Translations under genes and position numbers: made by a program
In this document: positions 1 through 64,000 of the stretch, in pieces
How the letters are laid out: every line of letters begins with the position of its first letter
Numbering within the stretch: position 1 is the first letter of the stretch
From: Klebsiella phage KpLz-2_45
Reading direction: 5' to 3' (one strand)
Sequence record: MN871446.1
Length of the DNA stretch: 64,000 nt
The notes under the pieces: generated by a model
The model's database searches: none
The model's input: only the letters and a program-made list of their open reading frames with translations
Told to the model about the DNA's origin: nothing

Positions 1-283
1 TCTCAGCGAGCGCTTTGTCAACCGACGCTAATTCCTTCACAAGCGTTTTATCCGACCCTGCACTCACTGCGGCAGTGTGGCGGTCAAATTCGATCACTTT
101 CTCAACGTCCCCTACGGGACATTCTAAAACATGGGCTATTTCTTCATCAGAAAGCCCACGTGCCCTTAAGACTGTAGGAGAGAGCTCTGCACTGAATTCA
201 GGAAATAACCGCTCACGTTCGATCTGGCGACCTAAACGATACGTTTGGCGATCGAGGCTATTAAACTTCGTTTTGCGTGCCAT
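1..283 (-). CDS. Partial small HTH protein with a sigma-70 region-4-like helix-turn-helix. The N-terminus is at position 283 and the gene runs off the window start. It is a paralog of the 15425..15655 product.
   Basis: Hand translation of the minus strand from the ATG at 281-283 gives MARKTKFNSLDRQTYRLGRQIERERLFPEFSAELSPTVLRARGLSDEEIAHVLECPVGDVEKVIEFDR... The segment LSDEEIAHVLECPVGDVEKVI aligns with LNEEIAAFLEIPVGAVDNFL of the 15425..15655 ORF. The +strand ORF 15..314 is antisense to this gene. Confidence 0.45.
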   Translation of the reverse strand, partial: MARKTKFNSLDRQTYRLGRQIERERLFPEFSAELSPTVLRARGLSDEEIAHVLECPVGDVEKVIEFDRHTAAVSAGSDKTLVKELASVDKALAE

Positions 284-362
284 GTCATTTGGACTCCTTA
301 GGGTATCTACGTAAGTGATATATACGTAAATAGACATGGGGCGGGAATTACCGCCCATACGG

Positions 363-1631
363 TTAACGACCGATAAAGCCGCCTTGTTTGATCTCGCTTT
401 GCAGCGCCTGATACGCTTCCCAGTTTAATGCTTCCGCTAAGCTGAGTTTGGACACGTTACCGAAATCAATTGGAGGATGCCCTATCGCAGCGCGGGCGGC
501 ATTAGCTTGATCAGCTGTTAACGCTTTGAACGGGATGACGCGTAAAGTACGACCTGGACGATACAGGGCATGATCAACGTCTTTTAACGACGTGATGTTA
601 GTTGAGATAATGAATTTGACATTACCAGAGGTGATCCCTTCGGCAGCATTCAGTATCCCAGCCATCAGACTGTTACCCATATCACGTGCTTCGATCATTT
701 CATGGGCGTCTTCAGTCACCAACCAGCTGTTACTTGGCATGTCGTGAACGTAAGGTGTAAACCGCGGGGATTTAAATACCGGGTTATCGTCGCAAACAAA
801 TACGGTACCGTAAGAGTTCTCATCTTTCCACTTGATCATCTCGGCGATATATTGGCTCTTACCTAACCCTGGCTCGCCGTACAAAATCAGTACGTTCGAG
901 TCACTGGCTTCAAACTCGGCTGCCATCTCACGAGGTGACTTGGGTGCGAATGGCCAAAAGGCTTTTGGATCGGTAACTGTGCGCCGTTGTTTCAGTGTTT
1001 TATATTGACTTTGAACATCATTGTTACCTGTTAAACAGAGCCGACGAATGGTAATATTCTTCTCTTTATTCTGGAAGCTGTTGAAAATATCTTTGAGGAT
1101 TTTCCCGATCGAAAAGTCACCAACGTAAAAAAATCTTTGTTGGCTACCATTATCTTCTATTTGGCATGTCCCTACAATTTTATCATCACGAAAGATAAAG
1201 AAGCTCCTGTGGCTAAATGGTTCAGTATAGATTCCGTACTGATTCATTTTGTCCAAGAAAAGTTTCAGTACTTCCATTTCAAATTGAAAGGCCGTATCAC
1301 CAAAAGGACGTTCGTAGTTAATGAACGTTTGAATACTCACTGCTTCCCTTTCAAGCAGTTGAAAGAAACGCATTAGCAATACCTGACTATTTAAGTTTTC
1401 GCTAACTCGTTCTACCGTGGGGTAAAGTCCTTTAAAAATCAGACGGTGGAATTCTTTAATTTCTTCGTACTTTTTAGCGCGAGATGCTTCATTAAGCGGT
1501 GGGTAATTCAATAATATCTCATGGAAAATCGCAGTACGAGAAGATAATAGAGTATTAGTTTCTTCTTCAACTGCTTCTTCCCAAGGTGCTAGAAGTTCTA
1601 CTGATTCTTCGCGGAAAGCATGTAAGGACAT
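363..1631 (-). CDS. AAA+ ATPase with an unknown N-terminal domain
   Basis: Walker A is GEPGLGKS, Walker B is VFVCDDNP, sensor-1 is IISTN, and LYRPGR matches the sensor-2 / Arg-finger signature of AAA proteins. Confidence 0.7.
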   Translation of the reverse strand: MSLHAFREESVELLAPWEEAVEEETNTLLSSRTAIFHEILLNYPPLNEASRAKKYEEIKEFHRLIFKGLYPTVERVSENLNSQVLLMRFFQLLEREAVSIQTFINYERPFGDTAFQFEMEVLKLFLDKMNQYGIYTEPFSHRSFFIFRDDKIVGTCQIEDNGSQQRFFYVGDFSIGKILKDIFNSFQNKEKNITIRRLCLTGNNDVQSQYKTLKQRRTVTDPKAFWPFAPKSPREMAAEFEASDSNVLILYGEPGLGKSQYIAEMIKWKDENSYGTVFVCDDNPVFKSPRFTPYVHDMPSNSWLVTEDAHEMIEARDMGNSLMAGILNAAEGITSGNVKFIISTNITSLKDVDHALYRPGRTLRVIPFKALTADQANAARAAIGHPPIDFGNVSKLSLAEALNWEAYQALQSEIKQGGFIGR

Positions 1632-1657
1632 TGACTGTCTCCTTGAACAAAATGGAT

Positions 1658-2296
1658 TTAATTAATGGGAACTAAAACAGGATGATTCTCTGCTTTACTG
1701 ACTAATTGCGCCTTTGTCTTCTTGTCACCAATCATGGCGTTTCCTTTCCCTGAAACAAACTTCACAAAACCCTCGCCTTTACCCAATTGGTTGGCTATTA
1801 CCCTACCTTGTTTTTCAATAAAACGCCGATCTGTCCCTAAGGCTTTATTCGCCAATTCCCCGTCAACAAAAGCACTTCCGAAATAATTAACGCGAAACAC
1901 CTTTGTCTTGCCGCCCAACAAGTAAGGAACTTCTATTCCTTTTTCGGGTAACGCGTCAACGTACTTTAACGAAGAGAAAATAACGCGCGCACTTCTCCCT
2001 TTCTCAACCCCTTTGTGAATCAACATGACGATATCGTCCGCTAAGGTCTTCCAGCTATAGGGGTATAAGTTCCCGTGGAAATAAATCCCGATCAGTTGCG
2101 ACAATTCCCCTTGGGTATTTATTGCCATTAACCCGTCGAAGTCACGCACTTTGTGCATATCGCAGGTTAAGCTCACAATTGCGCGCTCACCAAAGAAGAT
2201 ACTGGCTTTTACCAACTCCCCGTGTTTACCTACTTCACCGATAATCGATTGTTTTTTATCCGTGTACCGAAAAGTTGTATTCAACACTCGACTCAT
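1658..2296 (-). CDS. Hypothetical protein
   Basis: Long ORF packed tightly in the minus-strand operon; no motif I can name. Confidence 0.45.
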   Translation of the reverse strand: MSRVLNTTFRYTDKKQSIIGEVGKHGELVKASIFFGERAIVSLTCDMHKVRDFDGLMAINTQGELSQLIGIYFHGNLYPYSWKTLADDIVMLIHKGVEKGRSARVIFSSLKYVDALPEKGIEVPYLLGGKTKVFRVNYFGSAFVDGELANKALGTDRRFIEKQGRVIANQLGKGEGFVKFVSGKGNAMIGDKKTKAQLVSKAENHPVLVPIN

Positions 2297-2308
2297 GTCG
2301 TCCCCTCT

Positions 2309-2656
2309 TTAAACCAATAACCCTAAAGCAATACCAAAAAGCGTACCGATGAAAATCCCTAAGACAACGGGTTTAAATGCACTACTCAGCGATCCATTAC
2401 GCTCTAAGAGACGTTCCCTTTCTTTGGCCAGTAATTCCTGTTCTTTCTCGTTTAACGCGTCAGCGTGGCGCTGAGCGTCTTCTGCGGTCTCATACACCGA
2501 GAAAGTCCGACAACCAAATTGATCAGTTTCATGCGTATAACGGTATTCGTCGTCGTAGCTCGTGACCTTTCTGTCCATGGGTAAGTCGTTAATCGACAAC
2601 TGATATTTATTGTACATCACGACGTAACCCTTTTTGTATCGATTGATTCCGTACAT
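2309..2656 (-). CDS. Small tail-anchored membrane protein
   Basis: C-terminal hydrophobic segment VVLGIFIGTLFGIALGLLV after a charged coiled region. Confidence 0.4.
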   Translation of the reverse strand: MYGINRYKKGYVVMYNKYQLSINDLPMDRKVTSYDDEYRYTHETDQFGCRTFSVYETAEDAQRHADALNEKEQELLAKERERLLERNGSLSSAFKPVVLGIFIGTLFGIALGLLV

Positions 2657-2700
2657 TTCATTTCCTCCGTTAAGTAATGAATTTTATCGAGGGGTATTTT

Positions 2701-3042
2701 TTATTTTTCCTGTATATCAAATTCCCGGTAGCGTCTAATAAATTCTAACACTCCTTTTGCCCACCGGGCGTTAAAAGTGGCTCTGTCCAGCGAATGGTAC
2801 AGGATGACAGTATCATCCTGCCAACCCTCTTTACTTTTCCGTAGCCAATCGATAAAGAGACGTAACCCTTCGGCTTTTTCAGATTCTTGAATAAAGCGTG
2901 TATACTGGTCGACGTCCTGAGGATCTTCTTTCTTTAAACGTAAGAGATCCTTTTGAAGCTGATTCACGATTAACTCAAAACGAGCAGTGTAACGATCCTC
3001 CTGAGTTAATCGGTTAAAATCCAAATAGGGTTCTTTGGTCAT
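2701..3042 (-). CDS. Hypothetical protein
   Basis: ORF within the operon spacing. Confidence 0.4.
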   Translation of the reverse strand: MTKEPYLDFNRLTQEDRYTARFELIVNQLQKDLLRLKKEDPQDVDQYTRFIQESEKAEGLRLFIDWLRKSKEGWQDDTVILYHSLDRATFNARWAKGVLEFIRRYREFDIQEK

Positions 3043-3066
3043 TTCTTTTCCCTTTCCCTTTAAAAC

Positions 3067-3465
3067 TCAATTGATTGCCGTAGACTTCTCTACACTGCCG
3101 TAACGGTTAATAACTAATTCAGTACCGTCTCGTTCAAAGTACGGCTGAAGAACCATTACCCCATTACTGTTATCAATGACCTTGTAAAAGACGGCTGAAA
3201 CACCGTACTCGTTGTAAACGACGGCTTTAATGCAATGTTCAAAGGTCTCCTCGTTTAACGTTTGGAAGGGGATCATCATGAAACCGTCGCCTTCTTTTTT
3301 GTTGATGTAAATAACATTGTCCCCTGGAACGAGTTCTTCTAACGTACTCGGGTTGTAGAAGTCAAAGTTACCTGCGGGGGTTCCCAGGGTGATATCTTTC
3401 GTTCTTACTTTGGTCATCTGTGGGGTATTCATTTTTCTTCCTTCAATGAAACATAAAACATCCAT
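3067..3465 (-). CDS. Hypothetical protein; the start may be the internal Met (MNTPQM)
   Basis: ORF; the 5' end overlaps the upstream gene, so the true start is probably internal. Confidence 0.4.
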   Translation of the reverse strand: MDVLCFIEGRKMNTPQMTKVRTKDITLGTPAGNFDFYNPSTLEELVPGDNVIYINKKEGDGFMMIPFQTLNEETFEHCIKAVVYNEYGVSAVFYKVIDNSNGVMVLQPYFERDGTELVINRYGSVEKSTAIN

Positions 3466-4163
3466 CTTTGAGTGTTGTGAGCAAAATCACCTTTAATCAC
3501 GACGCTCTCTGTAGGGTTGTTCTCGGACGAGAACAACCTTTCTGCTGCATCCCTGATAATCTGGATGTTATCACGGAAAAGGTCGCTCTGTTGTAGACGG
3601 TGAGTTTCCCTGAAACCAAATGCCTCAAACGGAATATTTTGGAACTCCTTTAAACCCCTTTCGACTAAGAAGTCTTGATCATCCGTATGAAAACCTCCCA
3701 GAGCCTTATAATTTTCTGGGGGAACTATGGCTATCTGCCAATTTCCGGCTGAATAACAAGGGAGTTCAGTCAGAATGAATTCTATCTCTTTGTGCTCAGA
3801 ATCGATAATGTTAGGGCCTTTTAACTCTTTAATAATCTGAGAAATCCTGGCCGAAGAGAGTTCGTACATCTCCGCTAATTTCCTTTGTGGGATACCGGAT
3901 AAAAACCCCACGCCAATATTCAGCTTTTTGATCTCTGCTAAGATCGCTTTTGTTTCCGCAAGCATCTTATCAATCTCAGGGTTAGCTTGACCCAGCTTAT
4001 GCTGATACTCTAACCTTTCAACAATAGTCTTTGTTAAAGTTAATAAGTCAGTCTGTGTATTTGTCCATTTCACTAACTCCTCAATACTCAACGATTTCTT
4101 CATCTTTTCCTCCTCAAGAGACATAATCCCAGAGGAGAGTTTTATACTCTCTCTCCAGGTCAA
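3429..4163 (-). CDS. Protein with a sigma-70 region-4.2-like HTH; putative transcription factor or sigma-like protein
   Basis: GIPQRKLAEMYELSSARISQIIKEL resembles the sigma region 4.2 recognition helix (S-x-R-I-x-Q-I). Confidence 0.45.
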   Translation of the reverse strand: MTWRESIKLSSGIMSLEEEKMKKSLSIEELVKWTNTQTDLLTLTKTIVERLEYQHKLGQANPEIDKMLAETKAILAEIKKLNIGVGFLSGIPQRKLAEMYELSSARISQIIKELKGPNIIDSEHKEIEFILTELPCYSAGNWQIAIVPPENYKALGGFHTDDQDFLVERGLKEFQNIPFEAFGFRETHRLQQSDLFRDNIQIIRDAAERLFSSENNPTESVVIKGDFAHNTQRWMFYVSLKEEK

Positions 4164-4439
4164 TTATTCGTATTGTTAACTACCAGCGTAATCTTCATTT
4201 CAATCAGATTACTTGAAGGAGTATTACTCCCTTCCGGTACCTCTTTACCTTAACCGAGAGTTCACTGTGTTCACTCTCTCTAAGGAAGGTACCTGCAGTA
4301 CGTAATAGCTAACTGTTTCGGATTGGTGCATTATTTAAAACCACCCCCTTTCCCCCAAAACTTTATTTTTACCATTACCCTCAAAGTGACCAGTAAAACG
4401 ACCTTTGATTCACATATAAAGAAAAAGCGTTAAAAAATA

Positions 4440-5411
4440 TTAATTACTTTTCTCAATAAACCGATAACGAAATAATTCAGTTTCAATAATCGGGAAATAG
4501 GATCTGTCACGGTATTCGTTTAAGATCAAATTGTGGTAAAAAATCGCCTTCTTAAACTCGCTATCTGATTTATGAACATCCCTATAACGATTGATAGAGG
4601 GTCTTTCATAATACGCGTAACCAAGAGAAACGATCAGGTTGATGAGTTTACTTTGAGTATCGATCCCATCTAAGGATTCGTAGTGATCGAAATAATCTTT
4701 GTAAACATTATCGGATGGATCTAAAACGAAACGATCAAAATTCCAGCCAGAGTGCCTGATGACCAACTGGTATTTTTCTGGATTGCGTAGAATAAGATCC
4801 AGTGGAACACCCAGTCCAAACTCATCTTCGTTATCGCCATGATAAAGAGAATTAACCTCTCGATCAATGAGTTCAATAACACGTTCCTCTGGTAAATTAA
4901 CCGAAAATTGAAGCTCCTTCATTCTGCGAATATTGGCAATGACCCCAGCTAACTCCGGATCTTTAGGTTTCCTTAATAACCCTACCCCAAAGTCGGTGTC
5001 AATTTGAAAGGTACATTTATCGGAAGTTAAATTTTCGATATACCGCCGGGCAGCCTCTTGAAAATATTCAGTTATTTGACTATCGTCAAGGGCTAAATCG
5101 GTAAAGCAATATTCGGCCTCAGCAAAACGCCGAAATAAATCAACCACGGTTTCTTTCCGTTTCTTCTTATCCCATGAAGGATTAAAATGAGTACTGGTAG
5201 CAACGTTGGATCGGAATAAAGAATCACCCGGTAGCCGTACCATAACCCCATTTCGCTGACTGAAAAATTGTACAGCAATGAGATCTTGTTGATCTATTCC
5301 AAAAAGATGATTGAACCGTTCAATTGAGTTCTCTAAATCTTTACCATCGAAATAAATGTCGAGATCATTATTTTCTTCTACTTGCTCCGTGCGATACAGT
5401 GTCTTTTTCAT
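4440..5411 (-). CDS. Hypothetical protein
   Basis: 323-aa ORF whose start overlaps the stop of the next gene (ATGA). Confidence 0.5.
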   Translation of the reverse strand: MKKTLYRTEQVEENNDLDIYFDGKDLENSIERFNHLFGIDQQDLIAVQFFSQRNGVMVRLPGDSLFRSNVATSTHFNPSWDKKKRKETVVDLFRRFAEAEYCFTDLALDDSQITEYFQEAARRYIENLTSDKCTFQIDTDFGVGLLRKPKDPELAGVIANIRRMKELQFSVNLPEERVIELIDREVNSLYHGDNEDEFGLGVPLDLILRNPEKYQLVIRHSGWNFDRFVLDPSDNVYKDYFDHYESLDGIDTQSKLINLIVSLGYAYYERPSINRYRDVHKSDSEFKKAIFYHNLILNEYRDRSYFPIIETELFRYRFIEKSN

Positions 5412-5650
5412 GCGACCTTCTCCCCGTACTTCAAATTGACGACAAACCCAACTTTCTCTAACCCGGAAAGATCTCTCTGACCTAACATGCGAAGGAAAGT
5501 TTGATTAATGACAATCTGGCTACGGATCCCGACAGGCAGTCGTTTTCTTTCACGTAACGCTTCACGAATACGTTTACGAAAATTCTTACAAGTTTCTTCA
5601 TCCAGCGTCGCCAGCTTTTTCAGATCGTGTTCAATCAGTGCTAAAGTCAT
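5408..5650 (-). CDS. Small hypothetical protein
   Basis: ORF with a 4-nt overlap to the downstream gene. Confidence 0.4.
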   Translation of the reverse strand: MTLALIEHDLKKLATLDEETCKNFRKRIREALRERKRLPVGIRSQIVINQTFLRMLGQRDLSGLEKVGFVVNLKYGEKVA

Positions 5651-5663
5651 GTTATTTTCCTTT

Positions 5664-6029
5664 TTAGTGTTTAATGAGTCTGTTGAAGTATTCGTCAGGG
5701 ATAGTAACTAAGGGTTGAGATTTCCCTTCGCTGATTAATCCGATCGGAAAACCCTGATCACTGTACCCGATGATTTTCACTAATCGGATATGTTTAAGGT
5801 GTCCCGATTGATAAACAACATTATTCCGTCGTTTCCATTCTTCGATCAACCGCTGTTCTTCGAAGAAGTCATTGGCGGTCGTTAAATAACCCTCAGGAAT
5901 CTCTGAGGGCGTTTTCACTGCAATAAGGTAGTACTTATCCAAAACTAACTGATCGATGCTCAGAGGCGCATTCAGGAACCCTGACATCGGTCGAGTTTGG
6001 TTAGCGGTAATATCGATCGTGACTTTCAT
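5664..6029 (-). CDS. Hypothetical protein
   Basis: ORF. Confidence 0.45.
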   Translation of the reverse strand: MKVTIDITANQTRPMSGFLNAPLSIDQLVLDKYYLIAVKTPSEIPEGYLTTANDFFEEQRLIEEWKRRNNVVYQSGHLKHIRLVKIIGYSDQGFPIGLISEGKSQPLVTIPDEYFNRLIKH

Positions 6030-6038
6030 CCTTCGTCC

Positions 6039-6482
6039 TTAAAAATACAAATGAACATCAACTAAGGCTGCACCCAATTCATCGTCTGTCATCCTCCTCA
6101 CGATGACCGGGTCTAACTTACCGTTACCACAGCCCAAATGCGTTAATGCAAGCGTGTTGACCTGTTCCCGTTCTACAAAGACTGCGATCCGTTTTAAACA
6201 GGCTTCTACCCACGGGTACCGAGAAGGGTAACGCCAATGGTCTTTAGTCGCCGCCAGTAACAGTCGCGTCCCGTCGTTCGCTTCCGTATACCAGACGTTC
6301 CCTGGTTTCCATTGGGCTTTATCGCACTGCGCTCTATACCGCGCGTAGACCTCAGGGTAGCGTTGCTTGCATGTCAAGGCGACTCCAGCACCCATTGCCC
6401 CTACGCAATTTACGGTTACGACCTTTACGACCTCAGCCTCTTCCTCAAACAAATCCCCTTTCCGCAAATATAAAATACCCAC
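6039..6482 (-). CDS. Macro-domain protein (ADP-ribose binding / ADP-ribosyl hydrolase fold)
   Basis: VVTVNCVGAMGAGVALTCKQ matches the macro-domain phosphate-binding signature (VNAAN...GGGV.GAI). The distal LALTHLGCGNGKLDP matches the second glycine-rich macro loop. At 147 aa it is a stand-alone macro domain. Confidence 0.6.
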   Translation of the reverse strand: MGILYLRKGDLFEEEAEVVKVVTVNCVGAMGAGVALTCKQRYPEVYARYRAQCDKAQWKPGNVWYTEANDGTRLLLAATKDHWRYPSRYPWVEACLKRIAVFVEREQVNTLALTHLGCGNGKLDPVIVRRMTDDELGAALVDVHLYF

Positions 6483-6584
6483 TTTCTTCTCCTGTTCTCA
6501 TTATCGTTAAATGCTTCACAGAATCCATCCTCAGCGGTTTTCTCTTCAAACCCGACCAAAGATATCTCTAAACAAAGAAAATGG

Positions 6585-7265
6585 TTAACGTTGCCAAATA
6601 GGGAGATTTCTTTTCTTCAGGTCTTTTACCCGTGACATCCAAAACCGATGACTCAGTCGATACGGATACGGTAACAATACCCGACCATTATCCACAGGTT
6701 CAATCGAGTCAGTAAAGTACGCGTTCGGACTGGAGATCGGATAGGTCGTCACGACGACATCGGTACCTGCCTTCTGTCTCTTTTCTAAACGCCTTTGAAA
6801 CCGCCGGAGCTTGTAACGGTTTGCTTTTCGTCTTTGAGGTTCTACCGCCAACCCGTAGTACTGCACAAACGCTTTGAGCGCTACAGTTAAACGAGCGTAG
6901 GGAGAGAGTGCCACTTTATCCCAATCCACTACGTGCCCTGAACCATCGTGTTCCACATCCATATTCGGGAACATCTCACCGACCAACCAATACTCGCTGA
7001 CACTGGTACTATAGCCCAGGGGTTGGAGCGAATCGAAGGCTTTCCCATCGACCTCAATCCACGCGTGCCAGCCGTGGTCATTCCAGACGGCGCTATAGCC
7101 TTTCTTCAGGAGCGCGACACTCAGCGCTTGTCGAACTTGATAACAGCACCCGTTACTGAGAATGAATCGACTCTCGTCGACTGTTTCGTATTTCGGTCCT
7201 GTCAGATGAAATAATGTAATCAACGTTTTTAAGCAATCTTGTACGTACAACTGAGCTTCGGTCAT
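6585..7265 (-). CDS. Transglutaminase-like cysteine protease-fold protein
   Basis: Cys-His-Asp arrangement: SNGCCYQVRQALSVALL, then HAWIEVDGKAFDS, which resembles the TGase-core G.C...A / HAW.E / D motifs. Confidence 0.45.
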   Translation of the reverse strand: MTEAQLYVQDCLKTLITLFHLTGPKYETVDESRFILSNGCCYQVRQALSVALLKKGYSAVWNDHGWHAWIEVDGKAFDSLQPLGYSTSVSEYWLVGEMFPNMDVEHDGSGHVVDWDKVALSPYARLTVALKAFVQYYGLAVEPQRRKANRYKLRRFQRRLEKRQKAGTDVVVTTYPISSPNAYFTDSIEPVDNGRVLLPYPYRLSHRFWMSRVKDLKKRNLPIWQR

Positions 7266-7717
7266 TTCTCCTCCGTTTGGTATTTTAAGAGCATAAAACG
7301 AAGTCCCTCACGGACTCCGATAAATAGTTAATCAAATAGTATTTAAAAAATGATTACCCTAAAAGAATAGGTCAACCCCAGTAACCGGCAAGGATGTCGT
7401 TCAGTCTACTCGATCTCGCTCCGTTCCGTATCCTCCCCCTCTACGAGTGTGAGTCTACTACACTACTCTCGCTCTCGTTCCCTTCACTCCTCTCTTCTTG
7501 CCGGTTTCAATTTTGTTCATAATAATAAAAGTAGTAAAATTTTAATTTCCTCTATTCGAACGTTAGAGAGAATAGATTAGGAATATTTATTTCTTAGTTT
7601 ATTTAATCCTTGAATTAACGATACTAAAGAATCTTTCGATAGAAAGAAATAAAACTCTCCCTCCTTCCGTCAGGAGAGAGATTGCCGTTCGGTATAAGTG
7701 AATAGGCGGCGGGGCGA
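7266..7717. other. 452-nt non-coding region holding a 10-bp inverted repeat that flanks a ~104-nt pyrimidine-rich tract, then an AT-rich segment
   Basis: No credible ORF. aaccggcaag (7383-7392) pairs with cttgccggtt (7497-7506). The tract between them is C/T-rich on the plus strand. A weak hairpin plus T-run near 7655-7680 would terminate the GNAT gene. Confidence 0.5.
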
Positions 7718-8200
7718 TCAGCAGCGGCGAACCAGGTTGGCGGCTTTGAACATGGCCCGCGCCTTGTCGTCGAAGTGCGTCTCGTTTAAAATTCCTTCTC
7801 GTTTTAATTTCGTAAAGAAGCCGCAGCTTTGCAAGTCCCATGGATGCCAATAGACTTCTTTATCCTCTGCCTCTGGCATAATCGCTTTTACCAATTCTAC
7901 TGCTAAGCCGGTTCCCCGATAACTAGACCTCACGTAAAGCATTCCTTCCCAGACTCGTTTGTTCCCGCGTTCCCCTGGTATTAATACCACAACAGCGTCT
8001 TCCCGGTAGAAAATCGCTCGGCATGGAATCTCTCCTTGCCGTTGGTCGTAGAGCGCCTCTAACATTTTCCCTTTGTACAAATAGAGTTCGTGTTCCAGAC
8101 ACAAACGATAAATCTCGCTGCTGTCGTTAATCTGTACGAAAGTCTCTTTAAAACGTTCCGTGATAGTCTCTACGCTTTTTATTAGTTTTGGACGAGTCAT
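7718..8200 (-). CDS. GNAT family N-acetyltransferase
   Basis: Motif A RGTGLAVELVKAI (R/Q-x-x-G-x-G/A); size is typical at 160 aa. Confidence 0.55.
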   Translation of the reverse strand: MTRPKLIKSVETITERFKETFVQINDSSEIYRLCLEHELYLYKGKMLEALYDQRQGEIPCRAIFYREDAVVVLIPGERGNKRVWEGMLYVRSSYRGTGLAVELVKAIMPEAEDKEVYWHPWDLQSCGFFTKLKREGILNETHFDDKARAMFKAANLVRRC

Positions 8201-8246
8201 TTTATTCCCCTGAAAATGAAATCGCTTACAGAGCTTCCTGTTAGCT

Positions 8247-8264
8247 CTATTAAGGTAATATATG
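8247..8264 (-). promoter_or_regulatory. Conserved intergenic motif copy (putative early promoter); reads ATATATTACC..TAATAG in the gene direction
   Basis: ctattaaggtaatatatg, ~50 nt upstream of the GNAT gene start. Confidence 0.45.
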
Positions 8265-8377
8265 TTTTAAACCAACTTCACTGGTTAATTAACTTCTTAC
8301 TATTTTAACGATAACAAAATAATTACACAGGCGCACGACTGAGAGAGGCAAAACCTCTCTCAGTCGATGTGTTTTAC

Positions 8378-10561
8378 TTAGATGATCTGATTCAAGTGTG
8401 CGGTACGTGTGCTCAATACCCTTCCCCGGAAGAGTACCTCTTTACTCCGCCAGTAGTCGAGATGTTTATCAATGTTCATGCAAACAAAGCAATGATAACT
8501 CTGTGGGAATTTCTTCTCCCCTTTGAGTTCACGCAAACGCCCTAACGCCTGAACGTTCGCGTTTGGTGAGTCAATCGCAACGGTCAGATAGGCTTGCGTC
8601 AAGTTAGGGATATCCACCGCGGTACCGGATTTACCAATCGTACTGAAAATGATATCCGAATCCAGTAACAATTGATAATCGTCTCCTGATGTAAAGGAGT
8701 TGATCACCAGTTCCGGGAGACGTTTCCTGAAGAACGTGGCCAGGCGCTGGCACATCTCAATAGTCGCCGAGAAGATTAACAGCTTATGTTCCCTTTTCCT
8801 CTTCTCTAACCAGTTATCCTTGGTGTAGTCAAAAAGCGATTCTTGCCACCGTTGCTCTCGTTGCCTGTCTGCCATGATCCAGGCTTCGTACGTCGTATGA
8901 CTGTACGACCCTTGACCTCCGACGACTTTCGCTTTCTGCCAATCCTTCAGATTATACTGGACTTTCACCAGATCGATATACCTACTTGGTTGCCCGCCAT
9001 TTCGCCGCAGTTTTTTCGGTAAGAAGGTTTCGTAGATGAAAAGTTGAAAATCCATCTTAGCCAATAACGTAGCGGTCAAATAAATCTTTTTCGGAACATG
9101 CGAATAGAGATCAGAGACAAAGTTCGCATGAATTTCTTTATGCGCTTCATCAATGATAACCAGACCTATCCCCAGAAACTCCCAGAGATCTCTCGGATTG
9201 ATATCTTCGCAATCAGTCCCAACCACTCTCCCGTTATTCCAGTTCTTGTAAAAGTCCCTCAACGTGGCTGTGGAAATGAAAATCGCCTTAACATTATCAA
9301 TACCGGTAGTCTTCGCTTCCCGTAATAAACGATAGAGCTTTACACAACCGCAGCACGAACGAACCTCTTCCGGCTTGAGATTGAGTTTAGCGTAAAACTC
9401 CGGTATCCATCGATCCTCGTAGCCGCCGAGTGTTACCACCGCAAAACGGGTTCCGTTATTCTTTGCCATCGCCAATGAACAAGCCGTGTTATGGGTCACG
9501 ATATAGTCATCGGTGATGTAGAGATGTTCAGGGTCATCAATCATGATGCACTGAGTGGCCTCAGGCTCGCGTTCTTCGATTGAAGTAATAGCTAACCGCT
9601 CTTGGGTGAAATCGACACGTAATGTGTCCCTTGCCTCATCTAAGTAGGCAAGGCCACCATAAGCCCGTGCGGTATATTGTATTGCCTCCAACAATTCAAG
9701 GCCCCCTAAACTAACCGTAAACTCCATTTCGTCCTGCGAGGTCTCTGTTACCATTCGGAAGTCGGCAGGTAAAGTCTGACCGAGAATGAGCGGCACAGAG
9801 AAAGAACTTTCCCCTAGCCGGTCTTTTATTTCGCGGGTCGTGATAACTTTATCTTGTTGTTCCTCGTTTTCTCGTACTGACCAGAGATGTTCCGGGTTAA
9901 CATCGGTATACCGCCCATCAGCAAAGTGGATACGCCAGACGTCAGTCACGCCCTGCGGGAAGACCCCTATGACAGAAGCGAGGCGCCTCTTAGGTGTCAC
10001 GACCTGTTGCCCGACTTTCATCTCGCCCATGGTTAACCAACCGTCAGGGACTCTGATCTTAGAAGAAAGCGTCTGAGCCTTACCGAACCCAGGCTCTGCG
10101 GTGATCGCTTTCTGGATACCGGGACCCGAACCGAATTCAATAATCGGCACCTGGTTATCCCACGGTGTGAAGTCCATCTCAAACTCAAACTTCACCGGTT
10201 CGTACATCGGAACAACATCGATTTCAAACGTGCAGCCATTCCATTGGTATTTTTCCGCTTCCTGTTTAAAGCGTTCCAGTGTGTTGATGTGGAAACACGT
10301 CTCTTCCGTTTCAAGGTCTCGGCGTGCGTAAACCTTGGTAGGTTCCATTCGGAATCGCCCACGTTTCTTCACTAAGTTTTTCTCAATAAAGTGCTCAGTG
10401 AATTGTCGACGGAATTGTCGGCCTTTGGCGGTATAGGCAAAAACGGAAAAGTAGTGGCTATATTGCGTGATACGTAGATCCAATGTCTTAGCCCTCACAG
10501 GTGATAATCGAATCTCGTAGATTCTTTTCTCTAGGTATAGGTCTCTATAGGAATTACTCAC
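8378..10561 (-). CDS. SF2 (DEAH-type) DNA helicase with an intein-like insertion in the Walker A P-loop
   Basis: EPGFGK and TACSLAM join to give a clean GxGKT Walker A. Motif II is VIIDEAH and motif VI is QALGRLRE. The ~197-aa insertion begins AQTLSS and ends IVTHN followed by Thr (HN then +1 Thr, as at intein C-termini). The start codon is GTG. Confidence 0.65.
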   Translation of the reverse strand: MSNSYRDLYLEKRIYEIRLSPVRAKTLDLRITQYSHYFSVFAYTAKGRQFRRQFTEHFIEKNLVKKRGRFRMEPTKVYARRDLETEETCFHINTLERFKQEAEKYQWNGCTFEIDVVPMYEPVKFEFEMDFTPWDNQVPIIEFGSGPGIQKAITAEPGFGKAQTLSSKIRVPDGWLTMGEMKVGQQVVTPKRRLASVIGVFPQGVTDVWRIHFADGRYTDVNPEHLWSVRENEEQQDKVITTREIKDRLGESSFSVPLILGQTLPADFRMVTETSQDEMEFTVSLGGLELLEAIQYTARAYGGLAYLDEARDTLRVDFTQERLAITSIEEREPEATQCIMIDDPEHLYITDDYIVTHNTACSLAMAKNNGTRFAVVTLGGYEDRWIPEFYAKLNLKPEEVRSCCGCVKLYRLLREAKTTGIDNVKAIFISTATLRDFYKNWNNGRVVGTDCEDINPRDLWEFLGIGLVIIDEAHKEIHANFVSDLYSHVPKKIYLTATLLAKMDFQLFIYETFLPKKLRRNGGQPSRYIDLVKVQYNLKDWQKAKVVGGQGSYSHTTYEAWIMADRQREQRWQESLFDYTKDNWLEKRKREHKLLIFSATIEMCQRLATFFRKRLPELVINSFTSGDDYQLLLDSDIIFSTIGKSGTAVDIPNLTQAYLTVAIDSPNANVQALGRLRELKGEKKFPQSYHCFVCMNIDKHLDYWRSKEVLFRGRVLSTRTAHLNQII
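9488..10077 (-). mobile_element. Putative mini-intein (~197 aa, no recognisable homing-endonuclease motif) inserted after the Walker A lysine of the helicase. Coordinates are ±2 nt.
   Basis: The extein junction restores GFGK|TACS = GxGKT. The C-terminal ...YIVTHN|T is a canonical His-Asn plus +1 Thr. The internal TDVNPEH is a possible block-B TxxH. Confidence 0.5.
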
Positions 10562-10585
10562 TTAGTGTAAAAATACCGTAGATAA

Positions 10586-10621
10586 AACAAAAAAAAGAAG
10601 GAGGGAATTACCCCTCCTTCT
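10586..10621 (-). terminator. Rho-independent terminator after the beta' C-terminal-like gene
   Basis: 9-bp GC stem gaaggaggg/ccctccttc followed on the minus strand by T8. Confidence 0.7.
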
Positions 10622-10627
10622 CTCACC

Positions 10628-12595
10628 TTAGATACGTTTTAAACGCATTTCCTTATCGACATCCAACAACAGATAGTCGAAGGGATGGTTCTCTTTAATC
10701 GGGTCATACGAGCCCGGAGAGAGCATGTTTTGATACTGCTTCTCGTAAGCACATTTCACCGAGAGACTCCGTCCAGACATGATATCGGATTTCGTAGCGA
10801 AGTAACGTCCCGTCCCTTTCTTCGGTAAACGGAAATCGCCATTCTTCGGATCACGCGACATCATGGCGTAAAGGACAATTTCCACAATCGCCAGGTTAAC
10901 CGAGAACTTACGGTTCGTCATTTCCGAAATGTCTTTCAACGCCATCGCCAGAATGTCAGGGTCGGTTAAGTCATACCGTAACCGCTCTTTCGATTCCTTA
11001 CTCGACATGAAGATATTGGATTTTAACTCCATCATCATCTCGAGCGTCGAGCTATGACGTTCCGGGAATTTCAGAATACTTTCTGAAGGGTCCCAGTTTT
11101 TCAGATCAACCCGAATCTTACGCCCTAAGTTCTGGAAACCGTAATCCTTCATGTGCTGAATAAAGGCAGCGGTTAAGAACGGTTTATAAGACGAATGACT
11201 TGTAGCGATCAATTCTTCCTTGATAGTCCCTTTGACATCGCCTTGGTGAACGATGATCATGACGTCTTCTACGCCTGAAATACGGCGGAGGTCATTTTGA
11301 CTGAACTCGGTCATCGCATGAATATCGGAAAGACGTGGCAGATACGCCATATCGATTTCGATTTCCACATGATGATTCCAGATCGCCTCAGACAGCATCA
11401 GCTCAGAAATATCCGACGCATTGACCATATAGTCCTTATAGAACGGATCGATTTCAAAACCTTCCGTCTCAGCAGAGCGCAGAAGGTGTTTCGTCGAGAT
11501 AACGTCCTGAGAGACCTTTTCGTTCTGGGTTACGGTTGCAGCATGTCCCAGGTTAGTGCCTCGTTGTACGGATCGCGCCAACTGGCCCATACAGGTGCTA
11601 CAGACTACGCCGTCATCGGGGTGCCAACAACACGCCACATTCCGCAGCTGGATCGTTTTCCCTACCAGGAAGACGTCTCCTGCCTTAATGGCTTTGAGTT
11701 GTCCTGTTTCAGTGAGATAAAACTTACCGGGTAAGATATTATCCAGTTCGTTTTTCTTCACCGTCCACGGGATCGTTTCCGTACTTCCGCAATCCCCCAT
11801 CCAAATGCTCTTCACAACGTACGTAAAGAGCTGCAGCTCACGGTTATAATACTCCGTCTGCTTAACAGGATCGTCCGTCGCCTGGAGCGCTTTAGAGGCG
11901 TCTCTGGAGATCATGGCGAAGAAACTGGCCCGATGTATCCCTTCGAAGAAACCCGCATTGACGACGTTAGGAAAGATGCTCTGATCAACTTCAGAACACC
12001 ACCCTCGTTTCCCGATGACCTGGTGGAACTGCGCCATCTTCGTCTGACCGATGTGACAGGCCAGCGCCATGCTGTTCCCTTGTAAGAAGGGGTCAGTGGC
12101 AATCACACGGGAAATCACCCCGTATGCACGGTTGACCCCGCCAGGGCTCGGTTCCATGTTATAGAGCGCATTCTGGATCTCAGGGCGGTCGTAGATATCC
12201 AATAACGTCAGAACATCAACGGTATCGATATACGCCTCGCCGCGCGTCGTGAAGGCATTGTGTAACCGGTTATTGCCGCGATAGATAGCAGCCTGTAGGT
12301 TTTCAATGTCTTCATGCGGATACGCTTCGAGAACAACCTCCTTCATGCGGTTGAGGATTTTTAATTCCAACCCCGGCGAATCAAAGTCATCCCAGAGATG
12401 ATGACGAATACTGATTTGTGCGTCAGGGTAGTCTCGAAATACCTCCCAGAAATACCAACTAACAATCGTCTGCGACCAATCTGTAATGATCTCGCCATCA
12501 CTGAAGACTAAACGAAATCGATCGTGGTCGTGTTCCTTTTTCCAGAGTTCTTCCTCGGTCCAGTGTACGATGTCTTCTGCCCACACAACTTGCAT
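10628..12595 (-). CDS. Multisubunit RNA polymerase beta' C-terminal-half-like subunit (phage split RNAP)
   Basis: CCWHPDDGVVCSTCMGQLARSVQRGTNLGHAATVTQ aligns with bacterial beta' [20 protein letters not shown]...GEAIGVIAAQSIGEPGTQ (the zinc / trigger-loop region). The start overlaps the stop of the beta-like gene by 1 nt, the same order as rpoB-rpoC. Confidence 0.55.
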   Translation of the reverse strand: MQVVWAEDIVHWTEEELWKKEHDHDRFRLVFSDGEIITDWSQTIVSWYFWEVFRDYPDAQISIRHHLWDDFDSPGLELKILNRMKEVVLEAYPHEDIENLQAAIYRGNNRLHNAFTTRGEAYIDTVDVLTLLDIYDRPEIQNALYNMEPSPGGVNRAYGVISRVIATDPFLQGNSMALACHIGQTKMAQFHQVIGKRGWCSEVDQSIFPNVVNAGFFEGIHRASFFAMISRDASKALQATDDPVKQTEYYNRELQLFTYVVKSIWMGDCGSTETIPWTVKKNELDNILPGKFYLTETGQLKAIKAGDVFLVGKTIQLRNVACCWHPDDGVVCSTCMGQLARSVQRGTNLGHAATVTQNEKVSQDVISTKHLLRSAETEGFEIDPFYKDYMVNASDISELMLSEAIWNHHVEIEIDMAYLPRLSDIHAMTEFSQNDLRRISGVEDVMIIVHQGDVKGTIKEELIATSHSSYKPFLTAAFIQHMKDYGFQNLGRKIRVDLKNWDPSESILKFPERHSSTLEMMMELKSNIFMSSKESKERLRYDLTDPDILAMALKDISEMTNRKFSVNLAIVEIVLYAMMSRDPKNGDFRLPKKGTGRYFATKSDIMSGRSLSVKCAYEKQYQNMLSPGSYDPIKENHPFDYLLLDVDKEMRLKRI

Positions 12596-14865
12596 TATTC
12601 ATCCTCTTCGAGCGCGTCGTTATCTTCTTCTGGAATTTCAAACTCATCTTCCAGTTCCGGGTCTTCATCGTAGTTGATTTCTATTTCAGGAATGTCGGAG
12701 AAATCGTCTCTGTAACCCGGCTTGGTTCGGGTTGCCGCTCGGATTTTCTCTTCTTCCACTGGGGTAATGTTATCCACGTTCATGTACGCCATTTTCACCC
12801 CTGAGCAATAGAGTGTATTGTTCAGATAGTTCAGCGCCATGCTGTTACCCAGCGGGATCTCGTTACGGTCAATACAGAAATCGAGATCAACAGGGTTTTC
12901 CGCAGAGATAATCTTACTCCATTGGTATTCCTGCGCTTTCGGGTTATTGGCACGATCCAGCATATCAGCCGCCCACTTCCCGCCAACGATACCAACATAG
13001 TTTCGAATCTCCGATTCACCGAAGAGACGGAACGGGATTTTACGGAAAGGTAAGTTGAAACGCTCACGACCGGAAGGCTTGGTAGGAACACCATGCACCT
13101 GTCGTTTAGCGATATCCACTGCACCCCAGTCATGGCCGGTTTTCTCAAGGACAATGACCTTGATTTCCCCGATCATCGTTGGCTTCGTACTGGTAACACG
13201 TTCGCCCAGATCATTGATCCAGGTAACATGCTCAACCGGTTCAGGAAATGCCTCACGTAACCGCCGACATTGTTCTGCCCCCAGGCCCGGTGTGTACGGC
13301 GGCATATAGGCGAAAATCGCATCTTCTGCCACGGCATCAACGTGTTGTTTAATCCGATCAAACGACCAATTTTGCTGATCAATCTTATCGAGATAAACAG
13401 GCGTCGCCGCCCGATAATAACGACGAAGTAATTCGTAACATTCGAGATACGTCTCCTTACTCTTACTCTCCTTCAGCATGGCACGAATCGGTTTCTCCAC
13501 CCGCTGTTCGGCGATGTAATTACAATACTGCTCGATGAACATACTGGGGTTCATTCGGTTTGCAATGCTGAAACCGTCAACGATCAGGTCAGCAGTCGTT
13601 CCGTCTTCATAACGCGGCATTTTAGCACGAGGTTTCTTCGCACAGATAACGCCTTTCATGCCATAGTCAGTCGAGAGCTTATAACCGATAGTGGGGGTGA
13701 TGTCGTACATGAAAGAGATCTTCACGTACAGCGTGGGGATGCTCTGTTTCTTTAAACGGAAACGTCGTTTTCCTTCTGGGGCCGAAGTGAAGACGATTGC
13801 ATCGGTGATAAGTCGATGAAGTTTCTTCGACAACGCGGGTTCCTTTCCTTGCCCTGCTTCACGACGCAGTTGACGATAGACTTTGACGATCGCATCCATG
13901 TAACGCAATTTCGCTTTCCACAGACGTGTGATAGCATCATCTTCACCGTATTCTTTCCCGGTGAACTCCGGCATGGCATCCAGTTTATCCCCATCAGACA
14001 TCCACAGGTCGATATCAACGACTCGCGCATTCTCAACGCCTGCTTCGATAAAATATTTCTCATCGAAATAGTAGTCGTAATCTTCCATGGCCTCCGCCGT
14101 CATTTCGACACAACCTAACATGTCGTCATATTCGCGCAGCGCCATTAAGAGTCCGTCTTTACGAATCTGCTCACCTGGTAACGGAAGAGGACGATAACGT
14201 TTACTGTTCCCGTAGGTATTGATCGGATACTTACCTTTAGGAACAATAATCGTGACCTCGCCAAAGCCCGTGGTCTGATTCTCCTTACACCATTCTTCTG
14301 ACACCAGAAAACCGTCTTCGGTCACAGCGTGATGACTTTGGAAGGTTGTTTTGGTACGGGTAGCATAAATGTAATCGCCGTCTGGCGTTACCCCCGGAGA
14401 ACGATTGAGTCGAACTCCTCGTTGAAGAATCTCGCCAGGTCGCATGAGTTTTTGATTCTCTATGACCGGGACGAATTCAAAGCCGAAGCTAGTGTGATGA
14501 GAACAATAGGTATCGTAGTCCAGGTAGTCGTATTCACGCGTTTCCATGTTACGTACGATAACAATCTTTTTCGGGTTACTTTTAAAACTCTCGGAACCTC
14601 GACCCACCTCAAACTTGTCGATTACCGCAATCACTTCCGCAGGGAACTGAACGCGACAACCGAAAGTATATTCGGCATACTCTTTCTCAACACCCACGAA
14701 AAAGCGGGGTCGATTGATCCCTTTTGTGATCAGTTTTTGCTGTATCTGCGATGCCAGCATAACCAAACGAGAAGGCGATGTACAAACTGCCCAGGGTCCG
14801 AGGTGAGTGGCTGTCCCTATCAGATCAACATCCATTTGATGTTCATTAGGTAACTTTTCTCTCAT
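12595..14865 (-). CDS. Multisubunit RNA polymerase beta C-terminal-half-like subunit (phage split RNAP)
   Basis: YGMKGVICAKKPRAKMPRYEDGTTADLIVDGFSIANRMNPSMFIEQ aligns with [46 protein letters not shown] of E. coli beta. SHHAVTEDGFLVSEEW aligns with GYNFEDSILVSERV. RLFGESEIRNYVGIVG aligns with RFGEMEVWALEAYGA. The tail is acidic. Confidence 0.75.
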   Translation of the reverse strand: MREKLPNEHQMDVDLIGTATHLGPWAVCTSPSRLVMLASQIQQKLITKGINRPRFFVGVEKEYAEYTFGCRVQFPAEVIAVIDKFEVGRGSESFKSNPKKIVIVRNMETREYDYLDYDTYCSHHTSFGFEFVPVIENQKLMRPGEILQRGVRLNRSPGVTPDGDYIYATRTKTTFQSHHAVTEDGFLVSEEWCKENQTTGFGEVTIIVPKGKYPINTYGNSKRYRPLPLPGEQIRKDGLLMALREYDDMLGCVEMTAEAMEDYDYYFDEKYFIEAGVENARVVDIDLWMSDGDKLDAMPEFTGKEYGEDDAITRLWKAKLRYMDAIVKVYRQLRREAGQGKEPALSKKLHRLITDAIVFTSAPEGKRRFRLKKQSIPTLYVKISFMYDITPTIGYKLSTDYGMKGVICAKKPRAKMPRYEDGTTADLIVDGFSIANRMNPSMFIEQYCNYIAEQRVEKPIRAMLKESKSKETYLECYELLRRYYRAATPVYLDKIDQQNWSFDRIKQHVDAVAEDAIFAYMPPYTPGLGAEQCRRLREAFPEPVEHVTWINDLGERVTSTKPTMIGEIKVIVLEKTGHDWGAVDIAKRQVHGVPTKPSGRERFNLPFRKIPFRLFGESEIRNYVGIVGGKWAADMLDRANNPKAQEYQWSKIISAENPVDLDFCIDRNEIPLGNSMALNYLNNTLYCSGVKMAYMNVDNITPVEEEKIRAATRTKPGYRDDFSDIPEIEINYDEDPELEDEFEIPEEDNDALEEDE

Positions 14866-14938
14866 GACAGACTAAACCCCTTTATGCTTCTTTCACGATA
14901 GTTAAAAATAGATTTAGACTCAGTGTCTAAACAGCCTT

Positions 14939-14956
14939 CAATAGAGTGATATATTC
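14939..14956. promoter_or_regulatory. Conserved intergenic motif copy in a divergent region
   Basis: caatagagtgatatattc, identical 18-mer to the copy near 49433. Confidence 0.45.
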
Positions 14957-14982
14957 TTTAAGTCAGTTGGAGAAACCTTGTT

Positions 14983-15333
14983 ATGGCAGAACCTTTAATA
15001 ACGAAATTGAGGAACCCAGGACAACCTCAATATTACACGGAAAGTTGGCTGAATTGTGTTGAAGATCATTTACTGTTCCTTCAAGACCCAGGGAACGGCG
15101 AAACTTACCGTCCCACGGGAATGGAGCGAGCACGGTATAAAGGAAGGTTCTACGCTTTCCTCCGTGACGTAGCGAAGGTAACACAACCACAATACTTTTA
15201 CCCTTATCTTCGTGCTAACAACATGACATCACCTGATCAATTCGGGGAAAAGTTTGATTTGCTCATCTTCCCTTCAATCAATAAAATCGAGCAGATATAC
15301 ACGCGGTATACGTCGTCTCTGCCGACGAATTAA
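14983..15333 (+). CDS. Hypothetical protein (plus strand)
   Basis: ORF with a conserved intergenic motif 25 nt upstream and a hairpin terminator downstream. Confidence 0.4.
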   Translation: MAEPLITKLRNPGQPQYYTESWLNCVEDHLLFLQDPGNGETYRPTGMERARYKGRFYAFLRDVAKVTQPQYFYPYLRANNMTSPDQFGEKFDLLIFPSINKIEQIYTRYTSSLPTN

Positions 15334-15371
15334 AAGGTTTTCTATATCATTAGACCCAGCCGTTGAAAATG

Positions 15372-15420
15372 AGAAAACAAAAAATAAAGAGAAGAGGCGA
15401 AAACCTCTTCTCGTTTATAA
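15372..15420. terminator. Bidirectional hairpin terminator between convergent genes
   Basis: Stem gagaagagg/cctcttctc with A-rich and T-rich flanks. Confidence 0.55.
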
Positions 15421-15424
15421 CGAA

Positions 15425-15655
15425 TTAATTGGGTTCGAAAACATCGGGCGAGTAGCTAAGAAAGTTGTCTACAGCACCGACCGGTATTTCCAGAAACGCA
15501 GCAATTTCTTCGTTGAGATAACCCCGTTCAGCCGCCGATACCACCAAACGATGTAAGTGATTATCGATCGTTGTCCGGTAGAGATTAACTTGTGCCTCGA
15601 CGTCGTCGAGGATAAGTTTCATCTGCGAATCTTCTTTTGATTGACGCATTTTCAT
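15425..15655 (-). CDS. Small HTH protein (sigma region-4-like), paralog of the partial ORF at 1..283
   Basis: AAERGYLNEEIAAFLEIPVGAVDNFL aligns with RARGLSDEEIAHVLECPVGDVEKVI of the first ORF. Confidence 0.45.
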   Translation of the reverse strand: MKMRQSKEDSQMKLILDDVEAQVNLYRTTIDNHLHRLVVSAAERGYLNEEIAAFLEIPVGAVDNFLSYSPDVFEPN

Positions 15656-15669
15656 CTCCTTAAAAGAAC

Positions 15670-15706
15670 AGATTGAGAGAGGGCAAATGCCCTCTCTCGG
15701 TTTTAT
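15670..15706. terminator. Hairpin terminator downstream of the RD-tail protein gene
   Basis: 10-bp stem gagagagggc/gccctctctc with a GGTTTTA flank. Confidence 0.5.
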
Positions 15707-15709
15707 GTC

Positions 15710-16963
15710 TTAACGATGGAAACGGTTGCGAGAACCAAACGCGCTTCGTTCTCCGAATCCGCTTCCGCGACGGTCGTAGTCACGATCATCATAACGGTCG
15801 AGCAAGGAGCGAGGACGTGAACCACGACGGTCATCGTCATAATCACGATCGTCCCGGTCGTCATGAGAAACACGACGCAATAAACCACCGCCACGGCGAT
15901 CGTCTTCGTAACGACGATCATTACGACTCCCGCCGATTAAACTCCGCGGTTCATCACGACGCTCATCTGTTGAACGAAGTACTTGCCGACGGCCAGAGGA
16001 AACTTCACGACGTTGTTCGCGTTCTTCACGAATACGTTCGCGGTTTTCCGCTTTAGCCTTAGGCTTCGCCAGCTCGTCTTCGTTCGCTTCGCCTTCGTTA
16101 CCTTCCAGCGGCGGAATGTCATTACGATACTCCGTCAGCTCCGCCATGTTCTTAACCCAGTTCGTTCCGATCAACAGACCTTTCATTTCTTCAAAGTCTT
16201 CCTGGAATACTTTCGTGACCTTATTCAGATCAAACGCCAGATTTGCAAACGCCATCATCAGCGAATGGAAATTTGGCGCGACCGATGAACGACTACCATA
16301 GCTGTATTCGTCAATCGATTTATCGAAGTTGGGGAAAATGTGACGGAGCAGGTTAAACAGCGCTGCACGGTCACGAACGCGGAAGGTGACATCGAAGATT
16401 TTCTTATCTTCGTTATTCTCCTGGTCCGCAATCGGGAAGGTGGTTACCGCCACGCGAGAATACTCCTCGCCTTTCCATACGCCGCCACGTTTGATGAAGA
16501 TGTTGATAAACGCGTTATCGCCTTTAAAGGTCAACTTCGACATCATCAATTTACGGGTATCTTCAACCGTACGTTTATCGGCTTCCGGTAAGAGGCGAAG
16601 ATAGTCGCGTTGCTCCGGCGTCAGTTTTGCATGGCGATCTGTGTCCGCGGCCAGTTCGGTCAGGAAACAGATCATCGTTGCCCCAACCTGATAGAGTCGG
16701 TTACAAACACAGAGCGTCAAACGTTCCAGTACTTCGGACTTTTTCCGTTGGGTGTTTTCGGATAGCGGGTGGAACGGGATAGTATTTTCCCAATCCGGAT
16801 TTTTCAGCCATTCGTCGGTCGGAATAACCAACTGACGTTTGTTCATGGTGAAAGGTGCTCTGACGCCCAATGCTTCAAAATAGACGCCGCCCTTCTCATC
16901 CACCTCAAAACCTAACGCGGTAAGAATCTCGCGATAGATTGTAGTCAACTTTTTCTTGTTCAT
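15710..16963 (-). CDS. Protein with a ~290-aa globular domain followed by a ~125-aa Arg/Asp/Glu/Gly-rich disordered tail (RD/RGG-like)
   Basis: The tail reads ...RRDEPRSLIGGSRNDRRYEDDRRGGGLLRRVSHDDRDDRDYDDDRRGSRPRSLLDRYDDRDYDRRGSGFGERSAFGSRNRFHR. The gene has its own upstream and downstream hairpins and E. coli-optimal codons. Confidence 0.55.
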   Translation of the reverse strand: MNKKKLTTIYREILTALGFEVDEKGGVYFEALGVRAPFTMNKRQLVIPTDEWLKNPDWENTIPFHPLSENTQRKKSEVLERLTLCVCNRLYQVGATMICFLTELAADTDRHAKLTPEQRDYLRLLPEADKRTVEDTRKLMMSKLTFKGDNAFINIFIKRGGVWKGEEYSRVAVTTFPIADQENNEDKKIFDVTFRVRDRAALFNLLRHIFPNFDKSIDEYSYGSRSSVAPNFHSLMMAFANLAFDLNKVTKVFQEDFEEMKGLLIGTNWVKNMAELTEYRNDIPPLEGNEGEANEDELAKPKAKAENRERIREEREQRREVSSGRRQVLRSTDERRDEPRSLIGGSRNDRRYEDDRRGGGLLRRVSHDDRDDRDYDDDRRGSRPRSLLDRYDDRDYDRRGSGFGERSAFGSRNRFHR

Positions 16964-16991
16964 TTCTTTTCCTCAAAGAGAATCTTATCGT

Positions 16992-18515
16992 TTAAAAACG
17001 GCCGTTCCCGCCCCAACTGAAACCAGTCAACGCGTCATCGATACGGTTTTCTTCCATGGAGAATTGACTGTCTGCCAATTCGGTGATCGTACTTTGCAAG
17101 TCAGTGACGATCTTAGATGCCAGATCGTAGTCATCGGTTTTCTGCGGTGAGATAAGACCATCGCAATACATCGGAATAACGTAAAGCTCTTCCGGTTGGC
17201 CGTCTAACGACAGATTGATTTTAATGTCCGTGATTGCAGAACAGTCGATCGTACAGGTAACGATCATCTGACCGTTATGGGAAACGGGTTTCGCTACTTG
17301 ATACTCAATCAACTGACGAACCGCGTTCACCGCGCCCGAGACGTTCGAACCCGGAATCAACGGACGTTCACCCCAGACCTCAACCTGCATTTCTCCGATA
17401 TCGTTATCATTACTGAAAGCGATCATGGCATCAGAGATGTGGTTGGTCATCAGGATAGAAGGTACGGCTTGAGAGATGATACGAACGGCTACTGCATCAA
17501 CACCTGCACCGCCGAGGTTGTTCCCACGTCCACGTTCGTAGCTTTTATAACCACGCTCTTCGACCTGTTTCGGATTGATAAACTGCGTGACGGGCTGACC
17601 ACGATAAGTCTCTGGCCAATCTACCATCCGCGCTAAGTCTTCGAGGCGAATGACGCCTTCTTGATAGAAGTCGCATTCTTGCAGGAACTGTGCAAAGAGT
17701 GGGTTATCTTCTGTTTTGCTCAGGTTAACTGCTCCTGCCGCCAGTTCCGATTTTGACATCTCTTCCCCTGCTAACGCAGAGTCGGGGTTCCAGCTCGGCT
17801 GCTCCATTGTCTCCGCCAGTACACCCGCCTTCAACACCGTCGAGATGTAGTCCGCCGCATTATTCTCACGACGAGAACCCATCTTGATATCGCCCACCAG
17901 ATCAGCACGGGTATCAATAATCTGATCGCCGCCGGAATGGTAACGCTGATAATCCTGGATACCTACGTCATTGAAGATATCGTGCGGACGAATTAAACGC
18001 TCGCCACGGTCACGGCGAAGACCACGCTGGCCTTCGTTACGACCCCGACCACGGATAACGTACTCAGAGGATTCAATTCGTGGACGCAGAATACGGCCAC
18101 GGCCCGTATCGAGAACGGTGTCACGGATGATGATGGAGTTATTGATGAAGAGATCCATTTGGTCATCCAGTTCACCGCTGACCATGCTGACGCCGTTATA
18201 ATCGGTGAACCCGGTCAGTACCTGACGTTGGGTAGATCCCGCATAGTCAGAGATCAGGAACGTGATAATGAAACTCAAACGTTTCTCACCCCAACCCCCG
18301 GGGATATCAATAATCGAACCGCGTTTTGCAGTCATGCTGATCGCATCGTTAACGGCTGTAGATAACGAAATCGAGTTGATGTTTCTGCCGCGATCAGTTG
18401 CTTTGACAAGACGGTCTTTCACGCCATTGTCGAAATGAGTCGTGAATGAGCTACCGTATTGGTCATCGTAATTAGAAGTGGTGAAGAAGAATGCACTAAT
18501 TACTGTCGGTTTCAT
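16992..18515 (-). CDS. Hypothetical protein (507 aa), possibly virion or nucleus associated
   Basis: Long ORF with an RG-rich internal patch (RGRGRNEGQRGLRRDRGER). Confidence 0.5.
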   Translation of the reverse strand: MKPTVISAFFFTTSNYDDQYGSSFTTHFDNGVKDRLVKATDRGRNINSISLSTAVNDAISMTAKRGSIIDIPGGWGEKRLSFIITFLISDYAGSTQRQVLTGFTDYNGVSMVSGELDDQMDLFINNSIIIRDTVLDTGRGRILRPRIESSEYVIRGRGRNEGQRGLRRDRGERLIRPHDIFNDVGIQDYQRYHSGGDQIIDTRADLVGDIKMGSRRENNAADYISTVLKAGVLAETMEQPSWNPDSALAGEEMSKSELAAGAVNLSKTEDNPLFAQFLQECDFYQEGVIRLEDLARMVDWPETYRGQPVTQFINPKQVEERGYKSYERGRGNNLGGAGVDAVAVRIISQAVPSILMTNHISDAMIAFSNDNDIGEMQVEVWGERPLIPGSNVSGAVNAVRQLIEYQVAKPVSHNGQMIVTCTIDCSAITDIKINLSLDGQPEELYVIPMYCDGLISPQKTDDYDLASKIVTDLQSTITELADSQFSMEENRIDDALTGFSWGGNGRF

Positions 18516-18543
18516 TTACAGGTTCCTTTTCGGTAGTTTGGTA

Positions 18544-20085
18544 TTAAGGTTTAGCAATGGTAGAACGCGTCTTAATGAAGATAATGAACTCAGCCAATAA
18601 CTGTTTAAAGTTAGGCGGTACCATTAATCCGCGATGATTATCTTCAATCATCGTACTTTCGTTTGCGATCTCAGCAACGACGTCGCGTTGCCAATAGTTG
18701 TTCGCAAATTCATTATAGAAGGCGTTAACGGCGATTTCGCCGGGAGTTTTTAGCATGGCTTTAGAGCGGGCAGACCCTAAAGTTGAATAGCGTCGATATG
18801 GATAAATTTCATTGAAGACATTCAGTTGCTCCTCTTTGATTTGTCCTGCATTGAAGATATTTTGGATTCTTTCTTTCTGCGTAGCACCAATCAAGTCCGC
18901 CAGCGCCGCGAACCCGTTTTGATAAAGATAGACCTGCGCAATAGAGATCAGATCAATCGCTCCGCTGCGCTCCGTATGCGGAATAGAACGCGTAACAACC
19001 TGTTGATGTAACGTCACCGCCACCAACTTCAGTTGCGCTTCGTTCGGGTTGAAAAACTTCCTGGACTTATTACGCGCAATCACCGAGAAAAGTAACGCTT
19101 GGTCGTAGTCATCACCGAGAATACGACTGGCTTTCGCCCGCAGTTCTTTCGCCCAATAGTCAAATGCGATACGTTCGCCGTCAGAAATACTTTCCCTGAC
19201 TTTATAACTTTCCGCCGTAGACAGGTTATCTTCTTCCCCGCCTGAGTCTTTGACCATGGTCTTTGGCCTGACGTCATCTTTGCCGCTCCGTCCGCCGTCA
19301 CTTGGAAGCTGCGTTTTGATCGCGCTCCACATCTTACTGATCAGGTTAACGGTTTCGACTTGATCATCGTCATCATCATGACTCAACTGAATCACTGACA
19401 GCCGACTCACCACGAGATACGCCAACATCCATTCGGGAATATCCGCTGAACCGATCCCAAAGATGATATTCTTCATCCCCGGTGTCGTCCCCGAAACCAC
19501 CGCATCTACGAATTCACGGAAACGTTCCATCGCCTGTGATTCATAGATTTCAGTTCGACGTAAAAGCTGTTGCGCGTAGATCTCTTTGTTGGATTCTGCC
19601 ATTGCGGATTCCAACGCCAAGAACTCACTCCAGATCGGCACCATTGCTTTCAGAGCAATCGACATCACGGTCAGTTGACGATAATCCGGTTCCAGATATG
19701 TTTGCTCTGGACGATCATCTTCCAGCAAAGACGTTTTCAAATCTGGGGGTAAACGGATATCGCTGTAGTGACGCATCCAGTGATCGATCAAGGCTAACGG
19801 CAAGAACTGATAAAGTTCAATGATGTCCTCGTTGACCATTTTACTCGTGGTATTGAATTCGTACGCATTGTCCAGTTTATCACGAATGTTACGATAAACT
19901 AAGAAGACCTTTTCCTGAATGTCTTCTTCGAGATAAGAGAAGAATCGATTAATGTCACGAAACGTTGTTTCGTTCCAGGTTAATTTCTTCATCTCCCAAA
20001 AGAGCGTGTCGTATTCCCCGTGACTCATGCAGAGTACACGTGTTTTTGCTCGACCACCTAAACTTTCATCAAAATAAAATTGCAT
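18544..20085 (-). CDS. Hypothetical protein (513 aa)
   Basis: Long ORF preceded by the conserved promoter-like motif; acidic DDDDD patch. Confidence 0.5.
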   Translation of the reverse strand: MQFYFDESLGGRAKTRVLCMSHGEYDTLFWEMKKLTWNETTFRDINRFFSYLEEDIQEKVFLVYRNIRDKLDNAYEFNTTSKMVNEDIIELYQFLPLALIDHWMRHYSDIRLPPDLKTSLLEDDRPEQTYLEPDYRQLTVMSIALKAMVPIWSEFLALESAMAESNKEIYAQQLLRRTEIYESQAMERFREFVDAVVSGTTPGMKNIIFGIGSADIPEWMLAYLVVSRLSVIQLSHDDDDDQVETVNLISKMWSAIKTQLPSDGGRSGKDDVRPKTMVKDSGGEEDNLSTAESYKVRESISDGERIAFDYWAKELRAKASRILGDDYDQALLFSVIARNKSRKFFNPNEAQLKLVAVTLHQQVVTRSIPHTERSGAIDLISIAQVYLYQNGFAALADLIGATQKERIQNIFNAGQIKEEQLNVFNEIYPYRRYSTLGSARSKAMLKTPGEIAVNAFYNEFANNYWQRDVVAEIANESTMIEDNHRGLMVPPNFKQLLAEFIIFIKTRSTIAKP

Positions 20086-20110
20086 GGTTTTTCCTCGGGT
20101 TTACGGCTAT

Positions 20111-20128
20111 CAATAGAGTAATATATGC
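20111..20128 (-). promoter_or_regulatory. Conserved intergenic motif copy
   Basis: caatagagtaatatatgc, ~27 nt upstream of the 18544..20085 gene start and after the upstream terminator. Confidence 0.5.
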
Positions 20129-20130
20129 AC

Positions 20131-20170
20131 GAAAACAAATGGAACCGAGCGAGTCTCACGACTCGCTCGG
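20131..20170 (-). terminator. Terminator after the SSB-like gene
   Basis: 11-bp stem ccgagcgagtc/gactcgctcgg, then a T-rich run on the minus strand. Confidence 0.6.
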
Positions 20171-20179
20171 GTATTCCTG

Positions 20180-20998
20180 TTACCAAGGAACGTCGTTATC
20201 AAAAGTGCCTTGCGGCGCCGCAGGTGCAGCAGGTTGAGAAGACGCTTGGTTGCCGCCACCCCAACTATTACCGCCGTTACCGCCACCGGAATTGTTGTTC
20301 CAGTTCCCGCCGCCGTTACCGCCTTGACGTTTAGCGAAGTTCTGCTGGTTCTGCTGACGGTTACGGTCTTTCGCTTCTTGAACTTCTTGGTCAGACATAT
20401 AACCCGCTTTCAGAATGCTGTTAACGTGATCCCACCAGATGTCTGCACGAGCACGGGCCGCCAGAGAAGAAACATAACCGTTAGTCAGGACTTCACCGGA
20501 AGAAAGACGCAGCTGTGTCATCTTCGGCGGAGTGAAGTAGAACTTCACGTTATCGCGCCCTTTCATCATCAGACCAATGAAAACGCCTTCCTGGTCTTTA
20601 CCTACAACAACCATGACTTCGGTTTCAGGGCGATCGAGCTTTTTGCCGAACATGAAAGTTGTCATACTTTCAAGTTTAACGATCGAAAGCGGCTGTCCGT
20701 TCTCATCCTGTGCGCGACCCGAAGCAATGTCTTCGATCGCTATTGTGATCATTCTGAACTGCGTCAACGAAGGGTAGAAATCGATTTTCCCGTCACGACC
20801 TTGTTTACGCAGGTTCACACCCATTTTGATATCACGGACTTTAACGTGATTACCATCAACTTTGTGATAACGGAAATCGACGAACAGAAACGGTTCTTTA
20901 CCGTCACTGCTTTGTGTTGCAGGTGCGCTCAAACGGCAGTCCCAAGCATCCATCGCGCGAAGAGGACGTCCGAGATCAAATGTACTGTTGTTAGCCAT
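20180..20998 (-). CDS. Putative ssDNA-binding protein with SSB-like architecture
   Basis: Globular N-domain, then a Gly/Asn/Gln-rich linker (QGGNGGGNWNNNSGGGNGGNSWGGGNQ), then a C-terminal tip FDNDVPW that resembles the SSB tip DDDIPF. AAGG sits 7 nt upstream of the second in-frame ATG, so the track start at 21016 is probably 18 nt too long. Confidence 0.4.
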   Translation of the reverse strand: MANNSTFDLGRPLRAMDAWDCRLSAPATQSSDGKEPFLFVDFRYHKVDGNHVKVRDIKMGVNLRKQGRDGKIDFYPSLTQFRMITIAIEDIASGRAQDENGQPLSIVKLESMTTFMFGKKLDRPETEVMVVVGKDQEGVFIGLMMKGRDNVKFYFTPPKMTQLRLSSGEVLTNGYVSSLAARARADIWWDHVNSILKAGYMSDQEVQEAKDRNRQQNQQNFAKRQGGNGGGNWNNNSGGGNGGNSWGGGNQASSQPAAPAAPQGTFDNDVPW

Positions 20999-21068
20999 AA
21001 CTAGCCTTAATTTCACGGTTAAGAAAAGGGTATCGTATTAACTCACCCTCGCGTAAAAACTGAGACTC

Positions 21069-21914
21069 TTAGAAAAGTCTTTTTAGCATCTCAGCAGTGT
21101 AGCGGTCGTTCATCCAGTTCAGGTTGAGCCTTATTTTGTCCATCGTTGTCATCGTTGTCCATTTGAAACGTTCTGACAATTCAAGAACAGCCTCCCTCAC
21201 CGGTTTGGGGTAACGCATAAAAAGAATATTTCGGTCACCGAAGACCTGAATCGTGAACGCGTTAAATGGAATCCTCGGGTAGAGCTTTCCATCCGTCAAT
21301 TTGGTGTTCCACTGACTCTTCGATTTGATCGCACCTGAATACGATTCAATCAAACGTAATTGCGTAAACTCAGTACGGGAAAGTAAGTCAATGGAGTAAT
21401 GAGTCATAATCAGAGCTTTGATCGGTTCCCCTTTTAACTGAGAGCCTTTATCAAAGTCGACATAGCGTCCGATGGGTCGACGTAAAACCTCATCGATAAC
21501 ATTGTCCATTAAATGACGAAACGTTTTCTGAAGCGGAGTCTTCGGGTTAAACAAAATCGCGTGACGATAATCCCGTAGCAAGTTGGCGTATTCACGGTGA
21601 TATAAGGTAACTTTGTCAAGTTTCCCTTGCCCGTACTGAAGAATTTGATGGAGCTCTTCTTCGAGGGTATCAGCAAATGCTGCAACCACCGCCTGATTAG
21701 TACGCTGGCTTTTATCCTGCATCAGAGACCCTACAAGCGCTTTTCTGTCTTCGCCGTCTAACGCATCGTAGATGTTACGATAAAGCGTCCGTGTGTTGAT
21801 CCAGAGCCCTCCGTAACGTTTGTTTGGTTCAAGGGTCTCCATAGCCAAACTGGTACCAATGCTGAGCGGTAGTTCCCCTACCGCTCTTCTCGCAAGGATG
21901 TCGTAGATATTCAT
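21069..21914 (-). CDS. Hypothetical protein
   Basis: ORF. Confidence 0.5.
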   Translation of the reverse strand: MNIYDILARRAVGELPLSIGTSLAMETLEPNKRYGGLWINTRTLYRNIYDALDGEDRKALVGSLMQDKSQRTNQAVVAAFADTLEEELHQILQYGQGKLDKVTLYHREYANLLRDYRHAILFNPKTPLQKTFRHLMDNVIDEVLRRPIGRYVDFDKGSQLKGEPIKALIMTHYSIDLLSRTEFTQLRLIESYSGAIKSKSQWNTKLTDGKLYPRIPFNAFTIQVFGDRNILFMRYPKPVREAVLELSERFKWTTMTTMDKIRLNLNWMNDRYTAEMLKRLF

Positions 21915-22147
21915 TCTGCTCCTTGGTCGACGTTCTTACTTTTGGTCACCGAGCTTAAAATCGCATAGATGACCCGGGCCAAAATCAATGCGAACAACGC
22001 TAATGTCGCATGAGCGGGAACGTTGTAGTCATTAGGGTGAAAGAGACTGGCGAAAGAGGACATAAACCAAAATAAAAACCAAAATCCTGATGCCGCAATA
22101 ATCTCCAGAATAATGTTCGTCGCCGGCTTATCCATCTTATTCCTCAA
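21911..22147 (-). CDS. Small membrane protein with two predicted TM helices
   Basis: Hydrophobic stretches ILEIIAASGFWFLFWFM and LALFALILARVIYAILS. Confidence 0.4.
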   Translation of the reverse strand: MRNKMDKPATNIILEIIAASGFWFLFWFMSSFASLFHPNDYNVPAHATLALFALILARVIYAILSSVTKSKNVDQGAE

Positions 22148-23258
22148 TTAATTCATTCAATAACGAAAGAGTCTTTTCAATTTTACTTGCCGGGATTTGT
22201 TCGTTCTCCCAGCGCTGTTTGAACAGAGGTTGAATACTTGACGGCGTGATAGGAGTAAACTCAAAACGTTTCTGAGTGAACGTGCTCCCCGCCACCGTTT
22301 GGGTTTTCTTTCCTCTTCTGATCTCACTGAGTTCATAATCAGGGAAAGTAGATTTAAGAATTTCCATCCACGCCGTCACCGGGTCATCGGACATAAACTC
22401 TAACCTTATCGCCGAGCCTTTCGGGAGATCACTCTGCCTGTCGATGAGATCGATAATTTCCGGGAAATCTAAACCGATAGTAGAAAGCGTACGGTATATT
22501 TTCGCCTGCTGATTAATCCGGCGTTTAAAGTCGACCTCTTTCCCGTTTAAGAACGTCAGTTCGATCACACCTTTAGGTTCTTCTTCCCCATGACCAAGTC
22601 GCTCCAATGAACCCACAGAGACCCATTTCAGATACCGACTGTGGTTATGGATATGCCCAGAGAGAATGACCAGGGAGACAAGATCACTCCATTTCACCGC
22701 ATCGTGTAACGCAGGGGAATGAATCCCAGGCAACTGATAAGTACAACCCCCATGAACAATAGCGATATCGACTTTTTCCAGCCCGCGAGAATGAATCAAA
22801 TCCTTAACCTGCTGGAGCGTTAGTTCCGCGTTATGAGTCCATTCATCGGGAAGGTAAAGTACGTTGATATCCCACGCCTCAAAATATTCGATACTCAACG
22901 TATCAACGTATTTCAGTTGCGCGTCAATCCCCTCGCCGTCGTTGATAAAATCGAAAATCTGATTCTGTCGACGGTCATGAGAGTTGGTCCCTTCTAATAC
23001 ACGGAGTAAAATGTTCCATTTTTTACAATAGCGCAAGAGGTGACGAACACCTTCAATTGCGTAGTAGATATCGGGTTCATTGAAACTGACCAAATGATCG
23101 AAGTAATCCCCTGACACCGTGAGGATGTCTAAATCGGGCTTTTCTTCCATCGGGTAAAGTCGCCTTAACCCCGCAAGCATTCGAGGGGATTTGGTTCGCT
23201 TATGGAAGAAGTGAATATCGCTGACAGCACCTATTGTGAGTTTTTTGTCAGAAATCAT
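22137..23258 (-). CDS. Calcineurin-like metallophosphoesterase (Mre11/SbcD-like nuclease)
   Basis: Phosphoesterase motifs in order: AVSDIHF (D-x-H), SGDYFDH (GD..D), GTNSHD (GNHD), IVHGG, SGHIHNH (GH.H). No Rad50/SbcC-like partner lies adjacent. Confidence 0.6.
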   Translation of the reverse strand: MISDKKLTIGAVSDIHFFHKRTKSPRMLAGLRRLYPMEEKPDLDILTVSGDYFDHLVSFNEPDIYYAIEGVRHLLRYCKKWNILLRVLEGTNSHDRRQNQIFDFINDGEGIDAQLKYVDTLSIEYFEAWDINVLYLPDEWTHNAELTLQQVKDLIHSRGLEKVDIAIVHGGCTYQLPGIHSPALHDAVKWSDLVSLVILSGHIHNHSRYLKWVSVGSLERLGHGEEEPKGVIELTFLNGKEVDFKRRINQQAKIYRTLSTIGLDFPEIIDLIDRQSDLPKGSAIRLEFMSDDPVTAWMEILKSTFPDYELSEIRRGKKTQTVAGSTFTQKRFEFTPITPSSIQPLFKQRWENEQIPASKIEKTLSLLNELIEE

Positions 23259-23805
23259 AATCGTCCGGTTGACTCAGTGAAGAGGGAGTTACAGGAGCAG
23301 CGTTCCCTTTACCTGTCGTTATTGTCGTTTGGCCAGGATAAGGGTAACCACAGTGCATCCTGATTTCGTGGAGGTGACGTTGCCACATTTCTTTATCGGC
23401 TGTTTCAAGCGCGAGTGAGGAGTAGATTTTCTCGCTCATGGCTTCGCCCTGTTTACGCATCCGATTCATAACCGTTTTTATCTCCATCCCGATGGAAAAT
23501 AACGAATTATGTTCGCCGGTGTAACGAGGTTGGAAATCGCCGAGAATAGGCGGGAAAACCCATTTAATCGTTCTATCCTCATCGAAGAGGAAAACCGGTT
23601 TATTCCGCCCAAACGCAATCAGGCGTTCCCACTCCTCTAACGCTTGTGTTTGGACAGCGGGTTCGGTATTAAAGAAACGTGGCGCCCAATTGGCTGCAAA
23701 ATCCCGCATACTGAGCTTACTGATCATCTCTGCGGAATATTGCATAACGTCGCTCAGATCCCGTTCCAGGTCTTCTCGTGTTAGCTTAGGCGTTGCATCA
23801 GTCAT
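23248..23805 (-). CDS. Hypothetical protein
   Basis: ORF. Confidence 0.45.
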   Translation of the reverse strand: MTDATPKLTREDLERDLSDVMQYSAEMISKLSMRDFAANWAPRFFNTEPAVQTQALEEWERLIAFGRNKPVFLFDEDRTIKWVFPPILGDFQPRYTGEHNSLFSIGMEIKTVMNRMRKQGEAMSEKIYSSLALETADKEMWQRHLHEIRMHCGYPYPGQTTITTGKGNAAPVTPSSLSQPDDYDF

Positions 23806-24196
23806 TGTTTAAAACCCCCAAAACATTTTTAATTACACCGTTGTAATACTCAATAATTCGTGAGAAGTCGTAACTCTTCCCTTCTCGCGTAAAACGCACT
23901 TTGAAGATTACACCGAAGGTATCTTTTGTCTCGTCGATTTCAGGCGTAACCAGGACTTTTACGTCGGAAAAATGCGTACTGAATAAAGTAGTGTATTGTT
24001 CCGTCATTTCCGTACAAAGGCTATTCGGGTCATCCGAGTACCTTTGTATCATCATGTCAAGGGAAATGATTTGACCGTGATACAGTTCAGACTGACTGTC
24101 CTTTGCCCAAATAGAGGAAGCGAATAATTCATCGGCAATCACAAAAGGATTTTTCGTATAACCGTGACCGTTTAAACTGGGGTGTACAGTGGCCAT
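23798..24196 (-). CDS. Hypothetical protein
   Basis: ORF. Confidence 0.45.
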   Translation of the reverse strand: MATVHPSLNGHGYTKNPFVIADELFASSIWAKDSQSELYHGQIISLDMMIQRYSDDPNSLCTEMTEQYTTLFSTHFSDVKVLVTPEIDETKDTFGVIFKVRFTREGKSYDFSRIIEYYNGVIKNVLGVLNND

Positions 24197-24243
24197 TTTT
24201 TACTCCTAGTTATTAAGTTTGGTCTACAGAAATACAGAACAGA

Positions 24244-24285
24244 AACAAAAAAGAAAGGGGCGAACCCCTTTCTTTTATTATTTTA
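24244..24285 (-). terminator. Terminator
   Basis: Stem agaaagggg/cccctttct with a cgaa loop; T-runs on both sides. Confidence 0.6.
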
Positions 24286-24903
24286 CAGTTTCTCACCTAA
24301 CGGACTGAAGGGGTCAATGCCTTCATCAATCGCGTTATTGATCACGTCAAAGGTCGCGCAAAGTTCCATCTGCTGTTCCAACGTCAGATGTTCTTCACCT
24401 TCAACATCACAAGCGCCATAGGTGTATTCCACCCACCACTCCCCTTTACTGTTTTTCTCTGCAACTCCATTGCGAATCGCTTTCCAGTAAGGGTCGTTTT
24501 CCGGCGTAGTCTCAAACACAAAGGCGTCGCGTTTAGAACCCCAGCCGTGCGTACTCTGGCGATCCCAAAGTGAACGGGTTCTCGGACTACTGAGTAACCA
24601 ACGTCGCATCTTCAGCGGTGCACTGGCCACTTCCTCAGGACTGTCCAAGAACTGAATAATGTTATCACGATAGAGACCGCGTTTACTGCTGTTCAAACGC
24701 TTGAGCTGACTTCTGACTGTGTCATCATAAAGCGATGAAATCATTGTCTTCGCCGAGTTCAGCATTCCTTTCGCCCGGTCAGACAGATTGGAACTAAAAC
24801 GCTCCAGTCTATCGTAAGAGCGCTGAATGTCCTCACGATCGGGAAGACCGAAGGCCGCTGCCCTAAAAACAGACTCACCGCCATCGATAATTGCAATTTT
24901 CAA
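24283..24903 (-). CDS. Hypothetical protein
   Basis: ORF followed by a hairpin terminator. Confidence 0.45.
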   Translation of the reverse strand: MKIAIIDGGESVFRAAAFGLPDREDIQRSYDRLERFSSNLSDRAKGMLNSAKTMISSLYDDTVRSQLKRLNSSKRGLYRDNIIQFLDSPEEVASAPLKMRRWLLSSPRTRSLWDRQSTHGWGSKRDAFVFETTPENDPYWKAIRNGVAEKNSKGEWWVEYTYGACDVEGEEHLTLEQQMELCATFDVINNAIDEGIDPFSPLGEKL

Positions 24904-26354
24904 AAGTGTCTCCCGTATAAGAAATTGTTGATTGTGGAACGCACAGGTTTCCCAATCTCCATGTTGCTATTCAAACTCAGAGGTTTATTGAGATCGAAAG
25001 TCCCCGTGTGCGGAGAAAGCTTCCGTATAGCAATAAAGTCCTCACGTGAAAGAATAGGCATTCCCGCGAGCTGGTCCCCATCGAAATCGCAGTTAGGGGC
25101 TCGGAGCACGAGTAAGCTTAGGCCGATGGTATTGTCGTGAGGGTCTGTCTTGAAGCGTGTAACGAACAGAGACTGTACTGAACGCAGGTTTAAGGTCGGG
25201 TTACGACCCAAGATCTGCGGTAAGCCACGTTTACCCTGAAGCGTTTCGTAAGGAGAACGATCAATCAGACGATTGAGAAGATCGTGCATGTACGGGTCGT
25301 ATTGCCCTACACAATCCAAAATGAACCGCTCACTCTGCGCCAAGGTTAATCCGTCACGCATTAACATCCCAAGAAGATGCGTATGATACAAGGTTATACC
25401 CATACCCCAAGGCATGTGCATTTCTTCGTAGTCATGTGCACCGGACAACGAACTCACCACGCCACGATAAGTCGGTCCTGTACGAGAACCGAAGATCTGT
25501 TTACGATACCAACCAGGTTTCGAACCCAAAACATTCTTATCGACAAACTCACGATACGCAATCAGCATTGTTAATGCTTTAAACGTATTATGCTCACGGG
25601 TGTTTTGATAACGGGGTTCCTCTTTCCCAACGAGTCCGTAAATGGCCCTTGCTGCGTCAACCACATTGACATAGCCCTCCGCGCAAAAGCGCGTTTTGTT
25701 TGAGAGTTCTGTAATGATACTACGCCGACTGGGTAACGGGATATATTGCGAAAAGAGGAGATGACGATTGTTGCGCATGAAGTCATAAACTTCGGTTCGC
25801 TTCTGGTCGGGTTTGAAGACAGGGGCCGTCATCAGTAATTCCAGAATTTCGTCGAAGTGATCAATGAAGTGGTTATACCCTCTTGGTATCCCTAACTTCT
25901 TGAATCGTTCATAGACTATGCTGTTGCGATTCTTAGGCTCATACCGCGTATTACAGAGCCATTCTATCGCACTAAAATCGTCTTGCTTAAAAGCCCGCAT
26001 TAACATATCGAGCGCATTAACGCGTATAAAGGCTCTAACGCCATGAGGGACTTTCATCCAAACACTGGACTCAAAACCTCGGTCAATCGGTGACATCACT
26101 TCAGTGTCACAATACGGACACACGGTATTGGCGGTGCCAGGTTTGGTTGAGGTATTATAACGACCAGTGGTCATCCCACATTCACACGAGGGTAACGTAT
26201 CGATCACGTCGCCTTCATACTCTGTCATGGTTAATTCACGGACAGGGTCAATGAGTTCATATTCGTCGGAACGAATTTCATTGAGAATAATAGGAGGACG
26301 TTTGAGCCGTTGTATGTCTTTGTCGTAGTCAGGTAACGCGTAATAAATGCCCAT
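24900..26354 (-). CDS. Multisubunit RNA polymerase beta' N-terminal-half-like subunit (phage split RNAP, non-virion type by synteny)
   Basis: Catalytic Mg-binding motif APNCDFDGDQLAGMP (= NADFDGD). N-terminal zinc ribbon LPSCECG...VCPYCDT. It lies immediately downstream of the chimallin-like gene, the same neighbourhood as phiKZ gp54-gp55. Confidence 0.8.
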   Translation of the reverse strand: MGIYYALPDYDKDIQRLKRPPIILNEIRSDEYELIDPVRELTMTEYEGDVIDTLPSCECGMTTGRYNTSTKPGTANTVCPYCDTEVMSPIDRGFESSVWMKVPHGVRAFIRVNALDMLMRAFKQDDFSAIEWLCNTRYEPKNRNSIVYERFKKLGIPRGYNHFIDHFDEILELLMTAPVFKPDQKRTEVYDFMRNNRHLLFSQYIPLPSRRSIITELSNKTRFCAEGYVNVVDAARAIYGLVGKEEPRYQNTREHNTFKALTMLIAYREFVDKNVLGSKPGWYRKQIFGSRTGPTYRGVVSSLSGAHDYEEMHMPWGMGITLYHTHLLGMLMRDGLTLAQSERFILDCVGQYDPYMHDLLNRLIDRSPYETLQGKRGLPQILGRNPTLNLRSVQSLFVTRFKTDPHDNTIGLSLLVLRAPNCDFDGDQLAGMPILSREDFIAIRKLSPHTGTFDLNKPLSLNSNMEIGKPVRSTINNFLYGRHF

Positions 26355-26382
26355 GATTCCCCTCTAAGCATTAAAAGTCAAG

Positions 26383-26418
26383 ACAAAAAAAGAAAGGACC
26401 GAAGTCCTTTCTTTTTAG
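26383..26418 (-). terminator. Terminator after the chimallin-like gene
   Basis: Stem agaaaggac/gtcctttct with a cgaa loop, then T7 on the minus strand. Confidence 0.65.
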
Positions 26419-26437
26419 AGTATTACCAAACTACGAA

Positions 26438-28339
26438 TTAACGACCGCCGAAACCGTAAGAAGAACGGGCACGAGAACGGAAACCTGCACCGTCATAGCC
26501 GTTGGATTCGTAACGAGAGGTATAACCACGACGGCTGGTACGGCCATCCTGAGTAATACCATCAGCGGTAACCACCATGCCTGCTGCAGACAGTGCGCGG
26601 GTCAGGCCGAACAGCCAGTTGGCGTTCACTTCGATGACGTCTGCACGGTCGGTGATCTGATACTGACCGCCGGTGTAGTCTTCGATGATTTTTTCCATCT
26701 GGTCCATACGGACTTGCAGATCGATCGAATCGTCGTTCAGGCAACGATCGTAATCGGCAACCACCTGCGGAGATTTCAGACCGAAGTTGGTCAGAATTTC
26801 GTAGTAACCGATTTCACGCAGGTCACGTTTATGACCCTGTTCGTCGATCCAGGTGCCCAGCAGTTGCGGCATGTCGCGGATGATACCCACGTCGTACAGA
26901 TCTGAGGTGTTCATGATGGTAGAGAAACGATCGCCGGAGATGTTGTCGGCGGCTTCGATCAGCACGTCAACAGCTTCTTTACGGTTCGGGTTCGTTTCGT
27001 CGCACGCATCAACCAGCAGCTGCAGCAGCGGGGTGTTGATGGAAGAACGCGGGATCTGGATCTGAACGATCTGGCTGTTCTCACGAACAACGTTAGCCAC
27101 CAGGCCAGCCCATTCGTCGTCGTTCAGAACTTCCGGGAGTTTTTCAAACTCGCCTTTCAGTTCATAGGTCAGAGCTTCAGCGGTACGCAGCGCGCCTTTG
27201 GTGTTCAGCGGACGCAGACCCTGAATCAGAGCCGGTTCAGTCATCAGTGCAGATACCTGTGCCAGAGAGAACATCAGGTATTCAGGAATCGCCACGCATT
27301 TCAGATCGCTGATCACCAGAGCGATACCGTAGATACGGGTATCGAAGTCTTCCGCTTTCTTTTTGCGCAGTGCAAAGAAACTGTTGGACTGCTCTTCTTC
27401 GCCTTTGTAATACAGGTCGACGTGGGAGATCAGACCGGCCAGCTGAGTGGACTCACGCTCGGACAATACGTTAACAATACCGCCACGACGTTCGTCACGC
27501 GGCGCCACCATCAGATCAACAACGATATCGGCGCGATGCGGCATTTCGGTGATGTCGTCAGCAACGTCACCTTGATGGAACGCGATGTTCGCCAGCAGAT
27601 CGTTATTTTTCAGGTCCAGCGCCGCAATGCTGAACTCGTTAGTGGTCAGGATCGCGTTAACGGAATAGATGATCTGGTTGATCACGGCAGAAGCGATACG
27701 CTCCAGTTCTGCGTCGGTCGGTTTGTCCAGGAAGATCGGGGACGCCGCCAGATGCTGAACCTGGCCGGTGAATGCCGGGTTGGACAGGGCAATCAGATCG
27801 TCCAGGGACTCTTTATAGCCGATCGCTTCGTACTGGTCGTTAGCGGTGGTGGTGAAACGCACGGTGTGGTCACGACCAACCTGCACGGCCTGTTTCGGCA
27901 TCACGGTGTTACCCACGAAGATCACGGTAGACGCGAAGATCATGCCGTTGTCTTTCAGACGGGCAGCGATGACCGCAGCGTCCAGTTTCATTTGGGTATC
28001 TTTGCCTGTTGCCGGCGTTACCGTCCATTCCAGGACACCGTTCAGGCTGATCGCGGCGCTGTGCTGTTTCTGGATTTCTTTGGTCAGTTCGACGAATTTG
28101 GCTACGTCGCCTGCCGCAGAGTTCAGGGACAGTACTGGCGCATCTTTACGGAAGTTATAGGATGAAGTCACTTTTTTCTCCTGACGGGAATCATTTTCGT
28201 TGGAACGGGTGTAAAAGGAACGGCGGCGTGCAGAGGATTCTTCCTGGCGACCTTCGTCGCGAGAAGTTTCCTGCGCACCAGTTTCTACTGCTGCTTCTTC
28301 TGCTTTGTTTTTGTTGTGATCGTCATCACGTAAGGCCAT
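26438..28339 (-). CDS. chmA: Probable chimallin (ChmA), the major phage-nucleus shell protein
   Basis: 633 aa with strongly optimal codon usage, its own promoter motif and terminator, and disordered charged N- and C-terminal extensions. It is adjacent to the beta' N-terminal RNAP gene (phiKZ gp54/gp55 synteny), and PhuZ is encoded nearby. I cannot verify the fold from sequence alone. Confidence 0.55.
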   Translation of the reverse strand: MALRDDDHNKNKAEEAAVETGAQETSRDEGRQEESSARRRSFYTRSNENDSRQEKKVTSSYNFRKDAPVLSLNSAAGDVAKFVELTKEIQKQHSAAISLNGVLEWTVTPATGKDTQMKLDAAVIAARLKDNGMIFASTVIFVGNTVMPKQAVQVGRDHTVRFTTTANDQYEAIGYKESLDDLIALSNPAFTGQVQHLAASPIFLDKPTDAELERIASAVINQIIYSVNAILTTNEFSIAALDLKNNDLLANIAFHQGDVADDITEMPHRADIVVDLMVAPRDERRGGIVNVLSERESTQLAGLISHVDLYYKGEEEQSNSFFALRKKKAEDFDTRIYGIALVISDLKCVAIPEYLMFSLAQVSALMTEPALIQGLRPLNTKGALRTAEALTYELKGEFEKLPEVLNDDEWAGLVANVVRENSQIVQIQIPRSSINTPLLQLLVDACDETNPNRKEAVDVLIEAADNISGDRFSTIMNTSDLYDVGIIRDMPQLLGTWIDEQGHKRDLREIGYYEILTNFGLKSPQVVADYDRCLNDDSIDLQVRMDQMEKIIEDYTGGQYQITDRADVIEVNANWLFGLTRALSAAGMVVTADGITQDGRTSRRGYTSRYESNGYDGAGFRSRARSSYGFGGR

Positions 28340-28405
28340 CTTTAAATCTCCTAGGAGTTAAAACAATTTTTATCGCGATTCTGAAGGTACTCATTACCTT
28401 CTTCA

Positions 28406-28420
28406 CTATTGTGATATAGA
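28406..28420 (-). promoter_or_regulatory. Variant motif copy upstream of the chimallin-like gene
   Basis: ctattgtgatataga, ~65 nt upstream of the start. Confidence 0.4.
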
Positions 28421-28623
28421 TGTGAAAAAAGTTTGAAATGGGTCTTTTATAGCGATGAGATATAATAGACCTCACTCAATAGAGAGTCAATCGGGTTTCC
28501 GATTAGAACTTTCTACATATAATAGTCATTATGCCCATTTAGGGCTAGTCCTTCGTTATGAAGGAGTTCTTTCATAATATAGCAGATGCACTTTAAAAAT
28601 GATTAGTCGCTCGGAGAAAACTA

Positions 28624-29718
28624 ATGATCTCAGCTTTCGAATTTCTAAACCGTCAATCCGTGAAGACGTTTTTTCCGGGACAACTCACCTTGCTGCGCAA
28701 CAATGCCGACATTAATTTAAAGAACATTAAACAACATTACCGTAATAGCATCCGTGCTGTTGAGAGTGATCATATACTGATTCAGATACTTCAACATTTA
28801 CCGTCACGGGTAGACATGAACGATGAACAGTATTATCGATTCTGCCACTCCGCCAGTAAACTGACACACAGGGCGTTGAACCTCAATACGGAAACCGTGC
28901 TTTCTGGTAAAGCCAGTAAACCATGGTTTTACGGTCAAGGTATGACCGAGTTCTACATCGTTGAGGAAAAAGATCTCCCTTATCGATTCGACGCAAAGAA
29001 CTACTGGCAAGAACTTATTCCAGTACGCCCAATTTCGCACAATCTGACAGGGCTTTCTTTTAACGCCCGTGACGGGCAGTACTTTAGTCACTATAAAGGA
29101 AACGCTTTCCTGTCTATCGACATCGGTCTTCTGGCAGTCCAGTATCGGCACTGGTCGCAGTTTAACGTCGGTACAGAAGCGAACCCGCATCCCGTTTCTA
29201 TCAACCAATTTGTTTATCAGTACCCTTTAGTCAACATGATCGAAGAGGACATGAATTTTTGTTTCTTCAATCGTCTTCGGTTGTCGACAGGGTATATCCC
29301 GGTTAACGATGACGCCGCACGACACGGCTTGGCAATCTACGATTTACGTCCACTGGTTGATAAAGTCTGGGAACAGTGGTTACAACGCGCCAGAAGCGCT
29401 CCGCGGCGCTTCATTGACCTTCCGGCACAAATCCCCGGGTTATTTACAGAAACACTTCTTGAAGCGATTACGATCCCGGATATCTTTTTCAACCGTCAGA
29501 ACCTCGGTCTTTACACATTGGCAAATTTACCGTACTTAAGTACCCTGTCCCGTCTTTCTGGTGAAACAGGGTCTAAAGACAACGGTAGTGTAAAAACTCA
29601 ACTGGAACGTTGGTACGCGCGTTTTGTTAACGGAGGTTACCTGACACCGATAACGGGGATTAATCCTCAAGATACTCTACAGGTTCTGTTGGACGAAGTG
29701 CTGATTCCACTTCGTTAA
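28624..29718 (+). CDS. Hypothetical protein (plus strand), divergently transcribed from the chimallin gene
   Basis: ORF downstream of a 285-nt AT-rich region with three TATAATAG-like elements. Its 3' end overlaps the convergent 738-aa gene by ~59 nt. Confidence 0.45.
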   Translation: MISAFEFLNRQSVKTFFPGQLTLLRNNADINLKNIKQHYRNSIRAVESDHILIQILQHLPSRVDMNDEQYYRFCHSASKLTHRALNLNTETVLSGKASKPWFYGQGMTEFYIVEEKDLPYRFDAKNYWQELIPVRPISHNLTGLSFNARDGQYFSHYKGNAFLSIDIGLLAVQYRHWSQFNVGTEANPHPVSINQFVYQYPLVNMIEEDMNFCFFNRLRLSTGYIPVNDDAARHGLAIYDLRPLVDKVWEQWLQRARSAPRRFIDLPAQIPGLFTETLLEAITIPDIFFNRQNLGLYTLANLPYLSTLSRLSGETGSKDNGSVKTQLERWYARFVNGGYLTPITGINPQDTLQVLLDEVLIPLR

Positions 29719-31876
29719 AGTCAGAGAAAGCATCCTCACGAGAAATTTGATCAAAGACCAGTTTAGATTGGTCTTTATCAAAGAGGTAGTATTCCAGTGA
29801 CTCAAGAACCAGGTAGAAAGGTGACATGGCGCTGCCGATAATTTTACGAATGTTTGTCGCCTCAAGGATATCCTCTGGAATCCCGATTGACATGACAATA
29901 CTTTCTGGCAGCAGGATACGACCCAAATAAGTCTTATTCTTCGCTGCCAGGAATTGTCGCATTCGTTTCGCCATTTCCTGATCTTTCCAGTTCGCTAACC
30001 ATTTCTCCGTTTTGGTTTTCGTATCGTGGATAATACTGAACGACAACGCTGAGTATGGCGGCGGTTCAATAAGACCAAACTTCGGCGCAAAGACTTCTTG
30101 CCACAGTTCGTAGTTCAGATACGGCGTATTCTGTTCTTCGGTCTTCTTAGTGTACCCTTCCTCTTCTTTAACACGTGCCGCTTTAAGGTACGTGGTCTCC
30201 CCTTTACGAATCGATTCGTAGATCGTATACTCCCACCGGGCTACCCACCGTAAGTAACGGCTCAGTTCCAACATTTTCCCTTCCGTAACACTGTCGACAA
30301 TCTCTTCGATCATCAAATCAAGATCTTTACGTACTCCGGCTGGTGAGTTGGAAGCAATGAGCTCTACGCCTTTCTTCTCTCGGTCTTCGATATAGACCCC
30401 TTCTTGTACGCGTTTGTTTGCCGCATAGTGCTTAGCACGACTGGTCAACATGAACACCGGGAAAAGGAATTCGTTCTTCATTGCCAGACGGAAGACTTCT
30501 TTCTCGTCCTGAACACCCATGTTTACGGTCATGGTAGCAAGGTTATGCGTGGTCGTCTGCGAGACAAGGAACGCAATCCCTTCAGCTAGAATGATGTTTT
30601 CTTTCGTTAGCAAATCATTATCAGAGTACCAACGAATCCAATCCTGAACCGTAAAGATAGCGGAGTCGGTATCAGACCCTACACCACTGCGTCTAACGGC
30701 ATGGGGGAAGTCAGAAATCAGGAACGGGATGTTTCTTGACATCAGGAACGTATCGATGATTTCTTTATATTTGTCCAGCGTCTGGTAAATGAGTGCACAG
30801 GTGGAACCTAAACGCCAGTAATCGGCTTTAGCAATAACTTCTTCGTGGAACGGGTTTTTATCGCCAATGATTTCCGGGAACATAACCGTGATCTGTGCGA
30901 TGGTGTCTTCATCGACAAACTTCATCCATCCTTCGTAGTCAGGTACCGGCGTTTCTGCTGGAGTGACTAAACCACGAATCAGATCCCTTACAATCGCCTC
31001 GTTGAACTGACGAATATGATAAAGGTCGCCCATGTAAACGAACGCTGCTCGTTCGTAATCGCTACAGCCTTTCAGGAAACGTTTTAAATTGCGGTCTCCC
31101 CCTTCTGATCGCCAGTAGAGGTCAGACGAATACGACAGTACCGCTAACGTTTCTTCAACCGACGGGATATGCAGATTAAACTTCTTAACGGTATTTTCTA
31201 CTTTTGCCCAATCGGTCAGTTCAAGAATACTGGTCAAGTTAGCGTAGACAACATCAGGTCGCCAATAGTGGCGAGAGCCAGACAATAAACGGTCATTGTT
31301 GGAGTTGGCAATACCGTTGGCAATACGACAGCAACTTGTCAATACCGGGTGCGTTGAGCGGTCGTAAAGCGGTGAGTGCTCAGAACGGTGGTTACCGGAG
31401 ATGGCGTTGTTCAGAATCTTTTTGTTGTTCTGATTGTTGTTGTGGAAGGTTGCCTTAATAAAGTTACCGACTTTCTTCGCTTCAAACATTTCATGTTTTT
31501 CGGCGGAGCGCTTTTTCAAGTTACCTTTGATATATTCAGAGAGTAACGATAACTTTTGGTGCGGCGGTAACACGGTCGTGAACGTAGGTGCCATTAACCA
31601 TTCGTTATCGAGAATGTCTTTGAGGTACTGTGAGAAAGGTACCATAATCGGTTTTTGATCCAGATTCTCATCGCGTTCCAACATGCAAAAAACAGGATCG
31701 GTCACGCCGTTATCCGGGTTTTTCAGTTCCTCGACAACAAAGTCACGACATTCTTCGAAAGGTCTTCCAGTGCTGCGTTGTATGAATAAAGCAGTTTGAA
31801 TAATGTACGACTCGTGCACGCCAAGGTCTCGATGGTAATCCTTAGCGGTGCGCGTAAATGGGTTAGAAACTTTCAC
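29660..31876 (-). CDS. Large hypothetical protein (738 aa)
   Basis: Long ORF containing GVGSDTDSAIF, which resembles polymerase family-B motif C. Other family-B motifs are not found in the right order. Confidence 0.5.
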   Translation of the reverse strand: MKVSNPFTRTAKDYHRDLGVHESYIIQTALFIQRSTGRPFEECRDFVVEELKNPDNGVTDPVFCMLERDENLDQKPIMVPFSQYLKDILDNEWLMAPTFTTVLPPHQKLSLLSEYIKGNLKKRSAEKHEMFEAKKVGNFIKATFHNNNQNNKKILNNAISGNHRSEHSPLYDRSTHPVLTSCCRIANGIANSNNDRLLSGSRHYWRPDVVYANLTSILELTDWAKVENTVKKFNLHIPSVEETLAVLSYSSDLYWRSEGGDRNLKRFLKGCSDYERAAFVYMGDLYHIRQFNEAIVRDLIRGLVTPAETPVPDYEGWMKFVDEDTIAQITVMFPEIIGDKNPFHEEVIAKADYWRLGSTCALIYQTLDKYKEIIDTFLMSRNIPFLISDFPHAVRRSGVGSDTDSAIFTVQDWIRWYSDNDLLTKENIILAEGIAFLVSQTTTHNLATMTVNMGVQDEKEVFRLAMKNEFLFPVFMLTSRAKHYAANKRVQEGVYIEDREKKGVELIASNSPAGVRKDLDLMIEEIVDSVTEGKMLELSRYLRWVARWEYTIYESIRKGETTYLKAARVKEEEGYTKKTEEQNTPYLNYELWQEVFAPKFGLIEPPPYSALSFSIIHDTKTKTEKWLANWKDQEMAKRMRQFLAAKNKTYLGRILLPESIVMSIGIPEDILEATNIRKIIGSAMSPFYLVLESLEYYLFDKDQSKLVFDQISREDAFSDFNEVESALRPTEPVEYLED

Positions 31877-31924
31877 GCTATCGTCCTATGTAATCGGTCT
31901 TCTACAGGAATAGTACGGTCACTG

Positions 31925-31983
31925 AAAAAAGAAAAAAAGAAAAGATAACCTTCTCCTGTAACCTTTCGGTTACAGGAGAAGAG
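31925..31983 (-). terminator. Strong terminator before the small-gene array
   Basis: 14-bp stem cttctcctgtaacc/ggttacaggagaag, then a long T-rich run on the minus strand. Confidence 0.65.
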
Positions 31984-31988
31984 AATAG

Positions 31989-32411
31989 TTAACTGGTGAC
32001 GATGGTGAAATTGTTGAAGCCTGCGCTGTTAATCGCCAGCCGGATCTTTTCAATATCGCCTGTACCAATCCCGGGAATAGTGACAAGGGCATTCACTGTC
32101 TCAACAACGTTGATCGTATCAACTTTGATCCAGGGTAATCCGATGACGCGTTCTGTGCCGTCTTCTAAGGCCAATACCAACCAGTTGTAAGAACGGGCAT
32201 TGTCTTCAACGCTACCCGATGGCAGAAGAGGATAAACCTTCGCGTGCTCTGCTTCCGGGTCAATACCGAATTTAGTAGCACCTCTGGCCGACACAATGTC
32301 AGTCGGAACCACGTTACGGAAAACATCCCCGTAAAGCGCAGACGGATAAACCTGAAAGGTCACCGTGGAGTTCAGTGTAAATTTACCGAGGATGAGGTCT
32401 GTAGACGTCAT
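31989..32411 (-). CDS. Small hypothetical protein (first of an 11-gene small-gene array)
   Basis: ORF preceded by a strong 14-bp hairpin terminator. Confidence 0.45.
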   Translation of the reverse strand: MTSTDLILGKFTLNSTVTFQVYPSALYGDVFRNVVPTDIVSARGATKFGIDPEAEHAKVYPLLPSGSVEDNARSYNWLVLALEDGTERVIGLPWIKVDTINVVETVNALVTIPGIGTGDIEKIRLAINSAGFNNFTIVTS

Positions 32412-32771
32412 TTAATTTTCTCCCGATTCGAAAAGCAACATTAACGTAGTAGAGTCGAAGTACTCGAGGTCTACATAACGAAAGGTTGTTTTACTGGTGA
32501 TTTCTTCCACTCGTTCTTTCAAGGTTTCGTGGGTGAGAAAAAGATGACCAGCAATCTCACCGTGTTCAATAGAAGGAACAGTAGTTTTCAATCCGCTGTC
32601 AATGACTTCCAATACGAGCTTCCTGGTCGAGTCCTTTAGGTATTCGATGTCAATAACCGTATCATCATCTTCATCGCATTGGACTTCGTCTAAAAGACCC
32701 TGATAAAAATAACTAAAGATTAAAGGGAGTCGTACAAGGGAAGTAAGAACTTTTATTTTCATGTTCTTCAA
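32412..32771 (-). CDS. Small hypothetical protein
   Basis: ORF. Confidence 0.4.
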   Translation of the reverse strand: MKNMKIKVLTSLVRLPLIFSYFYQGLLDEVQCDEDDDTVIDIEYLKDSTRKLVLEVIDSGLKTTVPSIEHGEIAGHLFLTHETLKERVEEITSKTTFRYVDLEYFDSTTLMLLFESGEN

Positions 32772-33141
32772 TCCTTAAACCAAGAGAATAACTTCCCGTG
32801 TACAGGAATAAGTTCTCAAGATGATAACGTTTCTCTAATAGGAAGGGATGGACTTTCTCCATCTCACGGTAAAGTCGAGTATGGAGACAATCGTAGTTTT
32901 CCAGAATGATTTCCATGCCGTACTCGAGTAAACCAGGATCACTCGCAATAAAGAATCCTTTTAAGACCTCGGGGTGCATCGCCATTTTTTCCGGTTCCAA
33001 AATATCTTCGACAAAAAGCGACGAAAGATCACGTGCTTTTATCCAGACATCTCTTGGCATATTATCTAGGAGCGTCGATAAACCAGAATAAAAAGACTGG
33101 CAGGGTAAAACAACCAACGTTGCATTTTTGTTTTTCACCAT
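32713..33141 (-). CDS. Small hypothetical protein (start probably internal)
   Basis: ORF overlapping its neighbour. Confidence 0.4.
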   Translation of the reverse strand: MVKNKNATLVVLPCQSFYSGLSTLLDNMPRDVWIKARDLSSLFVEDILEPEKMAMHPEVLKGFFIASDPGLLEYGMEIILENYDCLHTRLYREMEKVHPFLLEKRYHLENLFLYTGSYSLGLRIEEHENKSSYFPCTTPFNL

Positions 33142-33599
33142 ACCTCCCGGCTAAGGTCCTCCACTACAAATGAGATTGCGTTGTTTCGTAAGAGTACGTC
33201 GCCGATATCGATATCTTCGTGATATCGGAGTTGACTCCTCTCGAAGGACAACAGTAAATCGGTCGCAATCACTTCAGCCATATCTTCAATGTAACAAAGC
33301 AACCGGTGTCGAGTACCCCTATCTAACCGTAACTGATCGCTGGGATCATCTGCATCAGGGACAAAGAAAAGATCAATCGTGTCATCGAGTCTTTCCGATG
33401 CCTCCTGCTGACCGAAGTGCTTAACGTCCAATACATAAGCGATGGTACAGCCGATAAAGTCAGTCACTTCAAAACGAATTTTGTTTCGGGGGATATAACG
33501 ATTAAACCCATCGATATATCGACTGAAGAAAAGGTGAAAGTTTGACGTTGGCCAATCCTTCACCGTAAAGATTAAGATAGTACGAAAGAAACGGGACAT
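33135..33599 (-). CDS. Small hypothetical protein, member of the VIDIKHF paralog family
   Basis: Contains AYVLDVKHFGQ, shared with other array members. Confidence 0.45.
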   Translation of the reverse strand: MSRFFRTILIFTVKDWPTSNFHLFFSRYIDGFNRYIPRNKIRFEVTDFIGCTIAYVLDVKHFGQQEASERLDDTIDLFFVPDADDPSDQLRLDRGTRHRLLCYIEDMAEVIATDLLLSFERSQLRYHEDIDIGDVLLRNNAISFVVEDLSREVW

Positions 33600-34009
33600 T
33601 AAGATCCTCTGCGAACAGTCAGTTGGAAGGCGATGCCGTGGTGGCGTAATTCTACAAAATCAATACGGGGGGAACGTGAAAAGTTACTTCGTATCTCCCG
33701 TCGATAATCACGATAAAACGAGACGAAGAGTTCTTCTGCTGTCTCTATCAACTCTTGCGTCGTAACATCCGGCATCTTAGCGTGCGGATACGAACGTAAG
33801 AAATTCTCGATTTCAACTCTGATACGCCGCGTACCCGATAACGATAGATTTTCTTCGTCGGTGCCGATAATGAAGTCGAATATCATTTGCAGAACAAGTC
33901 GGCGATAGAGTAAATCGCAATACATCAGTTCGTGCAGTATGGCAGCGGTCTCTCTTCGATAAGGCAAAACAAAAAGACGTGTCGTAGTTTCAGTCACTGA
34001 CGGTAACAT
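33599..34009 (-). CDS. Small hypothetical protein
   Basis: ORF. Confidence 0.4.
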   Translation of the reverse strand: MLPSVTETTTRLFVLPYRRETAAILHELMYCDLLYRRLVLQMIFDFIIGTDEENLSLSGTRRIRVEIENFLRSYPHAKMPDVTTQELIETAEELFVSFYRDYRREIRSNFSRSPRIDFVELRHHGIAFQLTVRRGS

Positions 34010-34457
34010 AGAGGTCTCCTCTAACGAATCTTACGTTTCTGATTTGATCAGGACTCAAAACGATATCTTTCATGGCTAAAGTCTTCCTTGATATCTTCGA
34101 GCCTAATAATTGAATATCGATGTAGAAATTTCGCTTGAATTCTTCTTTGAGCTTCTCGTCCAGATGTTCCATTCCGTCGGAGCACAATAAGTTATCTAAG
34201 ACCTTTTCCGCTTCTTCGTTAGCCTTGAAAAAGAAGGGCATGAAGAAGGTTCTTTGGTAACGTGATAAAGAAAATAGAAAAGCCGGGAGAATAATCTCCC
34301 GGCTGTGTATTGAGTATAGGTTTTCTATTTTCTTTATTTCTGACGCGTCCCAATGCAGGTCATAGATGAAGGTTTGTGAATAATCTAATCGACCGTTGGT
34401 CACGTGAGATCTCCCATCCATAATAGTCAATGATACGTTCTTCGCTTGTTTTCTCAA
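33990..34457 (-). CDS. Small hypothetical protein
   Basis: ORF. Confidence 0.4.
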   Translation of the reverse strand: MRKQAKNVSLTIMDGRSHVTNGRLDYSQTFIYDLHWDASEIKKIENLYSIHSREIILPAFLFSLSRYQRTFFMPFFFKANEEAEKVLDNLLCSDGMEHLDEKLKEEFKRNFYIDIQLLGSKISRKTLAMKDIVLSPDQIRNVRFVRGDLYVTVSD

Positions 34458-34782
34458 GAAACGTTTTGATTTCTTGTAGCGACAATTCCAGAAGTGCGTC
34501 AGTATCAGATAAATTTAGTTCAGGCGTAGAAAAAACGGAAAGTAACCGCTGTTCCATCGTAGAGTAACCATAAATCAGTTTCTCCAGACTAAAGAGCAAA
34601 AGTAAACCATACGCCTCGCCAAACGTCACCGGCTCTAAAGTGTCAGAGAAAAAGCAACGGTAGATCTTCTCGAGGCGAGGTCGTAATAACGCGATGTCAA
34701 TAATCTCTATTTTGTTCTTCACGTTTTTCTCGTTGTATCCTTTCCCAATCCCGAATTCGCCAATCGCCAAGGTTCTCGACAA
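34360..34782 (-). CDS. Small hypothetical protein, paralog family member
   Basis: KIEIIDIALLRPRLEKIY aligns with RYVIDIDYLARRLSSILY of the next ORF. Confidence 0.45.
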   Translation of the reverse strand: MSRTLAIGEFGIGKGYNEKNVKNKIEIIDIALLRPRLEKIYRCFFSDTLEPVTFGEAYGLLLLFSLEKLIYGYSTMEQRLLSVFSTPELNLSDTDALLELSLQEIKTFLEKTSEERIIDYYGWEISRDQRSIRLFTNLHL

Positions 34783-35224
34783 TCAATGCGTTGTTTCTGA
34801 CTTCGACCACCACAATTTCATCCCAGAACCTATTTTTTCGTATCCCCATGTCACGAAAATACTCTACCGCGAACACGATAAAGATATCGATAACTTCGCG
34901 GTAGAGTTCTTGGGACGGCTCATCCACGATCTCTTCGTTGTACGGATTAAAACCAATAGGCTCTAACGTGTAACCTTTAAACCAACCACGAATAGCAGCA
35001 TCGTCGTCCCAACATTCCCAAGGATATTTAGCGTCTTTATTGATGGCATTCCAAAAGAGACGGAGGGCGGTTTCCTTAAGATCTTCTACACGAAGGTTCT
35101 TGTCAGCGTACCGGTCGATAACACTGTGTTGGCGACGGACTGAATAGAGAATGGACGATAGTCGTCTGGCGAGATAATCAATATCAATAACATAACGCAT
35201 AATAGAGACCTTATCGATAAACAA
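34697..35224 (-). CDS. Small hypothetical protein, paralog family member
   Basis: Contains YVIDIDYLARRLSSILY. Confidence 0.45.
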   Translation of the reverse strand: MFIDKVSIMRYVIDIDYLARRLSSILYSVRRQHSVIDRYADKNLRVEDLKETALRLFWNAINKDAKYPWECWDDDAAIRGWFKGYTLEPIGFNPYNEEIVDEPSQELYREVIDIFIVFAVEYFRDMGIRKNRFWDEIVVVEVRNNALIVENLGDWRIRDWERIQREKREEQNRDY

Positions 35225-35615
35225 GATAGGTACGTGAGTTCATCCGTTCCGTGTAACATTCACCGTAAATACCGTATCGATCCCATTGAGAACGAAGATC
35301 GCTAAGGATTTTTTCTAATACGCCTGTATTTTTCATTTTTTCAATTTCTTCCTGAAGAGACATGTAAAACGATAACTGGTCCCGATAATAAGGATCATCG
35401 GGAATCGTTTCAAAATCGCTTTCCAGCGGGTCAATGTTGTTCGAGTAATAAATCTCAATGAACAGTTTGTTATAATCTTTAGCTTTTCCTTTTTCCCAGT
35501 GGTACGCGGTAGAAAGGAAAGCGTCTATAATCTGATCCCGCCAGAGACCCTTATAGCCGTCGGTGAAGACCTTAAGCGCCGGGGGGATTTCGAAGAGATA
35601 TTTTTGCACTGCCAT
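35211..35615 (-). CDS. Small hypothetical protein
   Basis: ORF. Confidence 0.4.
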   Translation of the reverse strand: MAVQKYLFEIPPALKVFTDGYKGLWRDQIIDAFLSTAYHWEKGKAKDYNKLFIEIYYSNNIDPLESDFETIPDDPYYRDQLSFYMSLQEEIEKMKNTGVLEKILSDLRSQWDRYGIYGECYTERMNSRTYLVYR

Positions 35616-36049
35616 AAATCAGGATTCCTCTGACGAAACTCTTCATCATCTACCCAAACCATTAATGCGTTCCGTTGTATATCGAGCGATTCGATATGAA
35701 GCAGATTAACCGGAAGTTTCAATGGTACGCCACCGTACTCTTTTTCCAATACCCTGGCTACTTGCCATATCTTCTCTGTCTCCCAATGGTCATTATCAAT
35801 AATTAAATACTCAGGCGGAATCGTGTTATACGTCCGGTCTAACCAGTGGGCTAAAATCCTTAACCGATAGAACCGATCCATTGTCGGTGTCATATCGAGA
35901 AAATGCTTAATATCGATGACAATCAACATGGTCTTCAGTTCCCAGTGTAATTTCAAAATGATTGTGTTGGAAAGAAAAGTCGAGGACACGATAATGACGC
36001 GGGACACCCTCCAATTGAAAGAGCGTAGTGAGTTCCTTTTCTTTTTCAT
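35525..36049 (-). CDS. Small hypothetical protein, paralog family member (true start probably the internal Met near 35929)
   Basis: Contains MLIVIDIKHFLDMT; the upstream part overlaps the next gene. Confidence 0.4.
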   Translation of the reverse strand: MKKKRNSLRSFNWRVSRVIIVSSTFLSNTIILKLHWELKTMLIVIDIKHFLDMTPTMDRFYRLRILAHWLDRTYNTIPPEYLIIDNDHWETEKIWQVARVLEKEYGGVPLKLPVNLLHIESLDIQRNALMVWVDDEEFRQRNPDLWQCKNISSKSPRRLRSSPTAIRVSGGIRL

Positions 36050-36356
36050 TAACTCGATTGAAGATCGCTTCGATCATTGCGTTAAAATCACGTTTATCTC
36101 TACCCGGTAGCATTTTGCTGGGTTCTACCTTATCGGTTAACAAATAGATCCCTTGCGCCCAATGCTTTCTTTCCCGGAAATGAAACCACGTCATCCAGGT
36201 CGCGTAGAAAATTTCTTTCACGGTGAAAATACCGTGATAAGGTGAATTAATCCAGTAAAAGATCTTTGGGATCTCGCCTTTAACAATCATGACGTCACCA
36301 GACTTCCTGTAAGTCATTCTAAGCCTCTTTTTACTGTCAGTAGTACTATCTATCAA
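35907..36356 (-). CDS. Small hypothetical protein
   Basis: ORF preceded by the conserved promoter-like motif. Confidence 0.4.
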   Translation of the reverse strand: MIDSTTDSKKRLRMTYRKSGDVMIVKGEIPKIFYWINSPYHGIFTVKEIFYATWMTWFHFRERKHWAQGIYLLTDKVEPSKMLPGRDKRDFNAMIEAIFNRVNEKEKELTTLFQLEGVPRHYRVLDFSFQHNHFEITLGTEDHVDCHRY

Positions 36357-36396
36357 ATAAATTGATAAACCCGTACAAAGCGATTACAACTATGTT

Positions 36397-36413
36397 CAAT
36401 AGGGTAATATATG
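36397..36413 (-). promoter_or_regulatory. Conserved intergenic motif copy
   Basis: caatagggtaatatatg, between the phuZ terminator and the next gene start. Confidence 0.5.
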
Positions 36414-36427
36414 TCCTATTTCTTTTC

Positions 36428-36474
36428 CAACAAAACAAAATAAAAAAGACGGAGCGGGAAAACCCCGCTCCGTT
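36428..36474 (-). terminator. Terminator after phuZ
   Basis: 10-bp stem acggagcggg/cccgctccgt, then T-rich. Confidence 0.65.
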
Positions 36475-36521
36475 GATGATCTTAAATGATTGAAGCAGAT
36501 AAAAGTCCTACATACTAACGA

Positions 36522-37490
36522 CTAGAGTTCCATCCCGTCGCCCTGAACATCGCCACGGATAAAGTTCTGCGCAGCCTTGGACTTCTTATCGCGTGCAGCG
36601 CGACGTTGTTCGTAGTCGTCAAACGTTTGGCGAAGTTCCATTAAGATCTCATTCAGTCCATCTGTATGAATGACAAAATAAAGCGAATCTTCCCCTGTAC
36701 GTTTACGGGTACCGAACGTGTTATAGTCCGCTGGGATAGTACCGGCTACCGGCTTGTTGTCGCCGTAGAGTTCCGCAACTGAAATAGGTGCGTTAACGCT
36801 CACTGCATCATCACGGTCCTGGAAGACGTCAAGGAGACCGAGCTCCGGGCTTACGCCTGCACCAAGAACGGGTTTCGCCCAGGTCAGTACGTCCGCAGAA
36901 TCCAGTCCATGATGTTTCCCGGAATAAAGATCCAGAACGGCGCGGATGGTAGCGATCATGATCGCATCGACTTCGGCGTTGCGCAGGTTGTTCTCATTGC
37001 TCTCGTAACAGACGTTACAGAACTGATTGTTCTTGATCGCAATGTTACGCAGCGACGAAATAGTCTTCATGGTGTTTTCGGTGGTATTACCCGATTCTGT
37101 CGAACCGACTAAAAAGACCAGCACCGCTTTATTCTGCGCATAAAGCGCTTCGATCAGTTTCGGACCAATGACCGAACCGCTGCCGCCGGAGGCGGAGAAG
37201 ATCAGAATGTTGAGATCGGACGGCTTCAACTTAAAGAGAATGTCGCTGATGCTTCGGTTCGTGACGTCGTAGTTGGTTTTACGGATTTTCCCTGCGCCGT
37301 CTACGCCCTCGAGGAAATACCATTTGTCAGGGTCTTGAACAGACCGCTCGGAAACGTTGGAACGACTACCGTCAACATACGCTTCTTTGACGTTAGCAAG
37401 TTCAGAAAGATCGGTGCGCATGAGTTTAGTGAGGATGTCGATACCCGCACCACCTGCGCCGTAAATAGTTACTGTGTTATTCGATGACAT
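36522..37490 (-). CDS. phuZ: PhuZ, phage tubulin/FtsZ-like GTPase
   Basis: N-terminal GAGGAG and the tubulin signature loop SASGGSGSVIGPKL (GGGTGSG-like); 322 aa with an acidic C-terminal tail. Confidence 0.8.
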   Translation of the reverse strand: MSSNNTVTIYGAGGAGIDILTKLMRTDLSELANVKEAYVDGSRSNVSERSVQDPDKWYFLEGVDGAGKIRKTNYDVTNRSISDILFKLKPSDLNILIFSASGGSGSVIGPKLIEALYAQNKAVLVFLVGSTESGNTTENTMKTISSLRNIAIKNNQFCNVCYESNENNLRNAEVDAIMIATIRAVLDLYSGKHHGLDSADVLTWAKPVLGAGVSPELGLLDVFQDRDDAVSVNAPISVAELYGDNKPVAGTIPADYNTFGTRKRTGEDSLYFVIHTDGLNEILMELRQTFDDYEQRRAARDKKSKAAQNFIRGDVQGDGMEL

Positions 37491-37576
37491 AATACGGTCG
37501 CTCCTTATGTTGGACCAAAAGTCGTATCATAGTACTTTATAACAAGACGTAAAATAATCGATGGAGGATCTCAAAG

Positions 37577-38407
37577 ATGGTGTTACAGAAAGTGATTTCT
37601 GATATTCGTTTTATCATTCCTAAAGAGGTACTCGAAGTTGCCTTTTTAGGTGACGTCGGGTTGGAAAGAAAACGACCCGGTTCATTGGATTGGGAAATTC
37701 GTAACAAAGTGATCGACGCGAAAGTCAGACCCGATTGTAATTTACTGGGTGCGCTGGAAATGAACATTCCGCTGGCAAACGCAGAAGTAACTTACGATAC
37801 CAGCGGTCTTTACCGCAACACGGTAAGAATCCCTAAGTCATTAACCGGCGGACGTTCTATCGTGCTCCCCACTTACTTTAACTATTACTACTACACCGGG
37901 GCGATCGGTCAAGTTGGTGGCTACATGGCCAATAACTACTCGAGCAACACGTGTGGTAACTCACCGTTAATGGCACAGGCCAGTCGAATCCTACAATCCT
38001 CCGCGAACTCCGATGCTACCGGTACCGCGGCAGTAAGATTGATCGGTGAAAACACGGTAACGATTAACGACTATATCGGCTCGATTACACAAGGTTCATT
38101 GGTTTGTTTAGTGAGCCACGATTCCGAGATGAATTCTATCGGTCCCCGTGCAGTTCCACAGTTCTCCAAACTCTGTCAACTGGCTTGTAAAGCGTACATC
38201 TACAACACGTTAAAAGTTAAGTTGAACGGCGGGTATCTTTCAGGTGGTACCGAGCTGGGAGAGATCCAAAATGTCGTGGACAGCTACTCTGATGCTGCTG
38301 AACAGTATTCTGAGTATTACGAGAACGAATGGCAGATGGTTCAGTTCAGTAACGATGATACACGTAACTCGTGGTATCTCCGTAATTTGATTGGCGGTGG
38401 CGCATAA
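37577..38407 (+). CDS. Hypothetical protein (plus strand)
   Basis: ORF with a hairpin terminator immediately after the stop. Confidence 0.45.
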   Translation: MVLQKVISDIRFIIPKEVLEVAFLGDVGLERKRPGSLDWEIRNKVIDAKVRPDCNLLGALEMNIPLANAEVTYDTSGLYRNTVRIPKSLTGGRSIVLPTYFNYYYYTGAIGQVGGYMANNYSSNTCGNSPLMAQASRILQSSANSDATGTAAVRLIGENTVTINDYIGSITQGSLVCLVSHDSEMNSIGPRAVPQFSKLCQLACKAYIYNTLKVKLNGGYLSGGTELGEIQNVVDSYSDAAEQYSEYYENEWQMVQFSNDDTRNSWYLRNLIGGGA

Positions 38408-38409
38408 CG

Positions 38410-38440
38410 GGTAGGAGGGGTAAACCCTCCTACCTCTATG
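38410..38440 (+). terminator. Hairpin after the plus-strand gene 37577..38407
   Basis: 10-bp stem ggtaggaggg/ccctcctacc; weak T-tract. Confidence 0.45.
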
Positions 38441-38441
38441 T

Positions 38442-39263
38442 TTAGTGTAGTCGTAATACGACGCAACTAGCGTCGAGATCAATCGCAGTGACCCCTTCGT
38501 TTTCTTTATCGGAGATAGCAAGGCGGTAAAAGTTGACCTCGTTCACTGCGCCCATTAATCGATCGCTGTAAACGGTTTCTTCAATCTCGGTTTTTCCGCT
38601 GGCAAACGTATAACCTTCGACCGTCCCGTAGCACATCGCAAGCATGGAACCGATAACGTAGTTCCATTCTGATTCCTGCCACGTTTCTCCCTGAAAGACA
38701 GAGAACAGGATTCTGGCGTTGGTTCTCTCTTCGATGAGTAAGAGCGCATCTTTACCAATGAAGTGCGGGTTATTCTGGTCAGCGTATTGATAGACCAACA
38801 AAGTTTTGCTGGTCTTGCTGTCCTTTATTTCAAAACCTTCTTCGATATTCCAAAAGATGAAATAATCTTCATTGTTCTTCGCCATCAGTTCGTAGAAATC
38901 TAAAATACCGTCAGCGTCAAAGGTGGGCCTGGCGTACACTCCACCATTGACGTAAGGGAACGGTGAGCCTTCGTTAAGTTCCTTTATCTGGAACACTGCA
39001 GCGACTACCGCGTCGTCCGGTATCGCATCGACATCCGACAGCAACAAAGAAACTTCTAGTAACGATAGCGAAGGTGTCTCGGTTTCAGGGACGCCGGTAA
39101 ACGATATCGCCCAAACCGTGTGACCACCGGTAGGGAACGTCATCGTGACGAGAATCGTCCCAATACCGATGTCACTCTTTTTAGGAAGCGGATGTATACT
39201 GACAGTACCCTTCGATTTCTCTGATGTAGACAAGCCCACTGCATTTTCAACTACCGTCTCCAT
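38442..39263 (-). CDS. Hypothetical protein
   Basis: ORF. Confidence 0.45.
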   Translation of the reverse strand: METVVENAVGLSTSEKSKGTVSIHPLPKKSDIGIGTILVTMTFPTGGHTVWAISFTGVPETETPSLSLLEVSLLLSDVDAIPDDAVVAAVFQIKELNEGSPFPYVNGGVYARPTFDADGILDFYELMAKNNEDYFIFWNIEEGFEIKDSKTSKTLLVYQYADQNNPHFIGKDALLLIEERTNARILFSVFQGETWQESEWNYVIGSMLAMCYGTVEGYTFASGKTEIEETVYSDRLMGAVNEVNFYRLAISDKENEGVTAIDLDASCVVLRLH

Positions 39264-39283
39264 TCCTACCCCCAGGTATAAAC

Positions 39284-39745
39284 TCAGTTTGTTTCTAATC
39301 TTTTAAACACAGCCGTATTTCTAACGCTATTAAAATATTGGAGCAACTGCGTCTTATCGGTAACAACAATGTTATACTTGTCTAAAATTTCCTGGAATAA
39401 AGCAGATAAGTTACCCAACTCATCAATGATTGGGATTTCGTTTAAGAGCCACCACCATCGCCCTTTGATCCGGGTGATTGCAGGCTGCCCCCAGACTAAC
39501 CCTTTCATCTCGAAATGATAATGCGAAGAAAGGTTCTCTTCTACCTGATTTAACAGGCTTCTAATCGGACCAGCTTCTTTACTCTTCCTGAGAATACGGT
39601 AAACAACGAGTGTTCCGTCAATGGCAACTACCACGCTATGTCGAATTGTCTTCGAGGAAAGCGAAAGGGTTAAAAGACAATCCGTGTCGTTCATTAAAGT
39701 GAGATCAAGAAGATGGCCATCGGTAAAACGAACTGTAGTACTCAT
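39284..39745 (-). CDS. Hypothetical protein
   Basis: ORF. Confidence 0.45.
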   Translation of the reverse strand: MSTTVRFTDGHLLDLTLMNDTDCLLTLSLSSKTIRHSVVVAIDGTLVVYRILRKSKEAGPIRSLLNQVEENLSSHYHFEMKGLVWGQPAITRIKGRWWWLLNEIPIIDELGNLSALFQEILDKYNIVVTDKTQLLQYFNSVRNTAVFKRLETN

Positions 39746-39775
39746 TCAACGCCTCCCGTGGCCAGTGTGTATTTA

Positions 39776-40462
39776 TTAGAGTAAATTCCAACGTTTTTCC
39801 ATTAATTCGCTAATGCGATCTTTGATTCGCGGACTGGCGATCCATGGCGGGTTGATCAGTTCAGAAATGACAATCCCGAGATCAGGGAGTTTTTTCAACA
39901 GCGCCGTAATCTGTCCGGTAGTGAATCCCTCTGGTGGTGTATTGATGTCGAGTTTACAATAGCGGCCAAAGTCATTCTCTTCTTTATCGAAGTACCAGTC
40001 CAGTTCCCCAATTATCCCGTTACCCAGATCAATCAGTGAGCGTCTTTTTTGGTAAAGACGTTCGCCGAACGGTAATGCCATTTCATACTCTTCTGGTGTA
40101 ATGACCTTTTCAAGTTCAATGCACCGAGATGTCTGAGTTTTAGCATCGTAAGGTAAACGATACTTCGTCGCCGCTTCATAAACCACTTGACCAGCAACGT
40201 CTTTGCTTTCGGAGAAAACTTCAGTTCGTCTAACCCGAACGGTAATGCGGGTATTGTTTGTTGTTAACGCATTCGTTTCTGATTGCGTTATTTGGTAATA
40301 GTCGCCTGTACTTTCTTTTAGTCTTCGGAAACTCGCCTCATCGACCTTAAAGAAAATGGCTACTTCATTTTCGTTACTCTTTTTATTACCCATGAAGAAG
40401 CTCGTTATTCTGTAGTTAATTTGGACGGTAGGGAACCACTGGTCATTTCGCCTACCTTGCAT
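39776..40462 (-). CDS. Hypothetical protein
   Basis: ORF. Confidence 0.45.
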   Translation of the reverse strand: MQGRRNDQWFPTVQINYRITSFFMGNKKSNENEVAIFFKVDEASFRRLKESTGDYYQITQSETNALTTNNTRITVRVRRTEVFSESKDVAGQVVYEAATKYRLPYDAKTQTSRCIELEKVITPEEYEMALPFGERLYQKRRSLIDLGNGIIGELDWYFDKEENDFGRYCKLDINTPPEGFTTGQITALLKKLPDLGIVISELINPPWIASPRIKDRISELMEKRWNLL

Positions 40463-40489
40463 AAGTAACGTCCGAAGGCCAAAAAAGAA

Positions 40490-40528
40490 ACAGAAAAAAT
40501 AAAAAAAGAAGGTGTGAAAACACCTTCT
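40490..40528 (-). terminator. Terminator
   Basis: Stem gaaggtgt/acaccttc, then a T-run on the minus strand. Confidence 0.55.
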
Positions 40529-40566
40529 TTCGTGACAGATGCACTATAAATAGCAAGAGGAATAAA

Positions 40567-41121
40567 TTATGAAAACCCGGCCAAAAGACGTTGGAAAGAA
40601 TTCAACTCTTTAATGTATTTAGCGAGCACCGCAGCCTTCAGTTGGATATCTAATCCAGGCGGGAGTTGTTCCTTCAGCCTGATCTGTCCGAACTGACTTT
40701 CGAACGTTGCGTAGAGAAAAACTTTACCAAGCTCTAACCGTAACCCTGCGTTGATCGCTCTTAACGGTAACGGATGTTTCTCGGTGAGAATGTCCCACTG
40801 CTCGGTGAACCCGCGAACGTTAAGGCAATACCCTCCTTCTGACGCGAGACGATTGATGTCGTCACCGGTCATGGAAAGATAGAGGTCTGCTATGTCAACC
40901 CCCAACTGGGTAACTGGGAATCGTTTGTTCGGTTCTTTCAGCGCGTATTTAAGTACCAGCGTACTGTAGTGTTCTTTGACGATGTTCTGAATATCAGTTT
41001 TCGCCTCTTTCGTTTTAAACGACGTCACTAACGAGCCGTAGTGTCGTAATTCATGGATGACGTTCCCTTGTGTCACGTAACTCTTCGCTCTAATTTTGCC
41101 CAGATCAAAATTATAGTACAT
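40567..41121 (-). CDS. Hypothetical protein
   Basis: ORF followed by a terminator hairpin. Confidence 0.45.
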   Translation of the reverse strand: MYYNFDLGKIRAKSYVTQGNVIHELRHYGSLVTSFKTKEAKTDIQNIVKEHYSTLVLKYALKEPNKRFPVTQLGVDIADLYLSMTGDDINRLASEGGYCLNVRGFTEQWDILTEKHPLPLRAINAGLRLELGKVFLYATFESQFGQIRLKEQLPPGLDIQLKAAVLAKYIKELNSFQRLLAGFS

Positions 41122-41155
41122 TACTCGCTCCTTATTTACTGGCGTGGCGGTACGG

Positions 41156-41608
41156 TTATTGACCAGCGATTAACGCGTTCTCTAACACCAAACGAAGAAT
41201 CTTATCGTTCAGGTCGTCACGGTTAGTGGGCGAAGTAATCCGCTTTTTACGCAGTCCTTCTGCGACCGTTCCCGTATTGAACTCGAGTGTAAGGTAGCCC
41301 ACGTCTTCTTTCTTGTCTTCCAGCCAACGATATTCATACTCGAATTTTCTGTCATCATACGCGACAGGGTGGCGAGAAACAATACGGTAGGTGCGGCACA
41401 TCACTTTATTTTGAAGATCACTGTAGAGCTTGTAGATCTCCATTTTAGTGACTTGACCTTTGACTTCCCGGTAATTCTCTGCCGAGAGTTCCGCGATCAG
41501 TTTACCGTCCTTTGCCAAGAGCAGGTTTCCGTGATGGATAGTCGCAACCATCCCGTCTTCACGGCGCTCTTGTAGACCGGCGCAGCCTGTTAGTTCAAAT
41601 GTAATCAC
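41156..41608 (-). CDS. Hypothetical protein
   Basis: ORF. Confidence 0.45.
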   Translation of the reverse strand: MITFELTGCAGLQERREDGMVATIHHGNLLLAKDGKLIAELSAENYREVKGQVTKMEIYKLYSDLQNKVMCRTYRIVSRHPVAYDDRKFEYEYRWLEDKKEDVGYLTLEFNTGTVAEGLRKKRITSPTNRDDLNDKILRLVLENALIAGQ

Positions 41609-42251
41609 TGAGTAATCCTTTAAAAAGTTTGAAAGCTTCTGGTTGGTAACCGATTTGTTCTGGGGCTTCCGAAGGACTGAGAAGGTAAAACCGATTCTCC
41701 TCGTCTTCTTGCCAAAGGAAATGATCCCGATAATCTAATAACCCATCAGGGTATAAAAGATCGTAATAATAATCCCCTACTTTCAATAACGAATGACCAA
41801 AACAAAAATCAGTCGGCGTATTGTCGTCGTAAGAAATCTCTTGGTAATAAAATAAAAATTCTTCCGGGTGATCGGTACACAGTTCTTTACCTAAATCACT
41901 GATGGCTAAGCAACACCCTGAATAGACTTCGCCAGGGCCTTGATCCGCTGAACCGTATAACCAGATATCAAAATCATCGCCTGGAACAAAACCGATTTCT
42001 TTCGCCCGCACTATCCCCCAGTCCCAACAATGTTGACCGAGATTTAGGTTGTTAGTCAGAAAGAACTCCTTGTAGACTTTCCTCAACAAATGCAGGTATT
42101 CACTTGTCGTCATCTTATTCGATCCTGTCGGTGTAATTTCCGTACCACCATCCATCCGGCGCCAACGTGACAACGATCCGACTTCCGCCTTCCAATGGAA
42201 TCCATTCCTTATCAAAAACGTATTTAACAGGCCATGATGTCTCGTTGGCAC
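41595..42251 (-). CDS. Hypothetical protein with a possible Cys/His peptidase arrangement (NlpC/P60- or CHAP-like, weak)
   Basis: YSGCCLAISD, then ~45 aa later FGHSLLKVG; resemblance is weak. Confidence 0.35.
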   Translation of the reverse strand: MPTRHHGLLNTFLIRNGFHWKAEVGSLSRWRRMDGGTEITPTGSNKMTTSEYLHLLRKVYKEFFLTNNLNLGQHCWDWGIVRAKEIGFVPGDDFDIWLYGSADQGPGEVYSGCCLAISDLGKELCTDHPEEFLFYYQEISYDDNTPTDFCFGHSLLKVGDYYYDLLYPDGLLDYRDHFLWQEDEENRFYLLSPSEAPEQIGYQPEAFKLFKGLLSDYI

Positions 42252-42459
42252 GGACGCGTCTTCCCACGTTACTCTCTAAAGGAAGAAACCGGAATCGAAA
42301 CATTTCTTTATTTTCCAGGGTTCCAATTTCTACCTTGACGTCAGGTATTCGACAACTTCTACGAACCGCCCGGGAAAAGGTAGCGATGATTCTTTTTTCA
42401 TTGCGATAAAATTTAACACAAGGTGTAGTTTTAATTATACTCATAGGCAATTTCATCAA
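42115..42459 (-). CDS. Small hypothetical protein (overlaps its neighbour; start uncertain)
   Basis: ORF. Confidence 0.3.
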   Translation of the reverse strand: MMKLPMSIIKTTPCVKFYRNEKRIIATFSRAVRRSCRIPDVKVEIGTLENKEMFRFRFLPLESNVGRRVRANETSWPVKYVFDKEWIPLEGGSRIVVTLAPDGWWYGNYTDRIE

Positions 42460-42524
42460 AAAAACCCTCTTAACGATTATAGAACCTCTAGAGACGGAAA
42501 CGTCTCTAGAGGGGAGTATTTTAT

Positions 42525-43205
42525 TCAGCGAGGTGAATGGTTATCTGCAAGGGCTATAGGTAACTGGTTCTGAAACGCGTAAAGCGTGACTTCCTGTTTA
42601 TACGCCTTGCGGTGATTTGAAACGACGGAGTTGACGTATTGCTTGAATCCGGCAACTGTGCGGGGTTTACCTTTATCAGTGTAGAAGTACGCGCGATTAC
42701 CTGCTGCGCCTCCTGCCACCCTTACCGCTAACCGATCATTTCGTGCCTTCAATATTTTCACTGCACCGCCGGGTCCTAACAGATGGGCCATGTAGATTTC
42801 ATTGATCCCGACCTGACGCTGGAGTGAACGCTCTAAAAACTCTTTGTTCTCCTTCATGTACGCTACCGCCATAAGCGTGTTCGCACGTGAGTTTTTTACA
42901 CTGGTTCCGGGTTTGACCCCGTACTGTTTACCGTACTTCTTTACCGTGGCTCGCCACGTTCGATCTGTAAAACCAAATAGTCCTTTTGCTGAAGAGTGTT
43001 TATTGTGCATACCGGCGCCCATCGTACTTTCAATGGAAGCCATGGTAACCAAGTCAATCATTTTAACGTCGGTTTTTTGAGATACTCGATATAAGGTATC
43101 GCTATGCTTTGCAAAGCCTACGCTATTAGTCGAGACAGATGCGGTTGCTGGGGTAGCAATAATGCTTACCAGGCAAAGGACAAGCGCCCAGAAATAGTTT
43201 GGCAT
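42525..43205 (-). CDS. Secreted lytic transglycosylase (SLT domain) with a cleavable signal peptide
   Basis: N-terminal MPNYFWALVLCLVSIIATPATA|SV signal with an AxA site. Catalytic ES motif plus ESTMGAGMHNKHSSAKGLFGF (ES...S.AxGLxQ type). Confidence 0.6.
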   Translation of the reverse strand: MPNYFWALVLCLVSIIATPATASVSTNSVGFAKHSDTLYRVSQKTDVKMIDLVTMASIESTMGAGMHNKHSSAKGLFGFTDRTWRATVKKYGKQYGVKPGTSVKNSRANTLMAVAYMKENKEFLERSLQRQVGINEIYMAHLLGPGGAVKILKARNDRLAVRVAGGAAGNRAYFYTDKGKPRTVAGFKQYVNSVVSNHRKAYKQEVTLYAFQNQLPIALADNHSPR

Positions 43206-43301
43206 TTCTCATATTTCCTATTCAAATCAAAAGAAAGCCAAGGTAACCCTTGGTTACGTATCTCAACGTAACCGGGCATACCCTGACTATAGAAAGGCGA
43301 A

Positions 43302-43949
43302 CTATTGTACCGAAATCACCCGCTCTTTCATCAAAGGGAAATCAAGATTCGTCCGGAAATCGACAATCTCGTGATCAAAGAAGCTGATATAGACGCGTTC
43401 ACGGTCAACCAGATTACCAATAACAAAACGCGTAGTACCGAGTCGGATATGTTCCGCGACGACACTGAATGCGTACAGCAGCTCACCCGGATTAAACGGT
43501 ATACTGTTCCCCTCGACGTTATCGACAGGCAATGACAATACTTCTGCCGCCACGAAGATGTGTGTTGTTCCTCGATGCCACCATGCGTATTTGTGCACGC
43601 CTTCTTTCACCTTCAACATCACCGCAGGAATATCCGGGCGAGTGAGATCAAGAGCAATCTGCTGCACTGTTGGGAAAGTCGCACAGAGTTCAAAGAGTAC
43701 CCAGAAGAGATCTTTGTGATCCTCTCCTACCGCTGCATTCAGTTCCTCAATAGCGGTTGCGCTACCGTACTGACCGATAACACTACTGAAGACAACGGGT
43801 TCGTCCAATAACTTGCTCCCTGGGTGTGGCACGTTCTCGAAGTTTTGAGTTTCTTCCGCACTGATTGGAACGGTCAGGGTCAAAGTTTCCGTAGCGTTAT
43901 CCAACGTGAAGTTACCGGTCTGGAAGATTTTAAGTTCTGGTTTACTCAT
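43302..43949 (-). CDS. Hypothetical protein
   Basis: ORF. Confidence 0.45.
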   Translation of the reverse strand: MSKPELKIFQTGNFTLDNATETLTLTVPISAEETQNFENVPHPGSKLLDEPVVFSSVIGQYGSATAIEELNAAVGEDHKDLFWVLFELCATFPTVQQIALDLTRPDIPAVMLKVKEGVHKYAWWHRGTTHIFVAAEVLSLPVDNVEGNSIPFNPGELLYAFSVVAEHIRLGTTRFVIGNLVDRERVYISFFDHEIVDFRTNLDFPLMKERVISVQ

Positions 43950-44148
43950 TTTCTTTTCCGTATTAAGGTTAGTCTAACAAATCAAGAGAAGGTAACGTGA
44001 CTTTGCAAATCGAAGTCAAGGTCAACTACTTAACCGTTATGACTTTTAGAGTCATAACTCTAAGGATGGACCTACGGTCTAATTAACGCACAGGCTTCGC
44101 CGTGCGAAGGTCAACAGATAAATATAAATAAATTTATTTTTCGATGAA

Positions 44149-44556
44149 TCAACTTTTGTACAACGCGATTACCTTCAAAATCTCACTGACCATCGAATCG
44201 GGAAGTTTGAAATCGTTCCGTTCCATTTGTTCCTTAAAGAGACGAATCTCTTTCAATGACCGATCCACTCGTAAACCGAAACGATCTCCTAACCAGAACA
44301 ACATCGGGTTTTTCATAAAACGTTTCAGTAGGCGTTGCTCGGGTTCCGTCAGTTCGTCAAACGTCCGTAAGACTTTAATGCGTAAGAGCAGCGGACGGCG
44401 TTTCGGGGATTCTAAGTAACGAGAGAGACGTTCAAAGAGTTCATTGTCAGAAATCTCTGGATTTTTCTCAGAAGGGATTAACCGATCGATATAGTCATCA
44501 CTGAATCCAAAAGAGCGAAGGAAACGTTCCGCAACGTCATAGTGGCGAATGGCCAT
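44149..44556 (-). CDS. Hypothetical protein
   Basis: ORF preceded by the conserved promoter-like motif. Confidence 0.45.
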   Translation of the reverse strand: MAIRHYDVAERFLRSFGFSDDYIDRLIPSEKNPEISDNELFERLSRYLESPKRRPLLLRIKVLRTFDELTEPEQRLLKRFMKNPMLFWLGDRFGLRVDRSLKEIRLFKEQMERNDFKLPDSMVSEILKVIALYKS

Positions 44557-44582
44557 GGTAATACTCCTCTAGTTAGTACATT

Positions 44583-44598
44583 CAATAACGTGATATAG
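44583..44598 (-). promoter_or_regulatory. Conserved intergenic motif copy
   Basis: caataacgtgatatag, 25 nt upstream of the 44149..44556 gene start. Confidence 0.45.
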
Positions 44599-44650
44599 TT
44601 TTTAATTCAATTTGAAACAAAAAAAAAGAAAGGGGCGAACCCCTCTCTTT

Positions 44651-45016
44651 TCAGCTGATCGGAACGATCTCGAGAAACCGTTTACTGACAGTAATACGGC
44701 TCCGTTTTCGTTTCGCCAACGCACGTTCCAGCACCGCCCGCAGTTTGATTGCTTGTAGCCGGGTTAAGTCCCAGACAATCTCTTTGCGCGTGACACATTT
44801 CCAGAACCCCCAGTAAGCGCCCGTGGAGATACGGATGATATTGTTCTCAGAAGCGATGAGACGCTCTCTCAGCGTCGGTAATTCCAACGTCAGTAAATGA
44901 CCAGGGGTTTTGATAGAGTCGGTTAGCTTGTCATTCAGCGCGTTATAGAGCGCTTTCATTTCACGGGGCTCGATAACCATATCTCGATACCCGTAAACTT
45001 GAATCTCAACGGCCAT
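44651..45016 (-). CDS. Small hypothetical protein, tandem paralog A
   Basis: WDLTRLQAIKLRAVLERALAKRKRSRI aligns with WKLTRSQAFRLMLRCEAFLAKRQSDRL of the next gene. Confidence 0.45.
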   Translation of the reverse strand: MAVEIQVYGYRDMVIEPREMKALYNALNDKLTDSIKTPGHLLTLELPTLRERLIASENNIIRISTGAYWGFWKCVTRKEIVWDLTRLQAIKLRAVLERALAKRKRSRITVSKRFLEIVPIS

Positions 45017-45371
45017 TTTTATTTACCGCCATCAGCTGAATTTGAGAAAAACGCACTTGGTTAAAAGACATCACCAGTCGATCAGATTGACGTTTCGCTA
45101 AGAAAGCTTCGCAACGTAACATCAAACGAAACGCCTGACTGCGAGTTAGCTTCCAGTAGTGACGATTGCCTAACCAGATCTGAAGAAGACCGTCGTCAAT
45201 ATCGATGACACGGACCAGAATATCTTCGCCCTGATTTTCTTCAAGGTCAGCGGCGATAGTCGCCCGGAGCTTTTTGGCGTAGTGACGACTAAGAACCATC
45301 TTAGGGACAATAGTATTTTCTTTTTCTTTCGCTGAGTCCCATTGTTTGGCAACGTTCTGAGTAAAGTTCAT
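45006..45371 (-). CDS. Small hypothetical protein, tandem paralog B
   Basis: Same 121-aa length and a shared C-terminal motif with the preceding gene. Confidence 0.45.
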   Translation of the reverse strand: MNFTQNVAKQWDSAKEKENTIVPKMVLSRHYAKKLRATIAADLEENQGEDILVRVIDIDDGLLQIWLGNRHYWKLTRSQAFRLMLRCEAFLAKRQSDRLVMSFNQVRFSQIQLMAVNKNGR

Positions 45372-45439
45372 TTTGAATTCCTTATTGGTTTAGTTAGCAT
45401 AGTCCTTCGGTCAAACGACCGAAGGAAGTGTAAATAGGA

Positions 45440-45829
45440 TTAAGCGGCTTCAGCCATTTTGATACGAATTTCTGAAGGGAAATCGAAACCAACTTCTTTC
45501 CCTGGGCGCAATGCTTCCTGACGAGAAGCAACTTCGATGCGAACGTTTTTACGAATCTGAATACCAAAGCCCAGATCGGTTTTGTAACATTCGATGTCAC
45601 GGTATTTATCGTTGGTGTTTTCAATGGCGTTCAGTAACAGCCATTTGATATCACCTTTACGGTCGAAGGCAATGTCTTGCAGCTGCGCATAAAGCGGGTA
45701 GTATTCGGTTTCGAAAAGAATCTGTGCCGGAGTATCGACGAATTCAGTTTCGTGGTAAAGCGCTCTCAGTAAACCGGCGATGCGAGCAGCGGTGATAGCG
45801 AGGGTTTGTTTATCAGTGAAAGTGATCAT
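45440..45829 (-). CDS. Hypothetical protein
   Basis: ORF. Confidence 0.45.
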   Translation of the reverse strand: MITFTDKQTLAITAARIAGLLRALYHETEFVDTPAQILFETEYYPLYAQLQDIAFDRKGDIKWLLLNAIENTNDKYRDIECYKTDLGFGIQIRKNVRIEVASRQEALRPGKEVGFDFPSEIRIKMAEAA

Positions 45830-45870
45830 TTTTGGATACTCCGGTAGAATTGTTGAGGTAAAAGAATGTC

Positions 45871-46191
45871 TTAGGAAATGTTTTTAACTAACCGTTTGAA
45901 GACGCCCGCATCGATAGTGAAGCAAACGATGCTCGCGGGTTCGACGTAATGATTGGTCAGCGTGAAGATGTAGTCGTCGTAGGTTTGCAGTATCTTCAAT
46001 GCCGCCTCGTAGACGCTATGGTCTGCTTTACGAACTAATACAACGGTGTTGTACGAATCCCCGGGCAGGAGAAGGCGATCGCCCAGCGCGTTGGCGTCAT
46101 CGTGGGAAAAGATCAGCTCGATACTGCGGACGTCGTTTGATTCGATATCGTTCTCGAGAAAGACCACGGAGTTCATTTTTGAAAAGCGCAT
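45871..46191 (-). CDS. Hypothetical protein
   Basis: ORF. Confidence 0.4.
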   Translation of the reverse strand: MRFSKMNSVVFLENDIESNDVRSIELIFSHDDANALGDRLLLPGDSYNTVVLVRKADHSVYEAALKILQTYDDYIFTLTNHYVEPASIVCFTIDAGVFKRLVKNIS

Positions 46192-46200
46192 GTTTAACCT

Positions 46201-46878
46201 CTATTGGTTGAAAACGGAAATGAAGCGACTTACAACGCGAATACGACCTTTACCCGGACCACGTTTAATTGGGCTCGACAGCGTGAGACGATATGCTTTT
46301 ATTACATCGCCATCAAAATCTACAAAGCCAGGGGCGCTAGGTCCTTTATTTGCATAAAGACCAATGACCGGACTACCAGAAATACCATAACCATTACTTG
46401 GCTCCGTAGAAAACATAGAGTGGTTGGTGGTTTGCTCCGAAAGTCGGAGTAATGCTGCGACATCTTTATCGTTGATTGTGTCAGCGTCTTCAAAAACAAC
46501 GACTTTAGAATTATCGGGTGTGCCGTAGATATCTACCTGAGGAGTATCTTCGAGACGAACTACTTCAAACGGTTCTTCTGAAAGCGTAATAATTTCTTTC
46601 AATCCATCAATGATCGAAGACGCCGCAATAAGGGTTAACTCTTCCCCAGATGGTGTTGAATCACGAATAGAACCTCGCGTTGTTGATACAGAAATTAGCA
46701 TCCTTCTCACTGCGCTATTCATTATAAACACTTCGGTTAACGGTAGGTTGTAGAACACCTCTGCGCGCTGAATCAACTGGTAAGCAATTTCAATCCGGGA
46801 AATTTCCGTGTCCTTTACAGTGTCAAACCATGCCAGAATATCTTTAGCCGTTTCTACGGTTGTTTTTAAGTCAGTCAT
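46201..46878 (-). CDS. Hypothetical protein
   Basis: ORF. Confidence 0.45.
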   Translation of the reverse strand: MTDLKTTVETAKDILAWFDTVKDTEISRIEIAYQLIQRAEVFYNLPLTEVFIMNSAVRRMLISVSTTRGSIRDSTPSGEELTLIAASSIIDGLKEIITLSEEPFEVVRLEDTPQVDIYGTPDNSKVVVFEDADTINDKDVAALLRLSEQTTNHSMFSTEPSNGYGISGSPVIGLYANKGPSAPGFVDFDGDVIKAYRLTLSSPIKRGPGKGRIRVVSRFISVFNQ

Positions 46879-46985
46879 TTTCTTTTCCTCTAAGCTTAGT
46901 TATTCAGAAAGGTCTTTCCTTTCCTTCTTCACCTTGGCTATATATACATCAAAAAAACTGCATTTCATTCTCTTAGAAAGTTTTT

Positions 46986-48272
46986 ATGTTACCCATTCTA
47001 ATTTTGAAGGACACTGTTGTGGAAATCAAAAACCTTTTTGACGATCGTTTTAAGAACGTCGTTTACGATAGTCGCTTTGCCAGGGATGTCGCTGTTTTCA
47101 CGAAGACCTTCGAAAACAAAGGCGAACATGCAAACTTCTTTGGTAGCGGTCTACTCGGCACCGTCAGGATTCGTTGGACAAACACCGAAACCAACGGGTT
47201 CTTTGATGACATTTTAAAAATCGACCCCGATGACCTGAAAGCTGACATCGACGAACTGGATTGCATCGATCCAAGTCATATCGTGACTACGGACGCCTTT
47301 AACTTGATGATCGTCTACTGCGTCCATCGTGCGATGACCAGTGGTAAACTCTCAGCGGTACAACGAAAAGAAACCGCGATTAACCTGTTAAGAATTCTCC
47401 ACTTTAAATTCATCTGCGGGATCATCACCCGTTACTTCCCGCATGGAACAGACGTACAGATCGCACTGCGGACGTATGAGGCCATGACTAACCGCTTCGA
47501 CCTCAAGATCTACAAGACTTGGGGCAAACTCATTACGGCCCGCGCACAGTCAATTATTGAGCCTCACGGCATCCACGCGAAAACGATCCAGACCTTCACT
47601 GACGACGACGCTGTCAAGTACATGCTCTCGGATATCCAGACCCGTATTCGAACCGTGATCAAAACGTTAACGGCGCTCTATTACCAGGTCAGAGAAAACG
47701 ATGGTCGAGTTATCTCGGTCTCCAGTATGGTTGAGGTCGAGGGTAACCTCGAGCTGCGAGACGTTAAACGTGCCTTCCCGAAATACCGGCGTTACCTCTT
47801 TGAACAAATGACTGACCCGGCTAGTTTTATACGTTTGGAGTTAGTGGATATTCTGACAAAGAATGCCCCTTCGCAGAAAAAAGCGTTAATTGCCACGTTG
47901 CAATATACCAGCTTGCATGTCATTAACCCGGAAACGTTATTTAACACCAACCGTGGGAAAGAAGTTAAGCAGAGTAAAGAAACGCGTCAATTGGTTGAGT
48001 TTACGGAAAGAACGCTCGAATATACTTTCGACTTTATTCACGGTAAGGGAATCAACCCACGCAACCTCGTCGAGTTAATCGGCAGCATCAAAGCGGTATT
48101 GAACGCCTCCCGTAACAAAGAACCGGAGGTCATGTACCTCAGAACCGAAGGCGATAAGATTGTGCGTGCAGCCACCGGTAAACGCGAACCTACGCCAGTC
48201 TCTGCGGAACGAACATCGTTTATTCTGTATTTGATTCTGCGTACCCTGACAATGAACTACTACCAAAATTAA
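46986..48272 (+). CDS. Hypothetical protein (plus strand, 428 aa)
   Basis: ORF followed by a bidirectional terminator. Confidence 0.5.
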   Translation: MLPILILKDTVVEIKNLFDDRFKNVVYDSRFARDVAVFTKTFENKGEHANFFGSGLLGTVRIRWTNTETNGFFDDILKIDPDDLKADIDELDCIDPSHIVTTDAFNLMIVYCVHRAMTSGKLSAVQRKETAINLLRILHFKFICGIITRYFPHGTDVQIALRTYEAMTNRFDLKIYKTWGKLITARAQSIIEPHGIHAKTIQTFTDDDAVKYMLSDIQTRIRTVIKTLTALYYQVRENDGRVISVSSMVEVEGNLELRDVKRAFPKYRRYLFEQMTDPASFIRLELVDILTKNAPSQKKALIATLQYTSLHVINPETLFNTNRGKEVKQSKETRQLVEFTERTLEYTFDFIHGKGINPRNLVELIGSIKAVLNASRNKEPEVMYLRTEGDKIVRAATGKREPTPVSAERTSFILYLILRTLTMNYYQN

Positions 48273-48313
48273 ACCAAAAAAAAAGAGAGGGGTAACCCTC
48301 TCTTTTTATATTT
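48272..48313. terminator. Bidirectional terminator between convergent genes
   Basis: Stem aagagaggg/ccctctctt flanked by A9 and T5. Confidence 0.7.
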
Positions 48314-48316
48314 TCG

Positions 48317-49363
48317 TTATAACCCGATTTGTTTCGCCAGTCGGCAATAACCACGATAGAATGCGTCGATCAGAAGATTCTCCAGAAGCGGAATGGAAGC
48401 GATACTCTGTCCAAAGACGTTGTAGTTCCAGGTGACGTGTTTGCGTACCGCACAGGTGTTCTCGGGTCGTGGGCCTTTCACCATATAGGCAATATCACCT
48501 ACGCTGGAAGTTAACACCCAACGCCCCTGATCTTCCCGGTATTCGACGTCCGTGATAAAGCGATCGGTTTTAAACTCTTCTTCGCTCAACGGTGAACCGA
48601 TGATATCTTCCACTGCTTTTCGCATGTAAGAATCAATCAGCGGGATTTTCTCGACGTTTCCGTCGATATGGTAACCAAACCCCTTACCGAGTATTGACCC
48701 TACGTAGAAGCCTTCACAGGTGTCTTTATCGTTGGATCGATTAATCAGCTTTAGAACAAGGTCGGTTGTGCTGTCAAAGAACAGGGCAACGTTCGGGAGA
48801 AACTGGTATTCACCGCGGCGTTGACAAACCACTTTGTGCGCCCAGCTTAATTCGAAGTGTTCCCGCATGTACAGGATAAAATCTTCACCCAGTTGTTTCT
48901 GCCAGGTACGGCCGTAAAAGTCACCGGTCCACGTACTCTTGTCGTCGGCCATGGTTCCGACTGCGATCGGGCGACCATTCATCAACAACGTCCGCTGCAT
49001 GACATGAATTTTAAAACGACAGTTGAGCATAAACCGTGCTCGCGCTTTCTGACCAATAAACCCTTGGAAAGCGTGTTGGATCGCCAGGAAACTAAACGGG
49101 CTTTTCGTTTCCTGAGTGAAATGATACCGCGTAGTATCGCCGCCTTCGGTAACGAAGACAAGGTGTTTCATTTCTAAGGTAGGGTTAGTGCTAAACCGTA
49201 AAACAATATTGTCGTCCTTGTCCGTAAAGATAAATCCGTTTTCGTTACGATAACCAAAAAGACGATCTTTTTTACTGATCTCCAAAACCCCTTCGTAGTG
49301 AAAATCAGTCCCTGTTTTCTTATCGTAAACGGTACTGTAAACAAACGTTTCTATCGTTGCCAT
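48317..49363 (-). CDS. Hypothetical protein (348 aa), located downstream of the terminase
   Basis: ORF with an AAGGAG RBS. Confidence 0.5.
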   Translation of the reverse strand: MATIETFVYSTVYDKKTGTDFHYEGVLEISKKDRLFGYRNENGFIFTDKDDNIVLRFSTNPTLEMKHLVFVTEGGDTTRYHFTQETKSPFSFLAIQHAFQGFIGQKARARFMLNCRFKIHVMQRTLLMNGRPIAVGTMADDKSTWTGDFYGRTWQKQLGEDFILYMREHFELSWAHKVVCQRRGEYQFLPNVALFFDSTTDLVLKLINRSNDKDTCEGFYVGSILGKGFGYHIDGNVEKIPLIDSYMRKAVEDIIGSPLSEEEFKTDRFITDVEYREDQGRWVLTSSVGDIAYMVKGPRPENTCAVRKHVTWNYNVFGQSIASIPLLENLLIDAFYRGYCRLAKQIGL

Positions 49364-49382
49364 GTCGATCTCCTTTTAGTGT

Positions 49383-49421
49383 GGATAATAAAAAGAATGT
49401 CAGCAATAACGCCGACATTCT
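49383..49421 (-). terminator. Hairpin with T-tract downstream of terL
   Basis: Stem agaatgtc/gacattct with an extended loop, then a T-rich run on the minus strand. Confidence 0.45.
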
Positions 49422-49432
49422 GTTGCGTATTT

Positions 49433-49450
49433 CAATAGAGTGATATATTC
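49433..49450 (-). promoter_or_regulatory. Conserved intergenic motif copy
   Basis: caatagagtgatatattc, between the terL stop and the downstream hairpin. Confidence 0.45.
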
Positions 49451-49465
49451 GTCTATTGTTTTCGA

Positions 49466-51658
49466 TTACCTATAGAAATTCGTCCCCATGTATTTTTGGA
49501 AGTCAGCGTGACGATTAGCGTTCATCTCCTCGATCTTACCTGCCACGTTAATCGGCTCTGCACCCGCCTCTTGTAAACACTCGTTAAGGTAATTGAGACG
49601 TCGTTCAAGCTTCATACTGATAATTGGATTATCGGCATTTTCGATGGCTGACAATGTCTTTTCAATTTCACGGTGGAGGAAATCAATCTCTTCCTGCTGC
49701 TCGTCAATTTCCTGCGCATTCCCTGCCAACGCATCTACTGCCCCCGTCAATACCCTTCTGGAATCTAACCCGTAATAGTCTAAGTTCGACCCGTACAATA
49801 ACAGATAGACGGTCAGAAGGTAGGCGATAACGGTATCGTCATGTCCACCCGGTGGATGGTCAATTCTTCCGTTCTTCTCGACCAACCCGGTCAATTCCGC
49901 AATGAGAATTTTATCATGAAGTCGTGTAGCCCCTTTCTGCATGGCGATCTTCAAAACGGTTTCGTAAAGCTGACGTCGGGTGGTGGTTCCCGTGCAGAAA
50001 CCAAACTTCGTTTTACGACGAATATAGAATGCGTCATCACGACGGTTCATGTCACCCTGCAGCTCAAGGAACGCCGCGGTGTCCACTGACTTATTATCGA
50101 CAATTAAGTTAAAGATTCGTTTGAACGGATCAATTCCCTTGCTGTGCAATATCAGACAGAGGTAATCAATAAACGTTTGTCCGGTGGATTTACGTTCTGG
50201 GATGAAGACAGCCTTAGGATAAGAAATTAACAGATCACCTAAGAACTCAGCGTATTTAGGAATCAGTGCTTCGTTGATTACTGAAATCCCGATAACGTCC
50301 GCAGTATAAGGATCAAGGAACACCAACGACAGCGCATCTCGTCCACCGCCTTCTGAGGTATCGGCCCCAATGACAAAGGTCATTGTCTTACGATTTGCAT
50401 CCAGATATTCTTTGGAGACATACCAGTGGACAATGTAACCGTTCCTGAAGATTTCGGAATAATCGGAATAACGCTGTGAGGCAATGGCTTTCGCTAACAA
50501 CTCTTTATCAATTGGGTTGTTCGTCCCTGCTGCGGTCCAGATGTTAAAGAAGTCACGGTCTGCTTCTGGACCACGTGCCATAGCACGACGCATGTTCTCG
50601 TAATGCTGTTCGTCAGAGACCCCAACCTGGTTGTGACTCCACGTTCCGTTGATTAAGAGTTTCGCATCAGAGGATTTCAGATTGCGCTGAACGATCTCAC
50701 GAAGTTCTTCTTGACTCCCTGCGTCGTAAAAGTGCTCAGACCACCGAGCAGCTTCGTTCCACATTTTGAAAACAAAGCGACCATCACGAGACGTTTGGTC
50801 ACCCGCGGTAGTGGTCATGATACTGCCCCAGGGCATGTTTCTCGCTTTCGCTTTTTGAATCGCGGCGTTCATACCGGGCATTGCTGCTTTAAACGCAATT
50901 TCGATATAGTTGATGAAGGGGGTTTCATCCCAGCCTACCGTAGGCGAGGTGTTACCACGGCCAACTTTATTCGCACCACCTGGGTCAGAACGAGATACTG
51001 CTACCGCAAACAAGTTACCACGGGTGTTATAGGTCACCTTCTCGTTAGCAATCGTGTCTGAACGGTCTGTTACTGTCAGATAAGGTGGTAAGTATTCACG
51101 GATACGACGTATCATCGTGGTTGTTTCAGAACGTAATTCGTCTGATTTGGTCACGAGTGAGATACGGGCCTTTGTATATCGCATATACAGCAGCCAGGAG
51201 TAAAGACAATAAGAGATAAGTGACTTACCAGTCTGACGGGGTTGTATCAACAGGTAATCGATATGGTTCATGTACGACCAGATCAAAGACATGTTCGCGC
51301 GGTTTGCTCTTAAAAGATCACCTTCTTCACCGACAACCGGCGGAACGCGAAGACACTCTCTGAGATAATACCAGATGTTATATTCCGCTTCGATCTTAAT
51401 TGCGATCATCTGTTCTTCAGTCAGATCGGGACTGAAAGGATCGACACCGACAAGGTCCGGGTTTAAAAGTGCAATCGGCCAGTGGTGGTTTTTAATTCCC
51501 ATGTTTTGTAAGACACCGACAAAACGTAGGAATTCTTTGTTTGGTGTATCCCAATCCGGGATAGCAGAGGGATGATAATCCCAATCGCTAAGGTGGAGAA
51601 TAGGACGCGAATCATTCTCTAGAATAATGGAGGAGGTCATAGAGTTTCCCTCTGACAA
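49466..51658 (-). CDS. terL: Terminase large subunit
   Basis: ATPase P-loop LIQPRQTGKSL. C-terminal RNaseH-like nuclease region VIGADTSEGGGRDALSLVFLD ... PGGHDDTVIA. The 730-aa size is typical of jumbo-phage TerL. Confidence 0.8.
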   Translation of the reverse strand: MSEGNSMTSSIILENDSRPILHLSDWDYHPSAIPDWDTPNKEFLRFVGVLQNMGIKNHHWPIALLNPDLVGVDPFSPDLTEEQMIAIKIEAEYNIWYYLRECLRVPPVVGEEGDLLRANRANMSLIWSYMNHIDYLLIQPRQTGKSLISYCLYSWLLYMRYTKARISLVTKSDELRSETTTMIRRIREYLPPYLTVTDRSDTIANEKVTYNTRGNLFAVAVSRSDPGGANKVGRGNTSPTVGWDETPFINYIEIAFKAAMPGMNAAIQKAKARNMPWGSIMTTTAGDQTSRDGRFVFKMWNEAARWSEHFYDAGSQEELREIVQRNLKSSDAKLLINGTWSHNQVGVSDEQHYENMRRAMARGPEADRDFFNIWTAAGTNNPIDKELLAKAIASQRYSDYSEIFRNGYIVHWYVSKEYLDANRKTMTFVIGADTSEGGGRDALSLVFLDPYTADVIGISVINEALIPKYAEFLGDLLISYPKAVFIPERKSTGQTFIDYLCLILHSKGIDPFKRIFNLIVDNKSVDTAAFLELQGDMNRRDDAFYIRRKTKFGFCTGTTTRRQLYETVLKIAMQKGATRLHDKILIAELTGLVEKNGRIDHPPGGHDDTVIAYLLTVYLLLYGSNLDYYGLDSRRVLTGAVDALAGNAQEIDEQQEEIDFLHREIEKTLSAIENADNPIISMKLERRLNYLNECLQEAGAEPINVAGKIEEMNANRHADFQKYMGTNFYR

Positions 51659-51731
51659 CGAAAAGACAATATCATAGGGAATATAGCGGTACAGGAGGCC
51701 ATTAAGCCTCCTGTACCAAGGGTTTGTACTT

Positions 51732-53441
51732 TTAACTCAGTGTTTGACGTATGATCAAACCGGAAGACGCGAGTTGTAAATCCACCCCGTTCACTGAACG
51801 TACCCAATGAACGAGCGCCAATTCACCTACGTGCCCACCAGTTGCAATGGTAAACGTCGTGTTCCAGGCAGAGATCGGTTGTCTGACTCGAATGTTATCC
51901 ACCTGAAGAATGAAGTGCGTCGGCATCGGCGCTTCCGTTTCTGTCTCAGTGTCAAACAACGGGTGAAGACGGTAGTATAACCGATCCAACCATTCGTTCT
52001 GTGTCTGGGCTCCCATGGTAAGGTCAGTCGACCAAACCTGAGACGAAATGTATTTCAGACGACATTCTAACGATCCGCCGTAGTCTTCGTCACCCAGTTC
52101 GTAGTTGACGTACCACGGACTATCAACGCCCGATTCACCATTGGCCATCAGGGTGATGTCGTTGCTCTGTACATGTCGATAGGAGCCAAACGAAGCAGAG
52201 ACTTTGGAAATATCAAGCGCAAAGATCATGTGCTGTTTGGTGTTGTAAAGCGTAGGGTCCCAAACCGCCGAACCCGGCGACGCTTCGATGATATCGGTCA
52301 CTTCGTACATCGCCAGACGATCGAGCGAATACATAAAGTGACGGAGCTTAAACCCGTTACCGTTCCGCTGCCATTCCGGGAACATGAAGAGCTTAACCGC
52401 ATAGGCATTCGGTAAAGTTACAGTTTCGATCGTATAGGGAACCGTGATCGTTCCAGAAGCTGTCGTTGTCCCTTTAAAGCTCTCTGTCGTGTCGAGCTGA
52501 TAGAAAAGCGTCAGTGGGCTGTTTTGACCCGATTGCGTCGGGATAAACTCCGCTAAACCAGACAGGTAGATCTTACTGCCGTCCACCGGTTTAATGACCG
52601 AGCTGCCATCAGTGTACGTTACCTTCGCGCTGACATCGATGGAGGTCATCAGAAGATTGACCGGAACATTCAGGCGGTTAGGGTCGGTTGCCGACAGGTA
52701 ACTGCTGACCAAGGCGACCGAGTCAATAGAACGTTTCGCTGAATTCGATTGACGAATAATACCAGAGTCAACAACGGTCATTGTGAAACGGGACGTCGGC
52801 AACCCCGCAGCGTCGTAGAACACCACCAGGACTGTCTCACCGTTGGTGATTTTACGCGTAGCGTTGGCAGTCACGGGAATACGGTAATTACCGGTTCCAT
52901 CCCCTTCGATTGTCATCAGAGGGATTTTATCGCTTTCGAGTTCACCGGACTGATTGTAATACGCTGAAAGCACTTCGAGGTTACCAGTACTGGACATGTT
53001 AGAGAAAACTCGCACGTAAGTCGCAGTAGGTTGATAGGCTCTCATTAAACTGTCGAATGCCATCTCCGGTGGTGAAACGGTATTGTCGACATAAACGAAA
53101 TAGCCAGGTTGCGGGTAACGGCTACCGACTCCCAGCAGAATATCGATGGAGTTATCAATCGTAGTAGGAACGTTGTACGCAATCCACTTAGAAAGTAATG
53201 TTGAGGTATCGACTTCGGTAACAATATAGAGACCTGAAGTTTTGTCGAAGATACGGTTACCAACATTCGGCACAAACCGGCCTTTGTTACCGCTACCAAT
53301 CCCTGCTGGTCCGACATAGATCTCGGACATGTCCCATTCTTTCCATAATCCATTCGGGTTCCAAATGGGGACGTCAGACGGCGTACTGTCCGTTAACGCT
53401 AATGCGTAACGCACCCCACTACTCGTGGTCGATGTGGTCAT
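51732..53441 (-). CDS. Probable virion structural protein (569 aa)
   Basis: Large Ser/Thr/Gly-rich ORF between terminase and sheath; function not assignable. Confidence 0.4.
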   Translation of the reverse strand: MTTSTTSSGVRYALALTDSTPSDVPIWNPNGLWKEWDMSEIYVGPAGIGSGNKGRFVPNVGNRIFDKTSGLYIVTEVDTSTLLSKWIAYNVPTTIDNSIDILLGVGSRYPQPGYFVYVDNTVSPPEMAFDSLMRAYQPTATYVRVFSNMSSTGNLEVLSAYYNQSGELESDKIPLMTIEGDGTGNYRIPVTANATRKITNGETVLVVFYDAAGLPTSRFTMTVVDSGIIRQSNSAKRSIDSVALVSSYLSATDPNRLNVPVNLLMTSIDVSAKVTYTDGSSVIKPVDGSKIYLSGLAEFIPTQSGQNSPLTLFYQLDTTESFKGTTTASGTITVPYTIETVTLPNAYAVKLFMFPEWQRNGNGFKLRHFMYSLDRLAMYEVTDIIEASPGSAVWDPTLYNTKQHMIFALDISKVSASFGSYRHVQSNDITLMANGESGVDSPWYVNYELGDEDYGGSLECRLKYISSQVWSTDLTMGAQTQNEWLDRLYYRLHPLFDTETETEAPMPTHFILQVDNIRVRQPISAWNTTFTIATGGHVGELALVHWVRSVNGVDLQLASSGLIIRQTLS

Positions 53442-53442
53442 T

Positions 53443-56001
53443 TCAGGATTCCTTTATAAAGAAATAATTATTAAGCGACAGACGATTATTCAGGTAATAC
53501 TGATTGACGTTCTGAAGGAACTTCCAGCGCTTTGTGGTTACCGCGACGGCGGAGCTAAACGGATGTGCGTCAATGAAAATGTAGTTTGTATTCCAGACGC
53601 TTCGGCACGGGTCAATATCGAGGTACTCGCTGTAGTTCTTCATGACACGGTCAAGCGAGACTTTGTCATTAACGTTCAGCGGCTCAGTGATGGTTCCGTT
53701 ATCAAGATCGAAGATCAGTCGTGTGATCACCACCGAGAACATCCGATAACGTTCGCTGATTGGGTTAGGGCCGGTTAAGACCTTCTCCGGGTACTTCAAC
53801 GTCATGTAGTCACTGACACGTTTATCGCTCTCGGCGCCCATCTGAATCAACTCAGCGTTCGCATTCGTCGATATCCCGTACAGCGGAACGAAAACCGTCT
53901 CTTCGCAGTAAGGTAAGCCGTTAGGGAGCAACGGGATTTGTTTTTCGTCAGCGTCTTCAATAAACGGTACTGTTGAAGGGTCAACCACTTTCCCGTCAAT
54001 AATCGTACGTATAACCTTGTCGTCACGAATATCAAACGTACCGTTCACACTGACATAACCGTGATCCACGAATCCGATATTCAGCGGTCTTTTGTACTTC
54101 GCGCTTGGCGTTTCCCAACCTAAACAGGCAAAGGTAAAGTTTTGACTGTTACCTAACGTTTCATCGTAGTAACGATTGGTGATGACCGTTCCTTTATTTC
54201 CGTCCAGGATATAGTCGAGCCCTTCAATCAACGGATGGCCATTCATCCACACGCGCAGTTGTTGTGGCCGAATAGGAAGAATCGTCCCGAGCGTCTTACC
54301 GTAGGTCAGTGTAAAGCGGAAGATCCCGTCCGAACTCCCTACAACCTGATCGTATACAAGCGCCTCAGAGCTACTGAGGATCAGGCCCATGTTTCTGGCC
54401 TTGACGTGAATCCACGTGACGACATTATTTAAGACCGTGTAATCCGTCCCTTCTACGGCAGGTACCCAGACGTCGGAGACAACTCCTTTGTTGATCGCCG
54501 CTTTAAAGAAGTAGTATTGGTACTTATCGTCCAGCGTGTAGTTGTTGTTACTGGGCGCCCAGGTAATGGCTTTCTTACCCCACCCCATGAACCCCTCTAC
54601 CAGCGCAGCCCGCTCATTCTTCACGAAGTAGCGTTCCGAGTAACCGTGCTGATTCCAGCCCAACAACACCCCGTCTTCGTCGTACTCAAAGAGCGTAGAA
54701 CAGAGCGAGAGTCCAAAGGGTAGATCGACAAAACCGCCGTTCGAGGAAGGTGTCACCTTCGTTGGGTTTAACGCAAAGAGTTTTGCTAATGCGTTGTAGC
54801 CGTAAGCGTTGATGACATCCGTCGCTGTAAACGAGCCCCAGAAGTTTCGCATGATCGCCGTATAAAGAGAGTTTTCCAGGTTCTCTACACGCCACTCAGC
54901 CAACGTGGAATCGAGTCCAATCATTGCTCTGAGAATGTCAGTGTCGCTTAAACGGTAAAGTGTTTCAATCCGATTCACCTCGTCGATGAGAGGGCGTTTA
55001 AAACCGGACTCACGAAGATGAAGACGAATATAAAGGTTGTCGTACGTTGTCCAGCCATCATTCAGATAAGCCGAAACATAACCCGTCGGAATACTGTAAT
55101 CAGCATGAGTTACGTTACGCAGACTGTTCTCTTTATTGCGGTGATAATAGCGACCTGAAACCGAATCATTCGCGCCGACTTTGTACATGAACAAATCGAT
55201 ATCGTCGACGTAATAGATTTCGTTATCGTGCGTATTTTTACTCGGGTGCAGCAGATACTTCTTCAGGTTGTCTAACGTCGACGTATAGTCGTACAGCGAC
55301 GAGACTTTGAAGTCCACTACGTGACTCACCGCGGCGTCGTAAACTGCCTCAACCAGGTCACCAATGGAAATATCAGTCGATTTGATTTCCGGCTTCCACA
55401 CGCCATTATGGTAAATATTGGTTACACCGGTTAAGGTTTGCAGCGGCCGCAACCCATTAATAAACGCAGCGATATCAGTTTGCTTAGTAATCTCTCTGCC
55501 GATATAAGCCACTTTCTGACCGATGTTATTACTTCGCTCTGAACGGAAAAAGGCGTTGTTGTAAATTCTGAGATACGCTTTCTTTTCACTTAACTCGCCA
55601 AAGATAGCGTGCTCTTTAATCGCAATGATCAAATTGTCGTCGTAGGTACGAAGAACGTAACTGCTAAAGAGCGGGAGTTTAACGCCCGTTTCCAGATAGA
55701 GGTCAATGATCAGCGCAGTCGCTTCGCTGTAAGGTCCCAGCGCCATCCATTTTCCGCGAACGTCAGGGAGACCTGTACGCCAACGACTGTTTGCCCCGAT
55801 CTGATAAAGATGATAAACGTCGCCTTCGGTAGGTAATGGGGTATCAACCCAGAGAATGGTACTGGAAACTTTCGCACCACTGTCTCGACTGATTCGCGTC
55901 AGATCGAGAATGACCTGACGATCCTGAATAGGTGCACACCACAAATTCGTGCGTGCATGATCGAGAAGGAAACTTTCGGTTACGGAATTCATTACACGCA
56001 C
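53443..56001 (-). CDS. Probable virion structural protein (852 aa); could be portal or a tail component
   Basis: Large ORF within the structural neighbourhood. Confidence 0.4.
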   Translation of the reverse strand: MRVMNSVTESFLLDHARTNLWCAPIQDRQVILDLTRISRDSGAKVSSTILWVDTPLPTEGDVYHLYQIGANSRWRTGLPDVRGKWMALGPYSEATALIIDLYLETGVKLPLFSSYVLRTYDDNLIIAIKEHAIFGELSEKKAYLRIYNNAFFRSERSNNIGQKVAYIGREITKQTDIAAFINGLRPLQTLTGVTNIYHNGVWKPEIKSTDISIGDLVEAVYDAAVSHVVDFKVSSLYDYTSTLDNLKKYLLHPSKNTHDNEIYYVDDIDLFMYKVGANDSVSGRYYHRNKENSLRNVTHADYSIPTGYVSAYLNDGWTTYDNLYIRLHLRESGFKRPLIDEVNRIETLYRLSDTDILRAMIGLDSTLAEWRVENLENSLYTAIMRNFWGSFTATDVINAYGYNALAKLFALNPTKVTPSSNGGFVDLPFGLSLCSTLFEYDEDGVLLGWNQHGYSERYFVKNERAALVEGFMGWGKKAITWAPSNNNYTLDDKYQYYFFKAAINKGVVSDVWVPAVEGTDYTVLNNVVTWIHVKARNMGLILSSSEALVYDQVVGSSDGIFRFTLTYGKTLGTILPIRPQQLRVWMNGHPLIEGLDYILDGNKGTVITNRYYDETLGNSQNFTFACLGWETPSAKYKRPLNIGFVDHGYVSVNGTFDIRDDKVIRTIIDGKVVDPSTVPFIEDADEKQIPLLPNGLPYCEETVFVPLYGISTNANAELIQMGAESDKRVSDYMTLKYPEKVLTGPNPISERYRMFSVVITRLIFDLDNGTITEPLNVNDKVSLDRVMKNYSEYLDIDPCRSVWNTNYIFIDAHPFSSAVAVTTKRWKFLQNVNQYYLNNRLSLNNYFFIKES

Positions 56002-56009
56002 CTTCTACT

Positions 56010-56948
56010 TTAATAAGTTTTCTCGTGATGATTCGCCGTCAATGCGATCAGGTCGTTAACACGAGCAACGAAATCGTCGGTTTTCAGATTACGACCTTCA
56101 CGGTCAATCAACTGCGTTAACCATGCTTTACGGTATTGCTTTTCACCTGCACACGCTGAATAAATCATGGCAATAAACATCGGTGGGTATTCGAGCGCCA
56201 CGGCCAATTGCTCACGGACTTCTGAACTACCAAACCAGCTAGTTGATGTCAACGTCCAGAGAATGCGTTTGTCAATTCGTTTCAGTGATAAGCTCTCACC
56301 GAATTCAGCTAACGCTTTGCAATAGTCATCGAGGTTCGCCATGTAGCCAACCGGACGCAACCACAGATCCAGTTTCTGGTAAGGGATATTCAGGATGCGA
56401 CTGATCTTCACGCAGAAGACCTCGTGACGACGATCGTTAAAGTCTTTCGCATCGCAGTGTAAGCAGTAGTAATAATAAGCAGTGATTGCTTTGAGTTTCT
56501 CTGCAACCAGCTCATTCAGGTTCAGTTTGTTTTTGAGCAGCCCAGTTAACCACTTAGCAAAGATTGCCAACGGGACATCGACGTTGAAATAGAACGCATC
56601 GATATTCCCTTCCGACCAAGCCATCTCCAGAACAGCACGGCGGAAAATGATCCCGACAGAACCTTCATTAACAAAGTCTGTGGTACCGTCTGCATTTAAT
56701 TTTAACGTCCCGCGGTAAGGGCGAAGATCAATATATGTATACGGTATACTTTGAACTTCTTGAGAAAGGGGATGACGAAAGACAGGGATGGCTTCCAATT
56801 CTGGGGTTTTCTCCAGTACCGCGAACAGCCCTTTAAAGTGGTTAATTGGGGTTAATGCACCTTCTGCGTTCGCCACCAACATCTTCCCGGGTAGACTCGC
56901 AGGAAAAATAGAACTGCCGGCTGAGGTGTCAAAACTGTGTTTAAACAT
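56010..56948 (-). CDS. Hypothetical protein (312 aa)
   Basis: ORF. Confidence 0.45.
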   Translation of the reverse strand: MFKHSFDTSAGSSIFPASLPGKMLVANAEGALTPINHFKGLFAVLEKTPELEAIPVFRHPLSQEVQSIPYTYIDLRPYRGTLKLNADGTTDFVNEGSVGIIFRRAVLEMAWSEGNIDAFYFNVDVPLAIFAKWLTGLLKNKLNLNELVAEKLKAITAYYYYCLHCDAKDFNDRRHEVFCVKISRILNIPYQKLDLWLRPVGYMANLDDYCKALAEFGESLSLKRIDKRILWTLTSTSWFGSSEVREQLAVALEYPPMFIAMIYSACAGEKQYRKAWLTQLIDREGRNLKTDDFVARVNDLIALTANHHEKTY

Positions 56949-57111
56949 TGCTTAATTCTCCGATAATGACCGTGACCTATAGAATGTTAATATGACGACG
57001 TTTCCGTATTACCGGTAAACTATGGTTTAAAAACCACCCAAGCTTGGATTTAGCGTCATCAAGTAGCTACATAATTTATGCGGTACCCACTCTTTTTAAG
57101 AGGCAAAAGAC

Positions 57112-59181
57112 ATGTCAGAACAAATTACGGGATCAACACCCAGAATTTATTACCGCGGTACGAAGGATATTTCGTTCACCCGTTCTACGGGTTCAACGAC
57201 GACCCTGGCTCTTCATCGACCGCTCATCATGTTCTTCGGCCAGAAAGGTCCAACTGTCCCTACCTGGATCGATCCGGTAAAATTCGAAGACATTTACGGT
57301 AGCGAAACTACCAACCTTTCCGGCGTTTATGCGACCCACAGTACTCCTTTTATTAAGGAAGCGATTGCAGCGGGTAACCAGTTCCTGGCCTTGCGTCTGG
57401 AACCGGCAGATATCCCTGACGTCGCCACGCTGGGTCTCTCCGTCGATTGGGTAAAAACCAAAATCGACGACTATGAGCGTAACGACGACGGAACTTATAA
57501 AACCGATACCAACGGTGACAAAATTCCGCTGGCCACGCAAGTAGACGGGATCAAGTTCCGCTTTGTTCTCTCTAAAATCGAGACGGACGAGTCGGGCGTT
57601 TCCCAGTACAAAAAACGTACCGCTTCTGCGGGGACAATCGGTACCGCTGAGAACCCGTCAACGATCACGCCACTGGCCGATTTCCGTTGCCGTTATAAAT
57701 CGTCTCTCGGCGCGAATACAGCGATCCGTATTTGGGCACCGACTGTCAATTCGACTCAGGCCGCTGATGCCGATCTGCAAGAACGTATCAAATCGTTCCT
57801 GTACCGCTTCCAGCTCCTGACCCGTACCGATAAAAACAGTTCACCAACTATTTTTGAGACGATCTATAATGAAGCGTCTCTGTCGGTCGGTTTCGGTGAG
57901 AACTTAGTCGATCCGCAGACCGAAGTGGTTTACGATTTCGCGGAACGTATCGAAAGTCGTTACAACGACGAAGATCCATCGACTTACCTGATGTCGCCGA
58001 TCGATGCGCCGTACCTGTATCAGTCCAACATTGATACCGTCCTGAAAGCAGTACAGTCGGTGGAATCCACCTTCGGTACGGTTTCTGACGATGAAGCGGA
58101 TCTCTACACAATTAACCTGTTCGGCGCGCAGACGGTAGAGGGTGTACCGTATCACGCTGTTCAGATTATGGGCGTACTGGATGGCGGCGTCACGCTGACA
58201 GAAACCTCCACCAACTACCTGCAAGGCGGTGGTGACGGTACGCTGGGTAACGCCAGTTTCAACGCTGCCGCTAACCTGGTGCTGTCCAACATGTCCAGCG
58301 GCGCATCTTTCAATATCGGTAACTACGCGCGTTATCCGTTCAATGCGTTCTGGGACTCCGGTTTCGACCTGAAGACCAAACAACTGATTCCGCAACTGAT
58401 CGGTCTGCGTGCAGACACCTGGATCGCCCTGTCGACTCAGGACATCAGTCTCGACTTCAACAGCAATGAAGAAGAAGAATCGATCGCGCTGTCCCTGATG
58501 TCTCGCGTAAACGCTTTCCCGGACTCTTCTGATTTCGGTACCCCGGCGTTCCGTGGTATGATCGTAGGTGGTGCAGGTTATTACACGGAAACTACGCGTA
58601 AGCTGGCGGTCCCGCTGACCCTCGACCGTTTCCGTGCTTACTGCCAGTATGCCGGCGCTTCTGACGGTGTGCTCAAACCGGAATACGCGGTGGATGAAGG
58701 TGAGAACCGGAAAGTCCAGGTGGTTAAAAATATTAACAACCTCGACAAATCCTGGCGCGTTCGTCGTGCACAGTGGAACAACAACCTGGTTTACGTAGAA
58801 GACTACGATACCGGTTCGCAGTTCTACCCGGGCCAGCAGTCGTTCTACAGCGAACAAGGTTCCGTACTGAAGGCGGCTATCGTGGGTCTGTGCGTGGCTA
58901 ACCTGAACCGCTTCGCTTTCGAAGCGTGGCGTGACCTGAGCGGTACTCAGAAACTCACCGACGATCAGTTGATTGAGCGCTCTGACGAAATCGTGAGCAC
59001 CCGCGGTGCCGGTGCCTTCGATAACCGCCTGATCTTCACGCCGCATTCTGAGATTACCCAGGCCGATAAAGAACGTGGTTATTCTTGGTCTATGCGCATT
59101 GACTTCGGTGCTAACGCGTTCCGTACCGTAATGGATATGTCTTCTGTCGCATACACCAGAGAGGAATTAGCAAATGGCTAA
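57112..59181 (+). CDS. Tail sheath protein
   Basis: 689 aa with strong codon optimisation, immediately followed by a ~290-aa tube-like gene. Size and arrangement match phiKZ-like gp29/gp30. Confidence 0.65.
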   Translation: MSEQITGSTPRIYYRGTKDISFTRSTGSTTTLALHRPLIMFFGQKGPTVPTWIDPVKFEDIYGSETTNLSGVYATHSTPFIKEAIAAGNQFLALRLEPADIPDVATLGLSVDWVKTKIDDYERNDDGTYKTDTNGDKIPLATQVDGIKFRFVLSKIETDESGVSQYKKRTASAGTIGTAENPSTITPLADFRCRYKSSLGANTAIRIWAPTVNSTQAADADLQERIKSFLYRFQLLTRTDKNSSPTIFETIYNEASLSVGFGENLVDPQTEVVYDFAERIESRYNDEDPSTYLMSPIDAPYLYQSNIDTVLKAVQSVESTFGTVSDDEADLYTINLFGAQTVEGVPYHAVQIMGVLDGGVTLTETSTNYLQGGGDGTLGNASFNAAANLVLSNMSSGASFNIGNYARYPFNAFWDSGFDLKTKQLIPQLIGLRADTWIALSTQDISLDFNSNEEEESIALSLMSRVNAFPDSSDFGTPAFRGMIVGGAGYYTETTRKLAVPLTLDRFRAYCQYAGASDGVLKPEYAVDEGENRKVQVVKNINNLDKSWRVRRAQWNNNLVYVEDYDTGSQFYPGQQSFYSEQGSVLKAAIVGLCVANLNRFAFEAWRDLSGTQKLTDDQLIERSDEIVSTRGAGAFDNRLIFTPHSEITQADKERGYSWSMRIDFGANAFRTVMDMSSVAYTREELANG

Positions 59182-60049
59182 GAAAGATCCGAACACAGTC
59201 ATGAGTGCTAATAGTTCGTACGCTAACGGGGCCAATGGCCCCGTGACGAACTTGGAAATCCCAGCACCCTATGGCTATACCCCTGACTTCCGTTATTACC
59301 ACGCTGCGGCCGATTATACTCGTCGCCCGACCATCGCGTTTCTGATGGAGTTGCCTAACTGCTTCAAAGACACCGATGATCCGGAAAAATGGGGCGGTTC
59401 ACTGAAAGCGCTAATCGAGATGCACGCTCGTACGATCGACGGTATCGATTACACGCTGGAAGTAGAACACGTTGAAACCCCGTTCGGTGGCGGCGGCGAA
59501 ATGATGCAAACGCTGTCCAAGGTTCGTCGCGCTCGTTCTGTCCCGGTCTTTACCTGGGTAGAAAAAGTAGGGATGCCGGTTTCCCGTTACTGGAACAACT
59601 ACATCCTGTACTTCATGGGCGAACCGAACTCCAACGTCGCAGGGATTATTGGTAAAGGTGGTATTACCCCGGCTGCAACTTACCCGGATTACAACACCTT
59701 CTCCATCCTGTTTGTGGAACCGGATCCGACCGAACGTTACGCGTTGCGTTCTACGCTGATCACTAACATGCAACCGACCGGCCAAGGTCCAGAAATGCGC
59801 ATGTCAAAAGATCAGACCTCTTCACCGGAACAGCTCCAGGTATCCTTGACGATGACCGGTCTGCAGATGGTAGGTCGCGGCGTTGATAAACTCGGTCAGA
59901 TGATGCTGGACCGCGCGTCCCAGACGGGTATCGATCTTAACGCCCAACCTGCCTTCCTGAGCGATCGTGAAGCAGACGTGGCGGCAAGAGACGACGGGTA
60001 TATCGAACAATTAGTTTCGAGCCTGTCTAAACCTGGTGTGGCGATCTAA
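59174..60049 (+). CDS. Probable tail tube protein
   Basis: Highly expressed-looking gene directly downstream of, and overlapping, the sheath gene, followed by a strong terminator. Confidence 0.5.
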   Translation: MAKKDPNTVMSANSSYANGANGPVTNLEIPAPYGYTPDFRYYHAAADYTRRPTIAFLMELPNCFKDTDDPEKWGGSLKALIEMHARTIDGIDYTLEVEHVETPFGGGGEMMQTLSKVRRARSVPVFTWVEKVGMPVSRYWNNYILYFMGEPNSNVAGIIGKGGITPAATYPDYNTFSILFVEPDPTERYALRSTLITNMQPTGQGPEMRMSKDQTSSPEQLQVSLTMTGLQMVGRGVDKLGQMMLDRASQTGIDLNAQPAFLSDREADVAARDDGYIEQLVSSLSKPGVAI

Positions 60050-60075
60050 GTTATCAACACCTTAGTAAATAGATT

Positions 60076-60110
60076 CCTCAAGGAACCTTCGGGTTCCTTG
60101 AGGTTTATTC
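60076..60110 (+). terminator. Terminator after the sheath/tube operon
   Basis: 12-bp stem cctcaaggaacc/ggttccttgagg with a ttcg loop, then TTTATT. Confidence 0.7.
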
Positions 60111-60176
60111 TCTTAAGTTTTTTATTTTACCGACCTGCAATAATCATCCTATGAAAGAATAGTTGAGAGGTGAATT

Positions 60177-60821
60177 ATGTTTGATAAAAACGCAGCATTA
60201 AAATTACAGCAGTCGTTAAAGAACGCAGGTTTCGATCCGAAAGGCGTTGATGGTTTATGGGGTAAGAACTCGCAAGCGGCACTTGATGCTTCTTTCGAGA
60301 AGTATGACATCGCGTGGAGTGCAATCCCCTCACTGGAGTTCGTCAACAAGACGAAAGACATCGTGGCAAAATTAGGCGGTGATCCGAGTCATTTGATGTC
60401 GTGCATGGCGTTTGAAACCGGCCGTACCTTTAGCCCCACAATTAAAAACGGTGCAGGTGCGCCTTACTGGGGAATCATTCAGGGCGGTGCCGCATTCTGC
60501 AAAGACGTCGGGATCACACTTGATCAGTGGAAGTCCATGACCAACGTACAACAGCTAGACTACGTCTATAAATGGTATATCCCTTATAAAGGGAAACTGA
60601 ACGATCTGCCGTCTTGGTATTTAAGAATTCTCTGGCCCGTTGCCGTGACCAAACCGGATTCTTACGTCATGTGGGACAGTAAAACGCGTCCGACGACCTA
60701 TATCCAGAACAAGGGTCTCGACGTGAACAAAGATGGGTTGATTACGCGTGGGGAAGTGGCTAAAGTTATTTACAACATGTATGCGGAAGGTTGTTTAATC
60801 GAAAAACGCCGACCGCTTTAA
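60177..60821 (+). CDS. Endolysin: N-terminal peptidoglycan-binding domain plus a C-terminal lysozyme-like catalytic domain
   Basis: ALKLQQSLKNAGFDPKGVDGLWGKNSQAALDASF matches the PG_binding_1 repeat, and MAFETGRTF is a candidate catalytic Glu region. The architecture resembles phiKZ gp144-type endolysins. Confidence 0.6.
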   Translation: MFDKNAALKLQQSLKNAGFDPKGVDGLWGKNSQAALDASFEKYDIAWSAIPSLEFVNKTKDIVAKLGGDPSHLMSCMAFETGRTFSPTIKNGAGAPYWGIIQGGAAFCKDVGITLDQWKSMTNVQQLDYVYKWYIPYKGKLNDLPSWYLRILWPVAVTKPDSYVMWDSKTRPTTYIQNKGLDVNKDGLITRGEVAKVIYNMYAEGCLIEKRRPL

Positions 60822-60831
60822 GCGAGGCGAT

Positions 60832-60957
60832 ATGGGTGTGAGTACTCTTACCGGTGTTGACGTTATAATTATTTGCACCGGTATTCTTGTCACCATGGCT
60901 ACAACAGCGTTTGTTATTTCTATCCTGTTTGATGACAAAAATAAAAAAGATGAATAA
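60832..60957 (+). CDS. 41-aa single-TM membrane peptide downstream of the endolysin (holin- or antiholin-like candidate)
   Basis: Not in the ORF track. GAGG RBS, then MGVSTLTGVDVIIICTGILVTMATTAFVISILFDDKNKKDE. Hydrophobic core with a charged C-terminus, followed by a bidirectional terminator. Confidence 0.4.
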   Translation: MGVSTLTGVDVIIICTGILVTMATTAFVISILFDDKNKKDE

Positions 60958-60961
60958 ATAA

Positions 60962-60998
60962 AAGAGAGAGTCCATTTGGACTCTCTCTTTGTGTTTTA
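60962..60998. terminator. Bidirectional terminator between the lysis cassette and the convergent HAD gene
   Basis: 12-bp stem agagagagtcca/tggactctctct, T-rich on both sides. Confidence 0.65.
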
Positions 60999-61595
60999 CC
61001 CTAAATGCTTCACCGCGAGATCGAAAACTTTTTGCTTCACGTCATCGAAGGTGAACAGACGTTCGTAAGCGGTTTCTTTCTGGTTCCACAACTTGTCCAT
61101 CAAAAAGACGTTACTGACTTCGTTGCGATCAGTACCATTCCAGTGCGGGTTATCGTCAAAGAGGTAATACTGATACCCCTTAAGGTTCTGGTCTAACCAC
61201 GTCTTTTTACACGGCACAATGGCAGGGTCAAGGAAAACCCCTTCCATCTCAATACCCAGACGATCAAACTGTTTCTGCGTAAACTCTGCTGCGCGAGGAT
61301 GATACCCGCGGTGCGTGGCGAACATCGTTTGAATGCGAGAACCAAAGACCGTTTGCATTTCTTTAATGAGCGAAGGGAGTTGCTCAAAACCCGAAACCCA
61401 TTCTGCTTCTTCCATGAAATGACCGTCTTCTAAAACCGCCTTGAGGTAAGGTGCTTCAAACGGATCGGTTCTCGAGAGACGGTTCTTCCAAACCAGACCA
61501 CAGTTGAAGGTCCGATTGATCCAATTAGTCATCGCCACTTCAGTTTCGAATTTAGTGTCATCTAAATCGAAAACGAACATCAACTTTTCCATCAT
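60996..61595 (-). CDS. HAD-superfamily phosphatase (5'-nucleotidase-like)
   Basis: Motif I FVFDLDDTK (DxDxT) and a distal YLFDDNPHW (DD motif). Confidence 0.55.
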   Translation of the reverse strand: MMEKLMFVFDLDDTKFETEVAMTNWINRTFNCGLVWKNRLSRTDPFEAPYLKAVLEDGHFMEEAEWVSGFEQLPSLIKEMQTVFGSRIQTMFATHRGYHPRAAEFTQKQFDRLGIEMEGVFLDPAIVPCKKTWLDQNLKGYQYYLFDDNPHWNGTDRNEVSNVFLMDKLWNQKETAYERLFTFDDVKQKVFDLAVKHLG

Positions 61596-62092
61596 TTACC
61601 TTTACGTTGAATGTAGAGTTCAAGCGACTCTTTGAGATTCTCAAGGAAGCTTTGGTTTTGACTGGTCAATTTCAAAGTTCCACCGCTCCCGGAAATGACC
61701 AGAGTTTGCCAGAATAAAGAAATGGCGTTAAACTTCCTCAGATCGATGTGGAGCGTATGAGGTCCCCAATAGACCATTATCTCAAGGTCTTGAATAAAAC
61801 GCGTTCTAGGGTGTTCTGAGGAGTTCTCAAAGACCCCTTCGTGAAGAAGATAGTCCGACCACTGCGAGATGATATATTTAAAGACGGTTTCCGCCTCTAC
61901 AAGGTCAAGCGTTTGGATGTTAGTGATGTTGTTATCCTGGTCGATAACCGAGACAAAAGTTTTCGGATAGAGCGTACCTAAACTCTGCGCTTTATCAACG
62001 TTTTTGATTCGGTTAAGGTCAACGTAGTAAACACCCTTGGTCGTCGAGATGAACAGTTTATCCGACTGTATCCGTTGTAAAAGAGTTTCCAT
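61592..62092 (-). CDS. Hypothetical protein
   Basis: ORF with a 4-nt overlap. Confidence 0.45.
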   Translation of the reverse strand: METLLQRIQSDKLFISTTKGVYYVDLNRIKNVDKAQSLGTLYPKTFVSVIDQDNNITNIQTLDLVEAETVFKYIISQWSDYLLHEGVFENSSEHPRTRFIQDLEIMVYWGPHTLHIDLRKFNAISLFWQTLVISGSGGTLKLTSQNQSFLENLKESLELYIQRKGK

Positions 62093-62097
62093 CGATA

Positions 62098-63060
62098 TTA
62101 CCCTTTGTTATTTGTACCCAGTTCACTGTATTGATCGAGTAAAAAGTTAAGATACGCCTCATGGGGATCAGTGCGGAAAATCATCTCATGAAGCACGGTA
62201 AAAGGCACAGGATGGTCAAAGACCCCGCCAGCAGCCTCAGCGTGCCCACCACCGTTAAATCGCACCGCGGCTTGTTGTGCCAAACCTGTCCCTTTGCGTG
62301 ATCGGAACGACAAACCGAGACCGTTCCGGTTTAACGTTACGTTCACGACCAGATTAACTTTGTCGTCTTGGGCCATGATTGTACTGGCCGCTTCAGAAGC
62401 GTAATAATACGGAGCAGAAATATACGCCACTGAGAAAGGACTTTCTGCCGCCTCTTCAATAATGACTGCTTTATTCAGGTGAAACGCAATATTTTTATCC
62501 CGACCTTTTACTAACAGTTCGGCCTGCGGGCGGAGAATTTCTTCAACTTGTTCTTTGCTGTATTTAAACAACCCAATGAAAGGTGGGAAAATTTCATCCT
62601 TATCCCCCTTCCTCAAATACTGAACAAAGAGCTCGTGGTAATTCCGTTCGCTCTCTTCTGCAATCCAGAGGTCGCGGTTATTGATTAAACGAATCACTTC
62701 TGGCATAGGGGTAGAATTAACATATTTCCATGCTAAACCCGCCCCTGAAAGTTCTGTGTCGAAATAAACAACCGTCGCCCCGAAGAATTTTTGGATCTTA
62801 TCACATTCTTCTTTTTTGTCTGCATGATGATCGAGGATCACAATAGACCGTATACGTGCCGCGTTCTTCTCAACCCATTCAAACGGCGGAGTGAAATCGA
62901 CAAAAACAATATGCACCGGCTCCTCATTTTCTAAGTCCGGCATAGCACGGTAGTTTACCGGGATGAAAGTCTGCAGCCTTGTATATTGATACATGATTGC
63001 CGCCGCCGCAAAACCGTCCATGCAAAGGTCGTGGTAATAAACGATTATTTCATTATTCAT
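62098..63060 (-). CDS. DHH/DHHA1 family phosphoesterase (NrnA/RecJ-like nanoRNase or pAp phosphatase fold)
   Basis: Motif I YYHDLCMDGFAAAAI (H-x-D-x-DG), motif III ILDHHA (DHH), and the DHHA1 motif NGGGHAEAAG. Confidence 0.65.
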   Translation of the reverse strand: MNNEIIVYYHDLCMDGFAAAAIMYQYTRLQTFIPVNYRAMPDLENEEPVHIVFVDFTPPFEWVEKNAARIRSIVILDHHADKKEECDKIQKFFGATVVYFDTELSGAGLAWKYVNSTPMPEVIRLINNRDLWIAEESERNYHELFVQYLRKGDKDEIFPPFIGLFKYSKEQVEEILRPQAELLVKGRDKNIAFHLNKAVIIEEAAESPFSVAYISAPYYYASEAASTIMAQDDKVNLVVNVTLNRNGLGLSFRSRKGTGLAQQAAVRFNGGGHAEAAGGVFDHPVPFTVLHEMIFRTDPHEAYLNFLLDQYSELGTNNKG

Positions 63061-63107
63061 AAATTCTCCAAAAAAATAAAAGAGGGGAAAATTCCCCTCT
63101 GTGATAG

Positions 63108-63359
63108 TTAGGCCAGGATTTTTAAAATCTGACGACCGTAGAACGTTTGGGTTAAGACGTTCAATTTAAACTCGGCCTTTTCAGGATAAACAATGAATTG
63201 TTCGCAGATATTTTTCGTCTCGTCAAAACGAAGACGTTTAAAAATCCGTTCCGCGACCCGTTTCATGATTTTTGCTTTTCCGTTGTGTTCGCGAAAGGCT
63301 ATGGCTAATGTAACGAGAAGATCGATCATCTCGTGATCAATTAAACGTCTATCACTCAT
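63108..63359 (-). CDS. Small hypothetical protein
   Basis: ORF. Confidence 0.4.
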   Translation of the reverse strand: MSDRRLIDHEMIDLLVTLAIAFREHNGKAKIMKRVAERIFKRLRFDETKNICEQFIVYPEKAEFKLNVLTQTFYGRQILKILA

Positions 63360-63703
63360 CCCGCGACATCCAGATTAGTGTAAAGTACAGAACAAGTGTC
63401 ATCTCCGTCAAAAACAACACCGCTTTCATTCAACCAACGAACGGTTTCTTTTTTCTGCGTGAAAGAGACCGTACTGTAAACTTTATACCCTGGCGTCTGC
63501 GCCTCACCTTCCATGGCAGAAAGCGAAGAAGGCTTAGCACGCATAAAGGTGACATGAACGGTTTTAGGGTTAACGCCAGGGAACAACGTCACCGCGTTTT
63601 TAACCTCAGTGTTGACGCGATCGATACAAGCGCTATTCGGCGCAGCTTGGGCGGTCGTAGCAGTGAACAGTAGAGCGATGGCCATCAAAGTAATCTTTTT
63701 CAT
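63356..63703 (-). CDS. Small secreted protein (signal peptide)
   Basis: MKKITLMAIALLFTATTAQA|AP signal sequence. Confidence 0.45.
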   Translation of the reverse strand: MKKITLMAIALLFTATTAQAAPNSACIDRVNTEVKNAVTLFPGVNPKTVHVTFMRAKPSSLSAMEGEAQTPGYKVYSTVSFTQKKETVRWLNESGVVFDGDDTCSVLYTNLDVAG

Positions 63704-63890
63704 TTTCTTCTCCTTCTAAAACGCGGTTCTTTTGTTCGTTGTCTAAGTGAATCCCGATTTCGCTCATAGCGGCAAAGAAATCGTCGTCGGTGAAATTTTT
63801 CATTCTGTTACGATAAAACCAAAATTGTTTAACGGTCGGAAAGACCCGTGATCGATAAAACGAGAATAGTCGGAAAGCGTTTCGTACCAT
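63633..63890 (-). CDS. Small hypothetical protein (overlapping; uncertain)
   Basis: ORF. Confidence 0.3.
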   Translation of the reverse strand: MVRNAFRLFSFYRSRVFPTVKQFWFYRNRMKNFTDDDFFAAMSEIGIHLDNEQKNRVLEGEENEKDYFDGHRSTVHCYDRPSCAE

Positions 63891-64000
63891 CTCAAAATTG
63901 AGGGCGTGAGATTGTAGTACTCAATTCCCTCAATGATAGTTAACCAACTGGTCTCAGTTTGAATATCCAGTAAATATCCTTCATAATCGCAATTTAAAAT

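Follow-up and report, generated by a model that had tools for sequence, protein, structure and literature searches.

A probable chimallivirus nucleus and non-virion RNA polymerase gene block in a Klebsiella jumbo phage

The gene cluster conserved in the Chimalliviridae has been described (PMC11077065), and the roles of phiKZ gp68 and the other subunits of the non-virion RNA polymerase (nvRNAP) are given in PMC8287921. The import factor PicA, which is phiKZ gp69, is a core chimallivirus gene. ChmC corresponds to phiKZ gp67 and typically carries an N/G-rich tail, and PhiPA3 gp64 has been reported to be associated with the nuclear shell (gp63/gp64 association; both PMC11077065). Among phages of Klebsiella, the shell (gp083) and tubulin (gp094) genes of phiKp24 were published in 2021 (PMC8386662), and the genus Maaswegvirus (Kp24, Centimanus) belongs to the Chimalliviridae following an ICTV move in 2025 (PMC12451628).

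We analysed a stretch of 64,000 nucleotides (hereafter the window), which is part of the already sequenced genome of a ~300-kb Klebsiella jumbo phage. The initial annotation had flagged five ORFs, as a candidate shell protein (chimallin), three RNA polymerase subunits and the tubulin PhuZ. All five were recovered, on the minus strand, at the coordinates listed below. Taken together, the window very probably contains the conserved chimallivirus nucleus and nvRNAP gene block of this phage. The features on which this reading is based, and their neighbours, are as follows.

8378..10561, minus: DNA helicase, 727 aa (phrog_16 'DNA helicase', E 8e-30), positional equivalent of phiKZ gp75
10628..12595, minus: C-terminal beta' subunit of the nvRNAP, 655 aa, phiKZ gp74 homologue
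12595..14865, minus: C-terminal beta subunit of the nvRNAP, 756 aa, phiKZ gp71-73 homologue encoded by one ORF
15710..16963, minus: phiKZ gp70 homologue, 417 aa (BLASTP E 4.8e-31; phrog_3520)
16992..18515, minus: import factor PicA, homologue of phiKZ gp69
18544..20085, minus: fifth, sigma-like nvRNAP subunit, 513 aa, homologue of phiKZ gp68
20180..21016, minus: probable ChmC, an RNA-binding protein associated with the nucleus, 278 aa, in the position of phiKZ gp67
21069..21914, minus: phiKZ gp66 homologue, 281 aa (BLASTP E 1.7e-26; phrog_3229), no function assigned
22137..23258, minus: SbcD-like nuclease subunit, 373 aa, gp65 homologue (phrog_100, E 1.2e-36; BLASTP E 1e-61)
24900..26354, minus: N-terminal beta' subunit of the nvRNAP, 484 aa, homologous to phiKZ gp55 plus gp56.1, uninterrupted
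26387..26416, minus: intrinsic-terminator-like hairpin between the shell and beta'N genes (13-bp stem, 4-nt loop, T run)
26438..28339, minus: major protein of the nuclear shell, chimallin (ChmA), 633 aa, phiKZ gp54 homologue
28340..28623, minus: leader of the shell gene and putative promoter region, with two hairpins, three CTATWWTAT motifs and an AGGAG ribosome-binding site
28624..29718, plus: virion head protein, 364 aa, gp52 homologue (phrog_3938, phrog_14481; BLASTP E 9e-18)
29660..31876, minus: divergent family-B DNA polymerase, 738 aa, gp50 homologue (PF20286 divDNApol, E 6e-233; BLASTP E 9e-128)
36522..37490, minus: phage tubulin PhuZ, 322 aa, phiKZ gp39 homologue

The region 10628..38407 was collinear with phiKZ gp39-gp74, and 15 of 31 ORFs had a phiKZ match at E below 1e-3, with the order of genes unchanged throughout. 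The shell and beta'N genes, which had been compared with the phiKZ gp54/gp55 pair, indeed have the same gene order, and the order of the betaC and beta'C genes is that of phiKZ gp71-73 and gp74. Between the flagged genes, four had been overlooked in the first reading, namely the gp68 homologue, PicA, the gp70 homologue and the ChmC-like gene. The window contains the core genes of the Chimalliviridae, namely ChmA, PicA and the surrounding conserved gene block.

The shell protein was identified by profile and fold methods, which were required because BLASTP of the 633-aa protein against phiKZ gp54 yielded nothing at E below 1e-3. The Pfam family PF25677 (ChmA) matched residues 233-598 (E 2.8e-21) and scored 75.8 bits where the cut-off is 27, and phrog_4795 ('nuclear shell protein') matched residues 7-614 (E 1.3e-44). 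Direct matches to chimallins in the PDB were obtained with phmmer, and a family profile of the shell protein matched only chimallins there (E 1e-105 to 1e-119). With hhalign, the probability of a match to phiKZ gp54 was 94.9%, from a shallow profile and over residues 233-595 only. Two word-indexed homologue searches retrieved the same five close relatives only, so that an exhaustive HMMER search was needed for a deep alignment. AlphaFold gave an unusable model from the 5-sequence alignment (pLDDT 37), and the AlphaFold (AF2) model that we used had a pLDDT of 85.8 and a pTM of 0.84. Foldseek of this model against the PDB returned nine significant matches, all of them chimallins (E 1e-22 to 1e-27; target-normalised TM 0.72-0.81), whereas the best non-chimallin match had an E of 0.04 and a TM of 0.08.

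The matched structures, 201phi2-1 gp105 (7SQQ-S, 8IGG), Goslar (7SQT-V) and PhiPA3 PhuN (8FNE), have the same two-domain fold over ~550 aligned columns. They are similar in length to the 633-aa protein and share its flexible N- and C-terminal segments, although at 14-19% sequence identity the window protein is very divergent. Its length is that of the family, since nearly all of the 150 representatives listed measure 580-700 aa. The initial annotation had described disordered termini, and both ends were predicted to be unstructured: pLDDT was below 50 at residues 1-71 and over the greater part of 599-633, and the model has short strands at 590-593 and 620-622. Chimallin tails dock on neighbouring protomers. 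On profile matches and predicted fold, we therefore identify the 633-aa protein as a chimallin, as had been proposed.

The shell gene had also been called codon-optimised, and it was the most codon-biased gene of the window, with an Nc of 31.6, where 32 genes averaged 51.3 (sd 5.6), and a GC3 of 0.617 versus 0.518. The claim that it is flanked by terminators holds for the downstream side, where the strong terminator-like hairpin 26416..26387 (minus strand) lies at a site annotated 'terminator' at the equivalent position of FBKp24 (phiKp24). It fails for the upstream side, where the hairpins at 28505..28488 (minus) and 28549..28565 (plus) have no convincing T tract. The 284-bp leader contains CTATWWTAT motifs at 28582, 28525 and 28468, at a constant spacing of exactly 57 bp; a TATG lies within each of the first two, and a hairpin comes after each of these. 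These motifs are conserved in FBKp24, in which the second hairpin is kept despite changes on both arms. In the whole window, TATATTAC occurred 3 times versus 1.3 expected and CTATWWTAT 3 times versus 1.6, which is not above chance, and it is the placement alone of TATATTAC and the CTATWWTAT motifs that is suggestive. Nothing informative on TATATTAC came from the literature, and sigma-70-like promoters around the shell gene were not above chance (4 found, 5.7 expected). We tentatively consider, as a rather doubtful proposal, that the leader may act as a tandem promoter or an array of RNA structures particular to this clade, from which both phage RNA polymerases would drive very high, sustained expression of chimallin.

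Several other genes of the block point to a phage nucleus. The 322-aa protein matched phrog_4733 'tubulin PhuZ' (E 3.9e-82), phiKZ gp39 (BLASTP E 1e-21) and PhuZ structures in the PDB (3zbp, 3j5v and 3r4v, E 1e-18 to 1e-20; 9pm9, 3.7e-25). The Pfam family TubZ_C_2 scored 27.6 bits against a cut-off of 27, and Tubulin scored 27.2 bits, under its cut-off of 33. The glycine-rich tubulin loop noted earlier is present as GAGGAG and SASGGSGS, aligned with GGAG and GGASGS of phiKZ PhuZ, and we identify the protein from these similarities as PhuZ. The PicA homologue matched PHIKZ069 by tblastn over 92% of the query (E 4e-25) and by BLASTP (E 1.5e-30). The 278-aa protein aligned with gp67 in a pairwise BLASTP at E 0.003 (24% over 205 aa); it has an Nc of 42.9 and an N/G-rich C-terminal tail that ends in FDNDVP, compared to FDEDMP in gp67. 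This weak similarity, together with the position of the gene, makes it probably ChmC, a weak assignment. Judging from gene order, the shell-associated PhiPA3 gp64 appears to be the counterpart of phiKZ gp70, and hence of the 417-aa protein. Pfam gave nothing significant for the ChmC-like ORF, the gp70 homologue or a low-GC ORF at 4440..5411.

A mechanism can be proposed by analogy with phiKZ, PhiPA3, 201phi2-1 and Goslar, relatives that have been characterised. Chimallin would be made early and in very large amounts, which would fit a gene with such extreme codon bias, a strong ribosome-binding site and a terminator of its own. The flexible segments at both of its ends would mediate self-assembly into a protein lattice around the replicating phage DNA, and PhuZ filaments would position this DNA compartment. 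The five-subunit nvRNAP would be produced from early genes, imported with the help of PicA, and would transcribe middle and late genes inside the compartment, while ChmC, a protein with a Whirly fold, may help to export the mRNA.

Gene identities, shell fold and gene order support the view of the initial annotation that the phage is of the nucleus-forming type and carries its own multisubunit RNA polymerases. From these genes we infer that a nucleus is built in Klebsiella, and likewise the timing of expression. Alternatively, the genes could be chimallivirus homologues in a lineage without a closed nucleus, in which the shell homologue has another or a reduced role. The literature searched contained no report of a nucleus observed in the window lineage, in phiKp24 or otherwise in this clade, and the low identity of the shell protein to solved chimallins, given above, also speaks for this alternative. 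However, PicA, the gp70 homologue, the ChmC-like gene, PhuZ and the nvRNAP, an accessory machinery that makes sense only if the shell closes, are all present and intact, and PicA has been reported to be conserved in all ChmA-encoding phages (PMC11087766). Moreover, the shell gene has the strongest codon bias of the window and its product keeps the full two-domain fold and the flexible tails. We consider a lineage without a closed nucleus very unlikely, and retain a nucleus-forming phage as the preferred reading.

The three RNA polymerase proteins were compared with known RNA polymerase subunits, and all three matched solved chains of the phiKZ nvRNAP as well as the expected parts of the cellular beta and beta' subunits. 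The 484-aa protein matched 7ogp_A (gp55, E 1.4e-64) and phrog_2987 (E 4.8e-144), and by BLASTP gp55 (E 3e-60) and gp56.1 (E 4e-5); the DFDGD catalytic motif reported for it is present as NCDFDGDQ. The 756-aa protein matched 7ogp_C (gp71-73, E 4e-77) and aligned to residues 1062-1171 of E. coli beta. Its match to the Pfam family RNA_pol_Rpb2_6 (38 bits, cut-off 23.4) indicates the second double-psi beta-barrel, and by BLASTP its residues 10-402 align to gp71 and 416-694 to gp73. The 655-aa protein matched 7ogp_D (gp74, E 4.6e-67) and phrog_3015 (E 2e-184), with a weak alignment to residues 643-823 of E. coli beta'; such a subunit would carry the bridge helix and trigger loop region. The genes for the latter two adjoin with the 1-nt overlap described before, where stop and start read TAATG. 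In addition, the 513-aa protein matched 7ogp_B 'PHIKZ068' over residues 36-504 (E 2.6e-31) and phiKZ gp68 by tblastn (E 9e-30).

On these similarities we identify the 484-, 756- and 655-aa proteins as the beta'N, betaC and beta'C subunits of the nvRNAP, so that the window holds four of its five subunits (beta'N, the gp68-like protein, betaC and beta'C). The betaN (gp123-like) subunit was absent from the window in PHROG scans and annotation, a result that concerns the window and not the phage, and so was a second (virion) RNA polymerase set, in agreement with the earlier statement that the betaN partner and the second beta' set lie outside it. The near-identical phage MJ359 has, elsewhere in its genome, further genes annotated only as generic 'RNA polymerase beta subunit'; its other genes with an RNA polymerase annotation are MJ359_140, _167, _198, _209 and _210.

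That the pieces belong instead to the virion-packaged RNA polymerase, or to a mixture of both enzymes, is very unlikely. Public annotation calls all of them just 'RNA polymerase beta subunit', and the virion and non-virion sets are distant paralogues. However, the best PDB match of each piece was the corresponding phiKZ nvRNAP chain (E 1e-64 to 1e-77), with the AR9 nvRNAP next. A homologue of gp68, a subunit specific to the nvRNAP, is encoded in the same block, and the gene order is that of phiKZ gp55 and gp68-gp74. Furthermore, other genes annotated as RNA polymerase in MJ359, of 543 and 1495 aa, adjoin virion genes elsewhere. Assignment to the nvRNAP is therefore preferred.

Phage phiKZ gp75, annotated as DNA helicase, comes after gp74, and the helicase of the window is likened to it by position only. 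Among eleven small ORFs (31989..36356) and a further eight ORFs (38442..43949), none was paralogous to another. The window contained no tRNA genes, no Rfam families at gathering score and no group I intron. The record of phiKZ gp52 carries the note 'structural head protein', and the gp52 homologue directly adjoins the shell gene on the other strand. An HK97 capsid or other fold for the 633-aa protein was refuted by Foldseek, which found chimallins only. Its codon bias indicates high expression and a head-protein gene is its neighbour, but a role for the 633-aa protein in the virion, as capsid or another structural component, is hardly conceivable, since no HK97-like or other fold matched and the major head protein of MJ359 is annotated elsewhere (132823-135108).

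The flagged genes belong to the known "phage nucleus" family; their identification was right and was already known. The discovery value is accordingly low, because the genome is public, one record names both the shell protein and PhuZ, the corresponding genes of a sister phage were published in 2021 and the sister genus is already in the Chimalliviridae. For annotators, the results mean that this Klebsiella lineage belongs in that family, even though six of its records lack annotation, bear the label 'Serratia phage' and are unclassified at NCBI. Names can also be given to four further genes of the nucleus module, for the gp68-like RNA polymerase subunit, PicA, the gp70 homologue and the probable ChmC. 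One of these four at present carries the wrong label 'attachment protein'. Phages that form a nucleus are resistant to defence systems that target DNA, and this resistance is relevant if the lineage is considered for therapy against K. pneumoniae.

Compared to deposited genomes, the window showed 98.7-99.3% nucleotide identity over 25 kb of the flagged block to eight Klebsiella phages: KpYy_2_45, KpLz_1_41, KpXa_1, KpSz_1, KpZh_1 and KpZh_LPS_45, which were deposited as 'Serratia phage', together with vB_kp_MJ359 and LPKP23. Their shell proteins are 99.8-100% identical to that of the window, and KpYy_2_45 reaches 99.9% nucleotide identity over window positions 2300..8300. None of the eight matches the window exactly, and a low-GC accessory segment at ~4-6 kb of the window is present in only some of them. 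Six of these records have no annotation and none has a family classification at NCBI, whereas MJ359 is already annotated with a 'nuclear shell protein', a 'tubulin PhuZ' and three RNA polymerase subunits. We are highly confident that the source phage, a jumbo phage of Klebsiella pneumoniae, is a member of the Chimalliviridae, in the KpYy_2_45/KpLz_1_41/MJ359/LPKP23 lineage and sister to Maaswegvirus.

The Maaswegvirus phages vB_KpM_FBKp24 (phiKp24) and Centimanus have the gene order of the window, with a shell protein that is 80% identical and PicA and gp68 homologues at 86-88%. Nucleotide identity to the conserved block is only 77-81% (85% of the block aligned), which implies that the window lineage is a different species and possibly a different genus. 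The more distant phiKZ shares gene order and relative strands for PhuZ, DNA polymerase, gp52, gp54, gp55, SbcD gp65, gp66, (gp67), gp68, gp69 PicA, gp70, gp71-73, gp74 and helicase, and its gp52, like the head-protein gene of the window, lies on the strand opposite to its neighbours. Yet its proteins are only 22-36% identical to those of the window. Moreover, phiKZ gp55 and gp71-73 are interrupted by insertions with HNH-endonuclease genes (gp56, gp72), whereas the corresponding genes of the window are single ORFs.

The initial annotation had singled out five open reading frames (ORFs) as genes of a nucleus-forming jumbo phage. All five were present in the window:

Genes of the shell, the RNA polymerase and the tubulin
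26438..28339, minus strand, shell protein (chimallin), 633 aa
24900..26354, minus strand, RNA polymerase beta'N protein, 484 aa
12595..14865, minus strand, RNA polymerase betaC protein, 756 aa
10628..12595, minus strand, RNA polymerase beta'C protein, 655 aa
36522..37490, minus strand, tubulin PhuZ, 322 aa

Our analysis confirmed this observation and supported its interpretation. For the 633-aa protein, matches to Pfam, PHROG and PDB profiles and the fold found by Foldseek all agreed on a chimallin. It matched Pfam chimallin PF25677 with 75.8 bits over residues 233-598 (cut-off 27) and the PHROG 'nuclear shell protein' with E 1.3e-44 over residues 7-614, while phmmer gave weak but specific matches to solved chimallins (E 7e-7 to 1e-4). 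BLASTP against gp54, the shell protein of the reference Pseudomonas phage phiKZ, gave no match, and a shallow profile aligned to gp54 by its C-terminal domain alone (94.9% probability). Therefore, we built a deeper profile from an exhaustive HMMER search over 1.84 billion cluster representatives (E up to 0.001), which returned 427 relatives; among the 150 listed, nearly all were 580-700 aa long. An alignment of 118 of these sequences matched chimallin entries only in the PDB, at full length, with E 1e-105 to 1e-119. With the same alignment, AlphaFold2 produced a confident model (pLDDT 85.8, pTM 0.84), in which low confidence was confined to residues 1-71 and most of 599-633, consistent with the disordered termini proposed earlier. 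Foldseek against the PDB gave nine significant matches (E 1e-22 to 1e-27, target-normalised TM 0.72-0.81, 14-19% identity), all to chimallins (201phi2-1, PhiPA3 PhuN, Goslar); the best match after these had E 0.04 and TM 0.08. Because the significant matches were all chimallins, an HK97 or other fold, which the initial annotation had named as the outcome that would speak against it, was excluded.

The shell gene was also rightly described as codon-optimised. Its codon bias was by far the strongest of 32 window genes (Nc 31.6, compared with a mean of 51.3, sd 5.6), followed by the tail sheath gene (Nc 40.3). The gene had been called terminator-flanked, which held downstream but not upstream. 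A strong terminator-like hairpin lies immediately 3' of the gene (26416..26387, minus strand), where a terminator is annotated at the equivalent position of vB_KpM_FBKp24 (phiKp24), whereas the two upstream hairpins lack a proper T tract and are unconvincing as terminators.

For each of the three polymerase proteins, the best solved relative was the matching chain of the phiKZ non-virion RNA polymerase (7OGP). The 484-aa protein, which carries the expected DFDGD motif as NCDFDGDQ, matched gp55 (E 1.4e-64). The 756-aa protein matched gp71-73 (E 4e-77) and also aligned to residues 1062-1171 of E. coli beta, and the 655-aa protein matched gp74 (E 4.6e-67), with a weak alignment to residues 643-823 of E. 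coli beta'. Their genes overlap by one base (TAATG), as previously noted. The non-virion polymerase of phiKZ comprises two beta'-like subunits (gp55, gp74), two beta-like subunits (gp71-73, gp123) and the sigma-like integral subunit gp68 (PMC8287921). The labels beta'N, betaC and beta'C were therefore correct, and the three proteins all belong to one enzyme, the non-virion polymerase. A 513-aa ORF (18544..20085) overlooked in the initial annotation is a gp68 homologue (7ogp_B, E 2.6e-31; also found by tblastn), so that the window carries four of the five subunits. PHROG scans and annotation revealed neither betaN nor a second polymerase set within the window, as had been claimed, and MJ359, an annotated near-identical genome, has additional polymerase-annotated genes at other locations. 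In phiKZ, gp55 and gp71-73 are interrupted by insertions bearing HNH endonuclease genes (gp56, gp72); in contrast, beta'N and betaC are single uninterrupted ORFs here. No Rfam intron family was found anywhere in the window.

The glycine loop attributed to the tubulin was recovered as GAGGAG and SASGGSGS, both aligning with their counterparts in phiKZ PhuZ. A 278-aa ORF (20180..21016, minus strand) occupies the gene position of phiKZ gp67 (ChmC). Its similarity to gp67 is weak (E 0.003), its codon usage is strongly biased (Nc 42.9), and its asparagine/glycine-rich tail ends in FDNDVP (FDEDMP in phiKZ); such a C-terminal tail has been described for ChmC (PMC11077065). These sequence features make it a probable ChmC homologue, and its label in MJ359, 'attachment protein', is probably a misannotation.

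Three further genes in this block have phiKZ counterparts:

Additional phiKZ homologues
16992..18515, minus strand, PicA homologue, 507 aa, matches gp69
15710..16963, minus strand, gp70 homologue, 417 aa, matches gp70
21069..21914, minus strand, gp66 homologue, 281 aa, matches gp66

PicA, an import factor associated with the shell, is essential and belongs to the core genes of chimalliviruses (PMC11087766). Together with the gene identities and the fold, gene order could be established directly: of the 31 ORFs between 10628 and 38407, 15 have matches that run from phiKZ gp74 to gp39 without any change in order, and the homologues of gp52 and gp42 are encoded on the other strand, an arrangement shared with phiKZ. 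The helicase at 8378..10561 occupies the position of phiKZ gp75. The same conserved cluster has already been depicted for PhiPA3 (PMC11077065).

Several other features were observed. Eleven genes encoding proteins of 119-175 aa, overlapping or closely spaced, run between DNA polymerase and PhuZ (31989..36356, minus strand). No paralogy among them could be detected, and the first (31989..32411) is the only one with a phiKZ match, gp49. The DNA polymerase gene (minus strand) and a head-protein gene (plus strand) overlap convergently at their 3' ends by 59 nt (29660..29718), with the same gene calls in MJ359. A low-GC patch at about 4000..6000 (GC 0.39 versus about 0.46) contains a 323-aa ORF (4440..5411, minus strand, GC 0.38) without a PHROG or significant Pfam match. 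About 20% of 2300..8300 is absent from five of eight near-identical genomes and present in KpYy_2_45 at 99.9% identity; the patch looks like a strain-variable accessory insertion. The motif TATATTAC, which may resemble the phiKZ early-promoter core, occurs three times on the minus strand (8255..8262, 20118..20125, 36404..36411), a count not above chance (1.3 expected). Each site is intergenic, on the coding strand, 33-55 nt upstream of the next gene's start (a GNAT acetyltransferase gene, the gp68-like gene and the first gene after PhuZ, respectively).

Some novelty is left only in the leader of the shell gene. Three CTATWWTAT motifs lie there at exact intervals of 57 bp (28460..28582, minus strand); the motif occurs nowhere else in the 64-kb window, and with 1.6 occurrences expected, a count of 3 does not by itself exceed chance. 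TATG is present in the first two motifs, and a hairpin follows each of these two. The shell-gene leader of phiKp24 retains the motifs, and the second hairpin is preserved there even though both of its arms have changed (AATCGG/CCGATT versus GTTGA/TCAAC).

We infer assembly, localisation and timing by homology with phiKZ, PhiPA3, 201phi2-1 and Goslar; a literature search found no microscopy of this clade. In the most likely picture, chimallin would be expressed early and massively and assemble via its flexible tails into a shell that encloses the replicating genome and is positioned by PhuZ. The five-subunit non-virion polymerase would be produced from early genes (PMC4666361) and would transcribe later genes inside the shell. 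Proteins would be imported selectively via PicA, and ChmC may aid mRNA exit from the compartment.

Over the region 10628..35600, the window shares 98.7-99.3% identity with eight deposited genomes of about 300 kb from phages isolated on Klebsiella pneumoniae (KpYy_2_45, KpXa_1, KpLz_1_41, KpSz_1, KpZh_LPS_45, KpZh_1, MJ359 and LPKP23). Six of these records (within GenBank MN871447-MN871453) are unannotated and titled 'Serratia phage Kp...', with Klebsiella pneumoniae in the host field. KpLz_1_41, the one of these six that was checked, and MJ359 have no NCBI family assignment, whereas their sister genus Maaswegvirus (phiKp24 and Centimanus) is listed under Chimalliviridae, a placement ratified by ICTV in 2025 (PMC12451628). 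Identity of the same region to phiKp24 and Centimanus is 77% over the 85% that aligns. The MJ359 record already has a 'nuclear shell protein', a 'tubulin PhuZ' and three 'RNA polymerase beta subunit' genes at the corresponding positions. The initial annotation correctly recognised a system that was already known, in a genome that was known as well. The shell and tubulin genes of phiKp24, published in 2021, group with their counterparts in Serratia phages 2050HW and PCH45 and in Erwinia phage PhiEaH1 (PMC8386662), and our tblastn searches recovered the same neighbours.
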